From a virus (taxonomy: Duplodnaviria > Caudoviricetes): a stretch of 64,000 nt of DNA. The stretch covers positions 1-64,000 of IMG/VR virus record IMGVR_UViG_3300048572_000043; one strand, written 5' to 3'. The notes under the pieces are model-generated. The model ran no database searches, had not been told where the DNA came from, and was given only the letters and a program-made list of their open reading frames with translations. A program made the translations under genes and the position numbers. Below are positions 1 through 64,000 of the stretch, piece by piece (positions within the stretch are counted from its first letter, which is position 1; each line of letters begins with the position of its first letter).

Positions 1-3
1 TTA

Positions 4-828
4 TTAATCTTTAATTTTCTTAATTCGATCTATTAATTCAAACAACTTAACTTTGGGTATATCTGAGATAGAGTTTAAATTTTCTGCATTATCAAATTTA
101 TCTTTAATTAGCCTTTTCTTTAGTGCTTCAAAATTAACATTCTTTTCTTTCATGACTTTTTCAAGTAATGATTGAGGAGAAGTTGGATTTTCATTTACAG
201 AAGAAGAGTCATCGAGTAGCTTTGCATCTCCTAGTTCTTCTTGAGAAACAATGTTGATCTTCAAAAAATTGCGAACACAACGCACAAACGCTCTATTCTC
301 CGCAATTGCAGCTAAGAAGAATCTGGCGAAACTCTTTGTATTATTTAAAGTAGCATCAGCAAGTGATTCAAAAACTACTTCTTTTCCACCAGTTTCATAA
401 TTTGGTAACCAAGTAATTCTACAGCTTGTTGCGAAGTAATTTTCAGAAGCTGCAACTACTTTGTATTCAACGCTAGTATAACCTCTAATTTGAGCTAACT
501 CTTTAATTCCACCTAAAAGTATAAGAAGATCTTTATCTTGAAGTTTTGAAACATCTGTTTCCTGAGTTTTTTGTCTATTAGGAACAAGATGTTCAACTTT
601 AACCATCTTACGCCAATTAATTGTTCCATCATCATTAAATGTATAATTTAAAGTTTGATCTTCAATAAGACCATACTTATTTCTAGTCACTAGCTTTGGA
701 GGAGTAACTTGAGGGGTTGGGGTCACAGTGTTCTCAATTTGAATATCTAATCCTTTATTCACGACATTGAATAACTCTGAACTACCAATTGAAACTGTAT
801 TTTCTTCTGATTTGATCTTAGGGCTCAT
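4..828 (-). CDS. putative ssDNA annealing protein (Rad52/ERF/Sak-like)
   Basis: AAIAENRAFVRCVR resembles the A(M/I)AETRA..RA.R helix of Rad52/ERF-like annealases; replication-module context. Confidence 0.45.
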   Translation of the reverse strand: MSPKIKSEENTVSIGSSELFNVVNKGLDIQIENTVTPTPQVTPPKLVTRNKYGLIEDQTLNYTFNDDGTINWRKMVKVEHLVPNRQKTQETDVSKLQDKDLLILLGGIKELAQIRGYTSVEYKVVAASENYFATSCRITWLPNYETGGKEVVFESLADATLNNTKSFARFFLAAIAENRAFVRCVRNFLKINIVSQEELGDAKLLDDSSSVNENPTSPQSLLEKVMKEKNVNFEALKKRLIKDKFDNAENLNSISDIPKVKLFELIDRIKKIKD

Positions 829-854
829 TTAGTAATGATACTATAGATTATATC

Positions 855-2006
855 TCAAGTCAACTTAAAAATATAAAAATTATCTGCTTCTTTCCAAAAT
901 TCAACATCATCTACTACTTTATTACCAGTTCCATTTAACCAGTCGTATCTTGATACGCTTTTGCCTTTAGAAGAATATAATGTTCTTGAAGAATTGTAAT
1001 AAAGATTATCAATATTTGAAACTTTAGTCTCTTCTTTAGTCTTATGCTTCTTATTAACGATTAAATTATAATCCAAGTAATCAATTTTAAATTTATTTAA
1101 AACTTCTTCTGGTAAGAATGATAATAAAACGTAATTAATAGAATTACTCTTTAATAATTTAACAAAATTTACGCTATTATCTTCTTCAATAATATAGATT
1201 AATTGATTGATATTTTGTTTGTATTTTTCAATTATATCTTTTTTAATAGGTTTATTAGTAAAAATTATGCTTTTTCTTTGTGATAAAATTGATTCTAAAG
1301 CTTCTTCATTAAAAGAATAATCTAGTCTAATAATTGGATTTTCAACTGGTATGGAGCTAAGATCCATAGGTTGATCTGGTATAATTTCAAAACTTTTAAG
1401 ATTAAAATCTTGACCAATAAATACAGTTTCTGGCATTTTAGGAAATTCGATATTCAATAATTTTAATACGCCTTCTGCAATTTCTTCTGGTTTAATAGCA
1501 TCAATGCATTTAGGAGTTTCTACTTGTGAATAGGATGGTTTTTTATTTCCAATTCTTTCGTATCCTTTTAGTAGAATATGCTTATCTTTATTTCCAAAAT
1601 GTGGGCCAGCTACGCTAGGATTACTAATGCTATACAATGAAACTATAGGAAGATCGAAACTTGAAGCTAAATGCACGCAAAGACTGTCTGCGCCAAAATG
1701 TAATTTAGAATTTTGAATAACATAGGCTAATTGATTTATATTAGTTTGTCCTAATAGATTAATTACTCCACCTAATTGTTTTTCATCTTTTGTTCCTACT
1801 TGAACTATGCAGATGTTAGCTTTTGATAAAAATGGTTGTAGTAAATTAATAACTTCTTGCCAATATGAATAATTTCTAGAATCATAAGGCGTTTGGCCTT
1901 GAATTGTTATGTACGTTTGTGGTGGAAGTGGAAAATATTTTGTATATATAAATGGTTTGTCTATTTTTGATCCTGTATTTGTAGCGTATGTATCTAAGAG
2001 TCTCAT
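855..2006 (-). CDS. GT9 (heptosyltransferase-like) C-terminal half plus unknown domain
   Basis: NLLGQTNINQLAYVIQNSKLHFGADSLCVHLASSFDLPIVSLY matches the GT9 donor-binding region. Confidence 0.7.
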   Translation of the reverse strand: MRLLDTYATNTGSKIDKPFIYTKYFPLPPQTYITIQGQTPYDSRNYSYWQEVINLLQPFLSKANICIVQVGTKDEKQLGGVINLLGQTNINQLAYVIQNSKLHFGADSLCVHLASSFDLPIVSLYSISNPSVAGPHFGNKDKHILLKGYERIGNKKPSYSQVETPKCIDAIKPEEIAEGVLKLLNIEFPKMPETVFIGQDFNLKSFEIIPDQPMDLSSIPVENPIIRLDYSFNEEALESILSQRKSIIFTNKPIKKDIIEKYKQNINQLIYIIEEDNSVNFVKLLKSNSINYVLLSFLPEEVLNKFKIDYLDYNLIVNKKHKTKEETKVSNIDNLYYNSSRTLYSSKGKSVSRYDWLNGTGNKVVDDVEFWKEADNFYIFKLT

Positions 2007-2020
2007 TTATTTATGATATA

Positions 2021-3937
2021 TTAAGTTAGTTCAAATTCTACTTTATCTAAACCATTGTGAAGATAATTTAAATTTCTTTGAGTACAAGTATACGGCAAGT
2101 AAGCAATATCAAAATATCCATCATGTTGATTGTTACCTTCTAGCCAAATTAGGTTATCCATGATGGGATTATACTCCATCCATCTATGAACATATGGATT
2201 ACCTTCTAAAATTTCTTTGTACTGTGGTTTTGTTGCGACATATAAACTATAATCTGGATATCTATTCTTAATAGATTTAAATAGTGCTGTACTTAGAAAG
2301 ATATCTCCAGCGCTTTCTGGCATAACATAAATTACTCTACCTTTATCGTTTTTATCGAGAAGGTCTTCAAACTTAATCTGTTTATCTTCTCCGCTTTCTT
2401 TTAAAGCTACATTTCTGAAATAATTTTCTAAATCTTGCCTCTTTGCGCCTTTGGCTAATTCACCCATCCAATATTGGTACCCAGAATCATTTCTATCAAC
2501 GTTGTTCATTTTAAGAATATTATGATACATGAATAATATCCATTCTCCATCATCTAAAATATTTGGTATTTGAAAATATGGATCTTTCTTATTTTGGGAA
2601 TTATCTAACACTTTAGTCCAATCAACTAATTCTTGCTTATCTATAAATTCTTCTATAGATTTTCCTACATTTTGAATACCGAAATTCTTTATCGTCCATT
2701 CTCTAGCTTTCTTACCCATTTCAAGTCTTTTGTGTTGTGGCATTTTATATACAATATTTAATTGTTTAGCTATTGATTCTGGATAAGTAGATGCTTTAAT
2801 AAATTCTGTGCCATGTTCTCTATATTCATTCCATTCCAAGGGAAGAGAGTTAGCGTCTGGTTCACACATTTCTTCTCCACAACTATAATTTGTAACAAGA
2901 GTAATAAGTTCAGTTAATTTTGCTTCTTGAATTGGTATTTCTTGTCCACCGCTTGTGAATGGATGACAATAAACATCCATAAAATTATAAACTTCATTTA
3001 ATTGTTCCTCTGTAACTCCAATAGATACATTTGTTGTAGTTTGGCTTTTTTGTGCTTTACAAAATTTACAATCTGTATCTAATCCAGAAAATGGTTTAAT
3101 TTCATATTCTCCACAATTTCTACAAATATGAGTTGTTAATATTTCGTTATGATTGACTCCGAATTCTGAAGCAAGTTTATGAATATTCCATCCTTCACCC
3201 CAATGAGTATGCAAAAGAAGATATGTATTTTTAATTTCTGGATTATTCTTTTTCCATAAAGCGTAACCTTGTAATAAATTTGGAACACTTTTTCTTAATT
3301 GATTTCTAAAAACAAATCCAATTATAAATGCATCTTGTGGAATATTATGTTTTTTTCTAAGTTGATTTCTGTCAAAATCCGATAAACGATAAAATTCTTG
3401 ATCTTCGAGCGAGCCATGCATAGTCTTAACGTGACTATATCCAAGTTTATGTAAAGCTTTTGTAGCGAAATTACTCCAAATCCAGTAGTTCTTAATCTTC
3501 GGAGCATTGGTCACGGCAGATTGAAGAATAGGAAGTGAATCTAAAGTAGTCCAAATTACAGACGCAATTTTATTAAACCAAGGCTTTTCTATAGCAAAAT
3601 CAACTCCCCAAATATCTTGAACACCAATATAAATATCTGGTTTTTCATCATTAATAACTTTATCTAAAAGGTGTGCTCCATAGCTGGCCATTCTAGCTAA
3701 ATTAGGATCTCTATTTAATTGATCGAGTTCTTGTTGAGTATTAGGCAAAGAGCCTACAGTTTTCCAAGGAGTTTTCTTAAATTCTGGATGATCATAAGTC
3801 ATTCCACATGAATAATGAACTAGATCATATTTATTTGTGGAGTATAAATGTTTAAGTAAAGTTTTAGCATTTCTTCCAAAGCCAGTTTTGGCTAGAGAGA
3901 AGTCTGTTTGTATTAAAACTTTCTTTTTTCGTTCCAT
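2021..3937 (-). CDS. GT4-type glycosyltransferase fused to a GT9 N-terminal half
   Basis: TGFGR, FRNQLRK and HPFTSGGQEIPIQEA motifs (GT-B); C-terminal SAGDIFLSTALFKSIK..YP....EILEGNPYV is GT9 N-terminus-like. Confidence 0.75.
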   Translation of the reverse strand: MERKKKVLIQTDFSLAKTGFGRNAKTLLKHLYSTNKYDLVHYSCGMTYDHPEFKKTPWKTVGSLPNTQQELDQLNRDPNLARMASYGAHLLDKVINDEKPDIYIGVQDIWGVDFAIEKPWFNKIASVIWTTLDSLPILQSAVTNAPKIKNYWIWSNFATKALHKLGYSHVKTMHGSLEDQEFYRLSDFDRNQLRKKHNIPQDAFIIGFVFRNQLRKSVPNLLQGYALWKKNNPEIKNTYLLLHTHWGEGWNIHKLASEFGVNHNEILTTHICRNCGEYEIKPFSGLDTDCKFCKAQKSQTTTNVSIGVTEEQLNEVYNFMDVYCHPFTSGGQEIPIQEAKLTELITLVTNYSCGEEMCEPDANSLPLEWNEYREHGTEFIKASTYPESIAKQLNIVYKMPQHKRLEMGKKAREWTIKNFGIQNVGKSIEEFIDKQELVDWTKVLDNSQNKKDPYFQIPNILDDGEWILFMYHNILKMNNVDRNDSGYQYWMGELAKGAKRQDLENYFRNVALKESGEDKQIKFEDLLDKNDKGRVIYVMPESAGDIFLSTALFKSIKNRYPDYSLYVATKPQYKEILEGNPYVHRWMEYNPIMDNLIWLEGNNQHDGYFDIAYLPYTCTQRNLNYLHNGLDKVEFELT

Positions 3938-4479
3938 TACCAGAGTTCGCTATCTTCTTGATTAGCTTCGCCAACTTCTTTAGTTTCTTTTGTGGAATTT
4001 TTTGCTTTCTTTATAGCTTCGATTCGTTGAGCTTCAAAAACAGAATTTAAAGAATAGGTCAAAAATTCTTTTAATAGTCTTGCTTCATTAAAATAAAAAC
4101 CAATCAAATATGATTGTTTGTTTTCAACGTTTTGCTTGTCTTCTTTATTTACGCTATACGAGAATCCAACTTGTTTTTCATCTCTAATATAGGGAGCTAG
4201 CTTAATTTTTGTAATTTGTTTCTCTGATGTGTGATAAGCTGAAAATTCAGTATTTCTTTCTAGAGAATCAAGGAGTCCAGCTGCTTCTGTTAGTGAAAAT
4301 TTAACTTTAACACTTTTATTAGGATTATTTTGATTTTCAGAAAAAGAGCCAATCTTTTTAGCATCATTCCAAGAACTTTGCTTGATTAGTGATCCCCATA
4401 CTGAATTATCTTTTGAATTTACGCTAAAACTACAAGCTGTGCCTGTATTCTTACTGTTTGGTTTATAAAATGATATCAT
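3937..4479 (-). CDS. putative Whirly/PC4-like ssDNA-binding protein
   Basis: two beta-sheet+helix repeats (KFSLTEAAGLL; GFYFNEARLLKEFL) and an acidic tail, next to the DNA polymerase. Confidence 0.4.
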   Translation of the reverse strand: MISFYKPNSKNTGTACSFSVNSKDNSVWGSLIKQSSWNDAKKIGSFSENQNNPNKSVKVKFSLTEAAGLLDSLERNTEFSAYHTSEKQITKIKLAPYIRDEKQVGFSYSVNKEDKQNVENKQSYLIGFYFNEARLLKEFLTYSLNSVFEAQRIEAIKKAKNSTKETKEVGEANQEDSELW

Positions 4480-4512
4480 ATTACTTAATGTTACTATATA
4501 TATTTAGAAATG

Positions 4513-7095
4513 TCAATTATTTTTATCTGTCTTTTTTAAATCATTTAATTTCATATAAATTTGATGATCTTGAATAGCTATTAAGTCTCCAAATATACAA
4601 TCATCTCTTTTAGAGCCTTTTGCTATAACGATATTTCCCTCTTCAAAAGCTTTGTTATTTAATAATTTATTATTCTCAATATTATCATTAAATATTAGTA
4701 CGCTAATTGAGCTGGTTTCATCTGATATTTTTAGCCTTACATATCTAGTTTTCTTTTCATTTTTAGATACGCCAGTATATACTTCTTCTATTTGACCAAC
4801 AAATGCAACTTTACTATTAACTGGTTCATCTATAATATCACTAACATATTTAAGATTTTCTCTTTTCTCTGCGAAAATGTCTCTTAAATTTTTGTTATAT
4901 GTATATCCCAAAAGTTTCTTTTCATAATACCAGTTTGCAAAACTTTCACTTTTACTATTCTGATTATAGATTTCAAGGTATGGTGCATATTTTGCTTTAA
5001 TAGTATTTAATCTATTATCCTTAATAACCAAATGATTCTTTTCATCAGTAAATTTATTGAGATGTTTTATAATTTTAATCAAATCATAATCAAACTTATC
5101 TGCGAATGAAATTGAATACTTTTTCTCTTTAGCTGTTAAAATATTCCATAATTGAGCTTCTAATACAATTTTACTTCTAGATTGATTAAATCCACTCAAT
5201 GCTCCTGCTTGAATCAAGGATGATAATACTCCAATATTAAGATTAGCTTCTTCTGCTGCTTGCAAAATCTCAAACTTATTAGAATACTTATTTCTAAAAC
5301 TATTTAGTTTTTCAATAGATTTATCACTTATTCCCTTGATAGATAACAAACCAAATCTAATATCTTTATCTTCTATTGAGAAATCCATTTCTGATTTGAT
5401 AATGTGTGGCGGAAGGAGTTTGATATCGAATTCATGCATTTCTTTTTGAATCTTAGAAATTTCGCCAATTGGATCTGGCTCGTTTCTGCTCATTTTCAAT
5501 AAAGATAAGAAGAATTGTTGAGGATGATTGAATTTCAAATAAATTGTAACTGCTGCTAAAGCTGCGTAAGCCAATGAGTGACTTTTATTAAAAGAGTAAT
5601 TCGCGGAGTCTTCAAGAATTTTCCATAGAATTTCTCCTACTTCTTTTGGTATCTCGTTTTCTTTAATCTTTGATTCGATCTTCTTTTTCCAAGCTTTAAT
5701 TTCTTCAGTTTTCTTTTTACCAACTATTCTTCTTAAGATTTCTGCTTCGTCCAAAGTAAATCCAATCTTATTAGCCATCTTCATTAATTGCTCTTGATAT
5801 AAAGCTACTCCACCAGTTTGCTTTAGAATATCATCAAAGAATGGATGAATACTTTCTGATTGTTGATAATTTGTATGAGCAGCATATTTATCTACGAATT
5901 GTAATGCTCCAGGTCTTGCTAAAGCTAAGACTCCGCTGAGTTCTTCAAGATTCTTTGGTTTTACTTTTTGACAAACTCTAAAATTAGTTTCTGCTTCAAT
6001 TTGAAAAAGACCATGAGGAGATTTTAGGTCTTGTAGATTTCTATAAATAGATTCGTGATTTAAGTCAATATCTTCTACTTTAATACCAATATTTTTACAA
6101 ACATCATCTACAACTGAAACGCTTCTTAAACCCAAGATATCAAGTTTAATATTAAATAGACTAACCCAATTCATATCAAAACTTGAAACTGGCTCTTTAT
6201 CAGAAGAGAATTCTGTTGGGCATACTGTTTCTAAATCATAATAAGAAAGAAGAACTCCAGATGGGTGAACTCCTTTATTTTTGATAAGATCTCTTAGCTT
6301 TAGGGCGATTTGAAATGTTTCTTTATTTTCATCACACCAATCTTTAAATTTTTCTACTTCTTCGTATGCAGTATTAATATCTTTAACTTGACCATAAACT
6401 TTTGGAATCAACGATGAAATATTTGTCATTTCTTCTTCCGTCTTTTCTCCAACGATTTTGCCGCATTCCTTGATTAAGAGTTTTCCACTCAAAGTATTAA
6501 GAGTTAAGATTTTACTAGTTTTACCTTTAAATTTAGATTCTAAATACTGTAATACTTTTTGACGATTATAATAACAAATATCCAAATCAACGTCACACAT
6601 CAAACTACCATCAAGATATGTTATGCCGTCAATAACCTGCTTTTTAGCTCGAATCTTGGATATAAATCTTTCGAAATAAAGATCATATTTAACTGGATCA
6701 ATTCTAGTTACACCGATTAGATAAAGAATAAGTGAACCAGCAGCTGAACCTCTACCTAATCCAACTGGTATACTGCTTGTCTTGCAAAAATTAATAACAT
6801 CCCATACTAATAAAATATAATCTATGAATCCTAATTCTTTTAATGTTTCTAGTTCATGTTTTGCTCGGTCAATATATTTCTTATAATCTTTATTATCTTT
6901 TTCTATTTTTAAATCCTTAAAACCATTCAAAGCTAATGCTCTAAGAAAATCATAATTAGAAACATCTTCGCTAATATTAAGATGTCTTTTTAAAGATGCA
7001 TCAATATTGAATTCTGGAAGTCTTACTCCATGTAATCCAAGATCAGTAGTAGTAAATTTACTATATAAAGCTTCGTCTTTTAGGATATTATTCAT
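4513..7095 (-). CDS. dnaE: DNA polymerase III alpha (DnaE) catalytic part lacking the PHP domain
   Basis: GRGSAAGSL, FERF, DVDLD, HPSGV, KLDILGL, YQEQLM and YSFNKSHS motifs; C-terminal OB fold; start taken at MNNILK. Confidence 0.95.
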   Translation of the reverse strand: MNNILKDEALYSKFTTTDLGLHGVRLPEFNIDASLKRHLNISEDVSNYDFLRALALNGFKDLKIEKDNKDYKKYIDRAKHELETLKELGFIDYILLVWDVINFCKTSSIPVGLGRGSAAGSLILYLIGVTRIDPVKYDLYFERFISKIRAKKQVIDGITYLDGSLMCDVDLDICYYNRQKVLQYLESKFKGKTSKILTLNTLSGKLLIKECGKIVGEKTEEEMTNISSLIPKVYGQVKDINTAYEEVEKFKDWCDENKETFQIALKLRDLIKNKGVHPSGVLLSYYDLETVCPTEFSSDKEPVSSFDMNWVSLFNIKLDILGLRSVSVVDDVCKNIGIKVEDIDLNHESIYRNLQDLKSPHGLFQIEAETNFRVCQKVKPKNLEELSGVLALARPGALQFVDKYAAHTNYQQSESIHPFFDDILKQTGGVALYQEQLMKMANKIGFTLDEAEILRRIVGKKKTEEIKAWKKKIESKIKENEIPKEVGEILWKILEDSANYSFNKSHSLAYAALAAVTIYLKFNHPQQFFLSLLKMSRNEPDPIGEISKIQKEMHEFDIKLLPPHIIKSEMDFSIEDKDIRFGLLSIKGISDKSIEKLNSFRNKYSNKFEILQAAEEANLNIGVLSSLIQAGALSGFNQSRSKIVLEAQLWNILTAKEKKYSISFADKFDYDLIKIIKHLNKFTDEKNHLVIKDNRLNTIKAKYAPYLEIYNQNSKSESFANWYYEKKLLGYTYNKNLRDIFAEKRENLKYVSDIIDEPVNSKVAFVGQIEEVYTGVSKNEKKTRYVRLKISDETSSISVLIFNDNIENNKLLNNKAFEEGNIVIAKGSKRDDCIFGDLIAIQDHQIYMKLNDLKKTDKNN

Positions 7096-7306
7096 CGTCT
7101 TCGTCTTCTTTATCAATGTTATCTATTTCTTTATTAAAAGCATCTAATCCAGTTGCTAATATTTTCATAGATGCTTTATCCTTTAAACTAAAGAATACGT
7201 CTGCTTTGCCTTGCTTCTTTCCTTTTTGAACAGTAATAAGTAAATACTCTATTCCACCATCTTCTAGTTTTTGGATTATATCATAAATATCGTCTAGTGA
7301 TGCCAT
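7088..7306 (-). CDS. small acidic hypothetical protein
   Basis: 72-aa ORF coupled between the exonuclease and dnaE. Confidence 0.7.
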   Translation of the reverse strand: MASLDDIYDIIQKLEDGGIEYLLITVQKGKKQGKADVFFSLKDKASMKILATGLDAFNKEIDNIDKEDEDDE

Positions 7307-7307
7307 A

Positions 7308-7946
7308 TTATACCTCTAATTGCCATTTCAATTTATTCCATACTTTTAAATTCAAGTCAAGATCATTAATAGCATCATGAAGTTTTTCGTAATCATGCTC
7401 TATTCCATTTTCTTTTCCTAGGAAAGTCAAAGAACTTTTAACATTCTTTTTTCTAGTATGAAGAATTTTATATTGATATTCGGTTAAATTGTCTTTTGAA
7501 TTGTAAGGCATCTCATATTTTATGCCTCTTGCTATTGCATTTGTATCGATAAATTTATTTACAAGATGATCCCAATTACAACCCATATATTTATAATACT
7601 CTTTTATAAGATAAATGTCAAACCCAAGGGTATTATGGCCAATAATATAATCTGCACTATCTAGCCAATCTTTAATAGTTGCAAATACTTCTTTTGGATC
7701 ATGTCCCTCTTTTTGAACTTTTTTATGATCATATCTTGTAATTCTAGCTGCATCTTGACTAATTTTTAAATCTGTCTGCCATTTTAAATAGAAATTCTTT
7801 TGATCTATCTTTTTATCCCCTTGAACTTTTAGCATAGCTATTTGCCATGGAATATTATGACAGAAATTAAGACAAAGATTAAATGTCTCGCAATCTATGA
7901 ATACCAAAGTTTTATTTTTATTATACCTTAGAAGATGTTCGTCCAT
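7308..7946 (-). CDS. DEDDh 3'-5' exonuclease (Pol III epsilon-like)
   Basis: FIDCET, GHNTLGFD, IDT and LHDAINDL motifs. Confidence 0.9.
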   Translation of the reverse strand: MDEHLLRYNKNKTLVFIDCETFNLCLNFCHNIPWQIAMLKVQGDKKIDQKNFYLKWQTDLKISQDAARITRYDHKKVQKEGHDPKEVFATIKDWLDSADYIIGHNTLGFDIYLIKEYYKYMGCNWDHLVNKFIDTNAIARGIKYEMPYNSKDNLTEYQYKILHTRKKNVKSSLTFLGKENGIEHDYEKLHDAINDLDLNLKVWNKLKWQLEV

Positions 7947-7947
7947 A

Positions 7948-8445
7948 TTAAATATATTTTGGATAGTAAGGTTTAAAATCTAAAAATTCATCAAAATCAT
8001 AATCTCTCATTTTATGATGCCATGCTATGTGTTCTGCTTGATTCATCTCTATCCAAATTCCATCATCTTTTGTGAGATTATATATTTTATATTTTTGTAA
8101 ATTTTTTAAGAAAGCAACAATGTAAACAGTTGTGTTAAGCTTATTACCTATGTCTACGATATTAGCTCTTTGAGCATCTCTTTCTTTAAATCTATGTAAT
8201 ATTTTATCAAAATATAAATTCTTTGGTATCGTTTCGCTATCTATTCTAGTTAATTCTAAAATTGAATCGAGGACTCTTTCTGAACCTAAGTAATGAAAAT
8301 TTATTAAATCTGCATCCTGCGCCCAAAGTTTTTGATATGAATAAAGCATATCTTTGTAGTCTCTAGTTCTTTCTTCGTTACCTTCTATTTGGCGACACTT
8401 CGAACCATAGGAATTAGTTTTTTTAGGTATTTCTAATGTTTTCAT
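7948..8445 (-). CDS. hypothetical protein, possible PD-(D/E)XK-like nuclease
   Basis: QDAD...ILELT pattern, weak; overlaps the PHP gene stop. Confidence 0.35.
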   Translation of the reverse strand: MKTLEIPKKTNSYGSKCRQIEGNEERTRDYKDMLYSYQKLWAQDADLINFHYLGSERVLDSILELTRIDSETIPKNLYFDKILHRFKERDAQRANIVDIGNKLNTTVYIVAFLKNLQKYKIYNLTKDDGIWIEMNQAEHIAWHHKMRDYDFDEFLDFKPYYPKYI

Positions 8446-9188
8446 TTTTTATTTTTCCAGCTTTCAAAACAAAATTCATTACTGCTCATATGCTCAAGAT
8501 CTGGTTTATTTAGAACAGTTCTTTTATTGATACATCTAAAGGTCAAATATGTTTTAAAGTCTTTTCTGTCAGTATAATAAATACTTTTTGCATTAAAAAC
8601 TTCTAGTTTATTCTTTTCTGCGAATGATAGCATTTTATCTTTAATAAGAAAATCAAAGGGTAGTTCGTTCTGTTCAATAAATACTACTGGTTTAGTAAAG
8701 TCTATTTGAGGAACGCATATGCTATTTTTTAGAGTATTATTAAATATGAAAGAATCATAGAATGGAATACCAATTATTAGATCATCTGACCAGTTATTCT
8801 TTATTGTTGCATAATCTAGTCTAGGTTCATAATAAAAGCCATCTTTTGCGCCAATGCTAAATAGTTTAGTTAAAGATTCATAGCCTTTTTTATTTTTAAA
8901 GAAAAGTATGAATTTTGAGTTTTTTACTCTTGACTCATCGGTTTTATCAGACATCGACTCTGTAACCGAAATTCTTAATCCATAATTCAATTTAATATTA
9001 TTGTTCTTGCAATTTGTATAAGCTTCAAGAAATGATGACATATTATCCTCTACTAAGAATATCTCTTTTAATTTATTTTGTTTAGCTATTTGAATAATAG
9101 AGTCTGGATAATCATCCCTTTCAGCCTTATCCTCTAGAGTAAGAATAGATCTTCCTAAAGAATAATGAGATTTAAATAAAGGTATCAT
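8442..9188 (-). CDS. stand-alone PHP domain of DNA polymerase III alpha
   Basis: FKSHYSL..SIL, KNKKGYESLTKL.S, GFYYEPRLD match the DnaE N-terminal PHP domain. Confidence 0.85.
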   Translation of the reverse strand: MIPLFKSHYSLGRSILTLEDKAERDDYPDSIIQIAKQNKLKEIFLVEDNMSSFLEAYTNCKNNNIKLNYGLRISVTESMSDKTDESRVKNSKFILFFKNKKGYESLTKLFSIGAKDGFYYEPRLDYATIKNNWSDDLIIGIPFYDSFIFNNTLKNSICVPQIDFTKPVVFIEQNELPFDFLIKDKMLSFAEKNKLEVFNAKSIYYTDRKDFKTYLTFRCINKRTVLNKPDLEHMSSNEFCFESWKNKK

Positions 9189-9220
9189 TTTTACCAATAT
9201 AACAGAAATTTATAAATATA

Positions 9221-10186
9221 TCAATCTAAAAATTCGTCTTTTGAGTCATCAAGAAACTCATTTTTAGCAGAACTAGTTTGAAATTTGGGACATCCTTCAT
9301 ATGTTCGAGTTTCTACTTTAAATCCTTCTATATCTTTAAAATTATCTTCTAGACTAGTTTCTATTACTTCGCCTTTATTATTTACTTTAACATAATATTT
9401 ATATGGATCTTTATACGGACACTTCCATCCACCAATTTGACACATCCATTTATTCTTAACGCTATCTATTGCGAAGTTTGATCTAGCTGATTCTTCATCA
9501 AATTTATTAACATAATCATTAATATGCTCAAGATAATGCTCGAATCCCTTAATTTGATTATCATCAAATACTAATTCTTGAATTGGTTGTTTTGGAAACC
9601 TAAGAAATAAGAATTTAACAATAGGTTTTAATTTTGGCCATAATTTTTTACTTGCTAGACTATACATCATAGCTTGAATATTAGCTTCAAGGTCATCACC
9701 CCTAAACTTGTATTTGGAGCTTTTATAGTCGATTATATGCATTTCTTTTTTGATTTTAATAGGCTTATCTATAAAGCCACGAATATGATATTTGGGTTCA
9801 TCATTTTGAATATTAAAATCGTACTCTGGCTTAACTATTTCACCACATTCTCCAAAGAAGTCATTTTTAAGACCAACTAAAATCATATCATTTAATAGTT
9901 TATAATTACTTTCGTCTAGTTTAACTTTTAATGATAATTTTTTAACTAATCTATTTACTCCTTCGTCACCATCAATAGCATTCTTTTTTATTATTCTTTT
10001 ATAATTTTTGCGATGTCTTTTATTTAAAAGCAATTCAAAAATTGTATGACAAATTGTTCCTCTTAAAGCTCCGTCATTTTGACTTTGAGGAACTTTAGTA
10101 TGATAGTTATTCCAATAAACCCAAGAACAAGTCTCGAGAGTTTTAATTCTAGAAGCTGATAATACTTTTAAAGATTGTTTTTCCAT
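9221..10186 (-). CDS. Cas4/RecB-like PD-(D/E)XK exonuclease
   Basis: LSASRI....C, RGFIDK, IIDYKSS, Q..MY and C-terminal Cys motifs. Confidence 0.85.
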   Translation of the reverse strand: MEKQSLKVLSASRIKTLETCSWVYWNNYHTKVPQSQNDGALRGTICHTIFELLLNKRHRKNYKRIIKKNAIDGDEGVNRLVKKLSLKVKLDESNYKLLNDMILVGLKNDFFGECGEIVKPEYDFNIQNDEPKYHIRGFIDKPIKIKKEMHIIDYKSSKYKFRGDDLEANIQAMMYSLASKKLWPKLKPIVKFLFLRFPKQPIQELVFDDNQIKGFEHYLEHINDYVNKFDEESARSNFAIDSVKNKWMCQIGGWKCPYKDPYKYYVKVNNKGEVIETSLEDNFKDIEGFKVETRTYEGCPKFQTSSAKNEFLDDSKDEFLD

Positions 10187-11073
10187 TGAACTATTTCTTC
10201 TTTTGTCATTTCGCCAAAATCTTTTTTAGGTGGTAGAGCTATTTTAAGTTGGCTATTGTCAAAGTATCTACTCAATCTGGATTCAGTTTTTTCTGCTGCA
10301 ATATTTCCAGCATTGTTTTTATTTGAATCATTATTTAAACTGATATAAATCTTTTTTGGATCAAGTTTTAAACAGTAATTTAAAATCGCTAAACTTAAAC
10401 TAGTTCCAAATGTAACAAGAGTATTCTTAACTCCAGCTTGCCATAAACTCAACATATCCCCAATACTTTCAACCAAGATTATTTCTTTTTGTTGTTGTAT
10501 GATTTCTGAGTTAATAAATAATGGATAAACAAACTCTGTTTTTTCACCAATATGCTTCCACTTTATTTTAGATAAATTAGTAATATCTCTTCCAGAAAAT
10601 CCTATAATATTATTCTTAGCATTAAAAATAGGAAACACATATCTATTCTTCATCTTTCCCATTTTTGCAAATCCACCTTTAAAGGTTTTTAGCGTTTCAA
10701 GGTCTACTCCTCTTTTGAGCCAATAGTCTTGATTATCTTCTAATCTAGAAAGAATTTCTGTATCAAATTTTTTAGAAGATTTTATAAGTGGTTTTTGGGG
10801 TTCTGTTGGATTTTTAAATGCAAAGTTTTTATTTTTAAGCCATTCTTGAGCTTCACTTGGATTTTCTAATTTAAGTGTTAATTTAACTAGTGAGTTTATG
10901 TCTCCGCTCATATTCTGTTTGAAATCTACCCATTTGCCAGTATCTTTGTAGATTCTTAATACAGAGTCATTATCGCTATCCCTATATAAAGGCTTAGCTC
11001 TAAACTCTTTTCCGCAATCTTTTAATTGATAACCAAGATCTGTTAGAATTTGATATACGTTTAATTCTTCCAT
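10168..11073 (-). CDS. DNA primase (TOPRIM, DnaG-like)
   Basis: RYVFPI, IIGFSGR, ILVESIGD, LNND and KDFGEM motifs. Confidence 0.9.
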   Translation of the reverse strand: MEELNVYQILTDLGYQLKDCGKEFRAKPLYRDSDNDSVLRIYKDTGKWVDFKQNMSGDINSLVKLTLKLENPSEAQEWLKNKNFAFKNPTEPQKPLIKSSKKFDTEILSRLEDNQDYWLKRGVDLETLKTFKGGFAKMGKMKNRYVFPIFNAKNNIIGFSGRDITNLSKIKWKHIGEKTEFVYPLFINSEIIQQQKEIILVESIGDMLSLWQAGVKNTLVTFGTSLSLAILNYCLKLDPKKIYISLNNDSNKNNAGNIAAEKTESRLSRYFDNSQLKIALPPKKDFGEMTKEEIVQWKNNL

Positions 11074-11717
11074 TCTAAAGCCTCACTTATCGTAGGAAAT
11101 TCTTTAATGAAAATCTTTTTACATTTTTCAGCAATTACTCTATGTTCTTTTTGAGTATTCTCTTCTGTTCTCAATTCTATATAATGAATCCAGCTTCTTA
11201 ATGAACCTTTCATGTACATTGTGGTTTGAGTTGTTAGGGGTAATATCATTCTTGCTACTTCTTTCGCAATCCCATTTTCAATCATTGTATCATAACAATG
11301 CTGAGAAAGCGATAGAGACTCTATTAGAACTTCATTGATTTTATCATATGCATCTGTATTTGTTTTCATAAGAATTTCACCTACTTGTCGATTCTTATCT
11401 CCTTGCAATCTGAGTTCAATATCTTCAAATTCATTTGCAAGACTATATCTTTGACTAAATTCTTGAAAGCTAAATGATCTATGTCTAAGAATTTGAGCTG
11501 CAATTCCTCTACTAGTTTTAATTTCAACACACATATCAACCAATTCAAATGGACTCCAATGCTTGTGTTTAATTAAGAATTTTAATAGCTTCGGAGCAGT
11601 TTCAATATTCATCTGATTAGATGGATTACTAACTCTAGCGCAAAATGCTACTAAGTCTTCTGGATTTTTAATTCCTTTAATTTCTGGTTTTGTAATTGAT
11701 ACTAAATCTACATTCAT
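11061..11717 (-). CDS. thyX: flavin-dependent thymidylate synthase
   Basis: HWSPFE, QILRHRSFSFQEFSQRY, EVARMILP. Confidence 0.97.
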   Translation of the reverse strand: MNVDLVSITKPEIKGIKNPEDLVAFCARVSNPSNQMNIETAPKLLKFLIKHKHWSPFELVDMCVEIKTSRGIAAQILRHRSFSFQEFSQRYSLANEFEDIELRLQGDKNRQVGEILMKTNTDAYDKINEVLIESLSLSQHCYDTMIENGIAKEVARMILPLTTQTTMYMKGSLRSWIHYIELRTEENTQKEHRVIAEKCKKIFIKEFPTISEALEWKN

Positions 11718-13198
11718 AATAGTTCTCCATCATTTGCATTTGCATCGTTAAGTTCGTATTGTTCTCTTTGACGCTCTGCTACATCTGCTAATGATCCTCT
11801 TTCTTCAATATTAAAGTTTTGAACATTATAATTTAAATAATTTTGTGACCAGATTTCTTTGCCAGTACAATCTAGCCTTCTAACCAAGTCTTGGTGACCA
11901 GCTGCATCTTTTCCTTGAAATCTAGTTTTAGTAGGAATCAATTTATGAGTTCCAAATGCTTGACCATCAAGAGTAATCTCGTCTAGGGTTTTTCTTCTAA
12001 AGATTGCTACGAATGATGCAAACCATTGTAATCTGTCTGAAAGTGAAATTACAGAACTATCATCAACAACTTCTGAACCTTTTCTATTAAAACTTTCACC
12101 AGTTCTATTTAATTGCATAGCTGTAATAATTGGACAATGAATTTCCTCTGAGATTCTTTTTAATTTATCAATCTTATCTCCAATTGCTTGATGCTCTGCC
12201 CAATTTTGACCTACTTTTTCTCCAGTTAATTTAATATAATCATAAGCAATCATGGCTTGATTTCCTCTTCCAACTTTAGAAAGATACCATCTCCTAATAA
12301 TAGAACATACTTGATCAATATTTTTATTACCTACATGATAATGAAAGTATTCATATTTTTTAACTTTATCCCAAGCTTCTCTTACTTTTTTGGTCATCTC
12401 TTCATTTTTGCGCCAATTACCAGTTTCAAGATACCAAACTGGAACACCGCTCAAAGATGCAACCATTCTTAATTGAATATCTACAGTTTGCATTTCAGTA
12501 TCAAGAATAAGAGTTTTAGTTTTATTCTTAGGATTAATAGAAGTCTTGAAACAAATATCGTTTAGCCAGGTTGATTTTCCTTGACCTGGCCTACTTGCAA
12601 TAGCGTAAATATTACCATTCTTTAAACCACCATACATTCTGTTAAATTCAGAATATGGAGTTATTAATCCAGTATCTTCTTTAGGGCTATTACCAATTTC
12701 CTCAATAAGATCTTCTACTCCTTCAAAAATATTAATTGGCATATCATTTTCTGAATAAGATGAAATCTTTTTATTATAAATCTGATCTATTTTAGTAATA
12801 ATAGAATCAAGCGATTCATCTGAATTCTTTGTCACGTATTCTTTAAGTTTATCTGCTGTTGAAGAAATTTCTCTTCTGACTCGTAGTTTAATAAGTTCTT
12901 TGCATGCCTCCATTGTGGCTTCTTGAGTTATTTGTGAGAAACTCAAATTATCAATGTAGTCAAAGATATTAATCTCATCTTTAAACGAGATTCCGAGGTT
13001 CTTGATTTTTTCAGCTAATAATACTTTGTCTACGTTTTCGCCTTTATGCTTAATATTCTTGAATATTGAATAAATAGTACAATGAACATCATTATAGAAG
13101 TCATTCTCTGTTAAAAATACATCAACATCTGCAAATAAATCTTGATGTTTTAATAGACCGCTTAATACGTGTCTTTCTACTTGTAAAGAATAAATCAT
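11714..13198 (-). CDS. dnaB: replicative DNA helicase
   Basis: ASRPGQGKS Walker A, DTEM, YDYIKL, AMQLNR. Confidence 0.93.
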   Translation of the reverse strand: MIYSLQVERHVLSGLLKHQDLFADVDVFLTENDFYNDVHCTIYSIFKNIKHKGENVDKVLLAEKIKNLGISFKDEINIFDYIDNLSFSQITQEATMEACKELIKLRVRREISSTADKLKEYVTKNSDESLDSIITKIDQIYNKKISSYSENDMPINIFEGVEDLIEEIGNSPKEDTGLITPYSEFNRMYGGLKNGNIYAIASRPGQGKSTWLNDICFKTSINPKNKTKTLILDTEMQTVDIQLRMVASLSGVPVWYLETGNWRKNEEMTKKVREAWDKVKKYEYFHYHVGNKNIDQVCSIIRRWYLSKVGRGNQAMIAYDYIKLTGEKVGQNWAEHQAIGDKIDKLKRISEEIHCPIITAMQLNRTGESFNRKGSEVVDDSSVISLSDRLQWFASFVAIFRRKTLDEITLDGQAFGTHKLIPTKTRFQGKDAAGHQDLVRRLDCTGKEIWSQNYLNYNVQNFNIEERGSLADVAERQREQYELNDANANDGELL

Positions 13199-13239
13199 CC
13201 TTTATATATCATACCAAACTAGAAATTAAAAGTCAAGTT

Positions 13240-13503
13240 TTAATCTTCTTCTGAATCTTCGTTTTCGTTTTTTCTAGCTATAAGATCGGTGGTCGCTTCT
13301 AAATTAAGTTGATCTATGCTTTGTCCCCATGTATTTAAATAATATAAAAGAGCCATAGCGTTTATTTGATTATCAAATTTTGTATATACTTGAGGTTCAC
13401 CTTTGCTTGAAAAATTAAAAAGAATATATCCACCGAAACTACATTCATCAATTTGTTTTAAAAGAGATGCTGGGAAATTGAATTTTTTCTTATTTGTCAC
13501 CAC
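13240..13503 (-). CDS. hypothetical protein
   Basis: 87-aa ORF preceded by the GTGTAA motif. Confidence 0.65.
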   Translation of the reverse strand: MVTNKKKFNFPASLLKQIDECSFGGYILFNFSSKGEPQVYTKFDNQINAMALLYYLNTWGQSIDQLNLEATTDLIARKNENEDSEED

Positions 13504-13515
13504 AAAATTTTACAC

Positions 13516-13935
13516 TTAAATAATTAATATTCTGCACTTTTCTTCTATATATTGTGGTGATAGATTTTTTAGATCATTTTCATAGAGTTCTAGGAACTTA
13601 AATCCATTCATTTCTAGCCATTTTTCTTTTTTAACATCTCTTTTTATACTTTGAAGGTATTTTAATCTAGAATTATCGTGAAAGAATTTATTAAAGCTCT
13701 CATGTTGATTGCCTTGTATCTCAACTGCTATCTTTTTTGTTGCATTTAATAAATCTACTTTAAGCATGCTTCCATAAACTGGAAACTCTTCATAAACAAT
13801 ATGATTTTTCCAGTAAGGATAGAAGAATTGTTTGAATTTAAATTGTAATTTACTTCTGCATTTTCCATCCCAAACTATTTCGTAGTTTCTTACGTTTTTA
13901 TTAACGAGCTTGCCGTTAATATTCAATAATCTCAT
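13516..13935 (-). CDS. Vsr/DUF559-like endonuclease
   Basis: EEFPV, VDLL, IAVEIQG.QH, RD..K..W....G. Confidence 0.8.
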   Translation of the reverse strand: MRLLNINGKLVNKNVRNYEIVWDGKCRSKLQFKFKQFFYPYWKNHIVYEEFPVYGSMLKVDLLNATKKIAVEIQGNQHESFNKFFHDNSRLKYLQSIKRDVKKEKWLEMNGFKFLELYENDLKNLSPQYIEEKCRILII

Positions 13936-15074
13936 GATGCAAGAGTATTAATGAATTTATTATAAAAATAGTCTACTATTGGTTTGTTTTCTTCAAGATA
14001 AGATCTTAAATTATCTATCCCTTGATGCTGCTTCTTAAGTTCTAAATTTGATTTCTTAAGTTCATCAATAATTTCATCAGAAAAAGTAACCCATGCTCCT
14101 TTTGCAGTTGCAAATTCCCAAGATAAGATTTGATCAATGATCTCGTATTCTCTCCAAACAGAAGAGCCATCTTTACGACCATATTTAATTGGATATTGAA
14201 TCTTAGAATTTGTAGATTCATTTGTGGATTTTTTAATCACAATCTTAACATTGTGCCCAATAATCTTGTTCTTAACTTGATCATATCTTTCATTTGGTTT
14301 TTCAAGAATAAGATCCTTGTTAAACTTTGGTTCGAATTCAAGAATCCAATTAGCAAAATGCAATAAGGCATTTCCACCAGTTGCAGTAGTTTGCCGAATA
14401 TCCTTATTTGCTGCGTAAGGATCAAGTTTAATATCAGATCGAACTTGACTAATAAAAATTGCCATATGGCCACGTTTAGAAAGAGCAAGAGAAATCCTCT
14501 TCATTAACATTGAAGAAATAACGGCTCCACCAGCAACCTTTGTCGCTTCTGTCATGCTTTTTTGAGAATCACCTTTTGTCATCAAACCGTCAACCGAATC
14601 AAGAATAAAAATATATCTTTTATTTTCGTCATTAGATTGAATGAGGTCTTTCATCAATTCTGAAACCGTTTCAAAAATATTACATTCAAATACAAAGCAA
14701 GTTCCATCGACCCATTCTTTAGCATCAGTTACAAACTTAATTCCAGAGCGTTCTTTAACTTCTTTGCTTAATCTTCCTTCTGCCTTAAAAAGTAAAGCTC
14801 TAGAGTTTTCTACTGATTTAAGAAAGTTCTTTGTTACTTCTAATGCTTCTGAAGTTTTACCGCCTTCATTCATCCCAATGAATCTATGTAACCCTGGACA
14901 TAGACCACCACCAGTAGCGATATCCAGGTTTAAGCTACCAGTTGATACTTTATAGTATACTTCTTCCTCAAAATTGTAATGATCTTCTTTATTTTCCTTT
15001 AAAAAGGATAATAGTCTATCTGATGCGCTTGGTCCAGATGATTCAATAATTTCTTCTTTAGATTTTTTTGCCAT
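13932..15074 (-). CDS. recA: RecA/UvsX-like recombinase
   Basis: STGSLNLDIATGGG, GMNEGGKT, ILDSV, FISQVR, TGGNAL. Confidence 0.9.
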   Translation of the reverse strand: MAKKSKEEIIESSGPSASDRLLSFLKENKEDHYNFEEEVYYKVSTGSLNLDIATGGGLCPGLHRFIGMNEGGKTSEALEVTKNFLKSVENSRALLFKAEGRLSKEVKERSGIKFVTDAKEWVDGTCFVFECNIFETVSELMKDLIQSNDENKRYIFILDSVDGLMTKGDSQKSMTEATKVAGGAVISSMLMKRISLALSKRGHMAIFISQVRSDIKLDPYAANKDIRQTTATGGNALLHFANWILEFEPKFNKDLILEKPNERYDQVKNKIIGHNVKIVIKKSTNESTNSKIQYPIKYGRKDGSSVWREYEIIDQILSWEFATAKGAWVTFSDEIIDELKKSNLELKKQHQGIDNLRSYLEENKPIVDYFYNKFINTLAS

Positions 15075-15110
15075 ATTATTATTATAATGTAAATTTTAAA
15101 AAATGCAAGT

Positions 15111-15818
15111 TTAAATAAATTCTTTAGCTCGCCTGCCTTCTGCATTTATATTATTTGGACCTAAGCCATAAACTGTATAGTTTCTCAAGCATACTTGTGC
15201 TGATGGGTCCCAATAATGCTCCTCTGTATCGTTTCTAAAAACATGCCATCCAAATTGCCTTCTAAAGAAAAAGTCTGAAGTTCCACAATCATAATTTTCT
15301 GGATATTGCAAGCCTTGTTTTAACCATTTGCTTTTCGCGTGAAAAATTTGTAAATATCCCCATCCCCAATCAAGACTTTTTATTTCTGGTTTGTAATTTA
15401 AATCTTTATTTATAAAGACTTTTTCATAATCTTGATAATCTTCTAATACAAATCTCCTAGCACTTATCATTTGATCAAATGGCCCACTATTTTTTAGTTC
15501 ATTAAATATATTGAGATAATCATCTGGTAGTATTGTATCTGCGTCGATTATGGTTATTAACTCTGGATTTTCCATCTTTGACATAGTATATGTATAAGCT
15601 GCTCCTCTATTAAATTTCGCTGGTTTATTTCGATAGCTATAAAACTTATCAGTTTTAATTAATTTAAATTTTGAATCACTACATATAGCCTCTAATTCTT
15701 CGTCCTCTTTTGTATCTGTAGCCACATGTATTTCATCAAAAAAATGATAATTATGTTTTTTAAAAATTTTTAAATAATCATTATAATTGATTGCAGAAGT
15801 AAGTGCTATATGTTTCAT
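15111..15818 (-). CDS. GT-A fold glycosyltransferase
   Basis: FNRGA, IIDADT (DxD), GYLQIFH. Confidence 0.7.
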   Translation of the reverse strand: MKHIALTSAINYNDYLKIFKKHNYHFFDEIHVATDTKEDEELEAICSDSKFKLIKTDKFYSYRNKPAKFNRGAAYTYTMSKMENPELITIIDADTILPDDYLNIFNELKNSGPFDQMISARRFVLEDYQDYEKVFINKDLNYKPEIKSLDWGWGYLQIFHAKSKWLKQGLQYPENYDCGTSDFFFRRQFGWHVFRNDTEEHYWDPSAQVCLRNYTVYGLGPNNINAEGRRAKEFI

Positions 15819-15819
15819 T

Positions 15820-16152
15820 CTATTTTCTTATAAAGTCTAGCAATGTTTTTGGCTTTTTGCAAATCTTTTTATCATATTCTACTTTGTTTTCTTTTAATTC
15901 TATTTTAGGTATATTTAGATTTATGTTAAAACTCTCGTATTCTCTTAATAAGAAAGCCTTTCCTTCCGCTTTCAAGAACCAAGCTAACGATGGTGGAGGA
16001 CTACCTAGCTCTTTAAGGTTATTCCAAAACTCAAAAGATTTAAATTTCTTAATAAGTCTTTGAGCAATCTTGATTTCTCTTGGCCAATTTACATTTCCTT
16101 TGACGTATTTTTTAACTATTAATTGGCAAAGTTTATGATTTGAGATTTTCAA
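15820..16152 (-). CDS. hypothetical protein
   Basis: 110-aa basic ORF in the operon. Confidence 0.65.
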   Translation of the reverse strand: MKISNHKLCQLIVKKYVKGNVNWPREIKIAQRLIKKFKSFEFWNNLKELGSPPPSLAWFLKAEGKAFLLREYESFNINLNIPKIELKENKVEYDKKICKKPKTLLDFIRK

Positions 16153-17278
16153 TATCCCAGTTTACCATCTTTTCTATTAGTTTGTCAAATGAAATTTTGG
16201 GTTTCCAATTTAATTCTTGTCTAGCTTTATTAGAGTCTCCAAGTAGAAGTTCTACTTCTGCTGGTCTATAGAATTTTGAATTAATTTGAAGTAATACTTT
16301 TTTATCTTTATTTATGAATATGATATGTTCACCTTCTCCAATCCATTCGCCATTTATTGATGCATATTTAAAAGCTTTTTCAGCAAATTCTTTGATAGTA
16401 TGAGTTTCATTTGAAGAGAATATATATTCTTTAGGCTCTCCAGAGTAATTTGGATTATATTTATCTTGATTCAACATCATCCAAACGCCTTCTATAAAAT
16501 CTTCTGCATCACTCCAATCTCGTTTAGCTTCAATATTTCCTAATTCAAGTGGTTGAAAGTCTTCGTTATTTTTAATTGCATTATAAATACGAGCTACGTT
16601 TTTACTAATTTTTCTAGTAACAAACTCTTCTCCTCTTCTTGTGCCCTCATGATTAAATAGCCAACCTTGGATTGCATATATTCCATAGGATTCTCTATAA
16701 ACTTTTACTAATTGTCTAGAAGCAGCTTTACTTGCTCCATAAGGACTTCTTGGCTTTAAAGGATGATTTTCATCTTGTGGAGAATATTCTACATTACCAA
16801 ATTCTTCACTAGAACCAGCTTGATATAATCTGCAAGATGGTTTATATAATCTAATTGCTTCAAGAATATCTAAAACTGCTGTTGAATTCGTATGCCAAGT
16901 TTGTTTAGAGAAATCCCAACTACTTGCGACAAAGCTTTGCGCAGCAAAATTAATAAAATAATCTGGTTGCAATTTTTCTACGGTTCTTGATATAGCGTGA
17001 GAATCAGTTAAATCAAAATTAATTAGATGAAATCTGTCAGATTTAATATGTCTAATATTTTCATGATTATAAACGCTCAATCTTCTTACTCCACCAAATA
17101 TAACATAATCAGTATTTTTGAGTAAAAAATCTACCATGTGACTTCCATCCTGTCCAGTAACTCCAGTTACTACAATAGTTTTTCTGTTATTGATAATCTT
17201 ACTTGCGTCTTCGATATTTAAGATATTAGAAGTATCTATCTTCTTTCCATAATATGTTTCTTTAAAATTAATACTCAT
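16133..17278 (-). CDS. gmd: GDP-mannose 4,6-dehydratase
   Basis: TGVTGQDG, AAQSFV, PRSPYGASK, FNHE, FVTRKI, FYRPAEVELLLGD. Confidence 0.95.
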   Translation of the reverse strand: MSINFKETYYGKKIDTSNILNIEDASKIINNRKTIVVTGVTGQDGSHMVDFLLKNTDYVIFGGVRRLSVYNHENIRHIKSDRFHLINFDLTDSHAISRTVEKLQPDYFINFAAQSFVASSWDFSKQTWHTNSTAVLDILEAIRLYKPSCRLYQAGSSEEFGNVEYSPQDENHPLKPRSPYGASKAASRQLVKVYRESYGIYAIQGWLFNHEGTRRGEEFVTRKISKNVARIYNAIKNNEDFQPLELGNIEAKRDWSDAEDFIEGVWMMLNQDKYNPNYSGEPKEYIFSSNETHTIKEFAEKAFKYASINGEWIGEGEHIIFINKDKKVLLQINSKFYRPAEVELLLGDSNKARQELNWKPKISFDKLIEKMVNWDIENLKS

Positions 17279-17705
17279 TGATATATGATAATGCAAAATC
17301 CGTGCATATTCCAAAACATTTTTTAGATATTTTCTCTTTTGAATTTTTTAATACAATAATAGAATTACTAGTTATATTTTTATTTGGATATGTCCATATA
17401 TAATTTTTTGAAGTTAATGTGAAGTCGTCATTTTGATGCCAAAAAGAATGTATTTTTTTATTTTTTATCATTAAATTTAATGCGTCTAAATTTTTTGCAT
17501 GACACCATAATTTTTTATTTTCTAAAAAGGATTCATCTACAAGATGCTGTGGTTTATCGTGCCCAAGATACCAGTTGTTATTTTTATACCATACGTCTAT
17601 TTCTACATCAAATCCATGGTATAACGCTACATTGATTGCTGGTAGGGAGTTTTCTGTGGATGGATTCCTACCATTTAAATTACCTCTATGAGAAATAATT
17701 TTCAT
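17268..17705 (-). CDS. small GDPD/PLC-like phosphodiesterase
   Basis: IISHRGN, EN, DVEIDV, LGHD, GICTD. Confidence 0.75.
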   Translation of the reverse strand: MKIISHRGNLNGRNPSTENSLPAINVALYHGFDVEIDVWYKNNNWYLGHDKPQHLVDESFLENKKLWCHAKNLDALNLMIKNKKIHSFWHQNDDFTLTSKNYIWTYPNKNITSNSIIVLKNSKEKISKKCFGICTDFALSYINEY

Positions 17706-18340
17706 TTTATTAAATTTTTTTCTTTAAATTTGTTTAAAACATTCGAGAATAATTTAGAATGATCTAAGTGACAATAATCAATAAAGTGTTCCATTTTTGT
17801 TAAACCATTTTCATCTATCAAATCATGTATTATACTTATATTAGGTATAGAATTAATTAAGCTAATATATTTTAAATATGAATCCCATTCTTTAGATATT
17901 TTATTCCTATACAAGCAATCTCCGTAAACTGGGCTAGATGAATCATCGTTATGACCAGCTATAGTAGATGGATGACCACCCCAACTTATAACATTGTATC
18001 CATTTTTTTTAAAAAATAAATGTGTTTTAAAAAATCTATCTATACATTCATTTACTATATCTTGAACATCTCTTTTTTGTTCTTCTGCTTGTTTTGGTAG
18101 ATGCCATCTACAATCTACTTCTCCGACCACAAGTAAAATATAGTCATTTGGTAAAATATTTATTTTATTTGATTGAATTAATTCAATTATTTTTTCTAGA
18201 TGATGTTGATAAAAATTATAAGCAATAGTTGGGCCTAAAGAATAAGATGTAAAATATTCATTTTTAAATCTTCCTTCTGTATCTGCTGGATGTGAATTTG
18301 TAAAAAAATGGGCGTGACTATTTCCAATTGCGTAAATCAT
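17702..18340 (-). CDS. SGNH-like hydrolase/acyltransferase
   Basis: IGNSH, GEVDCR and D..H motifs. Confidence 0.6.
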   Translation of the reverse strand: MIYAIGNSHAHFFTNSHPADTEGRFKNEYFTSYSLGPTIAYNFYQHHLEKIIELIQSNKINILPNDYILLVVGEVDCRWHLPKQAEEQKRDVQDIVNECIDRFFKTHLFFKKNGYNVISWGGHPSTIAGHNDDSSSPVYGDCLYRNKISKEWDSYLKYISLINSIPNISIIHDLIDENGLTKMEHFIDYCHLDHSKLFSNVLNKFKEKNLIK

Positions 18341-19095
18341 ATATTTAGATTAGTAATTATTCCTAATGGATAATGTCTTTTCGAATAAAATTGAGTATTT
18401 TGAAAGTATTCGTATATTTTAACAATTTCAGTATTAAAAAGATCTTTAATAATATCATTAGATCTTTCTGTGAAAGTATGAGTGTCATGAATACATATTA
18501 AATACTTATCTGACATAAAGGGGCGCAAGGAAACTATATCTCTTTCAAATTCTTTATCTGATTTAGGGCAATCTAAAAAGACGAAATCTAGTTTTTTATT
18601 TTTGCTTTTTATTAATTTTATTGAATCAATTGGACTCCATCCAACCTCTAGGTCAACATAATCAGATAAACCATAATGGTTTAGAATTTTTTTAGTGTTA
18701 TTAAATGCCTTACAATTTGATTTAATATTTTCAATATCTTTTTCGTTGTATTCAAATATTGGTTCTTCAGAAGAGATAATGCTTGAATTTAATTCTTCGT
18801 AATAAGAATCCAAGGAAATTAGATGTCCTCTTGCTCTTTTGAATCCTTTAGCTAAAGCTAGCGTAGATATTCCAATTCCAGTAGATAATTCAAATCCAAA
18901 CTGTAAATTATGTTTCTCTATACTTTCTTGCATGAAATTATATTCGGCTTCATTAATTGATATAGGAAGTTCTTTATCGACAAGTTTTATGCCTACATGA
19001 TTTCCACCAGCATGATTTATAATTTCCAGTTTGTTTTGACAGATATTATTCAATTCTCTAATGAGTTGCTCAAAAGACTGATATTTAAAGTGCAT
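18337..19095 (-). CDS. class I SAM methyltransferase
   Basis: FELSTGIGIST, LDFVFLD, IHD. Confidence 0.75.
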   Translation of the reverse strand: MHFKYQSFEQLIRELNNICQNKLEIINHAGGNHVGIKLVDKELPISINEAEYNFMQESIEKHNLQFGFELSTGIGISTLALAKGFKRARGHLISLDSYYEELNSSIISSEEPIFEYNEKDIENIKSNCKAFNNTKKILNHYGLSDYVDLEVGWSPIDSIKLIKSKNKKLDFVFLDCPKSDKEFERDIVSLRPFMSDKYLICIHDTHTFTERSNDIIKDLFNTEIVKIYEYFQNTQFYSKRHYPLGIITNLNI

Positions 19096-19099
19096 ATAT

Positions 19100-20476
19100 T
19101 TATTTATAGTTTTCTAAGAAATAATTTAAATCTTCTGGGGTTCCAATTCCCCACATTTTATTGTTTTCGATCTTGAATACTTTTACTTTTTTACCATCTT
19201 GAATTGCTTCGTTAAATACTGGGCAAACATAAAATTCATTATTGACCCTAATATTCTTAAAGATCATTTGCTCTGCATATTTTACATAATCAGAACCTTT
19301 TCTCCAGAAATAGATTCCAACTGTAGCTAAATTACTAATTGGCTTTTTCTCGGCTACTTCTGAAACAAATCCATTTTCACCTAATTTAGCAAAACTCCAT
19401 TTAGGATGAGTTGATTCAAATACAAGAATTCCAGCGTCAATATTATCTGCCATCATTGAATACATAAATTCGTTGCTATCCCAATCAACATATTGATCTG
19501 AGTTGGCTATAAGAAGTGGTTGGTCTGTATCAATATACTGTTTAGCTAATAATGTTGTGCAAGCTGCACCTTCTGTTAATGCTTCTGTTAAAGCTATTTC
19601 GCAATTTGGACTTATTAAATTTAATGTATCCTTTAAGTTATATTTTTCATAATGACTTTTTTGAGCTATAAAAACATGTTTGGCATCAATACCAATAGAA
19701 TCAATAACTACTTGAATCATTGGTTTTCCTCTTACTTCTATAAGAGGTTTGGGGAATGTATAACCAGCCTTTTCAAACCTAGTTCCTGCGCCAGCCATTG
19801 GAATTAATACTTTCATTTTATCATCTTTCCATTTAGGCTTCATTATTTTATTATTGTTAATTTTATTGATGTTATCTATTATTTTGTCTAGATTAATATC
19901 ATTGGTATTTAACACTGGATGCAAGTTACCACCAGATTTTAAAGCTGCTTTTCTTCCAACAATTGAATCTTCAACAATTAAACACTCGTCTGGATCAACC
20001 CCAGCATCAATCATGCATCTTAGATATATTTCTGCTTTTGGTTTGGGATTTTTAACGTCTTCACTAGAGTAATAATTGTCAATATACTCCATAAATCCTT
20101 TTTTTAATAATATAGTTTTTATAGTTTCTTTGATGGAATTAGATGCAACATATATCTTATATCCACTATTTTTTAATTCTTTAAGAATAAGTTTAATTCT
20201 TTCGTCTTCTTTTACTGTTTCGTTAATTACTTCTATTGTAAATTTTTGCTTATTATTCCAGATTAAACTATGCTTATCTGTTGGTAGCTTTTTATTTTTA
20301 GATAACAGTTCTAATTTATTTTTCGTTGGTAATCCATCGTATGTTGATAAATGCTCTTCTTTATTTATTGTAAAATCTTTTGAAACTAAAGATATAGCTC
20401 TATTAAGAGCTTCGTAATGAATTTCTCTTGCATCAATCAATACTCCGTCTAAATCAAAAATTATAAGTTTAATCAT
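19100..20476 (-). CDS. HAD phosphatase fused to a sugar-phosphate nucleotidyltransferase
   Basis: FDLDGVL, KPKAEIY, VEDS; then IPMAGAGTRF..PKPLI and IGTPEDL. Confidence 0.9.
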   Translation of the reverse strand: MIKLIIFDLDGVLIDAREIHYEALNRAISLVSKDFTINKEEHLSTYDGLPTKNKLELLSKNKKLPTDKHSLIWNNKQKFTIEVINETVKEDERIKLILKELKNSGYKIYVASNSIKETIKTILLKKGFMEYIDNYYSSEDVKNPKPKAEIYLRCMIDAGVDPDECLIVEDSIVGRKAALKSGGNLHPVLNTNDINLDKIIDNINKINNNKIMKPKWKDDKMKVLIPMAGAGTRFEKAGYTFPKPLIEVRGKPMIQVVIDSIGIDAKHVFIAQKSHYEKYNLKDTLNLISPNCEIALTEALTEGAACTTLLAKQYIDTDQPLLIANSDQYVDWDSNEFMYSMMADNIDAGILVFESTHPKWSFAKLGENGFVSEVAEKKPISNLATVGIYFWRKGSDYVKYAEQMIFKNIRVNNEFYVCPVFNEAIQDGKKVKVFKIENNKMWGIGTPEDLNYFLENYK

Positions 20477-21178
20477 TTAGTTGTTATGAAATTGTTTTGA
20501 ATCATTTATTGAGTTAAGTTTATCTAAATCATTACATAAATGAAAAAGTGGATCATTATGTCTCATCTGTTTGACTATAGCATTGGGGTTTATTGAAAAA
20601 TTATATTTTGTTGTTATATTTTTTGACCATTCAACATCTTCGCCTTGTCCCCAAAAAAGATTTTCATTTAATGGAAACTCTTCCATAACTTGTTTTTTTG
20701 CAATCCAATAGGCTCCAGATATATACATTACTTTGGATAAGTATTTAAAGTTATAAGGTACTAAATATTTCGGGTATGGTATACCAATTTCAGTAGCTGA
20801 TTCTGCCCAAAGACACCAATCTCTAAATCTAGTACAATCTGGATTTAAAATTTGAGTCATGCAAATCTTAAAATCATCACCAAAGCTTAAAAAATTCTTA
20901 TACCAATCTTTATCAAATACAATATAGTCATGTAAATATACAATATTTTCATATTTTGCATATTTTGTTATTAGATTCTTCTTTTTCGTAATCCACCATC
21001 CATTCGGATTTTCTTCAAAAGAATAAATACTTATATTTTCAGATTTATAATCCTCATCTCCTCCAATTATAATTATTTCATAATTAGGAATATTTAAATC
21101 TTTAATTGAGTCAATAATTGAACTTAAACTATTTAAAGCGTCTTTTTGAGAAGTAATTATTCCAAATGTAAAATTCAT
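20477..21178 (-). CDS. GT2-like glycosyltransferase
   Basis: NYEIIII, KKN..AKYENIVYLHD, GEDVEWS. Confidence 0.75.
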   Translation of the reverse strand: MNFTFGIITSQKDALNSLSSIIDSIKDLNIPNYEIIIIGGDEDYKSENISIYSFEENPNGWWITKKKNLITKYAKYENIVYLHDYIVFDKDWYKNFLSFGDDFKICMTQILNPDCTRFRDWCLWAESATEIGIPYPKYLVPYNFKYLSKVMYISGAYWIAKKQVMEEFPLNENLFWGQGEDVEWSKNITTKYNFSINPNAIVKQMRHNDPLFHLCNDLDKLNSINDSKQFHNN

Positions 21179-21954
21179 ATTGCAAGCATTTTGCTGTAAT
21201 AATCTGCATAGCTCATTTTAATTTTATTGTTTAATGTAGCATTATGCCATGGTGGGTCCCATCTACAAAAATGTGATATTAAATTGTTATCGTTATATTC
21301 GGTCCAAAATGACCAATAATGATTGGGTATTTGTTTGGCTATGTCAATATATTGTAAATTTATAATTGGTTGATCTGTTCCAGTCTCTACGTGTTTATTG
21401 ATTTTTTGATATTTCTCAGTTAAGTAAAATAAATTTTTAACTGTATCATCTTTTATAATTGATGAATTATAAAGCATAATGCCAGTATTAAAACCGTTTC
21501 TATTTATATCTGTTTCCTTATTTAAAAGGTCATAGTCATTTGTATTCGATTGATCTATGGGACTCCATGTTATAAAAAAATTTTTGATAGTATTTCTTTC
21601 AAAATCTACAAATAAATTATTATTTTTATCTAATAGATTAAATAAAATGTCTAGTTTATCAAAAATCATCGTATCGCAATCTAAATACAGAATCTTATCC
21701 CATGATTTAAAGTATGTTTCAAAAATATGATATTTCAAGTGGTACGCTTTATCGTAACTTTTTTCACTTGGAGATGAAACTGGAAGAAATAATACTTTAT
21801 ATTTTTCTAGAGCTGGCTTTATTTTATCTTCTTTAGTTTTATCGTAAATAATGCAAATATCAATTTGTGCGTGTTTGTCTCTGATATTATTGATATTATA
21901 TTTAATATGATTCAAGTAGTTTTCATCTGTTGCTAGCAGGATTAATTCTTTCAT
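21175..21954 (-). CDS. GT8 glycosyltransferase
   Basis: ATDENY, KILYLDCD, FNTGIML, DQPIIN, HF...PPW. Confidence 0.85.
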   Translation of the reverse strand: MKELILLATDENYLNHIKYNINNIRDKHAQIDICIIYDKTKEDKIKPALEKYKVLFLPVSSPSEKSYDKAYHLKYHIFETYFKSWDKILYLDCDTMIFDKLDILFNLLDKNNNLFVDFERNTIKNFFITWSPIDQSNTNDYDLLNKETDINRNGFNTGIMLYNSSIIKDDTVKNLFYLTEKYQKINKHVETGTDQPIINLQYIDIAKQIPNHYWSFWTEYNDNNLISHFCRWDPPWHNATLNNKIKMSYADYYSKMLAI

Positions 21955-22658
21955 TTAATTACGCATGTTGTAGCTTCTTTGTACTGTAAATTAAAGTTGT
22001 AGTATTTTATTATTTGAAATAAAGAGCTTTCTGGATGAACCTCAAAAGGTACTGGTTGTAATTTTTCGGCTATTTCTATTGCATTATTTAATTTTAAAAT
22101 ACAATCTCTTTTCCCCCATCTTACTTGATCTGGAACTGATCCATAACCATAGACATCAAATCTACATTCCGTAGGAGTATAGATGGTGTTATCTTCTAAA
22201 TTATCGTAAATAGAAATATCTTTTATTGCAGTTTCATTTTCGCATGATTCATTATAACCAAAAAATGTATCTGGTCTTAATTGTATAATGTAATCAAAGA
22301 TAATATTATTCTTATTTTCATATTCTAAAATAGTTTGATTTGAATGATTCCAAATTTTTAACTGACAAAAATAATTAAAAACTCCAGGCCCAAGATGTGG
22401 ATTGCTATGGTGATGTTTAAATTTTGGATCCCAATTGAATTCTTCTTTTAATGGTGAAGTGTATTTTTTTATGAAAATATTTTTTGTTAAATGTTGAGTT
22501 TTTTCTATGTATATATCTGTATTTTCACCTTGCCATGTAGAGAATAAAAAATGAATATCAAAATCTTTATAATTTAAAGGTAAATTTTTAAAATGATTTT
22601 TATAATATTTATAAAAAGTTCTAGGCTGTCCGATATAATTAATACAAACTTTTTTCAT
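21951..22658 (-). CDS. putative glycosyltransferase-like protein
   Basis: GQPRT, STW, FDYIIQLRPD, HPE pattern typical of GT-island genes. Confidence 0.5.
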   Translation of the reverse strand: MKKVCINYIGQPRTFYKYYKNHFKNLPLNYKDFDIHFLFSTWQGENTDIYIEKTQHLTKNIFIKKYTSPLKEEFNWDPKFKHHHSNPHLGPGVFNYFCQLKIWNHSNQTILEYENKNNIIFDYIIQLRPDTFFGYNESCENETAIKDISIYDNLEDNTIYTPTECRFDVYGYGSVPDQVRWGKRDCILKLNNAIEIAEKLQPVPFEVHPESSLFQIIKYYNFNLQYKEATTCVIK

Positions 22659-22692
22659 AATTAAATTTTATCTTATCAGAGTGATTAGTTTT

Positions 22693-23280
22693 TTATTTTA
22701 CTATCCACCATATATGCTCATCTCTATTTAATTCGTATTTATTATTTAAGCAAAATTCGTCTACAGCTTGACACACTCGAAAATTAATATGTTCAAAAAC
22801 ACCATAATCGTCTCCTATTAAAATTCCTCCCTTTTTTACTTTAGAAAAACTATTGTTAATATCATTTAAACATCCTTCATAAGTATGATCTCCATCTATA
22901 AATATAAAATCAAAGAACTCATCCTGAAAATCAATCAGACAATTACTGTTTGCTCTTATAAAAACTGAACGTTCTTTAAAATTTTCTTTTAAGGTATTTG
23001 ATACAATTTTATAAAGAATGTTTCCATTTTCTCCTTCTACAGAATCACTAGTTTTATCCTCATCTGAATATTTCACATATGGATCAATTGAGTAAAGATT
23101 TAAGTTTTTAAATTTATTTAATAAATTAAAAGAATTTCCAGCATAAGCAACTCCTATTTCTGCTCCATATATTGGATCTTTAATTATATTATTTAATATA
23201 TTAAATACTTTTTCATGATTTACTCTCCAAGGTCTTGATTCCGAAGACATTAAATGTTTTACTGATTCTATTGTATGCAT
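22693..23280 (-). CDS. class I SAM methyltransferase (Methyltransf_24-like)
   Basis: AEIGV, IDPY, FDFIFIDGDHTYE, KKGGILIGDDY. Confidence 0.85.
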   Translation of the reverse strand: MHTIESVKHLMSSESRPWRVNHEKVFNILNNIIKDPIYGAEIGVAYAGNSFNLLNKFKNLNLYSIDPYVKYSDEDKTSDSVEGENGNILYKIVSNTLKENFKERSVFIRANSNCLIDFQDEFFDFIFIDGDHTYEGCLNDINNSFSKVKKGGILIGDDYGVFEHINFRVCQAVDEFCLNNKYELNRDEHIWWIVK

Positions 23281-23285
23281 AAATT

Positions 23286-24128
23286 TTATTTTATTGCTCT
23301 TATAATCTTATCTGCACATCCTTTAAATGTATAATACTCACTATATATTTGTTTTCCTAAAGTATTTTTTTTAATTATTTCTTCTTGTGATATATTATTT
23401 AAAATATCCTCAATATTGTTTATGTCTTTTATATGAATAAAAACTCCATAATCATTAAAATCTATCATATCATTAAATGGAATCCATGGTTTATCAGAAA
23501 TATATACTGGAATAGATCTATGTTGTAATGCTTCGCATATTCTAAAAGATGTTGCTCCATATCCCCTTGGGCATAAAGAAAAGACGCTTCTAGACATTGT
23601 ACTGGAAAATGCATCATAACTTATAGAATTTTCGAATAAATATCCATTTTTATTTTTAAGATTATCATGGAGCTTTTCTCTAATCGAGTTATTTCTTCCA
23701 TATATAACTCCTATGAAGCTGGCAAAAATGTCTTTATTCTCTATTTTTATATTTGGATTTGGTTGGCAAATTAGCGGGATTGAATAATCTCCAATGTATC
23801 CTTTTCTTCCTCCTCCGCCTCCTTGACCAAAAACATATATATTTTTATATTCAAATGGATTTACTATGCCATCATCCCATTGAATGATTGTGAAATATTC
23901 TTTATTTTTATCTAAAGTATCTAAAAATCTATTAATTTCACATATATCTTGTTGCGCGTAGTCTTTTGAGATGTAGTAATTGGTCCAAAAAATTGGTAAA
24001 TATGTTTTACTTGTTTGAGGCTTACTTTCTACAAACCAGTTATAAAAATATTCTTCAAATATAATTTTATTGTTTGGTGGATATTCATGGTTAGTTTTAA
24101 CCATAAATGGTGTCTCTAATATATTCAT
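23286..24128 (-). CDS. exostosin-like glycosyltransferase (GT47)
   Basis: SVFSLCPRGYGATSFRICEALQ..IPVYISD..PF. Confidence 0.85.
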   Translation of the reverse strand: MNILETPFMVKTNHEYPPNNKIIFEEYFYNWFVESKPQTSKTYLPIFWTNYYISKDYAQQDICEINRFLDTLDKNKEYFTIIQWDDGIVNPFEYKNIYVFGQGGGGGRKGYIGDYSIPLICQPNPNIKIENKDIFASFIGVIYGRNNSIREKLHDNLKNKNGYLFENSISYDAFSSTMSRSVFSLCPRGYGATSFRICEALQHRSIPVYISDKPWIPFNDMIDFNDYGVFIHIKDINNIEDILNNISQEEIIKKNTLGKQIYSEYYTFKGCADKIIRAIK

Positions 24129-24778
24129 TGCCATGTGCAAGTATTAAAATGTATGCAAATCGTTTCTTCTTTAGTAAAAGATTTTATATAATTAATTGAT
24201 TGTTCATCTAAATTTCGAACTGAATTTCTTTCTGCTCCTGGAAATGGAAAAAAGTAATTTTTATTTAAATTTTTAATATTGAGTAGAGATTTATTGTCTT
24301 CATAAATTTTATGAATATAATATGGACCAGTTTTAAGAAGAACCATTCCTTTTTCATCTCCAGTATCATTCTTTACTACTGGAGTAGTTTTTGAAAGACC
24401 ATCAATAAAATCTTTACAAATTTTATGATTAGGAATAGATGCTACGATGCTATTCCAAGTTTCATTTTCATTTCCACTACCAATGAAAAAATCATATTCT
24501 AGTAATTCATCAAATTTTTTAATTTGAATAAAATCATAATCCATATAAATACCACCATATTTATTAAGAATTTCAAATCTTAAGATATCTGATTTTGATC
24601 CAACGTTTTCTGTTATATTATAAAAATCTTTTTGTATTAATTCAAAATCTATATTATCATCGTTCCATTCTTTTACTTCGTAATCGTTATTTATTCTTTT
24701 GATTTCATTTAATGTGATGTCAAATATTGCTGGCCTTTTACCTCCTAACCATATTAAATGTATAACTTTAGGTATCAT
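24125..24778 (-). CDS. GT32 (OCH1-like) glycosyltransferase
   Basis: MIPKVIHLIW, SDILRFEIL..YGGIYMDYD, TGP. Confidence 0.9.
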   Translation of the reverse strand: MIPKVIHLIWLGGKRPAIFDITLNEIKRINNDYEVKEWNDDNIDFELIQKDFYNITENVGSKSDILRFEILNKYGGIYMDYDFIQIKKFDELLEYDFFIGSGNENETWNSIVASIPNHKICKDFIDGLSKTTPVVKNDTGDEKGMVLLKTGPYYIHKIYEDNKSLLNIKNLNKNYFFPFPGAERNSVRNLDEQSINYIKSFTKEETICIHFNTCTWQ

Positions 24779-25596
24779 TTTAAAATTTTAGATAAAAAAT
24801 TATCATATATCCAATCTTCTGGGCATATGAATTGTTTGGCAATTTCAAAGTTATTTTTAATGCTTTCTATTTTAAAATTATAAAAATCTTCATTGCAATT
24901 TTTGATTATATCTTTTAATTCCTCTAAAGATGAAAATTTAATTATCCCATTCATATCAAATATTTTACTTATATCACTTCCCCAAAAGATAGGGATTGTT
25001 CCAGTTATTAAACAATCAACTAGTTTCTCTGAAAAATACATATCATTATTATCATTTTCAATAATAAATGAATATCTAAAATCTTTAAGTGCAGTTAACT
25101 TAGAATCAATAGGGCTATAGCCTCTTCCACATATTAAATCTAAATTGTCTTTAAAGCTTTGAATAACTGAATGCCTCATTCTGTGTCCAGTGGTCCAGTT
25201 TTTTTCTGAAGCTATAATTGAAATATTTTTGTTTTTTTGATGAATTTGTCTATCGCTTGGATTAATCCAGCATCCTCCAAATGGATAGTATGAGCATTTT
25301 TGTGGATTTAAATTTATCAATTCTAAATTGTGAGTTAGAATATAATCGTATTTATCAATATTTTGGTAAGCTGCATTAAACGTTTCATAATTAATAGAGA
25401 GAGGCTCACAAATCCAAGCTATATTAGTTTTACTTTTACTAGTTGAAACTAAATTATGTTTAATCGGTCCATCTGTAAAAAAACAAATATCTAACCATGT
25501 ATTATCGTCTCTATTAAATTTAATTTTACTAGGTAATACATTGCCTAGTCCAAGAGCATGAGAAAAACACCCATCTCTAAGTGAAACTTCTATCAT
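24775..25596 (-). CDS. GT10 fucosyltransferase-like protein
   Basis: FRYSFIIEN...YFSEKLVDC..GTIPIFWG. Confidence 0.8.
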   Translation of the reverse strand: MIEVSLRDGCFSHALGLGNVLPSKIKFNRDDNTWLDICFFTDGPIKHNLVSTSKSKTNIAWICEPLSINYETFNAAYQNIDKYDYILTHNLELINLNPQKCSYYPFGGCWINPSDRQIHQKNKNISIIASEKNWTTGHRMRHSVIQSFKDNLDLICGRGYSPIDSKLTALKDFRYSFIIENDNNDMYFSEKLVDCLITGTIPIFWGSDISKIFDMNGIIKFSSLEELKDIIKNCNEDFYNFKIESIKNNFEIAKQFICPEDWIYDNFLSKILK

Positions 25597-25611
25597 ATTA
25601 GTTAAGATGGA

Positions 25612-26385
25612 TTACCAGCAGAGAATTAGATTATCTTTATGTGTTAAAGGAAATTCTTCTGCTCTTTTTGTATTGAAATTGCTTAGTTTTTGTTCTAATT
25701 CTTGTAGTGAGTATGAATCAATACGCCAGTCCTTGCTGATGAAGTTGCAGGTTATATATCCATGAGTAGATTTAAGAACAATATTATTTAAATAAAACTC
25801 TTGAATACTTCTAGATATTTCTGTGAATGCATAGTTACTTATGATAAGATCAAATTTTTTATCTAATCTTGCAATCTCATTAGGTCTAACTACTTTTACA
25901 TTTTTTACATTTAATTTATTCAAATACTTTTCAGCTAAATTTAACGATTCGTCTAGGTCAACTAGATAATAATTTTGAATGTTAAAAAAATCAGAAATGA
26001 TTTTACATTGACCACCATAACCAACGCCAATTTCTATAATATTAAAGTTTTCTAAAGAACCGCATAATTGTTTTAAGTCTGATAGTACTTTTATATATCT
26101 TAATGTAGTTGGTGAAATTTTACCAATATCTTCGTATTCGAATATAGCTGGAGATCCATATATGTCATTTTCTTTAAAATTCTGTAATTTAGAAAGATAC
26201 TCTGGAAAATTTACATCAAGATATTGTTTGTATAGTTTACCTTGATCTTCTGATACGTGCTCTAAAACTTCAGTATAGTCTGAATTATTTCTAAAAAAAT
26301 TAAAATAAAAATCATTAAGAGCTGCCATTTGGCATGCATTTTTATATTTATGGGTGTCACTTATGCTGCTTTGTAGTTGGTACAT
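25612..26385 (-). CDS. putative sugar O-methyltransferase
   Basis: SPTTLRY, IIEIGVGYGG, VDL, DLIISNYAFTE. Confidence 0.8.
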   Translation of the reverse strand: MYQLQSSISDTHKYKNACQMAALNDFYFNFFRNNSDYTEVLEHVSEDQGKLYKQYLDVNFPEYLSKLQNFKENDIYGSPAIFEYEDIGKISPTTLRYIKVLSDLKQLCGSLENFNIIEIGVGYGGQCKIISDFFNIQNYYLVDLDESLNLAEKYLNKLNVKNVKVVRPNEIARLDKKFDLIISNYAFTEISRSIQEFYLNNIVLKSTHGYITCNFISKDWRIDSYSLQELEQKLSNFNTKRAEEFPLTHKDNLILCW

Positions 26386-26424
26386 ATATACTTTATATTG
26401 AATCTATTCGATTTATCAAATATT

Positions 26425-27234
26425 TTATATAACAATCCATTCTTTAGGTATTAAGTCTTCCAGTCTCCATCTTCCTTGATATGCTGGCCCAAGCCAATTC
26501 TTGGGCGCAATAACTTTATTATTACTATTTATATATGCAGCCCACCAAGCGAAACTGCTATTTGCTAGAATATTGTTCTTGCAATTAGACATAATATACA
26601 TATCTTCAAAAGCGTGATTGTTTTCCATATAGATAAAATTAATCTCCTTGAATTCGTTAAAAATATTCTTTGCATGATCAATCGTGTCTGAAAAAACTAA
26701 ATAATTAGAAACATTAAGAATCTCAAAAGCTTTTTTGTAATATTCTTTATCCATTATTGGATGATGATGATCTCTTCCAACATAATCCCCATACCTTAAA
26801 TGTACTGAAGAGTAATTATTTAAATCAAAATTATATTTGATACGAACTGATTCTTTGATCGAGTCCTTAAATTTAAATTGATCTATTAAATCAATTTTAA
26901 AATGTTCGAAAAATTTATAAGATTGAAAATAGCCTTCTAAATCTGTATGATCTGGTATTTTAAAAATCTCTGGATTAAAGACTGCTGGATAACCCCAATT
27001 GATTTTATGCTTTAAAGTCTTTAAATCGTTGTCATTTAAAATTTGAGCAGATACATTTTTAAAACAATTTAAGAAATAATGTTGAATTCTTTTTGTTCCA
27101 TCATCAAAATGCTCTTCTGTTTTAGGAATTTTAACTTCATAGCCATTTATTTTACCAATACTATAAAGAGTTGCGTATTGAAATAGTTGATTTCCAATTG
27201 CTCCATATTTTCCAAGTTGAGAAAAGGTAATCAT
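26425..27234 (-). CDS. GT11 alpha-1,2-fucosyltransferase
   Basis: GAIGNQLFQYA, GYFQS, VHLRYGDY, NSSFAWWAAY. Confidence 0.9.
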   Translation of the reverse strand: MITFSQLGKYGAIGNQLFQYATLYSIGKINGYEVKIPKTEEHFDDGTKRIQHYFLNCFKNVSAQILNDNDLKTLKHKINWGYPAVFNPEIFKIPDHTDLEGYFQSYKFFEHFKIDLIDQFKFKDSIKESVRIKYNFDLNNYSSVHLRYGDYVGRDHHHPIMDKEYYKKAFEILNVSNYLVFSDTIDHAKNIFNEFKEINFIYMENNHAFEDMYIMSNCKNNILANSSFAWWAAYINSNNKVIAPKNWLGPAYQGRWRLEDLIPKEWIVI

Positions 27235-27929
27235 TTTGGCCTCATATTATAAAAATTTTCCATTATTGCTTTTCCATAAGTAGCATTACCTAAGTTAATA
27301 TCAGAAAAACTATCTCTTTGCGTGGCTAAATATTCATTTGAACAAAATCCTTTATTTTGATTTAAAAAATGTCTCATAAAAAATCCATCATAAGATTCAT
27401 TTTTTGCTTGCCAATTAATAATTTCTGATCCTTCTGGAATATGATCTAGAATTGGTTTAAATGAAGATGAATTATATGCTATCGCATGTGTTGTCAATGC
27501 GCTCTTAATTCTTAATAAATTTGCGCTAACTCTTTCTAGCGGCTCTTTGAATTTTTCATCTGTTACGTTCATTCCAAGATAAAATATATCCCATTCTTTA
27601 TCTTTTAATTCATTTAGAGATAAAGATAAATTTTTGATTGGATCATTGTGAAACTCTACATCATCTTCTAAAACTAATACGTTTTTTACATTTTCATTAT
27701 TACAAATTTTTATAATTTCTCTATGAGAGGCTGTACATCCACAAGCTCTAATATTAATCCATCTAAGTTGTGGCGGTAGTTCTCCTATAAATTTAATTGC
27801 ATTAAATTTAATTACTTTATTTTCTATTCCTAATTTAGCAAATTCTTCTAAACATTGATCCCATTTGTCTATTCTTTCTGGAAGATTAATGCAATATATT
27901 CTATCAAAATAATCAAATGGGTTATTCAT
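27231..27929 (-). CDS. GT25 glycosyltransferase
   Basis: YCINL..R.D, GC..SH, LVLEDD, WDIFYLG. Confidence 0.85.
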   Translation of the reverse strand: MNNPFDYFDRIYCINLPERIDKWDQCLEEFAKLGIENKVIKFNAIKFIGELPPQLRWINIRACGCTASHREIIKICNNENVKNVLVLEDDVEFHNDPIKNLSLSLNELKDKEWDIFYLGMNVTDEKFKEPLERVSANLLRIKSALTTHAIAYNSSSFKPILDHIPEGSEIINWQAKNESYDGFFMRHFLNQNKGFCSNEYLATQRDSFSDINLGNATYGKAIMENFYNMRPK

Positions 27930-27930
27930 A

Positions 27931-28830
27931 TTATTTATTATATATTAAACCTTTAAAATCTCCATTTAAATCTGATTCTAGTACTTTAGGAAATAATTGG
28001 CATTTAGCTGATTGTTTATGCCAACCACCTTGTTTTGCAGTTATGAATTCTAAATCGCTAATTGTTGAATATTGAGAAGCTAAGACAGTTATTGGTTCTT
28101 GAGAAAATGGACTTTGTTTATTTTTAATGCTTTCATCAATTAATTGTTGAGAGGCTTCTTCTGTTTTCCATTTAGAATCTAAGTCGCCATCGTATGTTGA
28201 GACTACTTTCTCGCTAACAGATTTTGCTCCACCCATATAAGAATAATGCCATCCTCCATTTTCTATTCTTGGCATAAAATCTTTATCTCGTCTTAAAATT
28301 TGAAGGCTCATTCCAAAGCACAGAGTATTTAAATGTTTTAATCCTTCGTATTTACAAGCTACAGTACCAGTAACATTTTTATTTGTATAAATATCAACAT
28401 AATGAACAAAAAACATTTGATTTAATGCAACGATTGGATAGCTTATCATTTGCTGAAATATATCTTTATTAGGAATTTCATCGCAATCTGAAATCATCAC
28501 TATATCTAAATTATCTAAGTTTAACTTTTCAATTTGCTCAAAAAGCCTTATTCTTTGCTCATGTTCTTTCGCTCCAATTTTTGCATCTGGAAAAAATTTA
28601 GGCATTAGAATATCAAATCTTCCATCTAGTTGTATGGGTGAATAAATAATCTTATCCTTAAACTCTTGTAATCTATTATCTTTCCAAAAAGATAATTCTT
28701 TATCTTGACCTTGATGAGTTTTTGTGGCTTCATTAATTATAAAATAATCTACTACATCATATAATTCTTTAATTCTAAGATAGGCGATATCCTTTTCATT
28801 AAAATACATGAAGCAATCTACTAACTTCAT
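27931..28830 (-). CDS. GT17 (MGAT3-like) glycosyltransferase
   Basis: DCFMYFNE, VVDYFII.EA..TH.G..K, ISDCDEIP, GGWHYSY. Confidence 0.85.
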   Translation of the reverse strand: MKLVDCFMYFNEKDIAYLRIKELYDVVDYFIINEATKTHQGQDKELSFWKDNRLQEFKDKIIYSPIQLDGRFDILMPKFFPDAKIGAKEHEQRIRLFEQIEKLNLDNLDIVMISDCDEIPNKDIFQQMISYPIVALNQMFFVHYVDIYTNKNVTGTVACKYEGLKHLNTLCFGMSLQILRRDKDFMPRIENGGWHYSYMGGAKSVSEKVVSTYDGDLDSKWKTEEASQQLIDESIKNKQSPFSQEPITVLASQYSTISDLEFITAKQGGWHKQSAKCQLFPKVLESDLNGDFKGLIYNK

Positions 28831-29651
28831 TCTAATGTCCATTCTTCTGATGAATCAATTTGCTCTACTGAATGATTCAAGATATTCAATCTATAAAATC
28901 TTTCGTTATTAATAAAGAATCTCATTTTTTCATCAATTGCATTATTTCTCCAATATTGTTTTAATGAGTCTAGGTTAAACTTTATTCCTAAGTCTTGACA
29001 ATATCTTCTAAATGTTTGTCTGATATCTTCTTGTCGTTGATATCTTTCTGGAGTTTTGCCGTTATCATAGTAATGAAGGACACAATGATTTGATCTTCCA
29101 TAAATAAAATAATATTTCATGTCGCTATCAATATAATGTTTTCTTTGAGATGGTCTTTCTTCCCATGCAAACATTTTTTGATTTTTTCCATAATACTCAT
29201 AAAGATCAAGATATCCTGGCCTCATGCCTTGAAGACCCCAATGAGGACTTCCTTGGAATATCATATCGTCAAAATACTTAATAAGAAAAGCTTTTTGTCT
29301 GTCAACACAACTATTTACTTTATTCTTTTCTAAGAAATTTTCTATAAAATTACGCAAGTTTTTTGCCCAATCTATATCTAATCTTTCGCAACTATCACGA
29401 ATAATAAACCAATCACCGTTTTGCATTACATTTGATCTTAAAAAATCGTTCATTTGAAGATCGTGGTCATTTGACCATTCTCTATTTATGATTTTTCCTT
29501 GACCTTTTCTTGCATTTAATACTTCTGATGTGCCGTCTGTTGATCCTCCGTCTACAAAAATTAACCCATCAAAATATTGGTATATGTCTTTGGTCATATC
29601 GTCAATATTCTGCTTTTCATTTTGGGTAATACCGCATAGCCAGATCTTCAT
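28827..29651 (-). CDS. GT2-like glycosyltransferase
   Basis: FVDGGSTDGT; W..D.....N; DSCE. Confidence 0.7.
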   Translation of the reverse strand: MKIWLCGITQNEKQNIDDMTKDIYQYFDGLIFVDGGSTDGTSEVLNARKGQGKIINREWSNDHDLQMNDFLRSNVMQNGDWFIIRDSCERLDIDWAKNLRNFIENFLEKNKVNSCVDRQKAFLIKYFDDMIFQGSPHWGLQGMRPGYLDLYEYYGKNQKMFAWEERPSQRKHYIDSDMKYYFIYGRSNHCVLHYYDNGKTPERYQRQEDIRQTFRRYCQDLGIKFNLDSLKQYWRNNAIDEKMRFFINNERFYRLNILNHSVEQIDSSEEWTLE

Positions 29652-29662
29652 AAGGTAAAAAA

Positions 29663-30628
29663 TTATACTAAATTATTAAGGAAATGTCCAAGCTTTTCGG
29701 TTTCTTTGTCGTTATCAATAATTTGTCTTATAGCGCTAGCTGTTGTATATTGAATAAAATACCTGTAATCTTTGCTTTCATATAGAGCTTTCAATTTTGC
29801 AATATATTCATATTCACTTTCAAAAAATAAAGTTGTTACATTTTCAATACTCCAATTCATTAAACTTTTATTTTGCGCCATTTTGCGATGCATAAATACT
29901 GGTCTTCCACAAGCCATGCTTTCAATTACTGCTATTCCATATCCTTCTAGATGTTTAATGTGTTGAGTTGCAATACTTGATTTTAAACTTTTAGTTAATT
30001 GTTCTTGAGAGCTATCTGTGTGATAATGATAATCTATATACGGAGTAATCTGCTGTAAAGCTTTACTCATATTATATTCTTGATTAAAATTCTTTTCGTA
30101 TTCTGAAATGTAAATTCCAATTATATTTCCATCTGTTGGTCCATCAAAGGTACATCTATCATAGTCAACCCAAGGTTTATAATAAAGATGATTTACCTTG
30201 TATTTGTTGGCAAGAAAATATCCAACGTAATCTGCACAAAGATAATTTTTAATAATATAAAATGGATAAGCTCCATCCCAATAATCATTGCCACTATAAC
30301 AAGCTAATTTGCTATTGTCTTTTAAGTGTGGCCAAATTTCATTTAATATCTCAAATTGACTTTCAAAACTCGTAATAAATATTACTTCTGGTTTGAGGTC
30401 TAGTATTTCTTGCTTATTTAAAGCTTTGACATTTTTATGTTGGAATTCAAGATCTGCTTTTTCTTGAGTCCAAGATGTATTCCAAGCCCATTGATTAAAT
30501 TCTTTTGGTGGAAAATTGGTTGGGATATATTCATTGCTTGGTAAAATTAAAGTATGACCAAGCTTATAGAGTGCTTTTGCTATATTTTTTGTTAAATTTA
30601 AATGTATATCTGGCCAAAGTATATTCAA
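29663..30628 (-). CDS. GT-B (GT4-like) glycosyltransferase
   Basis: EGYGIAVIESMACGRPV. Confidence 0.75.
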   Translation of the reverse strand: MNILWPDIHLNLTKNIAKALYKLGHTLILPSNEYIPTNFPPKEFNQWAWNTSWTQEKADLEFQHKNVKALNKQEILDLKPEVIFITSFESQFEILNEIWPHLKDNSKLACYSGNDYWDGAYPFYIIKNYLCADYVGYFLANKYKVNHLYYKPWVDYDRCTFDGPTDGNIIGIYISEYEKNFNQEYNMSKALQQITPYIDYHYHTDSSQEQLTKSLKSSIATQHIKHLEGYGIAVIESMACGRPVFMHRKMAQNKSLMNWSIENVTTLFFESEYEYIAKLKALYESKDYRYFIQYTTASAIRQIIDNDKETEKLGHFLNNLV

Positions 30629-30664
30629 TAAGATATTATATACTTAAAAAATAAAAAATCAAAA

Positions 30665-32032
30665 TTAATCTTGAACAACTCCAGGTGCAAAATTATTTGG
30701 AACTGTTGTGCCAGTATTTCCAACATTAGCTGTTGGAGTTGAAATATCTTCTCTGGTTGGGACGGTTGTATTTACTGGTTGATCTAAATTAATAGTTGTA
30801 TTTGTGGTAGCAGTTGCTGGACCAGCTGATACTACTTGTGTTCTCATGGTATCTGCGTATAACTTTTGTGCTGTTCTTTGGGCTGCTTCCAAAGCTAAAG
30901 CTTGATTTCTTGCTGCGAAAAGTGCTTGAGCAATAACATTTGCAGCTGCATAAGGATTTACTCCAATATCAAATCTTTTAAATCTAAAAGATGTTCTGCC
31001 ATCTTTAGATCCTTCTGCTCCATAAGAAAAAGCTGCTCTAAAACCAAGTACTCCTGGTATTTGGTCACTAAAACCTACATTTGCTATAAATGTATCTTCT
31101 CCAGTGTGAGTAGCTATATTTGGAGGCGCAGTATGATATAAAGAAATATGAGTAGCAAGAGCATTTGCCCAAGACGTATAACTTGCATTTGAAGCGCTAA
31201 TGTTTGCAGCGAATTTAGCTTTAATAGCATTAAAATCTCCGTTTGCTACGAGTTCACTTATTCTGACTTTAAAAGATCCTTCACATCCAGCTTTCGCTTT
31301 ATCTTTTCTATTAATAAAAATTGCAGCTATGCAGCATATTTTTTCTTGTCCGCCAGTAGTATTTACTGTTATGTTGAATCGGTCTTCTCCTGATTTACTT
31401 GTTACTAATAATGGAGACAACCAAATTTGACTAGTTAAATAATAATCTCGTGGTTGAATTTTATCTATTCCGTAATACATTCTGAAAACTCTCATTGCAA
31501 AATCTTTACATTTGAATATGTATGCTGCATTATCTCCCTTGTCTATTAATTTAGCTTTTCCAGATTTATTTATTTTAGTTTCATTGTCTCTTCCAACTTG
31601 CAAGTACCTGTCTGCTATTTTTCCTGCGTGATCTTTATCTAAACTTTCTCCAGCAGTAGCAGCGAACTTTTCTTTTATCCAAAATGCTACAGATTCTCTA
31701 GGGTCTCCTGGATTGGTTATACTAGTATATTCGTAATCCCAAGTAGGATCACCTTGCGCAAATGCAGTTCCTAATTGCATTGGAACACCTGACATCATTT
31801 GAACTTTTAGTTGTTGACCAACGCCAGTTTGAAATCCATCACCATCTACTGGTATTGCTGTTCCAGCGTCTTCATTGAAATTTTTTCTTATTCCTGCTTC
31901 ACAATCAAAAACGCTACTTACTGTCTCAGCGGTACATCCACTGGTTTCTGCATCTGGACTTATGCTACTTATATTATTATCATTTACTTCATAAATATGA
32001 TAATCATTGTTGCCTAAATTATTTAAAGCCAT
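30665..32032 (-). CDS. hypothetical protein with Thr/Pro-rich C-terminal tail (possible virion protein)
   Basis: 455-aa Ala/Gly/Thr-rich ORF preceded by the GTGTAT motif. Confidence 0.6.
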   Translation of the reverse strand: MALNNLGNNDYHIYEVNDNNISSISPDAETSGCTAETVSSVFDCEAGIRKNFNEDAGTAIPVDGDGFQTGVGQQLKVQMMSGVPMQLGTAFAQGDPTWDYEYTSITNPGDPRESVAFWIKEKFAATAGESLDKDHAGKIADRYLQVGRDNETKINKSGKAKLIDKGDNAAYIFKCKDFAMRVFRMYYGIDKIQPRDYYLTSQIWLSPLLVTSKSGEDRFNITVNTTGGQEKICCIAAIFINRKDKAKAGCEGSFKVRISELVANGDFNAIKAKFAANISASNASYTSWANALATHISLYHTAPPNIATHTGEDTFIANVGFSDQIPGVLGFRAAFSYGAEGSKDGRTSFRFKRFDIGVNPYAAANVIAQALFAARNQALALEAAQRTAQKLYADTMRTQVVSAGPATATTNTTINLDQPVNTTVPTREDISTPTANVGNTGTTVPNNFAPGVVQD

Positions 32033-32121
32033 ATAAATATATACACCGTTTTTTAGTTAAATTTATAAAATGTATCATTTTATTCAATATAAAATGGAGC
32101 TAAAGGCAATTCTTTTAGACT

Positions 32122-32509
32122 TGGACCCGAAGAGAATTGAACTCTTGTCTTTTAAAAATCTAAATTAAAATACTACAAGTTTAGTTATTTTTATTTTTAG
32201 CTTTGTATAGATAAACAACAAACATACTCAGCGATTTTATTTTGAGTATTGAATATAAAAAGAATAAAAAAACTATTTATAATCAAACATCTAATTACGC
32301 AATATTCCAATAGATGTGTCATGGATATCACGCTGTAGACTTTAGGCTACAGAAGCGGTCAATTCAACAAGAGAAGCTCTTGCAGAGATATGACCTTTAT
32401 ATTTTGCTGTTTTGGCAGTTAATATAAGTGAAACTTTTTAAGGAGTCCTCGATTCAACCTCCACTTGCATTTTAAGTTATTTTCTTAAAATCGAAACCAG
32501 TACGGGCCC
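32122..32509 (-). ncRNA. ssrA: tmRNA
   Basis: 5' GGGCCCGTACTGGTTTCGA pairs with 3' ...GTTCAATTCTCTTCGGGTCCA (acceptor stem with G3:U, discriminator A, T-loop); TAACT-GCC resume context and tag ORF AKTAKYKGHISARASLVELTASVA*. Confidence 0.93.
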
Positions 32510-32538
32510 AATGTTAAAGAACTAATTAATCTTACACA

Positions 32539-32748
32539 TTATAAAGCTTTTAATAATCTTTGGCAATCTTTTTTATAAACAAAATTAAATTTGATTCTTG
32601 ATCCATTAATATCTGAAATTAATTGAGGCATGGCAATACATGGATATTCACTTGGTTCATCATAAATATTCTCATTAGAGATATTGTAATGCTTTACGCA
32701 TTTATATGAGTAAACTGTCCATCTAGCTTTATTTTTTATAATCTCCAT
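32539..32748 (-). CDS. hypothetical protein
   Basis: 69-aa ORF upstream of the tmRNA. Confidence 0.55.
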   Translation of the reverse strand: MEIIKNKARWTVYSYKCVKHYNISNENIYDEPSEYPCIAMPQLISDINGSRIKFNFVYKKDCQRLLKAL

Positions 32749-32770
32749 TTATATGTATTATAAATAAAAT

Positions 32771-32799
32771 TTGACAAAAGTTTAAAATTAAAATAGTAT
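32771..32799 (+). promoter_or_regulatory. sigma70-type promoter for the ncRNA
   Basis: TTGACA-N17-TAGTAT pointing into an ORF-free structured region. Confidence 0.7.
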
Positions 32800-32807
32800 A
32801 TAAGCAC

Positions 32808-33136
32808 ATAGTTCCCAATTAGAGCAGTTTGTTGATGTCAAAAAATCAACTATCAATCCCTGAGATAGCAATGTCATAAGGGCTGACAACTATTAAAACC
32901 TTCATTTGTACATTGTATGGCTAAAGAAGGAAATGTAGCTATAGGCATCGCAGAATGTAGTGATCGAAGCTACCTCTGATCCATAAGTGCGATGGCCCGT
33001 TCATCACTGAGATCGTGGTGAAATTTGGAGTCAAAAGAAAAGTTGGATTGATAATACTTAACTTCAGATACAACAAATCTGGAGGTAAAGCCCTTTTGGA
33101 TATCAAAGAAAAGTTATAAATAAAGAGAAGAACTAT
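32808..33136 (+). ncRNA. structured ncRNA of unknown family (~330 nt)
   Basis: terminal helix ATAGTTC/GAACTAT, long-range TATCAATCC/GGATTGATA, GCAA tetraloop hairpin, possible pseudoknot, G-U pairs favouring the + strand, own promoter. Confidence 0.7.
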
Positions 33137-33462
33137 TTCTTAATTAAGTGATTCTGTATTATATCAAAATTACGATCTAATTTGGCTTCTATTCTATCAA
33201 AGTAATCATCAAAAGATTCTTTAGTAACATAAGTAGTTGAAATTTTTAAAGCTAAATCTGATATTTCTTGTTGATGCTTTCTGCCCTCTGCTTCCATTTC
33301 TTTTCTTAAAGTTATAAAATCACTAAAAGTTTTATCGTTGATTTCTTTCATAAGATTCTCTTGTTTATCAAAAAGAGAAAATACTCTAGTAAATAACCAT
33401 CCACCTAGAAACGATAATGCTCCCAAAACAACATTAAATAATAATGTAATATCTAAATTCAC
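33133..33462 (-). CDS. small membrane protein with coiled coil (holin-like possible)
   Basis: N-terminal hydrophobic helix LLFNVVLGALSFLGGWLF. Confidence 0.65.
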   Translation of the reverse strand: MNLDITLLFNVVLGALSFLGGWLFTRVFSLFDKQENLMKEINDKTFSDFITLRKEMEAEGRKHQQEISDLALKISTTYVTKESFDDYFDRIEAKLDRNFDIIQNHLIKK

Positions 33463-33470
33463 ATATATAT

Positions 33471-33497
33471 TTACACTATATATTATATAGAGTGTAA
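33471..33497. promoter_or_regulatory. back-to-back pair of GTGTAA motifs (putative divergent phage promoters)
   Basis: TTACAC at 33471 and GTGTAA at 33492, each 8 nt from a start codon. Confidence 0.65.
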
Positions 33498-33505
33498 ATA
33501 ATAGT

Positions 33506-34321
33506 ATGGCATGCGGAAGTAATTCAAAAGCAAATTTTCCTAGTTATTTAAATAGTATTTTAAAAGATATTAATAATGGCAACGATGACGAACTGAAGAG
33601 TTGCGCTTGTTCATTAAAAATTCCTACCACAAACGCAGGATGCTTTATAAGTGACGGCGGTATAAATGGAGCTTTTCCATTTTGCTTAATAAATGGTACT
33701 CCAGCAGAAACAGGTCCAGATACAGATTATCCAATATCATTTAAACTAACTGATTTAATGAAATGGTACTGGACTGGAGATAAATATAAAATAAAAATTA
33801 ATTGGAGCGGCACAGAAAGAGGAGATTGCGGAAGAAATGGAGCACAAACTCAAACAGCAGATTTTGATTTTCAAGAGAGTGATTTTTTAGCAGAAAAAGA
33901 CAAGAAAAAAAGAGTATGCATTCAAAGTGCGACCAATGGTACTGCTAGTTTTAGTGGCAGTATCGTATATTATTGGCCAAGTACAAACCCATGCTGTGGA
34001 GATCCTCCAGAATGTCCAGATCCATATACTGAAACTTTTACATCATCAGTTGAAGTTGGTATAGATTTTGAAAATACATACATAGAAAACAATGGTACAG
34101 TTTGGCCTAAATTTAATTATGGTGGTGAATTTAGTAATGTAAGATGTGGGGATCCAGAACCAAAAGTTGGAGATGCTATGTCAGCTGGAACAAGAGCTAA
34201 ATTCGAAGGAAAATCTTTAGATCCATTATATTTTTGTTGGACTCCAAGTTGGGGCTCAAATGCTGCTTGGGGTTGGAGTGGAAGTATTAATATAACAGTA
34301 GAAATAACTTATTTAAAATAA
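33506..34321 (+). CDS. Cys-rich polymorphic family protein, copy A (most divergent)
   Basis: FPSYLNSILKDINNGNDDELKSCACSL..P....GC.....GAFPFC shared with six other ORFs. Confidence 0.85.
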   Translation: MACGSNSKANFPSYLNSILKDINNGNDDELKSCACSLKIPTTNAGCFISDGGINGAFPFCLINGTPAETGPDTDYPISFKLTDLMKWYWTGDKYKIKINWSGTERGDCGRNGAQTQTADFDFQESDFLAEKDKKKRVCIQSATNGTASFSGSIVYYWPSTNPCCGDPPECPDPYTETFTSSVEVGIDFENTYIENNGTVWPKFNYGGEFSNVRCGDPEPKVGDAMSAGTRAKFEGKSLDPLYFCWTPSWGSNAAWGWSGSINITVEITYLK

Positions 34322-34323
34322 TT

Positions 34324-35316
34324 TTAAATGTCTTCTTTGTTACCAGAAAAAATAATCTCGCAGTACTCTTTAAGTTCGTTAAGGATGTAATCTTTCATAG
34401 AATCAAAATTAATAAAATCAATATAACTTGGTCCTTTTTCATCATCTGTAATAATTTTATATTTATTAATGCTTTCTAAAATATCGCATTTGTTTATAAT
34501 TAATTTATTTGTGCCAGAAATTTTAATCGCTTGTTTTAAATGATTTAACCTCAACCAATTAACTATTCTTTTTCTACCTGTAGTAGAACCAAATTCTTTT
34601 CCAAGATCTATAATTTTATTAAGATCTTTATCTTGCCATAATAATTCTGGAAATAAAGGGTCTACTCCACTTTTAGTATCATAAATTTTTGCTACTCCAA
34701 TAATATTTCTTATCTTTTTAGGACTAAAACCTAAAGAGCAAGCTGAATAAGGAAGAGTTTCGCTACTTGTAACATATGGATAATCTCCATAATTTAAGTC
34801 CAGCCAAAAACTTTGAGCACCTTCACAGAGTATATTTCCATGAAGCTCACCATCCCAAAGATATTGTTTATCTAGATAATCTTTCGCAAGTTTACCAACT
34901 CTTAAAGCTTTGTCAGCATAGCAAGGAGCAATACCTTGACCAGTTGTACCAAGTTTTGGTTTTAAAAATTTAAGATCATACTGAATATGTCTTTCAGTAA
35001 TGATATGAGCTTTTTGGCTTACCTTAATTAATGATGTATCAAATCCTTCTTTTTTAAGATAATCTATTTCATCAAAAAATTTATCAATGTTGATAACGCA
35101 ATTTGGACCGATGATGCTAAGTTTATTTTGGAAAACTCCACAAGGAATAATATGAGTTTTATACTTTTTATCATTAAGATAAACTGTATGACCTGCATTG
35201 GGGCCACCATTCCAACGACAAACAATATCATAATTTTTGCTAATAGCATTACTTATTTTACCTTTTCCTTCATCTCCCCAAGCTAATCCAAAGATAATAT
35301 CTACTGAATTTATCAT
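34324..35316 (-). CDS. purA: adenylosuccinate synthetase (short form)
   Basis: WGDEGKGK, GGPNAGHT, EGAQ..LD..YGDYPYVTSS, GSTTGRKR, NKCD. Confidence 0.93.
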   Translation of the reverse strand: MINSVDIIFGLAWGDEGKGKISNAISKNYDIVCRWNGGPNAGHTVYLNDKKYKTHIIPCGVFQNKLSIIGPNCVINIDKFFDEIDYLKKEGFDTSLIKVSQKAHIITERHIQYDLKFLKPKLGTTGQGIAPCYADKALRVGKLAKDYLDKQYLWDGELHGNILCEGAQSFWLDLNYGDYPYVTSSETLPYSACSLGFSPKKIRNIIGVAKIYDTKSGVDPLFPELLWQDKDLNKIIDLGKEFGSTTGRKRIVNWLRLNHLKQAIKISGTNKLIINKCDILESINKYKIITDDEKGPSYIDFINFDSMKDYILNELKEYCEIIFSGNKEDI

Positions 35317-35370
35317 TTATAAACTATTGTATATTAAATATAAAATAAAATCAAGTGTAATTTTTAATAT

Positions 35371-36210
35371 ATGCCATGCGCCCTAACAGAACCAAGCAAT
35401 TATCCAGGCTATCTTAAAACTATTCTTAAAGAGATAGAGGTCGGGAATGATGAAGAATTAAAAGCTTGCGCTTGTTCTTTAAAAAGTCCAGTTACAGATG
35501 AAGGTTGTGTAATAGTTGATGAAGATGGCAAGGTTGGGGCTTTCCCATTTTGTTGCAGTTTAGTGACGGATGGAGTTGGTGATAACACCAGTTATCCATT
35601 AAAATTAACGCTAAAACAAGCTATGTTACTGTATTGGCAAACTATAGATTTTACCCATAACATTATCCCAACAGCCAATTATACAGTATATGGTCAACCA
35701 CCAGGAGAGTGTGGGGCAGCGGGGGGTAGCGGAGTTGATCAAACAGATAGTGATAGTATCTTGATTGCAGATGCAGGTTTTAACATTGTTACAAAAGCTA
35801 AACAAAGAGTGTGTCCATGCCATATATATTTGTTATATGCTTTTCCTGATGCTAGTCCACAAATATTAGGATATTTTTTCTTTGGAAGTGAATTAAAAAT
35901 GAAATATAAAAAAGAAGGAGAGATTTATTATTTTTATCCAAAGTTTGAGATGAGCAGAATTGGAGATTATAATTTTGCTTGGTCTATAAATGAATTCTCT
36001 TCTGGAGACTGTCCATGTGTTTGTTGTTCCCCATATTTAACATATACAGATTTTCAAGTAAAAATAAATGGAATTGAAGCATCTGAAGCACCTATTAAAG
36101 TTTCACTTTGTAATTCAAATGGAAGTTGTGCTGTTTGTAATAATTTAAAATCAGATATTTGGGCAACTTTTAGTACTTTAGAATTTAATACTTCACCTAC
36201 TTTATCTTAA
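35371..36210 (+). CDS. Cys-rich polymorphic family protein, copy B
   Basis: MPCALTEP..YPGYLKTILKEIEVGNDEELKACACSL...GAFPFC. Confidence 0.85.
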   Translation: MPCALTEPSNYPGYLKTILKEIEVGNDEELKACACSLKSPVTDEGCVIVDEDGKVGAFPFCCSLVTDGVGDNTSYPLKLTLKQAMLLYWQTIDFTHNIIPTANYTVYGQPPGECGAAGGSGVDQTDSDSILIADAGFNIVTKAKQRVCPCHIYLLYAFPDASPQILGYFFFGSELKMKYKKEGEIYYFYPKFEMSRIGDYNFAWSINEFSSGDCPCVCCSPYLTYTDFQVKINGIEASEAPIKVSLCNSNGSCAVCNNLKSDIWATFSTLEFNTSPTLS

Positions 36211-36671
36211 TGAATCATAATAAAATTATTGAAATTATTTTAAAAAATCAAGGTGTTTTAGTTGGAAGTTACATTAGAGAATGGTTAGGTAATGGCAAAC
36301 CCATGGATAATGGATGGAACGATATTGATATAAAATGTCCAATAGAAAATATAGAAAAGATACAAAAAGAAATTAAACAAATTGATCAATTAATAAATTT
36401 AGATTTTAAAGCTACATATTTTGATTCAAGTAATAGTGGATATTCAAGTAATTATTTTACTTATGACGGAAACTTTAAATTATGCAATAATATATATCCA
36501 AAGTATAATTTTGCTAGCGATCTCTGGTTAGATTTAACTAAAAAGAAAATATGTATATTTTTAAATACTTCGCCTATAGGAAGAAAATTAAATTTAGAAG
36601 ATAAATTTAAAAATAACAATTGGAAATTATTTTATAGATATAGTATCAAGGACCCTTATTTGATTGAGTAA
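36210..36671 (+). CDS. small Pol-beta superfamily nucleotidyltransferase-like protein
   Basis: LVGSYIRE...WNDIDI resembles the hGG.hRD...DhD motif of CCA/poly(A) polymerase head domains; TAATG overlap with copy B. Confidence 0.6.
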   Translation: MNHNKIIEIILKNQGVLVGSYIREWLGNGKPMDNGWNDIDIKCPIENIEKIQKEIKQIDQLINLDFKATYFDSSNSGYSSNYFTYDGNFKLCNNIYPKYNFASDLWLDLTKKKICIFLNTSPIGRKLNLEDKFKNNNWKLFYRYSIKDPYLIE

Positions 36672-36698
36672 TTTTAAAACCCTAGTGTAATTATTGAT

Positions 36699-37490
36699 AT
36701 GCCATGCGCCCTAACAGAACCAGGTAATTATCCAGGCTATCTTAAAACTATTCTTAAAGAGATAGAGGTCGGGAATGATGAAGAATTAAAAGCTTGTGCG
36801 TGTCAATTAAGATCTCCAGTTACAGATGAAGGATGTCTAATAACAGATCAAGCTGGTAAGGTTGGGGCTTTTCCATTCTGTTCTACTTTAGTAACAGATG
36901 GAGTAGGAGATGATACTGCATACCCACTAAAATTAACTCTTAAACAAGCCATGAATTTATATTGGCAAACAACAAATTGGAAATTTTCAGCAAGCGCCCA
37001 ATCTTCTTCTTCTTGTGGTAATAGTTGGAGTATTAATTATACTCAAAACAAAAGAATAACTTCTAGCGAAGTACCTCCAAGTAAAAATCTAGTATGTCAA
37101 AATATTTTTCAATATATAACCGACTATAATGGCTCCGCTTGTGGAGTAGATGGATGTACTCCTTTTACGGGTAATTATCTAATGTCTTCAATATTTGAAA
37201 CATTCAGTAATCAAATTAAATACAAAAAAGAAGGTGATATTTATTATTTTTATCCTTTTTTTTATTTAGGAACCGTAGGAACTTATGGAACATGCGCTGG
37301 TACACAACAAAGTATAGCTACATCTTGCGATGGATTTGGTTGGAGTAGCGGTAGAAGCTATACTGTTAATGTTAAAATTTTAAATGAAACAGTTACTACT
37401 CCATTAAGGATATATGAGAAAATATTTGATCCTACCGAAGATTGCAGTTATAGTGGAAGTAGTAATATTTCTATACTAGAATTTATTTGA
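36699..37490 (+). CDS. Cys-rich polymorphic family protein, copy C
   Basis: first ~98 nt nearly identical to copy B, variable C-terminus. Confidence 0.85.
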   Translation: MPCALTEPGNYPGYLKTILKEIEVGNDEELKACACQLRSPVTDEGCLITDQAGKVGAFPFCSTLVTDGVGDDTAYPLKLTLKQAMNLYWQTTNWKFSASAQSSSSCGNSWSINYTQNKRITSSEVPPSKNLVCQNIFQYITDYNGSACGVDGCTPFTGNYLMSSIFETFSNQIKYKKEGDIYYFYPFFYLGTVGTYGTCAGTQQSIATSCDGFGWSSGRSYTVNVKILNETVTTPLRIYEKIFDPTEDCSYSGSSNISILEFI

Positions 37491-37918
37491 TGAATCATCA
37501 GTTTATAATAGATACTATTATAAAAAATAATGGTATTATATTAGGTGGATATGTAAGAGAATGGATAGGAAATGGAAGCCCATCAAATTATAATTGGCAA
37601 GATATAGATATAAGATGTCCAAAAGATTCAATAGAAAAAATAAAAAAACAAATTCGTTCTTTATATCCTAATTTAATTTTAGATTTTTCACCAAATGAAT
37701 ATAGTGGATACAGGAGTCCTTATTCATGTAATCTTATACAATACGATGGAGAATTTAAAACTGTAAAATATCTTGGAGAACAAGATTATGTGGATTTAGC
37801 TAAAAATAAAATATGTATATATTTAAAAAATATTAGCGTAGGTAGAAAATTAGATTTTGAGCAAAGATTAATTAATGATGGTTGGAAGATAGAGTTCCCT
37901 TATTTGATGAAACCATAG
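37490..37918 (+). CDS. small nucleotidyltransferase-like protein, paralog of 36210..36671
   Basis: ILGGYVRE...WQDIDI; TGATG overlap with copy C. Confidence 0.65.
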   Translation: MNHQFIIDTIIKNNGIILGGYVREWIGNGSPSNYNWQDIDIRCPKDSIEKIKKQIRSLYPNLILDFSPNEYSGYRSPYSCNLIQYDGEFKTVKYLGEQDYVDLAKNKICIYLKNISVGRKLDFEQRLINDGWKIEFPYLMKP

Positions 37919-37931
37919 TGTAATATATATT

Positions 37932-38918
37932 ATGTTTAAATATATACTTGGATTATCAGCTTTTCTACTAGCTTCTTGTGCTGCATTTTTTTCAGTCAAA
38001 GGAATAGCTCTTTTATTCGCAGCTAGTTTTTGGAGCGTTGCAATAATGGCTGGAAGTTTAGAAGTAGCTAAATTAGTTAGCGCAAGCTATCTTTATAGAT
38101 ACTGGTCAGTAATACATGATTTGCTTAAAAAATACATGTTATCTGCTACTATATTACTTATGTGCATAACAAGTCTTGGTATCTTTGGTTTTCTTTCTGA
38201 TGCTTTTCAACGTAATTTCTCTCAATATTCTTTAAACTTAAATAAAATTCAAAGTTTAAAATCTCAACAAAACTTCTATATATCTCAAATAGATTTCAAT
38301 AAAAATAAATTAAAAGATCTTATAGAATTGCAAAAGACATATCAAACATCTTTAGATAATGCTGTTAAACAAGATGTTACTACAACTAAAACCACTGGCG
38401 GAGGATTCTTTAGTTCAGCTAAAACCGAAAAAGTAACAGACATTAAATTAGTAGAAAGCAAGAATAAGATCATTGAAGGATCTCAAAGCAATATTAATAA
38501 TTTATTCTCTCAAATATCCACGGTAACTTCTGATCTTCAAAATCTAGAAAAACAAAGTTTAGAGAATAGCCAAGAAATAATGAAGCTCGAAAGTGATAAT
38601 ACTAAAGGTGAAATTGGCACATTTAAATTTGTAGCAGATGCATTTGGATTAAAAATAGAAACTGCTGTTAGAATATTTATTATATTAATTGTTATTGTTT
38701 TTGATCCACTAGCAGTATGTTTGGTTATAGCCTATAATTCAATGATTAAGAAAATAGAAAATCAAGAAGCGCCAAAACCAGAACAAAAGATTCAAAATAT
38801 TATAGAAAAACCACTAGATACTTTTAAAGCTATATATGAGAACCTACATAAGAATTTTAAACGCGGAACAAAGACTGAACATAATCCAGACTTAGCGGAT
38901 CCAAGTTTGACACAATAA
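37932..38918 (+). CDS. multi-pass membrane protein with long coiled coil
   Basis: three N-terminal and one C-terminal hydrophobic helices (IVFDPLAV). Confidence 0.75.
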   Translation: MFKYILGLSAFLLASCAAFFSVKGIALLFAASFWSVAIMAGSLEVAKLVSASYLYRYWSVIHDLLKKYMLSATILLMCITSLGIFGFLSDAFQRNFSQYSLNLNKIQSLKSQQNFYISQIDFNKNKLKDLIELQKTYQTSLDNAVKQDVTTTKTTGGGFFSSAKTEKVTDIKLVESKNKIIEGSQSNINNLFSQISTVTSDLQNLEKQSLENSQEIMKLESDNTKGEIGTFKFVADAFGLKIETAVRIFIILIVIVFDPLAVCLVIAYNSMIKKIENQEAPKPEQKIQNIIEKPLDTFKAIYENLHKNFKRGTKTEHNPDLADPSLTQ

Positions 38919-38937
38919 GTATTGTGTATATAATATT

Positions 38938-40185
38938 ATGAGCTGCAATTGTTTAGAGCCTGTTATATTTTCATTAAGCGCTACGACATCTCAAGCGAAA
39001 GTTGGCTTTTCATGTTTGAATGGTCAAGGTAGTCAAAAATATCTTAATTTTAGCGCAAATGGCAGTAGTTACAGATCGGGTTATTCAACAAACAATCCAG
39101 GCACATGGACAGATGACTGGACGTACAATACGATAAAACAATCTAGATATATTTATATGGTACAGGAATATGGTATAATTACAGTTTATGAAGATAAGAA
39201 TTTTATATATCAAGGTACATATGATATATATGATGGCGATTCTTTCAACCTCTATACAGATGCTACATTAACTACTAATCCTCCAGGGATCCAATGTGAA
39301 ATTGTTGATGAAGAAGATCCTGTTTTAGTACCAGTTGTAATTGAAGCAGAAGATGTTCTAACTGGACCTACTGAAGCAGGTTTACTTGAGGCTGAATTTT
39401 GTACTTCTCAGATAATAAATTGTCAGTTTGTTGGTCGACCAGCCTCATGTAGCTCTAATAATTGTTACAATATAGACGAATGCTTTGAAGGGAGTTGTGA
39501 TGGACCTGAAATATCATGTCAAGCTGGGACTGCTACCCCGACTTGTGGGGATCCTTGTGATCGATCTATACAATGCACTAGTGGACGAACTAAGTATAAT
39601 AATGATTATGTTTATTATGATTGTAGGTTTTCCGCCTCAAATGGATACGAAGAAACCAAAAACACGCTTAGGAATTTAAGTAATCGAGCCTTAGCAAATG
39701 AAGTGACAGATGATTTTGTATATCAAATATGCAAAGAATCTACTACTAAAAAAATACAAAAATTAAAAACTAACATAATTGGTACTTGTGAACCATTAAC
39801 GAACCCTGATGAGAATTGGAGTTCATTTAGTAACGGTATTGTAGTTTCAGCTAAAGTTGTTAATAATATACCAACAGCTCAACAAGCAATTTTTAGAGTT
39901 TGTGTGCCTAAAGAAAATGTGGATAAAAGCATTGAAGTAAAAGGAAAGTTTTATCTTTATATAGGTGCAACTTGTGCGTCTTGTTGTGTGGATGAAGATA
40001 ACTTTGGTGGAACCATAGTAGCCACAGAGCCTGTAACAATCTTTCCTAATAATAGTCCAATTATGATAAAAGGAGGCATTGAATATTTTTATAAAGATGT
40101 GCAAATCACTTACCATAATGGTACATATTCTCAATACGCTGGACAAACAATAGACGCTTGTTTTACTTTAATTTCTTTGAAATAA
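38938..40185 (+). CDS. Cys-rich hypothetical protein (>20 Cys)
   Basis: 415-aa ORF starting MSCNC, GTGTAT motif upstream. Confidence 0.7.
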   Translation: MSCNCLEPVIFSLSATTSQAKVGFSCLNGQGSQKYLNFSANGSSYRSGYSTNNPGTWTDDWTYNTIKQSRYIYMVQEYGIITVYEDKNFIYQGTYDIYDGDSFNLYTDATLTTNPPGIQCEIVDEEDPVLVPVVIEAEDVLTGPTEAGLLEAEFCTSQIINCQFVGRPASCSSNNCYNIDECFEGSCDGPEISCQAGTATPTCGDPCDRSIQCTSGRTKYNNDYVYYDCRFSASNGYEETKNTLRNLSNRALANEVTDDFVYQICKESTTKKIQKLKTNIIGTCEPLTNPDENWSSFSNGIVVSAKVVNNIPTAQQAIFRVCVPKENVDKSIEVKGKFYLYIGATCASCCVDEDNFGGTIVATEPVTIFPNNSPIMIKGGIEYFYKDVQITYHNGTYSQYAGQTIDACFTLISLK

Positions 40186-40213
40186 TATAATTACCGTTTT
40201 ACGCACAAACATT

Positions 40214-40393
40214 TTAATATTTTTTAATTCTATAATTCTTATTAGAAGGATCTATTTTAAGAATATGAGCTTTAGCTTTTAATAAACCTTCTTTAGATGG
40301 AGGAAATACTCCATGAAGAAAGTTATCACTTTTGCTGTAAACAGCGTAGTATTTAGCTTGTTTCGTCTTTTTTAGTTTGTTCTTCTTTTTCAT
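40214..40393 (-). CDS. small basic hypothetical protein (59 aa, not in the ORF track)
   Basis: MKKKNKLKKTKQAKYYAVYSKSDNFLHGVFPPSKEGLLKAKAHILKIDPSNKNYRIKKY fills the gap downstream of the SEC-C gene. Confidence 0.5.
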   Translation of the reverse strand: MKKKNKLKKTKQAKYYAVYSKSDNFLHGVFPPSKEGLLKAKAHILKIDPSNKNYRIKKY

Positions 40394-40604
40394 TTACCAT
40401 TTTCATAAGATGCTCTTTTAGAGAGTCTTTAGCTTTTTCACAAAAATCTTGATTTAACTTACCACAACAATGTTTGAACTTTTTACCAGTAGATGGACAA
40501 ACCATATTTCTTGGTACTTTTGGATATATTCTTACTATTGGACTAAATTCAGTTGCTCTAGCATATTCAATTGAGGTTAGTTTATCTATATTGTCTTTGT
40601 TCAT
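40353..40604 (-). CDS. SEC-C motif protein
   Basis: PRNMVCPSTGKKFKHCCG resembles the SecA C-terminal metal-binding motif. Confidence 0.7.
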   Translation of the reverse strand: MNKDNIDKLTSIEYARATEFSPIVRIYPKVPRNMVCPSTGKKFKHCCGKLNQDFCEKAKDSLKEHLMKMVNEKEEQTKKDETS

Positions 40605-40641
40605 ATTATATTGTACTGAATTAAGTGTAAATTTCTAATAT

Positions 40642-41349
40642 ATGCCATGCGCTTTAACAGAACCAGGAAATTATCCAGATTATCTTAAACGTATTCTTAA
40701 AACGATAGCTGTTGGAAATGATACCGATTTAAAAACTTGTGCATGCTCTTTAAGATCTCCGCTAACGACTGAGGGTTGCCCAGCAATAGGTGGAGATGGA
40801 AAGATTGGAGCTTTCCCATTTTGCACACAAGAAAGCGCAGACAGTAAATATGCAATATGGCCTTTGGAAAAGGCCATGGAAACCTATTGGCGCGTAAGGG
40901 CTTGGGACTTTAGCGCAGCAGTAACAGTAAAACCTTTTGAAGATGACGAATTTTTGGTTACAACCTCCATAAAAAACATTAGAAGCGCAGCTAATAAAGA
41001 GTCAGACCTAGTGTGTTTTAATGAGTTTGTAGACCCAGAAGAGGCCTATAAATCCGCAGATATATTTTTCGGCCCCCTTTCTTTCGGAAACCAATTTTTA
41101 CAAAAAGTAGATAATTTATATTACTCTGGTTTAGGGGGATATTTTTCTAATGATTTATTCAATCCTTTAGTTGAACTAGAGTTTTCTTTTGGGGCAGATG
41201 TCAATATATATGGAAATGATTTTCCTTTTTCTGTTCTAGGGGCTAATTTAAAAATCAGCGTCAACGCTTATATGGAAGATCAGCCAGATTTTTACAACCC
41301 CGCTATCGGTTGTACGGCAAGTCTTACTCCGAGTTCATATTGGCCTTAA
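40642..41349 (+). CDS. Cys-rich polymorphic family protein, copy D
   Basis: MPCALTEPGNYPDYLK...GAFPFC, ends SSYWP. Confidence 0.85.
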   Translation: MPCALTEPGNYPDYLKRILKTIAVGNDTDLKTCACSLRSPLTTEGCPAIGGDGKIGAFPFCTQESADSKYAIWPLEKAMETYWRVRAWDFSAAVTVKPFEDDEFLVTTSIKNIRSAANKESDLVCFNEFVDPEEAYKSADIFFGPLSFGNQFLQKVDNLYYSGLGGYFSNDLFNPLVELEFSFGADVNIYGNDFPFSVLGANLKISVNAYMEDQPDFYNPAIGCTASLTPSSYWP

Positions 41350-41389
41350 CCACGCATAACACTGAATCTGAAATAAATTAAATAAAATC

Positions 41390-42499
41390 TCATTTTCCAT
41401 GAGCGAATCCCTCATACATGCTATTTGGACTATTTCTAACTGCTTGTATAGTATTATTCCATAGGCCACCGCGCATATCTTGTAAACTCCTAAATCCAAG
41501 ATAACTCATAGAACTTCTTAAACCATTGGTAAAATCATATACAATATCTTCAATAGTTTTGTTTTCAATAATTGGAATCAAGGTATTATCACCCTCAACA
41601 AACAGATTCTTTTTAGTTCCATCGTACAAATCATAATCTTCAACAACATCTTGACTAGCCATTCCTCTATATTTAGCAAATCTTTTGCCATCTATTTCAA
41701 TGATATTCTCGTCATCAACAACATCAGATAAGCCAGCAAAAATTCTCCCACAAATAACAGCATCACATCCACTAGCAATAGCTTTAACTAAATCTTTCGG
41801 ATATCTAATACCACCATCAGCAAGAATACTTGGCCTATGAGCTGGATTAGGTTTATCTTGTTTAAATAAATCAATTTGAGAAAGCTCCCAATTTCTTACG
41901 GCTTTCCAAGCGTAATAATTTCCAGTTAAACTAGGGCATCCGATTCCAGTTTTAACTTGAGTTAAACACATAGATCCTGGACCGATCAAATGTCTAAATC
42001 CATCTGCTTTTAAATTAGCAAGTCTATAAACACTCTCTTTAGTCAAAGTATTACCCACGATAACATCTTGAGAAAATCCAGCCGTCTTATACCATCTTAA
42101 GAAATCTTCTACATTTTTAGCTAAACCATTAGCTGTGTCCAAGAAATAAAGATTAGTAAATGTATTTGTAGCTCTAATTCTTTCTTCTGCATCTTTTAGT
42201 CCAATCGCAGTAACGCAAAAATCGCTAGCATCTTTAATAAGTTTAGCTTTAGCTCTTTGATCATCAACAGACATAAATCTATGTAAAACTCCAGCCGCTC
42301 CAAGTTTATTCATTTTAATACACGACTTAACAGAAGATACTGTATCCATTGGCGAAAGCAATATTGGAATTTTTATATTGCAGTTTCTTGATATCTTAGT
42401 AGTGGTATCTACTTCTTTTCTGGAAGTGATGTCTGAAAAATTTGGAAGTAACGAAATATCATCGTAACTTAAGGCTTCTTTAAATTCTTGTTTTTGCAT
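41390..42499 (-). CDS. IMPDH/GMP reductase family oxidoreductase (probably GMP reductase)
   Basis: SPMDTV, GPGSMC, ADGGI, YRGMAS, LRSSMSY; no CBS domain and no Arg-Tyr flap dyad. Confidence 0.85.
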   Translation of the reverse strand: MQKQEFKEALSYDDISLLPNFSDITSRKEVDTTTKISRNCNIKIPILLSPMDTVSSVKSCIKMNKLGAAGVLHRFMSVDDQRAKAKLIKDASDFCVTAIGLKDAEERIRATNTFTNLYFLDTANGLAKNVEDFLRWYKTAGFSQDVIVGNTLTKESVYRLANLKADGFRHLIGPGSMCLTQVKTGIGCPSLTGNYYAWKAVRNWELSQIDLFKQDKPNPAHRPSILADGGIRYPKDLVKAIASGCDAVICGRIFAGLSDVVDDENIIEIDGKRFAKYRGMASQDVVEDYDLYDGTKKNLFVEGDNTLIPIIENKTIEDIVYDFTNGLRSSMSYLGFRSLQDMRGGLWNNTIQAVRNSPNSMYEGFAHGK

Positions 42500-42579
42500 T
42501 TATTTATATTAGACTATTCTTTATAAACAATCAAGAAAATAATTGACTTAAAAATAAAAAACATTTAATATATAATCTT

Positions 42580-42654
42580 ATGGTTCAAACAATTATATGC
42601 ATAGCGATAGGAATTGGAATAGCTATAAAATGGCATTTCTTTCAAAATGAATAA
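42580..42654 (+). CDS. 24-aa hydrophobic peptide
   Basis: MVQTIICIAIGIGIAIKWHFFQNE directly after a TTGACT-N17-TAATAT promoter, overlapping the dCMP deaminase start. Confidence 0.4.
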   Translation: MVQTIICIAIGIGIAIKWHFFQNE

Positions 42655-43060
42655 TAGAATATCATTTATAGAAGCTGCGATTGAAACCGCCAAAATCTGG
42701 TCAAGTAGATCAGAAGATCCACATAAAAAAGTTGGAGTATGCATCTTAAATAAAGATGGTAGAGTATTATCTGTAGGATATAATGGTTTATTACCTAAGT
42801 TTAATATTAATGAAGACTTCTTTAGCGATAGAGATAACAGAAGGAAATATATGATCCATGCTGAAATTAACGCTTTATCTTTAGTTAAAAGAGGAGATCA
42901 ACCACATTTACTAGCTTCAACTTTATTGCCTTGCTCGAATTGTGCTACGAATATTGTTGCATATGGAGTTAAAAGTGTGGTATACTCAGAAGACTATGAC
43001 AAAGACACCACTGCAAAAGAGATATTTAAATTTTACAATATAGAGTTAATTAAAATATGA
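42647..43060 (+). CDS. dCMP deaminase
   Basis: SVGYNG, IHAEINAL, PCSNC. Confidence 0.92.
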   Translation: MNNRISFIEAAIETAKIWSSRSEDPHKKVGVCILNKDGRVLSVGYNGLLPKFNINEDFFSDRDNRRKYMIHAEINALSLVKRGDQPHLLASTLLPCSNCATNIVAYGVKSVVYSEDYDKDTTAKEIFKFYNIELIKI

Positions 43061-43542
43061 AATATATAATACTATTATCATTTATAGCTAATTTCGCAGC
43101 CGCTCAATCTGGAGCCGTATACGAAACATACAAGACTACAGGAGGTGGAACAAATCAATCTGATGGTACAATTTTTAATAAACCATTCCAAGAATATAAT
43201 TATGTTAAAACCGCTAGAGGAATAGAAGTATATCAAACGTACAAAACTAAGAGTGGAAACGGAACTAATCAATCCAATGGAACTATATTTTCAAAACCAT
43301 TTCCAGAGTATTATATAGTTAACAATAAAATTTATAGAACATACAAGACCCATTATAAATCTACTAATCAATCTAGTGGCACAATATTTGCCCAACCATT
43401 TGAGGCAAAAAATATCGATCCAAGTGTTAATACTAAAGCTTTAAAAGAAAATATACAAACCCAAGTTCGAACTCAACAAATTCGTACTGGGCAAGATTAT
43501 CCAAGATACGATGGAACTGGAGATATATCTTATGGAGAATAA
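43057..43542 (+). CDS. secreted protein with three internal repeats
   Basis: signal peptide (..FAAA-Q); 3x Y.TYKT....TNQS.GTIF..PF. Confidence 0.7.
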   Translation: MKYIILLSFIANFAAAQSGAVYETYKTTGGGTNQSDGTIFNKPFQEYNYVKTARGIEVYQTYKTKSGNGTNQSNGTIFSKPFPEYYIVNNKIYRTYKTHYKSTNQSSGTIFAQPFEAKNIDPSVNTKALKENIQTQVRTQQIRTGQDYPRYDGTGDISYGE

Positions 43543-43545
43543 CAA

Positions 43546-44133
43546 ATGATTGGATTAACTGGAGTAGCTCGATCTGGAAAAGATACTTTTTATTCTATCT
43601 TAAAAAGATATCTAGAAGAAAAAGGAATCAAATCCCAAAGACTAGCTTTTGCTGATGCATTAAAAAATGAACTATACGAATTTACTAAAGATAAATTTAA
43701 AATAGATTTACTAAATTGCAGTCCAGAAAACAAGGAAATAGTAAGACCACTTATGGTTGCTTATGGAAAATGCAGAAGAATACAAACAGAAGGAAAATAC
43801 TGGACTTCTACTATTCAACCAGAAGTAAACAAATTAATTGCTAAGAACATTGTTCCAATCGTCACGGACGTAAGATATATAGAGTATAAAGATGATGAAT
43901 ATTCTTGGATAAAATCTCATAATGGTATTCTAATACATATTTCAAGAAAACTAGATGATGGTTCTTTGGTCCCTCCAGCAAATATAGAAGAAAAATCTAA
44001 TGATAATAAGCTTAAAGCTGTATCTGATATAAGTATAGCTTGGGAGACTTGCCAAGACGTTAATTTTTTACATGAATTAATGCAAAAACAATTAAAAAAT
44101 GTTTACGAAAAATACTTACAAAATAAAAAATAA
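43546..44133 (+). CDS. deoxynucleoside monophosphate kinase
   Basis: GLTGVARSGKDT, AFADALK, VTDVRY. Confidence 0.85.
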   Translation: MIGLTGVARSGKDTFYSILKRYLEEKGIKSQRLAFADALKNELYEFTKDKFKIDLLNCSPENKEIVRPLMVAYGKCRRIQTEGKYWTSTIQPEVNKLIAKNIVPIVTDVRYIEYKDDEYSWIKSHNGILIHISRKLDDGSLVPPANIEEKSNDNKLKAVSDISIAWETCQDVNFLHELMQKQLKNVYEKYLQNKK

Positions 44134-44134
44134 T

Positions 44135-44728
44135 ATGAACAAACAAATAGACGACATTACTTTAGTCAAGAGTATAAAAGAAAAGAATGATGAAGAAGCA
44201 TTGAAAACTTTAATTCAAAAACATTCTGCTCTTTGCAATTCTTTATATAAAAAATACTCAACTCCAATGGTTGCATCTGGAGTTCATCTTCAAGACGTAA
44301 TAGATCAAAAAGATTATATGGTCTACAAATCGGCATTAAGTTTTGATGAAAATAAAAACTCTAAATTCTCGACTTGGTTATATAATCAAGTAAGATATCA
44401 ATGCCTTAACTGTATGAATGAAAATAGTCATTATTTAACCCTTGAAACTGATAAACTAAACTATTTAATAGAAAAGAATACTCCAGTTCAAAAAGAGTAT
44501 AAAAATATTAATGAATATATTATGAATATTATTGATTCTTGCTCAGATGAAAGAATACAAAAGATATTCAAAATGAGATATTTAAATGATTCTAATAAAA
44601 AAATGCCTTGGAATAAAATAGCTAAAAAATTAAAGATAAGCACTCAAACTGCTATCAATATACATAATAAAGCCATTAAACTATTAAAAACTAAAGTTGA
44701 GAGTAAAAATTGTTTTGACAAAATATAA
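44135..44728 (+). CDS. phage-encoded sigma70-family RNA polymerase sigma factor
   Basis: FD..KNSKFSTWLY..VR region 2 and C-terminal HTH (WNKIAKKLKIS). Confidence 0.85.
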   Translation: MNKQIDDITLVKSIKEKNDEEALKTLIQKHSALCNSLYKKYSTPMVASGVHLQDVIDQKDYMVYKSALSFDENKNSKFSTWLYNQVRYQCLNCMNENSHYLTLETDKLNYLIEKNTPVQKEYKNINEYIMNIIDSCSDERIQKIFKMRYLNDSNKKMPWNKIAKKLKISTQTAINIHNKAIKLLKTKVESKNCFDKI

Positions 44729-44749
44729 AAAAAGAGATACAATATAAAA

Positions 44750-45061
44750 ATGAATAATACAAATCAAAACACAAATACAAACAAGAACCAAAGCGAGCTG
44801 GGCGCACTTTGGAAAAAGAAGAGCAAAGCAGGAATGTCATTCCTATCTGGTTATATTAATGATCACGATGGTCAAAGAATTGACGTTGTAGTTTTTGCTA
44901 ACAGCAAAAAGACAAATGAAAAAGCTCCAGATTATAGACTATATGTATCTAAGCCTTTAGATAATCAAAATAAGACTACCGCTTCTGCACCAGCAGCTAA
45001 AACTGCCACAGTCAAGAAGGTTCAACCAGTTGTTGAAGAGGATGAAGATGACATCCTATGA
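44750..45061 (+). CDS. putative ssDNA-binding protein (DUF736-like)
   Basis: GALWKK, FLSG, KAPDYR and an acidic C-terminal tail. Confidence 0.6.
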   Translation: MNNTNQNTNTNKNQSELGALWKKKSKAGMSFLSGYINDHDGQRIDVVVFANSKKTNEKAPDYRLYVSKPLDNQNKTTASAPAAKTATVKKVQPVVEEDEDDIL

Positions 45062-46143
45062 GTTTAGCGTTTAACTTACCAATAAATTCAGTAAGTTTTG
45101 GTCAGATATCTACATTAATTCTTAGAGAGTTATATAATTCTAAGGTTAATGTAGGTATTTTACCTATTGGTAACGTTGATCTATCTACTCAATCAGATTT
45201 AAGTCAAGAATTTGGAAATTGGCTACAGCAGTCAATCAATTCGTCCTTAGAAACATTTAATCGAAAAAATAAAATATTTAAACTATGGCATCTTAACGGC
45301 TCATTTGAGAGTTATTCCAACGAGCAAGTTTTACTTAGCTTTTACGAACTTGATCAACCTACAAAAGTAGAGTTAAATACTGTAAAAAATAACCATAAAG
45401 TACTTTTTTCTTCAAAAGAAACAGTAGAAATATTTAAGAATCTTGGATGCAAGAACGTAGAATATATTCCATTAGCATTTGATAAGTATAATTTTAATAG
45501 AATAGATAAGTCTTATTTTGTTGACGATAGAATTGTTTTTAACTTGGTTGGTAAATTAGAAAAAAGAAAACATCATTTAAAGCTGATTAAACTTTGGGCT
45601 CAAAAATTTGGTAATAATAAAAAATACGCATTACAATGTTGCATATTTAATCCATTTATGAAGCCAGAAGATCAAAACGCTCTTGTTTCTCAAGCCTTAG
45701 AAGGTAAAACATATTTTAATATTAACTTCTTGCCATTTATGGGACAAAATAAAATTTATAATGATTTCTTAAATAGTGGTAATATCGTATTGGGCATGAG
45801 TGGAGCAGAAGGATGGGGATTACCAGAATTTCATTCTGTAGCGATGGGAAAGCATGCAGTAATAATGAATGCTCATGCATATAAATCTTGGGCCAATAAA
45901 GACAACAGTGTCTTGGTAGAGCCTAGTTGTAAAATTGAAGCATACGATGGAATGTTCTTTAATAAAGGAGCGCCATATAACCAAGGCAATATCTATGACT
46001 TTAGTGAAGAAGAATTTATTAATGGTTGTGAATCAGCAATCAAAAAAGTGGAAAGCGACAAAGTAAATAAAGAAGGACTAAAACTTCAAGAAGAATTTAC
46101 TTCTGAAAAATTTATTGAAAATGTACTAAGTCATTTAAAATAA
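45058..46143 (+). CDS. GT4-like glycosyltransferase
   Basis: VGKLEKRK, AEGWGLP. Confidence 0.8.
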   Translation: MSLAFNLPINSVSFGQISTLILRELYNSKVNVGILPIGNVDLSTQSDLSQEFGNWLQQSINSSLETFNRKNKIFKLWHLNGSFESYSNEQVLLSFYELDQPTKVELNTVKNNHKVLFSSKETVEIFKNLGCKNVEYIPLAFDKYNFNRIDKSYFVDDRIVFNLVGKLEKRKHHLKLIKLWAQKFGNNKKYALQCCIFNPFMKPEDQNALVSQALEGKTYFNINFLPFMGQNKIYNDFLNSGNIVLGMSGAEGWGLPEFHSVAMGKHAVIMNAHAYKSWANKDNSVLVEPSCKIEAYDGMFFNKGAPYNQGNIYDFSEEEFINGCESAIKKVESDKVNKEGLKLQEEFTSEKFIENVLSHLK

Positions 46144-46490
46144 TGCCACTATATACATACATTAATCCTAAAACAAAACAAACAATAGATATTGTACAAT
46201 CAGTACATGACGAACATATTTATATAGATAAAAATGGATTACAATGGAGTAGAGTATTTACTGCTCCAGAAGTTAATACTCATGGAACATTAAAAGCAGA
46301 AACCTCAGAAAAGCAATTTTCGGAATTTACAAAAAATCGTAAAGGCACACTTGGAGATCTTTGGGACCAAAGCGCAGAGCTTTCAGAGAAAAGAAAAAAA
46401 GTTTATAGTGGACAAGACCCAGTAAAAAAGAAATATAAGAGTGATTGGAGCAAAAAAAGAAAAGGTCGCGTACACCCTAAAGACGACTAA
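46143..46490 (+). CDS. FmdB-like small protein
   Basis: MPLYTY...RVFTAP N-terminus lacking the zinc-binding Cys. Confidence 0.45.
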   Translation: MPLYTYINPKTKQTIDIVQSVHDEHIYIDKNGLQWSRVFTAPEVNTHGTLKAETSEKQFSEFTKNRKGTLGDLWDQSAELSEKRKKVYSGQDPVKKKYKSDWSKKRKGRVHPKDD

Positions 46491-46572
46491 AAGCAAATTG
46501 TTTATAACTTATTAAAATTTTCTTTCTTTAATTTAAAAAAAGATGTAATATAGTTTTTGTACTAGTTACATT

Positions 46573-48834
46573 ATGAATAAGAACACAAACGTTAAAAAAA
46601 GAAATGGCTCTACTGAAAAGTTTAATATAGAAAAAATAAACAAAGTAATCAACTGGGCAATTGATGGTTATAGCGGGGTTAGTTTAACAGATATTGAAAT
46701 TAATGCTAAAATTAATATTCACGATGGAATCAACACGAAGGAGATTCATAACCTATTAATTGAAAGTGCAGCAAATTTGATTTCAATTGAAAAACCAAAC
46801 TATCAATACGTTGCAGCTAGATTATTAAATTATCAACTCAGAAAAGATGTTTGGAAAGGTAAACATGCCCCTAGACTATCAGAGTTTTTAAATCAAAATA
46901 TTAAAAATAAAGTTTATGACTCAAGTATTTTAAATGACTATTCGGAGGATGAGATAAATAAGATTGGAGAATTCATTGACCATGATAGAGACTTTATTTT
47001 TACTTACGCTGGAATCAAACAGCTTTGCGATAAATATTTAATTAAGAATAGAACTACTGGAGAAATTCATGAAACTCCACAATTTGCTTATATATTAATT
47101 GCAGCTTATGCTTTTGCAAAATACCCAGTAGAGACAAGACTTTCATATGTTAGAAAATTTTACGATGCTATTAGTAAACACAAGATCAATCTCCCAACAC
47201 CAGTAATGGCAGGAGTTAGAACATCTAGTAGAAATTATGCTAGTTGTTGTTTAATTGGAGTAGATGATACAAAAGATAGTATTACAGCTAGTGCTACTGC
47301 GGTAAGCATGGCTACTGCTAATAGATGTGGAATTGGAATTGATATAAGTAAAATTAGAGCTATTGGATCTTCTATTAAGAATGGAGAAGTTGTACATACT
47401 GGTTTAATTCCATTTTTAAAAATATATGAAAGTAGCGTAAAAGCATGGCAACAGAATGGATTGAGAGGTGGTAGCGCGACTTGCAATATTCAATGGTGGC
47501 ATTATGAAATCGAAGATATCGTTGTATTAAAAAATAACGCAGGAACAGATGATAATAGAGTTCGTAAACTTGACTATACAGTTGGCATGAGTAAACTATT
47601 CTATGATAGAGTATTAAAAGATGAAGATATCACTCTATTTAACAACGCAGAGGTTCCTGAGCTTTACGAAGCATGGGGAACAAAAGATTTTGATAAAGTA
47701 TATAAAGAATGTGAATCTAAAAAATTAAAATTAAAAAAGAAAATGTCTGCTCGTAAACTATTTTCCCTTATTATCAAAGAGAGAGTTGAAACTGGTAGGA
47801 TTTATATTTTAAATGTAGATCATGCAAATAATCATGGAGCATGGTTAGATAAAGTTACAATGAGCAATCTTTGTACAGAAGTTATTCATCCTACGATTCC
47901 ATTAAATGATTATCACGATAAAGAAGGCGAAATTGGGATGTGTATTCTTTCAGCAGTAAACATGCTAGAAATAAAAAACTGGCAGGATCTTGAAAAGACT
48001 TGCGATCTTATCGTAAGATTTTTAGACGAAATCATTGAGCTTCAAGATTATTTTAATATTGCTGCTGAAAATTTTGCTAAAAAACGTAGAAGCCTTGGAG
48101 TTGGAATTACCAATCTTGCAGCTTTTCTTGCTAAAAATGAATTGAAATATAGTTCCGATAAGTCATTGTCAGTTGTCGATGAATGGATGGAGCATTTTCA
48201 ATATTATTTATTAAAGAGTAGCGTCGAATTAGCTAAAGAAAAGGGCAAATGCGATAAGTTTCATAGAACCAAATATTCAAAAGGTATACTTCCTATTGAT
48301 ACTTACAAAGATAAAGTAGATGAACTAGTCAAAAGAAAATTATCACTTGATTGGGATAAATTAAGAAAAGATATTAAAGAATTTGGTTTGAGACATTCAA
48401 CCTTATCTTCTTGTATGCCTTGTGAGAGCAGTTCTGTAATTCAATGCTCAACAAACGGAGTAGAACCTATTCGTAGTCTTATAACATATAAAACTAGCAA
48501 AATGGGCAAACTTCCAGTTATGGTTCCAGGAATTGGAAAGTATGACGAGAATTATGAATTAGCATATGATTTAAAAGATAACTCTGGAGTACTTAAAATT
48601 AATGCAGTAATCCAAAAATATATTGACATGGCTATATCAACTAATGTATACTACAACTATAGTCATTATGAAAACAATATTCTTCCAGATGCTAAAGTTA
48701 TGAAAGAGCTTATTTACGCTTATAGCCTTGGATTGATTAGTTTGTATTACAATAACACAGATGACGGAGATAAAGAACAATCGCTCAATCAAAAAGAAAA
48801 TGGAGATTGTTCTAGTGGAGCGTGTAAACTATAG
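46573..48834 (+). CDS. nrdA: class Ia ribonucleotide reductase alpha subunit with ATP cone
   Basis: VKKRNG cone, PTPVMAG, ASCCL, SNLCTE, C-terminal CSSGACKL. Confidence 0.97.
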   Translation: MNKNTNVKKRNGSTEKFNIEKINKVINWAIDGYSGVSLTDIEINAKINIHDGINTKEIHNLLIESAANLISIEKPNYQYVAARLLNYQLRKDVWKGKHAPRLSEFLNQNIKNKVYDSSILNDYSEDEINKIGEFIDHDRDFIFTYAGIKQLCDKYLIKNRTTGEIHETPQFAYILIAAYAFAKYPVETRLSYVRKFYDAISKHKINLPTPVMAGVRTSSRNYASCCLIGVDDTKDSITASATAVSMATANRCGIGIDISKIRAIGSSIKNGEVVHTGLIPFLKIYESSVKAWQQNGLRGGSATCNIQWWHYEIEDIVVLKNNAGTDDNRVRKLDYTVGMSKLFYDRVLKDEDITLFNNAEVPELYEAWGTKDFDKVYKECESKKLKLKKKMSARKLFSLIIKERVETGRIYILNVDHANNHGAWLDKVTMSNLCTEVIHPTIPLNDYHDKEGEIGMCILSAVNMLEIKNWQDLEKTCDLIVRFLDEIIELQDYFNIAAENFAKKRRSLGVGITNLAAFLAKNELKYSSDKSLSVVDEWMEHFQYYLLKSSVELAKEKGKCDKFHRTKYSKGILPIDTYKDKVDELVKRKLSLDWDKLRKDIKEFGLRHSTLSSCMPCESSSVIQCSTNGVEPIRSLITYKTSKMGKLPVMVPGIGKYDENYELAYDLKDNSGVLKINAVIQKYIDMAISTNVYYNYSHYENNILPDAKVMKELIYAYSLGLISLYYNNTDDGDKEQSLNQKENGDCSSGACKL

Positions 48835-48837
48835 TCC

Positions 48838-49902
48838 ATGAAAACAGTATTAAATTTTAAAAACATAGATACCACAAAGCAGCCTCTTTTCCTCGGAGAA
48901 GATCTTAATCTTCAAAGATATGATCGATTTAAATATCCAATATTTTTTGAATTATTTAAAAAGCAAAATGAAAATTTTTGGTGGCCTCACGAAATAGCAC
49001 TAGGAAAAGACAGAAGTGATTATAAAAATTTAACTGATACAGAAAGATTTGTATTTGATAGTAATTTGAGATTTCAAACACTTGGAGATAGCATGCTGTC
49101 TAGAAGCATACATTCCCTCAAAGACTACGTCAGTAATCCAGAACTAGAAATATGTATGAATACTTGGGCGCAATTTGAAGGTATTCATAGTTATTCTTAC
49201 TCTTATCTCTTAAATAATGTATATCCAGATCCAACCAAATTCTTTGATAGTATTATGGAAGATAAAGAAATAACAAGTCGCGCTCAATTGATTAGAGATA
49301 ATTTTGATAAAATTCTTGGTGATGATGAAAAGAAAGATCCTAAACAAAAGATTTTTGATGCTATTCTTTCTATTAACGTAATGGAAGGGCTTGTATTTTA
49401 TGTTTCATTCGCTTGTTCTTTTTACTTTGGATATAGAGGAAAGATGGAAGGCAACTCTAAGATTATTAAATTCATTCAAAGAGATGAAGCTCTGCATTTT
49501 GCGGTTAGTCAAAACTTACTTAAAATATTAAGAGACGAAGATAAAGAGGGCTTTACAAGTATAGTAAAGAAAAGCGAAGATAAGATTTATGCTTTTTATG
49601 AACAAGCTGCTAAAAATGAAAGCGAGTGGTCCAAATATCTATTTAGTAAAGGTAGTTTGCTTGGTTTAAATGCGGAAGTGTTAGATGGTTATTCTAAATG
49701 GTTATGCGATTCTAGATTAAGAAGCCTTGGCTATAAGAAGATATTTAATCAAAAGGACAATCCTATCGGTGGATGGCATGATAGCTATTTAGATAGTAGC
49801 AAAGTACAAGTTGCACCTCAAGAAACAGAAATTTCAAGTTACAAAGTTGGAGCAAGAAAAACAGATATATCAGATGATGATTTTGGTGATTTGAAACTAT
49901 AA
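48838..49902 (+). CDS. nrdB: ribonucleotide reductase beta subunit
   Basis: FWWPHE, EGIHSYSY, EGLVFY.SF, RDEALH, APQETEISSY. Confidence 0.97.
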   Translation: MKTVLNFKNIDTTKQPLFLGEDLNLQRYDRFKYPIFFELFKKQNENFWWPHEIALGKDRSDYKNLTDTERFVFDSNLRFQTLGDSMLSRSIHSLKDYVSNPELEICMNTWAQFEGIHSYSYSYLLNNVYPDPTKFFDSIMEDKEITSRAQLIRDNFDKILGDDEKKDPKQKIFDAILSINVMEGLVFYVSFACSFYFGYRGKMEGNSKIIKFIQRDEALHFAVSQNLLKILRDEDKEGFTSIVKKSEDKIYAFYEQAAKNESEWSKYLFSKGSLLGLNAEVLDGYSKWLCDSRLRSLGYKKIFNQKDNPIGGWHDSYLDSSKVQVAPQETEISSYKVGARKTDISDDDFGDLKL

Positions 49903-49925
49903 TTTTGGCGTATTTAATTCTTATA

Positions 49926-50675
49926 TTAAGACCAATACTCGCTAGCAGTAAAATTTATACTAAAATTACCGCTCGGCGTAGGCTCTGGGTCTAATGGATT
50001 ACAACCAATCGGCCCAGAAAAAGTAGCTCCAAATAAACTTAAAGACCAAGAACCAACACTAAAAGAAGGGGGATCGCTGAAGGATCCTCCACCTAAAGCC
50101 AAAGTAGTACCATCATCAGATAAAATCCATTTTCCTAGCATTCTATAGCTTGATTCGCTCAACTTAGAAAACACGGGGTAAAATTGTAGATCCATTAAAT
50201 AATCGGCTCGTAAATTTGGGTTGGTAAAATTTAATATCCCACTTTTGTAATGTTGACGCTCTCCATACGGACTACACACTAATTTTTCCTGGTTAGTAAC
50301 GTAAGTAACATCACCATCATGGTCGTAGTATTTAGTTTCTAGTTCTCCTCCCCCAAAAAGAATTGTTGGTTCCCCATTAATAATACCATTACCAGAGGCG
50401 GTTACCTTAAATTTTTTAACTCTCCAATATAGGTTCATAATATCCTCAAGTGAGCCTTGAAATATTTTCAAATAAGGTGACGGCGGCTGAGTACAACTTG
50501 GAAAAGCGCCAATCTTTCCATTACCATCGATTATTGGACACCCTTCATCATTAACTGGAGATCTTAAAGAACATGCACAAGCTTTTAAAGTAGTATCGTT
50601 CCTAACAGCTATGTTTTTAAGAATAGATTTAATATAATCTGGATAATCTGCTCCTGATATTATTGCACATGGCAT
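49926..50675 (-). CDS. Cys-rich polymorphic family protein, copy E
   Basis: MPCAIISGADYPDYIKSILK...GAFPSC, ends SEYWS. Confidence 0.85.
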   Translation of the reverse strand: MPCAIISGADYPDYIKSILKNIAVRNDTTLKACACSLRSPVNDEGCPIIDGNGKIGAFPSCTQPPSPYLKIFQGSLEDIMNLYWRVKKFKVTASGNGIINGEPTILFGGGELETKYYDHDGDVTYVTNQEKLVCSPYGERQHYKSGILNFTNPNLRADYLMDLQFYPVFSKLSESSYRMLGKWILSDDGTTLALGGGSFSDPPSFSVGSWSLSLFGATFSGPIGCNPLDPEPTPSGNFSINFTASEYWS

Positions 50676-50742
50676 ATATTATATATACACTATTTAATAG
50701 TGTAAACTATTAGTGAGCAATTTAAGTGAATCACTAGCAATA
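50641..50742. repeat. ~102-bp direct repeat, copy 1 (family gene start + divergent GTGTAW pair + start of 71-aa gene)
   Basis: matches 51735..51836 with one mismatch. Confidence 0.9.
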
Positions 50743-50928
50743 TGTTCTGAGTTTGCAGATGAATACGGCATAGACTCTAAAGATAATAATAAAATTATAG
50801 TATACATGAAAAGCGAATATATTAATGAATTAAAGAATATGCTTGAAAATAAAAATTATAAATTAAAATCTTTTCAAGTATATGGTGATGAAGCAATAGT
50901 ATATTTTATTCCTAAAAAAAGAAAATAA
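50713..50928 (+). CDS. hypothetical protein
   Basis: 71-aa ORF, GTG start 7 nt after GTGTAA. Confidence 0.65.
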   Translation: MSNLSESLAICSEFADEYGIDSKDNNKIIVYMKSEYINELKNMLENKNYKLKSFQVYGDEAIVYFIPKKRK

Positions 50929-50929
50929 G

Positions 50930-51001
50930 AGCCAGAAATTGGATTCGAACCGATGACCTTCTCGTTACAAGTGAGATGCACTACCACTGTGCTATTCTGG
51001 C
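50930..51001 (-). tRNA. tRNA-Thr(UGU)
   Basis: cloverleaf GCCAGAA/TTCTGGC, anticodon loop CTTGTAA, GGTTCGAATCC; one mismatch each in the anticodon and T stems; no encoded CCA. Confidence 0.88.
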
Positions 51002-51769
51002 TTACTTTAATCCATTTCTTGTTATAGTACAATTTGATATCTGATTATCACCACCAATCATATCTACACTAAGTGAAACAAATCTAAATTTACCTACTAC
51101 TATCCCTGGAGGGCCAACGAAAGTACGTGGAACACCGCCCGCAATACCATCTAAATAATATAATATTATATAAAAATTCCCTTGATAAAAATAAACAGGA
51201 TATTCTGAATCAATATATAAACCAACTTCTGGTGTCCATGGGTCAATTACTGGGACATCACAATTGTCATTATTAGCATCTTGTCCTTCAAACGTATAAA
51301 TTACTTCATAGTAAGCTGGACTATCACAGGTCTGTTTTAAAAAATTTTCTATACTAACATTATCTCTGGAACTAGGACCCCTAGCAGTAAGTGAATGCGT
51401 TACTATTCTAACATCTTCGATTGGGGCACCACAATTTATTGGACCAAAACTCCAGAATCCAGATGCGTTTATACTATAATTATACGGTGCCCACCATAAT
51501 TCCATAAGCTGTTTAAGAGTAAATCTAGTATATGCAGGATAGCCATTACTTATAAGTAATAGTGGATCACTATCTGTGTTAATAACACAAAATGGGAAAG
51601 CTCCAATTTTGCCATCTTCATCTAAAATTGTACATCCATCATTATCAACTGGCGACTTCAAAGAACAAACGCAAGTTTTTGCATAGGTATCGTTTCCAGC
51701 ATTTATTCTTTTGATAGCATTCTTAAGATAATTTGGATAATCTGCTCCTGATGTTATTGCACATGGCAT
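51002..51769 (-). CDS. Cys-rich polymorphic family protein, copy F
   Basis: MPCAITSGADYPNYLK...CVCSLKSP..GC...GAFPFC. Confidence 0.85.
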   Translation of the reverse strand: MPCAITSGADYPNYLKNAIKRINAGNDTYAKTCVCSLKSPVDNDGCTILDEDGKIGAFPFCVINTDSDPLLLISNGYPAYTRFTLKQLMELWWAPYNYSINASGFWSFGPINCGAPIEDVRIVTHSLTARGPSSRDNVSIENFLKQTCDSPAYYEVIYTFEGQDANNDNCDVPVIDPWTPEVGLYIDSEYPVYFYQGNFYIILYYLDGIAGGVPRTFVGPPGIVVGKFRFVSLSVDMIGGDNQISNCTITRNGLK

Positions 51770-51836
51770 ATATTATATATACACTATTTAATAGTGTAAA
51801 CTATTAGTGAGCAATTTAAGTGAATCACTAGCAATA
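51735..51836. repeat. ~102-bp direct repeat, copy 2
   Basis: matches 50641..50742. Confidence 0.9.
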
Positions 51837-51866
51837 GTATATTTTATTCCTAAAAAAAGAAAATAA
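51807..51866 (+). pseudogene. internally deleted copy of the 71-aa gene (MSNLSESLAIVYFIPKKRK)
   Basis: 5' and 3' ends of 50713..50928 joined in frame at AGCAATA microhomology. Confidence 0.85.
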
Positions 51867-51892
51867 AATTTTATGTTTTTAAAAATTGCTAC

Positions 51893-52663
51893 TTAAGGCC
51901 AGTATTCTTTTGCCCTAACACTCATAGATACACTGCCCTTAATCTTATTACCCCCAAAAGTACAAGAGACATATATTGGAAAACTTCCTTTATAACCTTC
52001 AAATGAAAGATCGCACTGTCCAGCGTAATCATCATTAATATTCGAAGTGGATAAATAAGCACTTCCCATATCAATAACCACATAAATATTACTATTTGAA
52101 CCAATTACTGCTCCTATCTCTGAATTAAAGTAATAAGTTAAATAAGTATTTTCAGCAGTTTGTGGTGCTTGATCACCATATTTAACCGTTTGATTTGCAA
52201 CAAATCCACGGAAGTCCGATGTCTCAAAAGGACAAACTAGTTTTTCCTGCGTAAAATTTGGCGGAAAATAAGGATCATAAAGATTACGAAATTCTGTATA
52301 ACCAGTACTTATGTAAGTATTAGTCGAATCATCAAAATTAGGACCTCCATTACAAGTTATACTTCCACTTAATGTAACTTCCCATGTTTTTACTTTCCAA
52401 AATAAAGTCATAGCTTGTTTAAGAGTAAGCTCTAAATATTGTAAACCTTCCCCTGGGGTTGGCGTTCCTATTGGTAAGCAAAATGGAAAAGCTCCAACCT
52501 TACCATCTTGATCTGTTATTAGACATCCTTCATCTGTAAGTGGGGATTTAAGATCAGAGCAAGCACAAGCTTTTAAATCATCATCATTTCCAACAGCTAT
52601 CTTTTTAAGAATAGATTTAAGGTAATCTGGATAATTATCTGGTTCTGTTAAAGCGCATGGCAT
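51893..52663 (-). CDS. Cys-rich polymorphic family protein, copy G
   Basis: MPCALTEPDNYPDYLK...GAFPFC, ends KEYWP. Confidence 0.85.
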   Translation of the reverse strand: MPCALTEPDNYPDYLKSILKKIAVGNDDDLKACACSDLKSPLTDEGCLITDQDGKVGAFPFCLPIGTPTPGEGLQYLELTLKQAMTLFWKVKTWEVTLSGSITCNGGPNFDDSTNTYISTGYTEFRNLYDPYFPPNFTQEKLVCPFETSDFRGFVANQTVKYGDQAPQTAENTYLTYYFNSEIGAVIGSNSNIYVVIDMGSAYLSTSNINDDYAGQCDLSFEGYKGSFPIYVSCTFGGNKIKGSVSMSVRAKEYWP

Positions 52664-52729
52664 ACTTTAAATTTACACATTAAAGGCAATTATCTTGACT
52701 TTCTTATAAAATTTATATAATATATTAAT

Positions 52730-52936
52730 ATGAGACTAGTATTATCATATATTTTATATATTATAGGCGATATTATTAGTAGAACCATAATGTTTTGGGG
52801 AGATGGATACGGATTTAAAATCTACAACAAAGTAATGCTATGGAGTGTTGATTTAGATACTAAAGGTAAAATTTGGAAATACGTTAAACCCAAAAGGAAA
52901 AAGAAAAATGTTAAAAAAAATTCTAGACTTTATTGA
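52730..52936 (+). CDS. hypothetical protein
   Basis: 68-aa ORF after a TTGACT-N17-TAATAT promoter. Confidence 0.6.
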   Translation: MRLVLSYILYIIGDIISRTIMFWGDGYGFKIYNKVMLWSVDLDTKGKIWKYVKPKRKKKNVKKNSRLY

Positions 52937-53198
52937 TGGAGTATTTGAAGAAGAAAAAGAGCAACCAGTATTAGGCTCTCTTTATAAGATCAAAGGCGAA
53001 GTTTTACCTTTTAGATATATTAGATTTACTAACGAAGTTTATTCAAATAAACCAGTATATCATTTCAAACATCACCAATTAAAAGAATATAAATTCAATA
53101 ATCTATCTAAAGTAGAAAGAAAAGCTAATAAAGAAGAAGTAAGAATATATAATTTAATTAAAAATCATGTAAATGAAGTAGCAGAAAGTAATATTTAA
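52908..53198 (+). CDS. hypothetical protein
   Basis: 96-aa ORF. Confidence 0.6.
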   Translation: MLKKILDFIDGVFEEEKEQPVLGSLYKIKGEVLPFRYIRFTNEVYSNKPVYHFKHHQLKEYKFNNLSKVERKANKEEVRIYNLIKNHVNEVAESNI

Positions 53199-53285
53199 GG
53201 AACGATGGCTGAGTGGTCTAAAGCAGAAGTTTACTAAACTTCCGATGGTTAACTCCATCCGTAGGTTCGAATCCTACTCGTTCCG
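53199..53285 (+). tRNA. tRNA-Ser with ACU anticodon
   Basis: GGAACGA/TCGTTCC acceptor, discriminator G, anticodon stem GAAGT/ACTTC with loop TTACTAA, long variable arm GATGG/CCATC. Confidence 0.9.
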
Positions 53286-53295
53286 ATAGATTTAC

Positions 53296-54585
53296 TTAAC
53301 TCAAAGTACTAATTGTTGACATTAATATATTTATCCTAGATTTTAATAAAGATAAGTTTAAATTTTCGCCAAGTGAATAAAAAGTAAACCTTACGTTGGC
53401 ATGAGCAATCGCACTAAAATTAAAAGCACAACCAGCTCTATAATTTGTAGCGTATATAAATATATTATTATTTTTTGGAGATAAACCCCCTCTTAGTCTA
53501 GTTGTTTCAGAAGAGTTATCTCTAATAATAGCTGTTGAATTATTATCTGATGATAACCCAATAAATCCATTAGGAGAAAATAAAGATATAGCTGCGCCAC
53601 TAATCGCTCTAACAAAAACTGACCATGCACTACCATTCCAAACTAAAGCTTCGCCGTCAGATGGACTACATCCATCTAATGCACCATAAATATAACCATT
53701 GCTATTAATTGATGTAGACGTAGTGTAAAACGCTCGATGAATGCTATTCTCTGGATCAGCATTGCAAGCTCTATTAGAATTTAAATATTTATTAGAGGCG
53801 TTTCCTTGTAAACCTGTTGCTCTATTATAATCGGAAGAAATAAAATTAAAATTTGTTGGGGCGATTCCTTTTAATGGAACTAATGCTCCATTTAATGTTC
53901 TAGCGCCAGCTAAAATACAAGAACTTTTGATAGCATCCCAAATTCCATCAGACTTACACCCTACAACAAAAGCATTGATAGCATTTGTAGTTGCATCTTC
54001 TAAAAGCTGACCATCCGCAGCTTCAACATTATTAATATATATAGCAGCATCAGGGTCATAAGCAGAAAGAGATCTTCTTTTATTAGTAGTTAATTTTCCA
54101 CTTGCACCACTTTTTATCACATTGTCACTTATAAGAACTACTGGTATTCCATTTAAAGTTGAACTCCATCCAGTAACAAAATTTTTCTTACGATAAAATT
54201 TTAAATCTTCGCTACCGTTTGCAAAAGCATTTCCATTTATATTTGTTGGAACATTTCCTAAGAAATTAACTCTAATTAAATTGTATGAACTTTCAAAAGC
54301 ATTAATTGCAATATTTATCGCGCTATTAAAAATAGTGACACTAGTTAAACCATCACAAGATTCAAATGCAAAAGAGTTTATACTCGTAACATTACTTGGT
54401 ATAACAATGTTTTTTATTTGAGTGCAATTAGAGAATGCCTGAAATGCAATACTCGTAACTGTATCTCCTATATTAACGCTAATTAAAGTTGCGCTTGTAC
54501 CAGATTGCCTACTCGTATTTGTAATTATTGTATCAGCACTTGTACTTGGCGCGCGATCACTATAATAGAATGTTGTTAAAGCCAT
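53296..54585 (-). CDS. BspA-type leucine-rich-repeat protein fused to a putative virion/lectin-like domain
   Basis: VTSIAFQAFSNC..IVIPSNVTSINSFAFESC repeats; GTGTAA motif upstream. Confidence 0.75.
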   Translation of the reverse strand: MALTTFYYSDRAPSTSADTIITNTSRQSGTSATLISVNIGDTVTSIAFQAFSNCTQIKNIVIPSNVTSINSFAFESCDGLTSVTIFNSAINIAINAFESSYNLIRVNFLGNVPTNINGNAFANGSEDLKFYRKKNFVTGWSSTLNGIPVVLISDNVIKSGASGKLTTNKRRSLSAYDPDAAIYINNVEAADGQLLEDATTNAINAFVVGCKSDGIWDAIKSSCILAGARTLNGALVPLKGIAPTNFNFISSDYNRATGLQGNASNKYLNSNRACNADPENSIHRAFYTTSTSINSNGYIYGALDGCSPSDGEALVWNGSAWSVFVRAISGAAISLFSPNGFIGLSSDNNSTAIIRDNSSETTRLRGGLSPKNNNIFIYATNYRAGCAFNFSAIAHANVRFTFYSLGENLNLSLLKSRINILMSTISTLS

Positions 54586-54605
54586 ATATCTTTAATTTAC
54601 ACCCT

Positions 54606-54632
54606 TATTTGCTAATAAGAAAAGGTCAAATA
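54606..54632. repeat. 27-bp inverted-repeat site, copy 1 (TATTTGCTAA-N11-CAAATA)
   Basis: same arms and spacing at 54967 and 55002. Confidence 0.65.
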
Positions 54633-54635
54633 TAT

Positions 54636-54664
54636 TTGACAAAATCTCAATATAAACATATAAT
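54636..54664 (+). promoter_or_regulatory. consensus sigma70 promoter
   Basis: TTGACA-N17-TATAAT, 8 nt before the ATG at 54673. Confidence 0.8.
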
Positions 54665-54672
54665 ATATTAAT

Positions 54673-54966
54673 ATGAATAAAATTAAAACACTAGCATTAA
54701 TAGCACTATTTTCTGCCTCTTTAGGCTTGTCTGATACTGGCACTCAAAGTGAGTCTACTCCAGTAGCGGACGGTTTTTTAGCCGCAGGAGATTTTGTATT
54801 TGTTAGACCAATATCCTCTGCAGCGACTATTGGCGCATTTGGAATTTTTGCAGTAGTAGCACCATTTACAGAGATGGCTGGATGCACAGAAGAAACTTAC
54901 GAAGGTTTAGTTGAGAGTGTCGGAAAGTTTAGTTTTGATCGCGATCTTGGCGATTTCAAAAAGTAA
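54673..54966 (+). CDS. small secreted or membrane protein
   Basis: signal-peptide-like N-terminus plus a hydrophobic segment. Confidence 0.65.
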   Translation: MNKIKTLALIALFSASLGLSDTGTQSESTPVADGFLAAGDFVFVRPISSAATIGAFGIFAVVAPFTEMAGCTEETYEGLVESVGKFSFDRDLGDFKK

Positions 54967-55028
54967 TATTTGCTAACGAGATTTAGCCAAATATATACTT
55001 ATATTTGCTAATGCGATATTTCCAAATA
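54967..55028. repeat. 27-bp inverted-repeat site, copies 2 and 3
   Basis: TATTTGCTAA-N11-CAAATA at 54967..54993 and 55002..55028. Confidence 0.65.
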
Positions 55029-55029
55029 A

Positions 55030-55515
55030 GTGACTACTTTTCTTAATCCAATAAGTAATTCTAAGATTGATGTAATAGATTATTTAGATTCAAATGTTTG
55101 GGTTCGATTAAGTAATACTAAATATGGAGTAGGAGTTATCGCTTTAAGACATATACCAAAAAATACAAAAATAACAGATTATGATGATTATGAACTTAAA
55201 AGTTTATCAATAAAAATTTTTCTAGTAAATCATCAAGACTTTACAAGAGATATAACTAAACTACATCCAAACATTCAAAACTTAATAAAAGATAGATATA
55301 TATTTCACGACTTAGGTGAAGGACATATTCTGTCACCAAATTCACATCAAATATACAGATTATATATAAATCATAGCGATGATCCTAATGTAGACAATAA
55401 CTTAGTATCTATTAAAGATATAAACGAAGGAGAAGAAATAACATTCTCTTATAAAGATATTGTTTTAAATGATGCTCATATTGTATCAAAAAAACATTAT
55501 AATTATGTAGCTTAA
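55030..55515 (+). CDS. SET-domain protein (putative lysine methyltransferase)
   Basis: GVGVIALRHIPKNT, YINHSDDPN, KDINEGEEITFSY. Confidence 0.85.
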   Translation: MTTFLNPISNSKIDVIDYLDSNVWVRLSNTKYGVGVIALRHIPKNTKITDYDDYELKSLSIKIFLVNHQDFTRDITKLHPNIQNLIKDRYIFHDLGEGHILSPNSHQIYRLYINHSDDPNVDNNLVSIKDINEGEEITFSYKDIVLNDAHIVSKKHYNYVA

Positions 55516-55540
55516 ATATTTATAAATTTATGAATGAAAA

Positions 55541-55750
55541 TTGTCCAAATACGAACACAAAAAAGCCAAATATATGAACGAAAAAAGTGCAAATAATAGT
55601 GCTGGAAAAGGCGATAAAGCAAGAAATTGTTTCTCTAATAGGTTTAAGGAAAACTTTGATAGTATAAATTGGTCGGACGAAAGAGATAAGTCGTTGATTA
55701 AAAAAGAATTAAAAAACCATAATGGTTCATCCACATATATTTACAGATGA
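55541..55750 (+). CDS. hypothetical protein
   Basis: AGKGDKAR..F.ENFDSINW small phage-type ORF. Confidence 0.55.
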   Translation: MSKYEHKKAKYMNEKSANNSAGKGDKARNCFSNRFKENFDSINWSDERDKSLIKKELKNHNGSSTYIYR

Positions 55751-56124
55751 CAGACCCAAAAAGAGTTTTGGAAAATCGTGCGAGTTCTTCATACATAGCA
55801 GAATACTCTGCTCCAAAAATTGAGCTTGCTGATCTTAGTAAGCTACAACAAGTTAGACATTTAAATCTAAATAAAAAAATAGAAACTCGTTTAGAAGAAA
55901 TTAAGACAGAATATGATGCGTTAGTTTCTTTGCACGAATGGAATACTTTTGTTGATAGTTTTGAGTGCAGAATAGAATGTATCATAGGTCAAGATTATTA
56001 TTTGTATGAAACAGAAGAAGGTAAGAAATTCTTATCTATTATTGAGCCAGAAAGTTTTACCATCAAGTATAAGTTCCACGGCACAACAAGGTTAAATAGC
56101 TTTGGATTCTTTGAAAAAGTATAA
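55747..56124 (+). CDS. DUF2452-like protein
   Basis: SAPKI, IGQDYYLY...FLSIIEP pattern. Confidence 0.6.
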   Translation: MTDPKRVLENRASSSYIAEYSAPKIELADLSKLQQVRHLNLNKKIETRLEEIKTEYDALVSLHEWNTFVDSFECRIECIIGQDYYLYETEEGKKFLSIIEPESFTIKYKFHGTTRLNSFGFFEKV

Positions 56125-56159
56125 TTGACAAATTTGACAACTTATATTATATTTGAATA

Positions 56160-57059
56160 ATGCGAAAAGGAGTTTGTTGTATTGTATTAAGTCTAGCTGA
56201 ACAAGATAATCCTATCAAGTTCAATACTATGACTTATGCTCGTTTCTCGGCTATGGATAGGAAGGAAGCTCTTTCTACCCTTTCCTCTAGAATATTAAAC
56301 AATATGACTACTACATATCAATACATAAAGTATTGTGCAGACCATAATCATACTTATAGAATTTCTTCTGATCTATTTCCTCTTATTACTTATGATAAAG
56401 CTAATGTAAAGCTAGAAGATTTACCAGACTATCATAAAATATTAGTATCATTTGATAGTATCAAACATCTTATTCAATCTAGGAATGTAAGAGTATCTTG
56501 CCATCCTAGTGAATTTAATGTTCTTGCAAGCGATAACGAAAGTGCAATAACTAAAACAATCAAAGAATTAAATCATTATGGTTGGTTTATGACTCAAATT
56601 GGTTGTCTACTAAACTATGATGCTCCTATGAATATGCACATACATAATTCCAAGGGTAATCTAAATGATATAGTTAAAAAGTTTATGAGTAACTTTGAAA
56701 AACTATCAGACGATGTTAAGTCTAGATTAGTTATTGAGAATGATGATAAAGATACTTGCTGGTCAGTTAAGAAACTTATGAAGCATTTCCATTCTGTTTC
56801 TAATATTCCTATTACTTTTGATTATCTTCATCACAAGTGCCATCCAGATAATCTATCAGAGGAACAAGCATTTCATCTTGCACGAATTACTTGGGGCAAT
56901 CATACTCCACTATTTCATTATTCCGAAAGTATTGATGGTCACAAGAATCCACGCAAACACGCAGATTACGCAAAAAATTTGCCAAACACTTATGGTTATG
57001 ATAATATAGATGTTGATTTTGAATTAAAAATGAAAGAACAATCTTTTGCTAAATTATGA
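56160..57059 (+). CDS. uvsE: UV DNA damage endonuclease
   Basis: YRISSDLFP, SCHP..F.VLAS, RLVIENDD, FDYLHH, HYSES, HAD, ELKMKE. Confidence 0.92.
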   Translation: MRKGVCCIVLSLAEQDNPIKFNTMTYARFSAMDRKEALSTLSSRILNNMTTTYQYIKYCADHNHTYRISSDLFPLITYDKANVKLEDLPDYHKILVSFDSIKHLIQSRNVRVSCHPSEFNVLASDNESAITKTIKELNHYGWFMTQIGCLLNYDAPMNMHIHNSKGNLNDIVKKFMSNFEKLSDDVKSRLVIENDDKDTCWSVKKLMKHFHSVSNIPITFDYLHHKCHPDNLSEEQAFHLARITWGNHTPLFHYSESIDGHKNPRKHADYAKNLPNTYGYDNIDVDFELKMKEQSFAKL

Positions 57060-57895
57060 ATAATCAAGATGTATTAAAAACAATTTTTCCTAATCCAGAG
57101 GATGTATTTAAAGTGTTTCATATTGACTTTAAGACTGGGAAAATATATAGAAAAGATTTTTGGGACAGAGGTATTCCTAAAGAAGTTGGTAGACCAACAT
57201 CAAATAAAGATTATAGAAGGGTAAATGTAAATTGCCCTCACCTAGCTCATATCTACAAAAGAGGTTATGTGGATGTTTCGGTTCATAGATTAATATATTA
57301 TGCTCATACTGGCGAATTACCAGAAAAGGTAGACCACAAGCAAAAAGGCATTGAATATCCAGACGCAATTTCTAATTTAACCGCATCCGATTCAGTCCAT
57401 AATAGATGGAATACAAAAAAAACAAATAGAAAAAGATTGCCACCAGAACAAAGAGTATATAACAAGCCTTCTGCTTTCAGAGAAAGAACCTTAAAACAAC
57501 ATAGAGGTGTTTATTTTGCTTATAAATATTATTGGGCTTTATTTGGTAAGAAAATGATAAATGAAAATGGATTCGTTCACCCAATACTTGCTGTGAATTG
57601 CAGAAATGAATATTTAAAAAAAGAATTTATTAAAATGTATGGTTCTTTAGATAATTTTCCAGAAAACGCCTTAGACATTATAGACGAACAAGAATTATTT
57701 CTAGAGCAAATGACTCAAGAGGCAGTAGAAAAAACTGAAGATTATAAATTAAAACAAGAAAAAATAAAACAACAAAAGCAAAAAAAATCAGATATGGCAT
57801 CTGAAAGAAAATTAAAAAAACAAAAACTACAAAATAAAATATCAATTAAAGTTGTAGATGACCCATTTGATTGCATAGGTAAATATGACTCATAA
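57056..57895 (+). CDS. HNH homing endonuclease-like protein
   Basis: VHRLIY...VDH...ISNL...N..N. Confidence 0.75.
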   Translation: MNNQDVLKTIFPNPEDVFKVFHIDFKTGKIYRKDFWDRGIPKEVGRPTSNKDYRRVNVNCPHLAHIYKRGYVDVSVHRLIYYAHTGELPEKVDHKQKGIEYPDAISNLTASDSVHNRWNTKKTNRKRLPPEQRVYNKPSAFRERTLKQHRGVYFAYKYYWALFGKKMINENGFVHPILAVNCRNEYLKKEFIKMYGSLDNFPENALDIIDEQELFLEQMTQEAVEKTEDYKLKQEKIKQQKQKKSDMASERKLKKQKLQNKISIKVVDDPFDCIGKYDS

Positions 57896-57974
57896 GTTAT
57901 ATGAAATGTTTATTGTTATATTAGGTGTGATAGCTAATATCGTTCTTATTATAAATGCAATTCATCATTGGTAA
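57885..57974 (+). CDS. 29-aa hydrophobic peptide
   Basis: MTHKLYEMFIVILGVIANIVLIINAIHHW fills the gap before the next promoter. Confidence 0.4.
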   Translation: MTHKLYEMFIVILGVIANIVLIINAIHHW

Positions 57975-58012
57975 TATTTGACAATACTCTAAATAAGGAT
58001 ATAATATAGTAT

Positions 58013-58660
58013 ATGGGAATGTTTAATTATATTAAAGTCGAGCAAGATTTACCTCTTAATGATGAGTTAAAAGCTCTTAACATTGATTTTAAGAAAGAAG
58101 AATTTCAGACCAAAGAGATAGAAGATAACATATTAGCCACATACATTATCCGTGATTATAGGCTATTTGAATTAAAAGAGAATGGTCATTGGGAAGATAA
58201 TCCAGACTATGTAAAAGATGGCACTAGATTTGGTGAATTTTTTAATAAGAACAAATGGGTGAAAGATAACAAAGAAGAAGTATTTAGAGATGATTATACT
58301 GGAACATTTACTTTTGGAACTTATATTCTTGGTCAAGATAAAGAAAGCTATGATTGGTTTCCAGATTGGAAATGTGTTGTAGTCCAAGGTTTATTAACAG
58401 AAATATCTCTTGTTAAACCAGTTGATCGTAATTCATCTAAAGCTAGAATAGAATTAGATGAACAATTTAAAAAACAATTAGACGATCACGAAAGAAAAAT
58501 GAAGTGTCCAGTTTATAGTTTTTATTTTAAATATTATGTTAAGACTATGAATCTAGTTGAATGGAAACTTTCTATTGGTATAAATCATATCATAAGATTC
58601 TTGAATTGGTTACAATGGAATGGCATTAGAAAAGTTATAAGGATTTTAACACCAAGATGA
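58013..58660 (+). CDS. hypothetical phage protein
   Basis: MGMFNYI..EFQTK ORF after a TTGACA promoter. Confidence 0.7.
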   Translation: MGMFNYIKVEQDLPLNDELKALNIDFKKEEFQTKEIEDNILATYIIRDYRLFELKENGHWEDNPDYVKDGTRFGEFFNKNKWVKDNKEEVFRDDYTGTFTFGTYILGQDKESYDWFPDWKCVVVQGLLTEISLVKPVDRNSSKARIELDEQFKKQLDDHERKMKCPVYSFYFKYYVKTMNLVEWKLSIGINHIIRFLNWLQWNGIRKVIRILTPR

Positions 58661-59319
58661 AAAAGAGCAAAAGAAATAAAAATACCTTTAAAAAGCTCTT
58701 TCCCACAAAAGAGATATTGCAAAAACATCTTTTTATTGACATAGAGAAACAAGAAATTACAAGACTTTCTACTGGAAATAGATTAACTTTGTTTTTAACT
58801 GGTAAAAAGGACAAGCAGTATTATACCATTAATTTTTGTTTAAAAGGAAAAACATATAGATTTTTAGTGCATCGTTTATTTTTTTATTGGCATTATGGAT
58901 ATTTGCCAGATCAAATAGATCACATAGACGGAAATGCTCTTAACAATAAAATTGATAACTTAAGAGAAACAAATGATTCTAATAATCAAAGGAACAAAGA
59001 AAAAAGTAAGATTAGACTTGGTAAAAAGACATCTTCTAAACATAAAAATGTAAGTTGGCACAAAGAATCAAACAAATGGAGAGCAAGACCTAGTCTCAAT
59101 AAGAAATTTTTTTCGTTAGGGCTATTCGACAATGAGGATGATGCTGGTGAAGCCGTGAATCAATTTTATATTAAAAATAATTTGATAGATTATACGCATT
59201 TTAATGACACTCCTCAACAAAGAGCAAGAAAAAATATTCAATTTGACAATTTGCCATCAGAAATGAATCATATTAAACATTTATTTTTAAATATTGAACC
59301 TTTGGTAGATTTTGAATGA
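58657..59319 (+). CDS. HNH endonuclease with AP2-like DNA-binding domain
   Basis: VHRL, IDHIDGNALNNKIDNLR, SSKHKNVSWH..KWRAR..LGLF. Confidence 0.88.
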   Translation: MKKSKRNKNTFKKLFPTKEILQKHLFIDIEKQEITRLSTGNRLTLFLTGKKDKQYYTINFCLKGKTYRFLVHRLFFYWHYGYLPDQIDHIDGNALNNKIDNLRETNDSNNQRNKEKSKIRLGKKTSSKHKNVSWHKESNKWRARPSLNKKFFSLGLFDNEDDAGEAVNQFYIKNNLIDYTHFNDTPQQRARKNIQFDNLPSEMNHIKHLFLNIEPLVDFE

Positions 59320-59507
59320 AGAAAAAACCTCATATTCTACAAGTCAAAGAGCAAGATGGATACCAATATATTGAGATACCAGATTCGTTAATGAAGAAAA
59401 TGGGATGGAAAATCGGTGATACGATTGATTGGCAAGATAACAAAGATGGTAGTTGGAGTTTATTGAAAGTTGCAAGTCCTTCTAAATCAAAAAAAAACAA
59501 AAATTGA
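59316..59507 (+). CDS. AbrB/MazE/SpoVT-family DNA-binding protein
   Basis: IEIPDSLMKKMGWKIGDTIDW. Confidence 0.8.
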   Translation: MKKKPHILQVKEQDGYQYIEIPDSLMKKMGWKIGDTIDWQDNKDGSWSLLKVASPSKSKKNKN

Positions 59508-59538
59508 CGAATTGGTTAGTCCAGTATATACTAGAAGT

Positions 59539-60651
59539 ATGAAGCTACCTACAATTTATAAAAAGACTAAAACTGGCAAAGTCCAAGAATGGACTATTGA
59601 AGTTAAAGGAAACCAATACCGCACAATTTCTGGTCAAACAGATGGCGAAAAGATTACTAATAATTGGAGCGATTGTGATATTAAAAATGCTGGCAGATCA
59701 AACGCCACAACTCCAGAAGAACAAGCAATCAAAGAAGCAGAAGCAAAACGCAAAAAGAAATTAGAATCTGGTTACTTTGAATCTATCAAAGATATTAATA
59801 AAACTCAATACTTTGAGCCAATGCTTGCACAAAAGTATGAAGATCACGAAATCGCTTATCCAGTTTATAGCCAACCCAAACTTGATGGTATTCGTTGTAT
59901 CGTAACTAAAGATGGAATGTTTAGCAGAAATGGTAAGAAGATTATTTCTGCACCACACATTCGCCAGAATCTAGATTTATTCTTTAAAGATTATCCTAAT
60001 GCAATTCTTGATGGTGAGTTATATTGTGATAAGTTTGCAAATGATTTTAATAAGATTTGTTCTCTTGTAAAAAGAACTAAACCTACTGATGAAGAACTAG
60101 AAGAAAGTGCAGATAGTATTCAGTATTGGGTTTATGATGCACCTAGAATTGGTTTATTAAATGAAAAAGATTTATTTTATGAGAGATATGAATTGGTTTC
60201 TAATGCTCTTACTAAAAGAAAATATAATAGCATTGTTGTTGTAACTACTCTTAAAGTAAATAATGAAAAAGAACTTACTGAATCCTACGAAATGTATGTG
60301 GAGAATGGTTATGAAGGTCAAATGGTTAGACTAAATAGACCTTATGAAAACAAGCGTAGCAAGTTTCTTCTTAAAAGAAAAGAGTTTATGGATGCCGAGT
60401 TTATTATCAAAGGAGTGAAAGAAGGCGAAGGCAACCGCAAGGGAACTGCTGGTTATATGGAATTTGCAAATGCTCAAGGTAGATATTTCAAGAGTAATAT
60501 CAAAGGCGATTTTGGTTATCTGAAAGAACTTTACAAACAAAGAAATCAATTAGTCGGCAAGAAAGCTACAATAAAATTCTTTAATTATACACCAGATGAA
60601 GTGCCAAGATTTCCCTATGTGATTGCTATTGACAGAGATAGCTACGAATAA
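59539..60651 (+). CDS. ATP-dependent DNA ligase
   Basis: PMLA, QPKLDGIR, SRNGK, LDGELY, EGQMVR, LLKRK, PRFP; start after TTGACG-N17-TATACT. Confidence 0.93.
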   Translation: MKLPTIYKKTKTGKVQEWTIEVKGNQYRTISGQTDGEKITNNWSDCDIKNAGRSNATTPEEQAIKEAEAKRKKKLESGYFESIKDINKTQYFEPMLAQKYEDHEIAYPVYSQPKLDGIRCIVTKDGMFSRNGKKIISAPHIRQNLDLFFKDYPNAILDGELYCDKFANDFNKICSLVKRTKPTDEELEESADSIQYWVYDAPRIGLLNEKDLFYERYELVSNALTKRKYNSIVVVTTLKVNNEKELTESYEMYVENGYEGQMVRLNRPYENKRSKFLLKRKEFMDAEFIIKGVKEGEGNRKGTAGYMEFANAQGRYFKSNIKGDFGYLKELYKQRNQLVGKKATIKFFNYTPDEVPRFPYVIAIDRDSYE

Positions 60652-60694
60652 AATATTATTTGACATCATTTTAAATTTAATTTATATTCAATAT

Positions 60695-62893
60695 ATGAAA
60701 TTACTAGAAAAACCAATCAATGTAGTCGAGTCCGATAGTTTTGAATCCGTAAGTTTCGGAATCAAGCAATCTGGACTTCCTTATATCTTTAACATCCTTC
60801 GCAATCAGTTGTATTCCAACAAACCTCTCGCAGTTTTGCGTGAGATTACTTGTAATGCACAAGACGCTAATATCGAAGCTAAAAGCAAGCGTCCGATTGA
60901 GATTAAACTTCCTACAAAGCTAGAGCCTACCTTAACTATCAGAGATTTTGGTAATGGTCTTTCTGCTGATGATATTAAGAATCTTTATTGTTATTATGGT
61001 GAATCTACCAAACGCAATAACAATTCTGCTATTGGATATTACGGCATTGGTAAATTCGCACCCTTCAGTTATGGTGATAACTTTGTTTTGATTTCTTATC
61101 ACGATGGCAAGAAAACTACTTACAATGCTTTTATTGATGAAACTAAAATTGGTAAGATCGTTAAGCTCAAGGATGAAAAATCTTCCGAGCCTACTGGCGT
61201 TTTGATTTCTGTGCCAATCAAAGAAGAAGATACAGAAACCTTTTTGTCTACTGCTCAAGAATTATTTAAGTATTTCAAGAACAAGCCAATTATCAAAGGT
61301 GCAAGAAAAGAAGATTTGTCAGAAATCTATGATCGCACACCAGTATTTAAAGGTAATGGTTGGGCTTATTATAATAACTCTAGCTATGGTAAAGAATCCG
61401 TTGCTATTATGGGAGTTGGTTATCCTATCGAAACTAGCGATGTGCAATTCAAAGAAGATTCTGATGAGCAAAGTATTTGCTCTCAAGGATTTGAAGTCGA
61501 GTTTGAACTTGGCGAACTGGATATTACTGCAAGCCGTGAGAATCTAGAATATACTGAAAAGACTAGAAAAGCTATTAGAGAAAAGTTTCGCAAGATTAAG
61601 AAGGAGATGGCAGAGTGCATCTCTCAACAATTCAAAGATTCTACAAACATCTATGATGCTAAAGCTCTTTATAATGAAGTCTTTGGAACTTATGGCAGTT
61701 TGGGTTACATTGTTCGTAATGCTTTGAGTAACAAAGTAACTTGGAATAGCAAAACTATTACTGATAATCATATTGATTTCAATGATAAGATTGCGAAGAT
61801 GATTGAGAATGGCAAATTGACTTCAAAGTTTTATCAGAAGTCTCGCAGAAGCACAAAATTAAATTCAGAGAATGAAGCAAAAAGGATTCTTTGTGAAAAG
61901 ACGCATAAAGTCCTAGTCAATGATACTGGTTCAGCTATGGGAGTAACTCATCGTCTTGCTACTCTTTGGAATGAATTAGGAGACAAGATTGATGGTGCTT
62001 ATGTATTTACATTCGTAGATCAAGCAACGAAAGATTCCTTTAATAAGGAAGTTGGTCTTGTTGATGAGAATTATTTGAATCTCTCTGATTATGAGAAGAT
62101 TACAATTCAGAAGATTAATTCTGGAACTAGCGTTGTAACCAGCAAGAATCCCAAACATTCCTCTCAAATCTTTAAGTTTAAGCGTAAAGATGCTACAAAT
62201 TGGGGAACAAATTCTAATAATTGGGAGACTATGGCTATGGATTTAGCTAATGATACCGCTATCTATGTAGAGATCAGCAACTTCCAAGCTCAAGGCAAAG
62301 AACACGAATTTAGAAATGGAACTCTAAAAGAAATTCTTGAGAAGTATGAAGAACTTACTGGCGAGAAACTTCCAGAAGTTTATGGAATCAAATCTAAAAC
62401 TTTTGAATCCAAGAAAAAGATTATTAATAAAAATAAAAATCTTACAAGCCTCTGGAAACATCTCGAAGATGGAATCCGAAATGAATATTCTAAACTATCA
62501 CAGCAAATCACAGACAAGAATCATTGGGATAAGCACAATAAAGAAGATAATAACTTTGCTAATCTTGTTCAAGATGTGCAGAAGAAAGATTTGCACGAAC
62601 TTATTGAAAAATCAAATTCAGAGTTTGCTCAATATTTGAGTGCGGTTATGTTCTATGCAAAATCGAACTTCAAGAAGGTTGGCGAAGCTCTTGAGTTTTT
62701 AAAATTGGCTGAAATTGATATTAAATTCGATCAAGTCAATCCAACTTATAATTTGGATACTCTATTAAAGAATGTTCAAAGTAGATATGAATTGCTAGAT
62801 GTATTCGTCCCTCATACTTATGGGTGGCATTATAATGAAAAGAAAGAAATGACAAAAATTGTAAATTACATAAATCTTATTGACAAAAACTAA
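60695..62893 (+). CDS. rIIA: rIIA-like protein (N-terminal GHKL ATPase)
   Basis: LYSN..AVLREI..NA.DA, IRDFGNGL, STK, IGYYGIG, ITASRE.L.Y. Confidence 0.85.
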   Translation: MKLLEKPINVVESDSFESVSFGIKQSGLPYIFNILRNQLYSNKPLAVLREITCNAQDANIEAKSKRPIEIKLPTKLEPTLTIRDFGNGLSADDIKNLYCYYGESTKRNNNSAIGYYGIGKFAPFSYGDNFVLISYHDGKKTTYNAFIDETKIGKIVKLKDEKSSEPTGVLISVPIKEEDTETFLSTAQELFKYFKNKPIIKGARKEDLSEIYDRTPVFKGNGWAYYNNSSYGKESVAIMGVGYPIETSDVQFKEDSDEQSICSQGFEVEFELGELDITASRENLEYTEKTRKAIREKFRKIKKEMAECISQQFKDSTNIYDAKALYNEVFGTYGSLGYIVRNALSNKVTWNSKTITDNHIDFNDKIAKMIENGKLTSKFYQKSRRSTKLNSENEAKRILCEKTHKVLVNDTGSAMGVTHRLATLWNELGDKIDGAYVFTFVDQATKDSFNKEVGLVDENYLNLSDYEKITIQKINSGTSVVTSKNPKHSSQIFKFKRKDATNWGTNSNNWETMAMDLANDTAIYVEISNFQAQGKEHEFRNGTLKEILEKYEELTGEKLPEVYGIKSKTFESKKKIINKNKNLTSLWKHLEDGIRNEYSKLSQQITDKNHWDKHNKEDNNFANLVQDVQKKDLHELIEKSNSEFAQYLSAVMFYAKSNFKKVGEALEFLKLAEIDIKFDQVNPTYNLDTLLKNVQSRYELLDVFVPHTYGWHYNEKKEMTKIVNYINLIDKN

Positions 62894-62915
62894 AAAAGGA
62901 GAGAAAATACAAAAA

Positions 62916-63824
62916 ATGAAAATACCATACATATTAACAGATCGTAGTCTTACCATCGTTCTTAACGATGAACCCAAGACTATCACTAGCGAAAATCCAG
63001 TTTGGAATGACGCTATCACCGCAATTAGACAAGGAAGATTTAGCGATCTTCCAGATATTCTAGACAAGAGCAAAGCTATTGCACGATTCTCTCACGGCAA
63101 GATTGAAGTGCGTGATGGTCTTGTGACTTATGCTGGCGAAGAAATTCATAATATTGTTGTAGATAGAATCTTAAACTTTATTAAGAATGGTTTGCCTTAT
63201 GAGCCTCTTGTCAAGTTTCTTGATAAGCTAATGGCAAATCCTTCTCGTAGAGCAGTTAATGAACTCTATAAATTCTTGGAGCATAAGAAAATGCCTCTCA
63301 CACCAGATGGCGATTTCCTTGCATACAAGAGTGTTAGATCAGATTTTACTGATTGGTATAGTGGCAAACATAATTTTGCTATCGGCCAAGTCCGTGAGAT
63401 GGCAAGGAATCAAGTTTGCGATAATGCAGATGTTGGTTGCTCTGCTGGTTATCACGCTGGGTCAGAAGAATATGCAAAGAGTTTCAATGGTGGTGGTAAT
63501 CTTGTGATAGTTAAGATTAATCCTGCTGATGTTGTATCTGTTCCAACAGATTGTGAATGTCAGAAACTTCGTGCATCTAAACTAGAAGTTGTTGCACTAT
63601 ATCGTAAATCTCTTGACAAAGAACTTTATGATATTGCTTATGGAAACTTTATTCACCCATATCGTCCAGAAGCTATCGAAGCTATGCAAGAAATGTATGA
63701 TGCAGACTCCGATGAGGATGAAGATGAGGATGATGATATTCCAGATTGGGGAACTGATGGCACACTTAAAGCTAATTATCACAATAAGCGTGACCCTCAT
63801 ACTGGAAGATTTATTAAGGGATAA
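62916..63824 (+). CDS. rIIB: rIIB-like protein
   Basis: NPS.RAV.ELYKFL, TPDGDFLAYK, CSAGYH, VKINPADVVSVP; follows rIIA. Confidence 0.85.
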   Translation: MKIPYILTDRSLTIVLNDEPKTITSENPVWNDAITAIRQGRFSDLPDILDKSKAIARFSHGKIEVRDGLVTYAGEEIHNIVVDRILNFIKNGLPYEPLVKFLDKLMANPSRRAVNELYKFLEHKKMPLTPDGDFLAYKSVRSDFTDWYSGKHNFAIGQVREMARNQVCDNADVGCSAGYHAGSEEYAKSFNGGGNLVIVKINPADVVSVPTDCECQKLRASKLEVVALYRKSLDKELYDIAYGNFIHPYRPEAIEAMQEMYDADSDEDEDEDDDIPDWGTDGTLKANYHNKRDPHTGRFIKG

Positions 63825-64000
63825 TGAAGTTAGGCTTGCACATTGATTGGTGCATAGGGAGATGGTTTGGTAGGAATAATAATCTTGAAATTAGATTTAC
63901 CCTACCGACCATCTCTCTCGGTTATAAAAATGAAGATGATAATAAATGGTTTGGATTTAAATTCAATTTAAGAACAGATATATCATTTGAATCATACGAA
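63824..64000 (+). CDS. hypothetical protein, truncated by the window end
   Basis: ATG overlaps the rIIB TAA; open to the window end (MKLGLHIDWCIGRWFGR...). Confidence 0.55.
   Translation, partial: MKLGLHIDWCIGRWFGRNNNLEIRFTLPTISLGYKNEDDNKWFGFKFNLRTDISFESYE

What the first reader, a model, noticed from the sequence alone, without database searches (positions are those of the whole stretch)
32808..33136. Unclassified ~330-nt highly structured ncRNA with its own promoter, divergent from tmRNA
Seen: an ORF-free region, visibly richer in GC than its flanks, downstream of TTGACA-N17-TAGTAT. Proposed helices: ATAGTTC(32808)/GAACTAT(33130) closing the molecule, GTTGAT/ATCAAC, TATCAATCC(32851)/GGATTGATA(33045), a CCCT..GATA-GCAA-TGTC..AGGG GNRA hairpin, CATCGCA/TGCGATG, CATCAC/GTGGTG and CTTCAGAT/ATCTGGAG. 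There is also a possible H-type pseudoknot, CCTTC(32899)/GAAGG(32926) crossing TATGGCTA(32916)/TAGCTATA(32936). The wobble pairs read G-U on the + strand, matching the promoter direction. It lacks the RNase P P4 strands, the SRP helix 8 motif and tRNA features. Inference: a possibly novel phage large ncRNA or ribozyme.
Basis: partly seen in the sequence, partly recalled or inferred. Interest (0 to 1): 0.78.

Follow-up and report, generated by a model that had tools for sequence, protein, structure and literature searches.

The report
New pseudoknotted phage RNA, twin motifs
This is a real, previously undescribed ~310-base folded RNA gene of uncultured large lake-water phages, and it carries two always-identical short single-stranded elements whose purpose is unknown.

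Summary
The finding is real. Window 32806-33118 (+) is a single-copy, independently transcribed ~313-nt RNA gene with a conserved TTGACA-N17-TAnnAT promoter. I collected 62 distinct homologues in four subfamilies, all from IMG/VR freshwater phage contigs. Covariation supports nine helices and two firm pseudoknots, plus a third that is tentative. In subfamilies 1+2, 97.7% of cells are paired, against 31-48% in slid controls; in subfamily 4, 93% against 32-46%. No Rfam 15 family matches at E<=10 (window) or E<=1 (8 other loci). No cultured phage matched, and the two exact bacterial-genome pattern scans gave no true hit. Lake metatranscriptome contigs cover the gene but not its upstream flank.

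The closing helix, the GNRA hairpin and the proposed pseudoknot do not.

The new observation is a 12-13-nt purine-rich element that occurs twice. The two copies share an identical block of at least 10 nt in 62 of 62 sequences, although the core has seven variants across lineages.

Function is unknown. My best guess is a trans-acting bivalent adaptor or decoy RNA. A role as nrdA leader, as reverse-transcriptase template or as RNase P is contradicted by the evidence.

The parts
32771..32799 (+). sigma-70-type promoter: TTGACA, 17-nt spacer, TAGTAT
   Evidence: Found by the consensus scan. The -35 and -10 elements are conserved across subfamilies.
32806..33118 (+). The RNA gene: conserved extent about 313 nt, with the 5' end inferred about 7 nt after the -10 element
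   Evidence: Limits of conservation in alignments A1-A3. The covariance-model (CM) match covers 32801-33120. Metatranscriptome contigs start at 32817-32861.
32811..32825 (+). P1 hairpin GUUC/GAGC with a conserved 7-nt loop CCAAUUA
   Evidence: All 4 pairs are standard in every sequence, and 2 show changes on both sides. In subfamily 4 the hairpin is CCGC/GCGG.
32831..32850 (+). P2 hairpin (GUUGA/UCAAC). Its loop UGUC (32836-32839) is the 5' strand of the tentative pseudoknot PK2
   Evidence: Subfamily 4 has CUCC in the loop, pairing with GGAG in the tail.
32851..32859 (+). P3 5' strand (UAUCAAUCC), pairing with 33045-33053
   Evidence: 6 of 9 pairs show changes on both sides. RNAalifold missed this helix.
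32872..32888 (+). S1 (UGUC 32872-75 with GACA 32885-88) enclosing the S2 5' strand AAGGGCU (32878-84). Together these form an H-type pseudoknot with 33089-33095
   Evidence: S1 column 80/97 is U-A in 22 sequences and C-G in 18, with no exceptions. In S2, 3 of 7 pairs are compensatory. S2 is GAAGACU/AGUCUUC in subfamily 3 and CGGAGCU/AGCUCCG in subfamily 4.
32899..32930 (+). P5 hairpin CCUUC/GAAGG with a 22-nt loop
   Evidence: 3 of 5 pairs are compensatory.
32935..32939 (+). PK3 5' strand GUAGC, pairing with GCUAC (32969-32973) in the P7 loop
   Evidence: 98.5% of cells are paired. Variants are GUAGG/CCUAC, GUGGC/GCCAC and GUAGG/UCUAC.
32944..32997 (+). P6 (GGCAUCGCA/UGCGAUG-GCC) enclosing P7 (GAUCG 32962-66 with UGAUC 32977-81)
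   Evidence: P6 is 99.7% paired, with 3 compensatory pairs. P7 is 100% paired, with 4 of 5 pairs compensatory.
33001..33021 (+). P8 hairpin UCAUCAC/GUGGUGA
   Evidence: 6 of 7 pairs are compensatory. In subfamilies 3 and 4 the hairpin is capped by a GNRA tetraloop.
33031..33043 (+). Twin motif, copy 1: UCAAAAGAAAAGU. It is single-stranded and lies just 5' of the P3 3' strand
   Evidence: It shares a block of at least 10 identical nt with copy 2 in 62 of 62 distinct sequences. The core has 7 variants.
33045..33053 (+). P3 3' strand GGAUUGAUA
33061..33086 (+). P9 hairpin ACUUC-AGAU / AUCU-G-GAGGU
   Evidence: The register is fixed by L024 (CCUC/GAGG) and L017.
33089..33095 (+). S2 3' strand AGCCCUU (pseudoknot PK1)
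33099..33102 (+). PK2 3' strand GAUA (tentative)
   Evidence: 96.9% paired but nearly invariant in A2. Subfamily 4 has the fully different CUCC/GGAG, but only 77% of cells are paired there.
33103..33114 (+). Twin motif, copy 2: UCAAAGAAAAGU, at the 3' end of the conserved RNA
32121..32509 (-). Neighbouring tmRNA gene. It is divergent and is not part of the RNA
   Evidence: Rfam 103.9 bits and ARAGORN. It is adjacent in 36 of 62 loci, all from subfamilies 1 and 3.

Best explanation
Window 32806-33118 (+) encodes a new family of stand-alone structured RNA, found once per genome in an uncultured lineage of large (about 130-170 kb) freshwater phages. These phages carry RIIA, UvsX-like, DnaE-like polymerase, PurZ-like and tmRNA genes.

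Shown:
- The RNA has its own conserved sigma-70 promoter.
- It folds into a compact core of nine helices tied together by at least two pseudoknots. S2 (AAGGGCU/AGCCCUU) is a long-range pseudoknot. PK3 joins the J5/6 junction (between P5 and P6) to the P7 loop. A third pseudoknot, between the P2 loop and the 3' tail, is tentative.
- The core leaves a 12-13-nt purine-rich element, YC-A(A)-N9-10, single-stranded in two places. One copy sits before the P3 3' strand and the other at the 3' end.
- The two copies share an identical block of at least 10 nt within every genome, while the sequence differs between lineages.

Inferred:
- The RNA acts in trans, not as a leader for a fixed downstream gene.
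- The folded core is a scaffold. It presents the two identical elements as paired specificity sites for two copies, or two identical sites, of one partner. That partner could be a nucleic acid read by base pairing or a dimeric protein. The RNA would then work as a bivalent adaptor or decoy during infection.
- The partner is not identified.
For: Homologues:
- nhmmer, exact-pattern and CM searches gave 62 distinct sequences in four subfamilies.

Structure:
- On A2 (40 sequences), 97.7% of cells are paired, against 31-48% when the partners are slid. 32 of 69 pairs show changes on both sides, against 6-10 in the slid controls, and 0 of 500 shuffles reach this.
- The same architecture holds independently on subfamily 4 (12 sequences): 93.0% against 32-46%, and 23 of 60 pairs against 4-10.
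- The strand is fixed by the G-U pairs and by the conserved promoter.

Gene status:
- One copy in each of the 5 genomes searched, one of them rated 100% complete.
- In 4 of 4 lake metatranscriptome runs, contigs cover 32817-33476. They do not cover 32540-32795, nor the stretch from 33500 to the end of what was laid (33800).

The RNA is a separate module:
- Upstream genes differ between subfamilies.
- The downstream gene is nrdA on the same strand, a convergent 110-aa gene, or a 271-aa-family gene.
- The window's own nrdAB is 13 kb away.

Twin motif:
- A shared block of at least 10 nt is found in 62 of 62 sequences.
- There are 7 core variants: AAAGAAAAGU, AUUGGGAAGU, ACUGGGAAGU, AUUGGAAAGU, AUUGGGAAAU, AUUGGGAAGA and AGGGAAAAAGU.
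- The preceding C/U also changes in both copies together.
- No complementary partner is found inside the RNA consistently across subfamilies.
Against: - The partner is unknown, and nothing here shows binding.
- No complement of the motif is enriched in the phage genomes. In G000 the 10-mer occurs at 6 sites on both strands, 2 of which are the motif copies themselves. For the subfamily-4 8-mer, 4 of 5 records matched, and only 0-2 sites per record lay outside the two copies.
- A protein site would not obviously require letter-for-letter identity of the two copies.
- Contig depth over the RNA is modest (about 15-32), against thousands over the tmRNA stretch. Contigs show neither strand nor transcript ends.
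- No terminator follows the RNA, so its 3' end is undefined.
- Identity of the two copies could instead reflect a DNA-level function or shared processing sites.
- PK2 is weak in subfamily 4 (77% of cells paired).
Confidence: 0.4

Rival explanations
1. Processing or catalytic RNA. The two identical elements are the two reaction sites. They could be self-cleavage or ligation sites, or sites for one sequence-specific endonuclease. Either route would give a two-piece RNA held together by P3, S2 and PK2, or would release the ~72-nt segment between the copies.
For: The fold is compact and multi-pseudoknotted, with GNRA-capped helices, as is typical of ribozymes. Identical sequences at two sites are what a single recognition module would need. 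No terminator defines the 3' end, and copy 2 sits exactly at the end of conservation.
Against: No known ribozyme model matches. Metatranscriptome contigs run uninterrupted across copy 1 (table 8), although contigs cannot show cleavage. No nuclease partner gene is conserved beside the RNA.
Confidence: 0.2
2. DNA-level element. The locus is a replication origin or regulatory region in which an untranslated early transcript primes or opens the DNA. The two 12-13-bp direct repeats would be iterons for one DNA-binding protein. This would resemble T4 oriE with its primer RNA and iterons, which I recall and did not look up.
For: A strong early-type promoter drives a non-coding transcript. Two direct repeats 71-72 bp apart evolve in concert. 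The phage has UvsX-like and DnaB-like replication and recombination genes. Purine-rich RNA favours stable RNA-DNA hybrids (general knowledge).
Against: Thirty-two pairs with compensatory changes and two or three pseudoknots show selection on an RNA fold well beyond what a primer needs. There are only two repeats. No Rep-like gene is conserved next to the locus.
Confidence: 0.1
3. Cis-acting leader (riboswitch-like or antiterminator) for the ribonucleotide reductase operon nrdA-nrdB.
For: In subfamilies 2 and 4 the RNA lies 120-190 nt upstream of nrdA on the same strand. This was seen in 18 of the 80 nrdA loci scanned. In subfamilies 1 and 3 it still borders the nrdA-nrdB-110aa block.
Against: In the window the downstream gene is convergent, and nrdAB lies at 46573-49899. 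In subfamilies 1 and 3 the block is inverted. nrdA keeps its own conserved upstream elements (GTACAC, TGTTAAYAA, T-rich tract, TGTAAYAT) whether or not the RNA precedes it. No riboswitch model matches.
Confidence: 0.07
4. A very divergent or rearranged member of a known housekeeping RNA, for example an RNase P-like RNA. The S2 strands GAGG(U/G)AAAG(C/U)C and GGCUGAC recall the CR-I and CR-V strands of P4. That resemblance is from memory.
For: There is sequence resemblance of the S2 3' strand, strongest in subfamily 3 (GAGGGAAAGUCUUC). The phage encodes tRNAs and a tmRNA that need processing.
Against: No RNase P model, nor any other Rfam model, matches at E<=10 or at E<=1 in 8 further loci. The two strands are in the reverse order. 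GAGG is base-paired in P9. Nothing like an S-domain, P15 or P2 topology is present. I could not test a permuted sequence.
Confidence: 0.03
5. Template RNA for a reverse transcriptase (DRT2- or UG27-like), with the two identical elements acting as template-jump sites.
For: Identical short sequences flank a ~72-nt segment in a ~300-nt structured ncRNA. This recalls the DRT2 ncRNA as mentioned in passages of bioRxiv 10.64898/2026.09.22.753630.
Against: No RVT_1 domain was found in G000 (0 of 1). None was found in 4 larger genomes that carry the RNA, one of them rated complete (0 of 4; a fifth was not held).
Confidence: 0.02

Closest known systems
Large structured bacterial and phage ncRNAs of unknown or recently emerging function (GOLLD, ROOL, OLE, raiA, HEARO)
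   Same: A stand-alone gene hundreds of nucleotides long, with many covarying helices and pseudoknots. It is linked to phages and lies near tRNA/tmRNA genes, and was found by comparative analysis of environmental sequence.
   Different: No sequence or structure match to any of their Rfam models. It is shorter (about 313 nt). It has its own twice-repeated specificity element. It is known only from one freshwater phage lineage.
Bacterial RNase P RNA (P4 helix, CR-I/CR-V)
   Same: A long-range helix whose strands read GAGG-AAAG-YC... and ...GGCU..., preceded by a hairpin (recalled resemblance).
   Different: The strand order is reversed, GAGG is paired, there is no S-domain, and no CM hit. Membership was tested and not met.
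Eukaryotic/archaeal H/ACA guide RNAs (hairpin-H box-hairpin-ACA) and multi-seed sRNAs such as RoxS/RsaE
   Same: The architecture is analogous only: two hairpin-plus-single-strand modules carry related or identical short elements that recruit two copies of one partner or target the same kind of site (recalled).
   Different: No homology. The core is far more complex, the organism is different, and the motif varies between lineages.
DRT2 / UG27 reverse-transcriptase template ncRNAs
   Same: A structured ncRNA of a few hundred nucleotides with short repeated sequence motifs, in phage-related loci.
   Different: No reverse transcriptase is found in the phage genomes. The RNA is not arranged as an array.
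T4 origin transcripts (oriE RNA with iterons)
   Same: An untranslated early transcript with short direct repeats in a large phage that has UvsX-type recombination (recalled).
   Different: The strong RNA-fold covariation here is not known for origin primers. There are only two repeats.

Membership tests
Any Rfam 15 family (4227 models, including RNase P A/B/archaeal/T, SRP, 6S, tmRNA, group I/II introns, GOLLD, ROOL, OLE, HEARO, raiA, cobalamin and other riboswitches) | Covariance-model score at or above the family's gathering threshold | tested here: not met
   Whole window at gathering threshold: only the tmRNA and 2 tRNAs. Region 32500-33500 at E<=10: no match inside 32806-33118. Eight loci of subfamilies 2-4 at E<=1: only the tmRNAs.
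Bacterial RNase P RNA | P4 formed by the CR-I strand (5' part) and the CR-V strand (3' part), with GAGGAAAG unpaired | tested here: not met
   The look-alike strands are in the opposite order (32878-84 and 33089-95), and GAGG is the 3' strand of P9.
Bacterial RNase P RNA | Pre-tRNA 5' processing activity | not testable with these tools
   This needs an in vitro cleavage assay.
tmRNA | tRNA-like domain formed by the 5' and 3' ends, plus a tag reading frame | tested here: not met
   ARAGORN and Rfam find only the neighbouring gene at 32121-32509. The RNA has no acceptor or T-arm.
Group I intron | Inserted in a host gene with flanking exons | tested here: not met
   The RNA has its own conserved promoter directly upstream. 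The flanking ORFs are on the other strand. There is no Intron_gpI hit.
Riboswitch / cis-regulatory leader | Consistently located in the 5' UTR of the regulated gene, on the same strand | tested here: not met
   This holds in subfamilies 2 and 4 (nrdA). It does not hold in the window or in subfamilies 1 and 3, where the downstream gene is convergent.
RT-template ncRNA (retron, DRT2, UG27) | A reverse transcriptase gene in the same locus or genome | tested here: not met
   PF00078: 0 of 1 and 0 of 4 genomes (one record was not held).
Type III toxin-antitoxin RNA (ToxI-like) | Tandem array of short repeats next to an endoribonuclease toxin gene | not tested
   Only two motif copies, 71 nt apart, are seen. 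The neighbours had no Pfam or PHROG nuclease hit. PADLOC was not run.
New family proposed here | P1-P9 core with the S1/S2 pseudoknot and PK3, plus two motif copies sharing an identical >=10-nt block (YC-A(A)-N9-10) | tested here: met
   Window copy: 384.5 bits to model R1. Motif identity holds in 62 of 62 sequences.

The most novel reading that the evidence does not exclude
This is a new class of large phage-encoded functional RNA: a ribozyme, or the RNA core of an RNP. Two identical guide-like single strands, which can be reprogrammed between lineages, direct it to two copies of a host or phage nucleic-acid target. That would make it a bivalent RNA-guided effector or decoy used during takeover of abundant freshwater bacteria.
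Probability: 0.2. Interest if true: 0.9.

Novelty: categorically new. Interest (0 to 1): 0.72.

Why it matters
Complex-folded RNAs longer than about 300 nt that match no known class are rare. They have repeatedly led to new biochemistry, as with ribozymes, OLE, the HEARO/IscB omega-RNA, and the ROOL and GOLLD assemblies.

This RNA has firm comparative support, is expressed in lakes, and belongs to a widespread uncultured phage lineage: more than 60 distinct contigs from many lake metagenomes. It also offers an unusually clear experimental handle, namely two single-stranded elements that are kept letter-for-letter identical while drifting between lineages. That pattern points to a specific recognition event that can be searched for and reprogrammed. 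The RNA is small enough for chemical probing and cryo-EM.

Tried and rejected
- **Thermodynamic folding** gave only z about -2 on both strands, so it was not used as evidence.
- **RNAalifold** on A2 missed P3 and P2 and proposed conflicting pairs. I replaced it with a manual model and then tested that model.
- **A brute-force scan of column pairs** was swamped by the two-clade phylogeny.
- **The search for related loci** with the 455-aa and 271-aa neighbour proteins found no relatives.
- **blastn against GenBank phages** gave no match for the window RNA or for a subfamily-4 RNA.
- **Pattern GGCTGACNACNATTAAAA** brought in 16 new loci. Seven held real copies and 9 were chance matches.
- **Bacterial and archaeal genomes.** Pattern 1 gave 0 hits. 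Pattern 2 gave 1 hit, inside a 1070-aa ORF of a MAG contig, which model R1 does not match and which I judged to be chance.
- **An intramolecular partner for the twin motif** was not found consistently across subfamilies. The P1 loop CCCAAUU complements the subfamily-4 motif only, and it does not covary with it.
- **Complement of the motif in the phage genomes:** none is enriched.
- **A conserved neighbouring protein gene:** none is shared by all four subfamilies.
- **A coding reading** of the 34-aa ORF at 33015-33119 was rejected. The frame is not conserved (L017 stops early), and the two motif copies fall in different frames.
- **Metatranscriptome depths and stretches without cover** are contig-based and cannot rank expression.
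- **Literature:**
  - Fremin et al. 2023 (PMC10690425; passages read). Their IMG/VR candidates are 29-151 nt long. Their supplementary lists could not be seen, so pieces of this RNA may be among them.
  - Two 2026 genome-language-model preprints (passages read) describe other RNAs.
  - The Melnitz methylophage paper (PMC9004378; passages read) concerns a two-piece tmRNA plus a glutamine riboswitch, not this RNA.

Full report
**1. What is at the coordinates**

The window is the first 64 kb of a 101,856-bp IMG/VR virus record rated 64% complete. Between a 69-aa ORF (32539-32748, minus strand) and a 109-aa ORF (33133-33462, minus strand) lies a stretch with only 33-, 55- and 34-aa ORFs. Its GC content is 0.35-0.44, against 0.17-0.27 on either side.

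A promoter-like site, TTGACA(32771)-N17-TAGTAT(32799), sits on the + strand. A tmRNA gene lies divergently at 32121-32509. Rfam 15 finds nothing in the region, either at gathering thresholds over the whole window or at E<=10 over 32500-33500.

Single-sequence folding is not informative. The z-score is -1.9 for the + strand and -2.0 for the - strand.

**2. Homologues**

The RNA has no blastn match among 50,697 GenBank phage records. Its relatives came from IMG/VR, in these steps:
- Starting from the neighbouring PurZ-like gene, I fetched 80 related loci. Seven of them held a homologue within the 8-kb flanks fetched.
- An exact pattern built from two invariant blocks found 48 loci. Together these gave 53 full-length copies, of which 40 were distinct.
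- A second pattern added 7 real copies and 9 chance hits.
- A covariance model (R1) found one distant copy among the 82 loci that had no hit so far.
- R1 matched 5 of 38 whole records: a third subfamily plus that same distant copy.
- R1 gave 44 matches in 80 loci centred on nrdA. These included 12 new members of a fourth, GC-richer subfamily.

In all I compared 62 distinct sequences. They fall into four subfamilies:
- subfamily 1: the window and 36 others;
- subfamily 2: the L017 type, 5 sequences;
- subfamily 3: the L146 type, 7 sequences;
- subfamily 4: the L038/L151 type, 13 sequences.

The gene is present once in each of 5 genomes searched whole, one of which is rated complete. Two exact-pattern scans of 185,579 species-representative bacterial and archaeal genomes gave no true hit. 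That shows only that near-identical copies are absent.

**3. Structure**

RNAalifold gave a partly wrong model, missing P2 and P3. I built a model by eye from the alignments and then tested it.

On A2 (subfamilies 1+2, 40 sequences):
- 97.7% of 2745 cells form standard pairs, against 31-48% when the 3' partners are slid by 1-3 columns.
- 32 of 69 pairs show changes on both sides, against 6-10 in the slid controls. No shuffle in 500 reaches the observed values.

On A4 (subfamily 4 aligned on its own, 12 sequences), the same architecture gives 93.0% against 32-46%, and 23 of 60 pairs against 4-10.

The elements, in window coordinates, are:
- P1: 32811-14 with 32822-25, loop CCAAUUA
- P2: 32831-35 with 32846-50
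- P3: 32851-59 with 33045-53
- S1: 32872-75 with 32885-88
- S2: 32878-84 with 33089-95, an H-type pseudoknot whose long third loop holds most of the molecule
- P5: 32899-903 with 32926-30
- P6: 32944-52 with 32988-97
- P7: 32962-66 with 32977-81
- PK3: 32935-39 with the P7 loop at 32969-73
- P8: 33001-07 with 33015-21
- P9: 33061-69 with 33077-86

Evidence for the individual pseudoknots:
- **S2** changes as AAGGGCU/AGCCCUU, GAAGGCU/AGCCUUC, AUAGGCU/AGCCUAU, GAAGACU/AGUCUUC and CGGAGCU/AGCUCCG.
- **S1** rests on a perfect U-A (22 sequences) versus C-G (18 sequences) switch, and on CGC/GCG in subfamilies 3 and 4.
- **PK3** changes as GUAGC/GCUAC, GUAGG/CCUAC, GUGGC/GCCAC and GUAGG/UCUAC.
- **PK2**, a third pseudoknot between the P2 loop UGUC (32836-39) and GAUA (33099-102), is tentative. 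It is nearly invariant in A2. It is fully different (CUCC/GGAG) in several subfamily-4 members, but only 77% of cells are paired there.

P8 carries GNRA tetraloops in subfamilies 3 and 4. Many G-U pairs would be A-C on the other strand. Together with the conserved promoter, this fixes the + strand.

**4.

Five hold: P2, P3, P5, P6 and P8. P9 holds with a one-base register shift and a bulge.

Three do not hold:
- The closing helix ATAGTTC/GAACTAT reaches beyond the conserved 3' end. It exists as a run of 7 bp or more in 4 of 60 sequences.
- The GATA-GCAA-TGTC hairpin has 13 of 40 broken inner pairs.
- The TATGGCTA/TAGCTATA arm has no compensatory change and breaks in all five subfamily-2 sequences.

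In both of the last two cases the bases take part in better-supported pairings (S1/S2 and PK3).

**5. The twin motif**

A purine-rich element occurs twice and is unpaired in the model. One copy lies just before the P3 3' strand (33031-43, UCAAAAGAAAAGU). The other lies at the end of the conserved RNA (33103-14, UCAAAGAAAAGU).

In each of the 62 distinct sequences the two copies share an identical block of at least 10 nt. Across the family that block takes seven forms: AAAGAAAAGU, AUUGGGAAGU, ACUGGGAAGU, AUUGGAAAGU, AUUGGGAAAU, AUUGGGAAGA and AGGGAAAAAGU.

The C/U that precedes the block also switches in both copies together. This is seen in L024, L126, L093 and subfamily 3. One difference persists everywhere: copy 1 has one more A than copy 2. 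The flanks also differ. Broad gene conversion is therefore an unlikely cause, and selection for identity is the simpler reading.

I found no complementary strand inside the RNA that holds across subfamilies. I also found no enriched complement in the phage genomes.

**6. Context**

The phage encodes RIIA, a UvsX-like recombinase, a DnaB-like helicase, a DnaE-like polymerase (32% identity or less to any cultured phage), a PurZ-like adenylosuccinate synthetase, a tmRNA and tRNAs.
- In subfamilies 1 and 3 a tmRNA gene lies 107-297 nt upstream on the other strand, in 36 of 62 loci. In subfamily 2 it is 6.5-10 kb away.
- In subfamilies 2 and 4 the RNA sits 120-190 nt upstream of nrdA-nrdB (identified by Pfam) on the same strand.
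- In subfamilies 1 and 3 the nrdA-nrdB-110aa block is inverted, so the RNA converges on the 110-aa gene.
- In the window only the 109-aa gene remains next to the RNA. nrdAB is at 46573-49899.
- nrdA keeps the same upstream sequence elements with or without the RNA.
- Upstream neighbours differ between subfamilies.

The RNA gene is therefore a self-contained module.

**7. Expression**

Coded lake-water metatranscriptome runs hold parts of the sequence. I laid the contigs of four of them at 85% likeness.
- The contigs cover 32817-33476.
- They do not cover 32540-32795.
- They do not cover the stretch from 33500 to 33800, the end of what was laid.
- The tmRNA stretch is covered at far higher depth.

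The onset of cover near the predicted start fits the promoter. However, contigs show neither strand nor transcript ends, and the cover continues over the convergent 109-aa gene.

**8. What it is and how it may work**

Shown: this is a new, single-copy, expressed, multi-pseudoknotted RNA gene of one uncultured phage lineage, with two identical single-stranded elements.

Inferred, with about 0.4 confidence for the mechanism: it acts in trans, and the core is a scaffold that presents the two elements to two copies of one partner.

Rivals, in order:
- a processing or catalytic RNA with the motifs as its two reaction sites (0.2);
- a DNA-level origin or iteron element (0.1);
- an nrdAB leader (0.07);
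- a rearranged known RNA such as RNase P (0.03);
- a reverse-transcriptase template (0.02; no RVT_1 domain in 0 of 1 and 0 of 4 genomes).

**9. Novelty**

No Rfam model matches. I found no description in the papers I searched with two term sets, reading passages only.

Noticed in passing
window 34324-35316 (-): A 330-aa adenylosuccinate-synthetase homologue. It matches PHROG 1211 ('2-aminooxy adenylosuccinate synthetase', the PurZ type) at 6.7e-65 and Pfam Adenylsucc_synt. It is shorter than the 416-position profile. The phage lineage may make 2-aminoadenine (Z) DNA. 96 related viral loci were found.
   Followed up: partly
window 32121-32509 (-): A one-piece phage tmRNA (103.9 bits). ARAGORN reads an unusually long 24-residue tag, AKTAKYKGHISARASLVELTASVA. 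In four lake metatranscriptomes the contig depth over this stretch is in the thousands.
   Followed up: partly
window 53199-53285 (+): A tRNA-Ser with anticodon ACT as read by ARAGORN, which has an unmodified-looking A at the wobble position, and a long variable arm.
   Followed up: no
window 33506-34321 (+) and 35371-36210 (+): Two paralogous Cys-rich proteins of 271 and 279 aa flank the PurZ-like gene. They have no Pfam or PHROG match. Paralogues of this family follow the RNA on the same strand in L055 and L125.
   Followed up: partly
window 33133-33462 (-), and homologues in L017, L092, L084, L100, L101, L055, L097: A 109-112-aa protein with an N-terminal hydrophobic helix and a coiled-coil-like remainder. 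It always closes the nrdA-nrdB block, and it stays next to the RNA in the window even though nrdAB is 13 kb away.
   Followed up: partly
upstream 200 nt of nrdA in L151-L230 (e.g. L189:2301-2500); nrdA of the window starts at 46573: A conserved set of short elements precedes nrdA in nearly all relatives, independent of the RNA: GTACAC, TGTTAAYAA, a T-rich TTTTTCTTT tract, and TGTAAYAT. It may be a promoter or operator.
   Followed up: no
window 33444-33499: An AT-rich inverted repeat between the divergent 109-aa and 271-aa genes. It gave weak chance-level hits to a CRISPR repeat model on both strands and overlaps a promoter-like site.
   Followed up: no
L038 13609-14244 (-): A 211-aa ORF without a Pfam match is inserted between nrdA and nrdB in this relative.
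   Followed up: no
window 4513-7116 (-): The replicative polymerase is DnaE-like (Pol III alpha type), with at most 32% identity to any cultured phage record. The lineage has no close isolate.
   Followed up: partly

Follow-up and report, generated by a model that had tools for sequence, protein, structure and literature searches.

Seven similar open reading frames lie dispersed between core genes of a freshwater phage, and the question that they raise is what kind of family they form, how its members came to differ so strongly and what their products do for the phage. The stretch of DNA that was analysed, here called the window, covers 64,000 nucleotides of a 101.9-kb (101,856 bp) record, which is a fragment, 64% complete, of the genome (~160 kb) of a low-GC freshwater myophage.

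A multigene family between core genes

The first-pass annotation of the window described seven ORFs of 235–279 aa that share an N-terminal module. All of these are present, at the positions and on the strands given here together with associated elements, and a profile of the seven copies, run against the whole 101,856-bp record, matched just these seven places (E 3e-76 to 5e-103), which far exceeds chance.

33506..34321, + strand: copy A, ORF of 271 aa with 12 Cys, profile E 1e-86; GTGTAA motif at 33492..33497 (+), 8 nt before the ATG
35371..36210, + strand: copy B, ORF of 279 aa with 16 Cys, profile E 5e-103; GTGTAW at 35355-35360 (+)
36210..36671, + strand: 153-aa companion, ORF directly 3' of copy B
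36699..37490, + strand: copy C, ORF of 263 aa with 12 Cys, profile E 2e-100; GTGTAW at 36685-36690 (+)
37487-37918, + strand: 143-aa companion, ORF 3' of copy C and paralogue of the 153-aa one
40642..41349, + strand: copy D, ORF of 235 aa with 7 Cys and a YWP terminus, profile E 3e-76; GTGTAW at 40625-40630 (+)
49926..50675, - strand: copy E, ORF of 249 aa with 7 Cys and a YWS terminus, profile E 2e-85; GTGTAW at 50685-50690 (-)
50660..50741, - strand: 83-nt tract 5' of copy E (-66 to +16 relative to the ATG), identical to a tract 5' of copy F at 51754-51835
51002..51769, - strand: copy F, ORF of 255 aa with 9 Cys, profile E 6e-88; GTGTAW at 51779-51784 (-)
51893..52663, - strand: copy G, ORF of 256 aa with 9 Cys and a YWP terminus, profile E 2.5e-96; GTGTAW at 52673-52678 (-)

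The core-gene neighbours are those annotated before. Copy A, flanked by a 109-aa membrane/coiled-coil gene and purA, is convergent with purA (adenylosuccinate synthetase, PF00709, 1e-81), copy D with a GMP-reductase-like gene (IMPDH/GMP-reductase domain protein, PF00478, 5e-62) and copy E with nrdB (RNR small chain, PF00268, 7e-57); a tRNA-Thr directly abuts the stop codon of copy F. Copy B opens a two-gene unit of which the 153-aa companion is the second gene, and copy C with the 143-aa companion forms a tandem second unit after it. A companion homologue is also found directly 3' of a B/C-type copy in four related phages (G001, G002, G004 and G005), and the companion genes have no match in Pfam, NCBIfam, PHROGs or PDB.

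A profile of the N-terminal module gave 90 matches at E<=1e-3 among 1.84e9 cluster representatives. Two of these, P0162 and P0167, are repeat artefacts, leaving 88 credible clusters of proteins of 58–392 aa, in which the module is only N-terminal and begins within the first 17 residues. Pfam returned 0 families over all 105 aligned members, searches of PHROGs, NCBIfam and PDB sequences gave no family match, and Foldseek, at E<=1e-3, produced 0 matches in PDB and in BFVD; with VIA the highest score was Z = 4.2, to generic eight-stranded barrels. The earlier impression that no named family corresponds to these genes is in line with all of these searches, and to the question whether the family is a characterised domain both profile and fold searches answer that no such domain was matched. 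The gene family is undescribed until now; it is genuine and polymorphic, and it is without a named match. It very probably represents a lineage-specific multigene family of this low-GC freshwater myophage, made up of compact units of a promoter-like element plus an ORF. Such a unit would consist of GTGTAW 8–11 nt 5' of the ATG, an ORF of ~250 codons and hardly any 3' tail.

Conserved module and variable body

The alignment of the seven copies contains 24 invariant columns (M1, C3, P12, Y14, K20, I22, N26, D27, K31, C33, C35, L37, P40, G45, C46, G52, G55, A56, F57, P58, C60, L81, M85 and W89). Pairwise identity between copies is 52–87% over the N-terminal 62 aa and 16–25% from residue 95 to the end, against 19.1 +/- 2.4% for shuffled sequence, which agrees with the previous description of the body as barely alignable. 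The z score exceeds 3.5 in 5 of the 21 body pairs (B-C 6.4, E-G 4.3, D-G 3.8, A-G 3.8 and A-F 3.7). The shared N-terminus itself was correctly recognized, whereas its proposed length of ~60 aa was too short, since the conserved module extends to about residue 92. It comprises two helices, a four-Cys cluster (C3, CxC at 33/35 and C46/47), a GAFPFC motif and an LKQAMxLYW helix, and is under purifying selection (dN/dS 0.09/0.51 for residues 28-92 of D and 0.17/0.76 for residues 1-92 of B). The body is mostly beta, with one conserved 'LVC' cysteine and, in some subtypes, a conserved C-terminal YW end. The strings GCLITDQ, LTLKQAM and QEKLVC and the terminal YW[PS] of D, E and G, all remarked on earlier, are seen in the translations.

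An AlphaFold2 model of copy G (pLDDT 81.2, pTM 0.80) predicts helices at residues 13-24, 28-36 and 81-90, followed by about eight long strands across 91-254; in this full-length model the module has a pLDDT of 90-97 and the body of only 58-92. The family proteins contain 7-16 Cys each, scattered through the bodies (3.0-5.7%, against a genome mean of 1.79%), and are net acidic, each with 7-14 more D+E than K+R residues. By-eye inspection of the seven translations revealed no signal peptide or transmembrane segment.

Promoter-like motif and exchange of cassettes

Each of the seven copies has GTGTAW 8-11 nt before its ATG, as was noted at the outset, but the motif is not specific to the family. 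There are 48 GTGTAW sites in the record, 19 of which sit 8-12 nt before an ATG that opens at least 59 codons, and these 19 belong to the 7 family genes and 12 others, whereas permuted control hexamers are so placed in only 172 of 9712 cases (1.8%). The motif is likewise found before leading genes (811, 779 and 643 aa) of the G007 structural region, before genes for other variable proteins of Cys-rich or LRR type, before an auxiliary gene that is ferredoxin-like and also before nrdB, where chance may account for it; because of the ferredoxin-like gene, and perhaps nrdB, it is no marker of a purely structural, late class. Judging from sequence, GTGTAW is probably a genome-wide expression signal, that is, a phage promoter. 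At copy A, GTGTAA and the motif of the divergent 109-aa gene, which faces the other way, together make up a palindrome. The 83-nt tract shared by E and F, the longest exact tract between paralogues, carries two hairpins as well as GTGTAT, with a fold z of -2.8 in the F context and -1.1 in the E context. Hairpins occur upstream of only three of the seven copies, and sigma-70-like and terminator-like sites were not enriched.

Partial records of related phages, G001, G004, G005 and G007 among them, hold 1-4 family copies each, at differing sites. The core proteins of these four are 85-99% identical to those of the window, and the best family matches in them reach only 59% (B) and 44% (D). The relatives' copies lie at junctions between syntenic, rearranged blocks of core genes, because the copies give portable homology in both orientations. 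The earlier reading needs one correction here: copies A, B, C and G have ordinary metagenome orthologues that diverge about uniformly along the gene, so that not all differences are cassette swaps. Copy A matches P0015/P0016/P0021 with 80-84% identity in its body and 72-91% in its N-module, copy B matches P0002 with 93% and 90%, and copy C matches P0004 with 88% and 91%; the positional orthologue of B in G001 is 59% identical (dN 0.34, dS 0.80). For the bodies of E and F, no relative was found among 114 database proteins compared (BLAST, E<=1e-3 for E).

The proposal that the copies are self-contained cassettes is borne out by indel edges in close relatives, which lie 0-15 nt 5' of GTGTAW and ~10-25 nt past the stop. 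Homology to G001 stops at 33491, one base 5' of the copy A motif; F and G together form an insertion relative to G001, at its positions 3440/3442, and G001 lacks a family gene at the locus of copy E. Between G004 and G005, which have 94-97.5% DNA identity across long blocks, a ~670-bp unit with one family gene is present in the former and missing from the latter; it starts inside the GTGTAA motif and ends ~10-25 nt past the stop, and G007 carries a different allele at this site. The first 320 nt of this G004 copy match a stranded, frameshifted N-terminal remnant in G005 at 96.9%, and its last 137 nt match the neighbouring G005 copy at 90.9%, the two bodies being 35% identical. Likewise, copy D and G001 copy 14421 are 83% identical over residues 28-92 and 24% in the body, and identity rises again to 88% over the last ~30 nt of D and the downstream DNA. 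Copies B and C share a 71-nt exact tract at ORF nt 28-98. A DGR reverse transcriptase was not found in the record (64% complete). Body replacement and the exact tracts of 71-83 nt between paralogues therefore support recombination through conserved ends, as first suggested, rather than a DGR. Comparison with relatives shows that whole units are gained, lost, tandemly duplicated and moved among intergenic sites, that recombination between two conserved parts, the 5' module and the 3' end, replaces bodies, and that paralogues within one genome trade short 5' tracts by gene conversion.

This exchange can be compared with the PeSL cassettes of T4-type hyperplastic regions, in which a short repeated promoter-containing element bounds indels and replacements between close relatives, recombination between elements shuffling non-essential genes (PMC2839356, PMC4122927). 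The coincidence of cassette edges with the GTGTAW element and the 83-nt promoter-plus-hairpin element of E and F are similar. The differences are that GTGTAW is a short element 8-12 nt from the ATG instead of a sigma-70 early promoter with terminator, that hairpins are confined to a minority of the copies and that the homology used also spans ~280 nt of coding sequence.

Possible roles of the proteins

We tentatively propose, with somewhat less than even confidence, that the family proteins sit on a common anchor as accessories exposed at the virion surface, in the role of adhesins or of decoration proteins. They would share their promoter class with the leading genes of structural operons. 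Docking to one virion site would be the task of the common N-module, and binding of differing host or environmental ligands that of the variable body. The pattern of gain, loss and swapping appears to fit host-binding or host-interaction proteins. Composition, Cys content, turnover and the shared promoter motif lend soft support to virion-displayed, disulfide-rich adhesins. The composition of the family (GSTNYAP 0.48, KEIL 0.23; maximum for 34 replication and sugar enzymes 0.43) lies outside the range of these enzymes and resembles that of the G007 structural region (mean 0.46, with 0.58 for the tail sheath). Against this reading, the structural module of G007 contains no family copy: the single copy of this phage adjoins dnaB, with the tail sheath and large structural genes 14-68 kb away. 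No sequence or fold similarity to receptor-binding, fibre or decoration proteins was found in PDB sequences, with Foldseek in PDB and BFVD, or with VIA.

A related design is known from the gp38 adhesin of T2/T6-type phages, a protein of ~250 aa in which an N-terminal domain serves attachment and a C-terminal one specificity; its gene ranks with the most variable ones of the phage, and its modules are exchanged between conserved elements (PMC3157838). Both are thus small, variable two-part proteins diversified by exchange between conserved parts. However, gp38 gives no sequence or fold match, the family consensus is devoid of glycine-rich motifs, and seven dispersed Cys-rich copies contrast with one gene beside the fibre gene; gp38 is a tail-fibre adhesin, whereas a virion location of the family is a proposal. 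Multi-RBP phages (CBA120-like phages, Klebsiella multi-depolymerase phages) likewise carry several paralogues with a common N-terminal dock and different C-terminal binding parts. These proteins form large trimeric fibres or spikes, and their genes belong to the structural module, whereas the family proteins have ~250 aa and are encoded outside it, a trimeric state being known only for the multi-RBP proteins.

It is less probable, though still to be taken seriously, that the proteins act inside the cell as host-interaction effectors, in anti-defence or in takeover, with a body that binds or mimics a host target and a Zn-binding regulatory or targeting N-module; turnover would then reflect an arms race with host defences instead of receptors. 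Fast turnover at accessory sites is just as characteristic of genes for anti-defence, and presence/absence and allele replacement between near-identical phages are extreme. Like morons or accessory genes, the family members each have a promoter of their own, and they are scattered between genes for replication and nucleotide metabolism; an anti-restriction-like protein (phrog_7245) is encoded in the record as well. The net acidic charge points the same way, and the joint loss of all four N-terminal Cys in the P0103-type subfamily would fit one metal site; Cys-rich proteins from a reducing cytoplasm could bind metal rather than form disulfides. On the other hand, the composition resembles that of the phage's structural rather than its cytoplasmic proteins, 7-16 Cys spread through the bodies are unusual in cytoplasmic inhibitors, the genes lie outside the 64-95 kb block of small same-strand genes that is the apparent early region, and the promoter motif is common to leading genes of structural operons.

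We consider it improbable that the family consists of packaged internal or ejected proteins, with the N-module as a capsid or scaffold targeting signal and bodies that are delivered with the DNA and act early in the next cell. The formal architecture is that of the T4 internal proteins, which carry a capsid targeting sequence and are an otherwise unrelated set with a common N-terminus only, highly diverse between related phages; a review of them stresses lysine contacts with DNA (PMC3012670), whereas the bodies here are acidic and beta-rich. The common part is a structured module of ~92 aa (pLDDT 90-97), not a short peptide, and the copies are dispersed instead of forming one locus. The structural module of the lineage is distantly phiKZ-like, with a tail sheath that shares 37-39% identity with its counterparts in Pseudomonas jumbo phages, and phages of the phiKZ-like group package numerous paralogous proteins of the inner-body or ejection type. 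LxE is a protease site consensus, to which an ALTE string close to the N-termini of copies B, C, D and G is similar; A, E and F are without this string, so that there is no conserved cleavage motif, and no prohead protease was identified here. Very improbable are eight-stranded small-ligand or membrane barrels (lipocalin/calycin or OmpA/Ail/Lom type) that would target the host envelope or trap a metabolite, with no role in the virion: the structures that match the body best are up-and-down barrels with eight to ten strands (among them designed transmembrane barrels, OmpT, PagL, OprF, OmpA, NspA and OmpW, with Z 3.3-4.2; Z is 2.6-2.9 for calycin-like or cyclase barrels) and several copies end in aromatics (YWP, YWS, EFI), but every Z is below 5, a range common by chance, the acidic, Cys-rich proteins have no signal peptide, and the body is modelled at a pLDDT of only 58-92.

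If the proteins are indeed surface-exposed virion accessories, the repertoire would set or broaden the adsorption specificity of the phage.

Family, N-terminal module and variable bodies

The seven open reading frames reported by the first-pass annotation (copies A-D on the + strand and E-G on the - strand, 235-279 aa, window 33506-52663) are all present where it placed them, and a profile built from these copies finds exactly seven places in the 101,856-bp record, with E-values of 3e-76 to 5e-103. The proteins start with MPCALTEP..., every copy having its own complete 5' module and start codon, and the 24 invariant columns in the alignment of the seven copies all lie in the first 89 residues. 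The shared N-terminus is therefore real, but it is longer than the roughly 60 aa originally assigned to it: past the cysteine of GAFPFC there is a short variable linker, followed by a conserved helix (L.LKQAM.LYW) that ends at about residue 92. This N-module is under purifying selection, with a dN/dS of about 0.18-0.23; its LxE-like string ALTE occurs in only four of the seven copies. Past residue 92 or so the bodies are, as had been remarked, barely alignable, with pairwise identities of 16-25% as compared to 19.1 ± 2.4% for shuffled sequences and an alignment-score z above 3.5 in only five of 21 body pairs. The YW[PS] terminus described for three copies is found in D, E and G. The anchors conserved in the consensus of 105 family members are a cysteine, LVC and KEGxxYxFYP, and the cysteine in the LVC context is nearly invariant in that alignment.

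Clustering of the bodies took 97 of 121 sequences (seven window copies and 90 database proteins), after 21 sequences without a recognisable boundary and three duplicates of window copies had been left out (24 in total). Single linkage gave 21 body clusters, with E and F as singletons. In profile-profile comparison of ten body clusters (45 pairs), only the BC-type bodies and cluster 04 were related at 96.5% probability; BC-D, D-E and G-E reached 69%, 59% and 58% over short stretches, and the remaining pairs stayed below 30%. A subfamily of 12 clusters (about 200 aa, P0103 type) combines a D-type body with a replacement of the first 55 or so residues by MGKVLHASxSGYF..C and an added tail, WWSYGGTYNTSTGxxL; a search for related loci with P0103 gave no viral contig. 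In this subfamily C3, C33, C35 and C47 are lost together, and the cysteines at the GAFPFC position and in LVC are retained. From the joint loss we infer that the four N-terminal cysteines may belong together in one unit, as a metal site or as two disulfides, and the retention suggests that the other two form a pair.

The earlier statement that no named family matches is borne out by Pfam, PHROGs, NCBIfam, PDB sequences and fold searches, which were all empty. No Pfam family was found at E≤1e-3 for the 105 members of alignment A2, and the seven copies gave sub-threshold rows only; PHROGs had no match for the family copies, and NCBIfam had none for A, B and G, the three of seven copies scanned. 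The family profile reached a best E of 0.42 against PDB sequences, with no gp38 at E≤1, and a tblastn search of 50,697 phage records with copy G gave no match. A profile search of a 5.8-billion-protein collection returned 114 proteins, three of them the window's own, all unnamed or 'hypothetical' and without a Pfam domain. With the N-module alone as query, an exhaustive HMMER scan across 1.84 billion representatives gave 90 matches at E≤1e-3 (82 at E≤1e-10), of which P0162 and P0167 were discarded as repeat artefacts. In the remaining matches, proteins of 58-392 aa, the module begins no later than residue 17; thus, it is never internal or C-terminal, nor is it fused to any large fibre-like protein. 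In the literature searched (supplementary files aside), neither the family nor the phage lineage is described. This is a real, undescribed, lineage-restricted family, and its cassette dynamics are well supported.

The AlphaFold2 model of copy G (105 sequences) has a pLDDT of 81.2 and a pTM of 0.80, with pLDDT values of 90-97 for residues 1-60 and 58-92 in the body. It contains helices at 13-24, 28-36 and 81-90, short bridges round a cysteine cluster, and about eight long strands across residues 91-254, which we read as a predicted meander barrel or curved sheet. Foldseek searches of PDB and BFVD returned no structure at E≤1e-3, and in a wide VIA-align search of 48,161 chains all Z values stayed below 5; the top rows were eight- to ten-stranded up-and-down barrels with Z up to 4.2, and a second look gave a best Z of 3.3. 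The best VIA rows are thus barrels of the OmpA/Ail/Lom type, although at no more than Z 3.3-4.2. Modelled alone, the N-module had a pLDDT of 62.5 from 16 sequences, a shallow alignment that may explain the lower confidence, and nothing matched it in a wide fold search (best Z 2.8). The ESM Atlas offered no usable feature match for G or B, its own models being poor (pTM 0.30 and 0.18), and a homotrimer prediction with three copies of G scored 0.00, which counts neither for nor against a trimer. The modelled fold is thus unplaced by these searches, and we do not claim that it is new.

The phage lineage and the exchange of cassettes

The record, an IMG/VR virus entry of which the window is the first 64 kb (CheckV estimate 64% complete, GC about 30%), encodes a DnaE-type polymerase, DnaB, a RecA-like protein, GDP-mannose dehydratase, many glycosyltransferases, a dNMP-kinase-like protein, a BspA-type leucine-rich-repeat (LRR) protein and a weak sigma-70-type factor (window 44099-44728), and carries a tmRNA and two tRNAs. 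Among 50,697 deposited phage genomes there was no close relative. Eight viral records proved to be related, all of them partial (12-64% completeness), with 1-4 family copies each and in G005 an additional frameshifted N-terminal remnant; a metagenome scan for the family gave only ten loci, mostly in records already compared. The record G007 runs on into a structural module with a tail sheath (phrog_15433, 8e-114) that is 37-39% identical to sheaths of phiKZ-like Pseudomonas jumbo phages; the phage is therefore a myophage of roughly 160 kb. Sequencing runs matching the region comprise 24 rows from 21 studies, with no RNA run listed among them; all ten rows with at least 0.23 of the sampled words are labelled freshwater metagenome, and three of these may be the source sample.

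The copies have the neighbours first described for them, purA (adenylosuccinate synthetase), a gene with an IMPDH/GMP-reductase domain and nrdB (small chain of ribonucleotide reductase), to which dCMP deaminase and the large chain of ribonucleotide reductase can be added, and the pairs A/purA, D/reductase gene and E/nrdB are convergent, as stated. Further features of the record are the following.

Window 32121-32509, -, tmRNA gene (Rfam RF00023, 103.9 bits, model positions 1-374 of 374, full-length)
Window 50929-51001, -, tRNA-Thr(TGT), adjoining the stop codon of copy F
Window 53199-53285, +, tRNA-Ser, anticodon ACT, beside a 96-aa gene
Window 15111-30628, -, run of glycosyltransferase and sugar-nucleotide enzyme genes
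Window 16133-17314, GDP-mannose 4,6-dehydratase
Window 19100-20476, HAD/nucleotidyltransferase fusion
Full record (G000:C1) 89032-89868, beyond the window, anti-restriction-like protein (locus L047; phrog_7245, 1e-57)
Full record 97421-98065, member of a ferredoxin-labelled PHROG family
Full record 98411-99136, beyond the window, PhoH-like protein (locus L047; phrog_170, 6e-62)

ARAGORN gives AKTAKYKGHISARASLVELTASVA as the tag peptide of the tmRNA, the gene of which has 88-89% nucleotide identity in the relatives G001, G004 and G005. Both tRNA genes lie at edges of family insertions. The glycosyltransferase run diverges far more between relatives (34-90% at the amino acid level) than do the replication genes on either side of it, and for several of its genes G004 and G005 gave no match.

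The core proteins of the window are 85-99% identical to their counterparts in G001, G004, G005 and G007; for the family, the best matches in the same records reach 59% (B) and 44% (D). Core genes compared between the window and G001 have dN 0.008-0.11 and dS 0.29-0.96. Copy B and its positional orthologue in G001 have dN 0.34 and dS 0.80, with a body dN/dS of 0.54, and the body of D (dN 0.81, dS 0.97) is effectively unrelated sequence. Copies A, B, C and G nonetheless have ordinary metagenome orthologues with similar identity in module and body:

B and P0002: body 93%, module 90%
C and P0004: body 88%, module 91%
A and P0015: body 84%, module 79%
G and P0017: body 70%, module 75%

Judged by this similarity, the paralogues are old, stable lineages that are reassorted and not hypermutated. 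A recent foreign origin of the copies was rejected, their GC3 being 0.15-0.28 as compared to 0.15-0.21 for core genes.

The claim that the genes are self-contained cassettes can be assessed with G004 and G005, of which the DNA is 94-97.5% identical across blocks of 2.6-20 kb. A family unit of about 670 bp downstream of dnaB in G004 is absent from G005 and from the window, in agreement with that claim; the insertion starts inside GTGTAA (...AAAAGTCAAGT/GTAAT...ATG, the slash marking its edge) and ends some 10-25 nt past the stop codon. The dnaB junction of G007 carries a different allele (257 aa vs 219 aa). The other copy of G004 begins with 320 nt that match the stranded, frameshifted N-terminal remnant in G005 at 96.9% identity and closes with 137 nt that match, at 90.9%, the 3' end of the neighbouring intact copy in G005. 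What lies between these ends cannot be aligned, the bodies being 35% identical, and the pattern is the footprint of a body replacement. Similarly, D and the G001 copy at 14421 are near-identical from ORF nt 80 to 270 or so, followed by about 400 nt of body that blastn cannot align, and 88% homology resumes 30 nt before the stop and runs for 8.6 kb. In some subtypes, a conserved 3' end thus acts as the second recombination arm.

Further rearrangements separate the window from G001: E stands in place of the purA/109-aa pair, F and G are inserted together at a single point beside tRNA-Thr, A lies between a relocated 109-aa gene and purA, C with its companion gene is an extra tandem unit, and a G001 copy beside the tmRNA gene is missing from the window. 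In four insertions (the G004/G007 dnaB site, A, E and G) the 5' edge falls 0-15 nt upstream of GTGTAW, the hexamer preceding each copy, so that this putative promoter motif marks the cassette edge. E and F have an exact 83-nt tract in common (-66 to +16) and B and C one of 71 nt (ORF nt 28-98), whereas the rest of the module coding sequence in these pairs is only 75-86% identical; long repeats between copies occur only in the 5' region and none in the variable bodies. In further relatives, copies lie at junctions of differently ordered core blocks (such as dnaB / copy-copy-companion; 96-aa / copy / GMP-reductase; GT / ... / copy / 109-aa / nrdB). Thus, the cassette indels, body swaps, exact tracts and block junctions, together with the lack of a reverse transcriptase, support the view of the first-pass annotation that diversification proceeds by recombination through the conserved 5' DNA and not by a diversity-generating retroelement (DGR). 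With no PF00078 match in the 101,856-bp record (64% complete), a DGR was rejected as diversifier. So was a serine invertase acting on tail-fibre segments as in Gin/Cin/Min shufflons, where alternative 3' parts are joined to one constant 5' part: PF00239 had no match in the record, and each copy has a complete 5' module.

The GTGTAW motif and other variable genes

The GTGTAW hexamer is indeed present 8-11 nt before the ATG of each copy, but it is a genome-wide signal and not a feature of the family. In a tally limited to ATG starts, 19 of the 48 sites in the record are located 8-12 nt before an ATG that opens at least 59 codons (permuted hexamers, 1.8%), and three relatives gave 9/47, 10/30 and 8/37 (controls, 1.3-1.5%), an enrichment before start codons of about 20-fold in all four records tested. 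The GTG start of the 109-aa gene is also preceded by the motif, at a distance of 8 nt. The motif leads 12 non-family genes: those for a 328-aa membrane/coiled-coil protein, a 415-aa Cys-rich protein, a 455-aa protein, the BspA-type LRR protein and nrdB, and seven between 70 and 101 kb, a ferredoxin-like gene included. Examples of the motif in the window are:

37918
38924
54602, -
32046, -

A hairpin involving the motif is found upstream of A, E and F only (three of seven copies).

In G007 the motif stands before leading genes of the structural region, with products of 811, 779 and 643 aa. For one gene of that region it is found some 25 nt upstream with AGGAG after it, and AAGGAG occurs at other genes, so a role as Shine-Dalgarno analogue was rejected and GTGTAW is not a ribosome-binding site. 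Genes led by GTGTAW lack a Shine-Dalgarno sequence, and other genes have AAGGAG. If GTG+TAWWWW is taken as a -10-like element, its spacing would have transcription begin on the AUG or directly beside it, which makes GTGTAW a candidate phage-specific promoter giving leaderless mRNAs.

Indels between close relatives that are edged by a repeated promoter-like element are reminiscent of the PeSL cassettes, and the genomic dynamics resemble the PeSL shuffling of T4-type hyperplastic regions (PMC2839356, PMC4122927). The element found here, in contrast, is not a sigma-70 promoter-terminator composite. Between 33 and 53 kb, neither sigma-70-like sites (97 vs 108.7 expected) nor terminator-like sites (9 vs 7.4 expected) are enriched.

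Several other variable genes accompany the family or have the same motif.

Window 36210-36671, +, and 37487-37918, +, companion pair of 153 and 143 aa, 43% identical
Window 38938-40185, +, 415-aa Cys-rich protein (22 Cys), GTGTAT-led
Window 30665-32032, -, 455-aa protein, GTGTAT-led
Window 53296-54585, -, BspA-type LRR protein (PF13306, 5e-18), GTGTAA-led
Full record 95144-95932, +, and 95954-96694, +, second Cys-rich paralogue pair (locus L047 9145-10692)
G007 59712-62039, -, 775-aa structural-region protein (loci L034/L035)

The companions each lie directly downstream of a B/C-type copy, and the two-gene unit of copy and companion also occurs in G001, G002, G004 and G005, at different genomic sites. 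They have invariant G..Y.REW...G and DIDI strings and no match in Pfam, NCBIfam, PHROGs or PDB; a GG/GS...DIDI string may resemble a nucleotidyltransferase motif, which none of the searches supported. The second Cys-rich pair (33 and 20 cysteines, 12.3% and 8.1%), GTGTAA-led in both members, has a common YCCLNCT N-terminus and a ...GCHFFAP C-terminus, and no match in Pfam or PHROGs. A homologue in the related record G006 (41%) lies between a 328-aa and an 83-aa gene, the site occupied in the window by the 415-aa Cys-rich gene. The 415-aa and 455-aa proteins match no family and have no homologue at E≤1e-8 in G001, G004, G005 and G007; G007 encodes a 395-aa protein (35042-36229) that seems to resemble the former in style. 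The BspA-type protein matches phrog_17104 with its C-terminal half and is only 42-49% identical in G001 and G004, in partial alignments of 102-151 residues. The 775-aa protein of G007 consists almost entirely of CTGG(D/N)YSFGG-type repeats with 26 cysteines. It is probably a beta-helical fibre or spike, and it is a candidate docking partner or fellow surface protein of the family.

Possible functions

We tentatively favour virion-surface binders, to which we give somewhat less than an even chance. This reading is in agreement with a composition that matches the structural region and falls outside the range of the phage's enzymes, a high cysteine content in common with the other motif-led variable proteins and the structural-region repeat protein, the lack of export signals (no signal peptide is visible by eye at the N-terminus), a promoter class in common with structural operon leaders, and turnover of a kind usual for receptor-binding proteins. 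Against it stand the location of the genes outside the structural module, the occurrence of the motif before non-structural genes as well, and the lack of similarity to known binding or fibre folds. The window copies sit among nucleotide-metabolism genes, and the only copy of G007 lies at 21.0-21.8 kb beside dnaB, the tail sheath and the large structural genes of that record being found between 38 and 89 kb. Intracellular effectors are an alternative that we consider doubtful.

Among known phage proteins, the gp38 adhesins likewise have a conserved N-terminal part and an exchangeable remainder, and their specificity domain has hypervariable segments split by conserved glycine-rich motifs (PMC3157838). 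The 105-member consensus, however, has no glycine-rich motif, there is no sequence or fold match (no gp38 entry occurs among the fold-search rows, which does not exclude the fold), and unlike gp38 and tail-fibre receptor-binding proteins the family genes do not adjoin fibre or structural genes. The T4 internal proteins, as described in PMC3012670, also join a conserved N-terminal part to an exchangeable remainder. In that system the N-terminal part is a short capsid targeting sequence that the prohead protease cuts off. The copies might by analogy be packaged inside the virion, and they do have a conserved N-terminus, but it is about 92 aa long, is predicted to be structured and appears not to be a short cleavable signal. 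Packaged internal proteins are an improbable reading. The family appears not to be a member of the gp38, T4 internal-protein or PeSL systems. The remaining weight falls on other roles.

A fuller model, improbable when taken as a whole, is that of a recombination-driven, DGR-independent repertoire of surface binders. Each gene would be a minimal promoter-plus-ORF cassette, and the encoded protein a hypervariable eight-stranded beta-barrel scaffold on a common docking module stabilised by cysteines or metal. Alternative binders would compete for one virion site, yielding particles of mixed specificity. The 5' module would have a dual role, as protein the anchor and as DNA a portable homology through which cassettes move, swap bodies and invert whole core-gene blocks, and transcripts would be leaderless, starting at the AUG.

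Whatever the function, an unannotated family is added, the model of which found no counterpart among the solved and predicted viral structures searched, and its members provide a clear natural example of paralogues serving as recombination substrates that reorder core genes, along with a candidate phage promoter class that would yield leaderless mRNAs. If the proteins are displayed on the virion, they would represent a new, compact solution to host-range plasticity, with many small interchangeable binders on one anchor that are shuffled by homologous recombination at promoter-bounded cassettes, and they would give a means to predict or engineer adsorption in a freshwater phage lineage that is abundant and uncultured.
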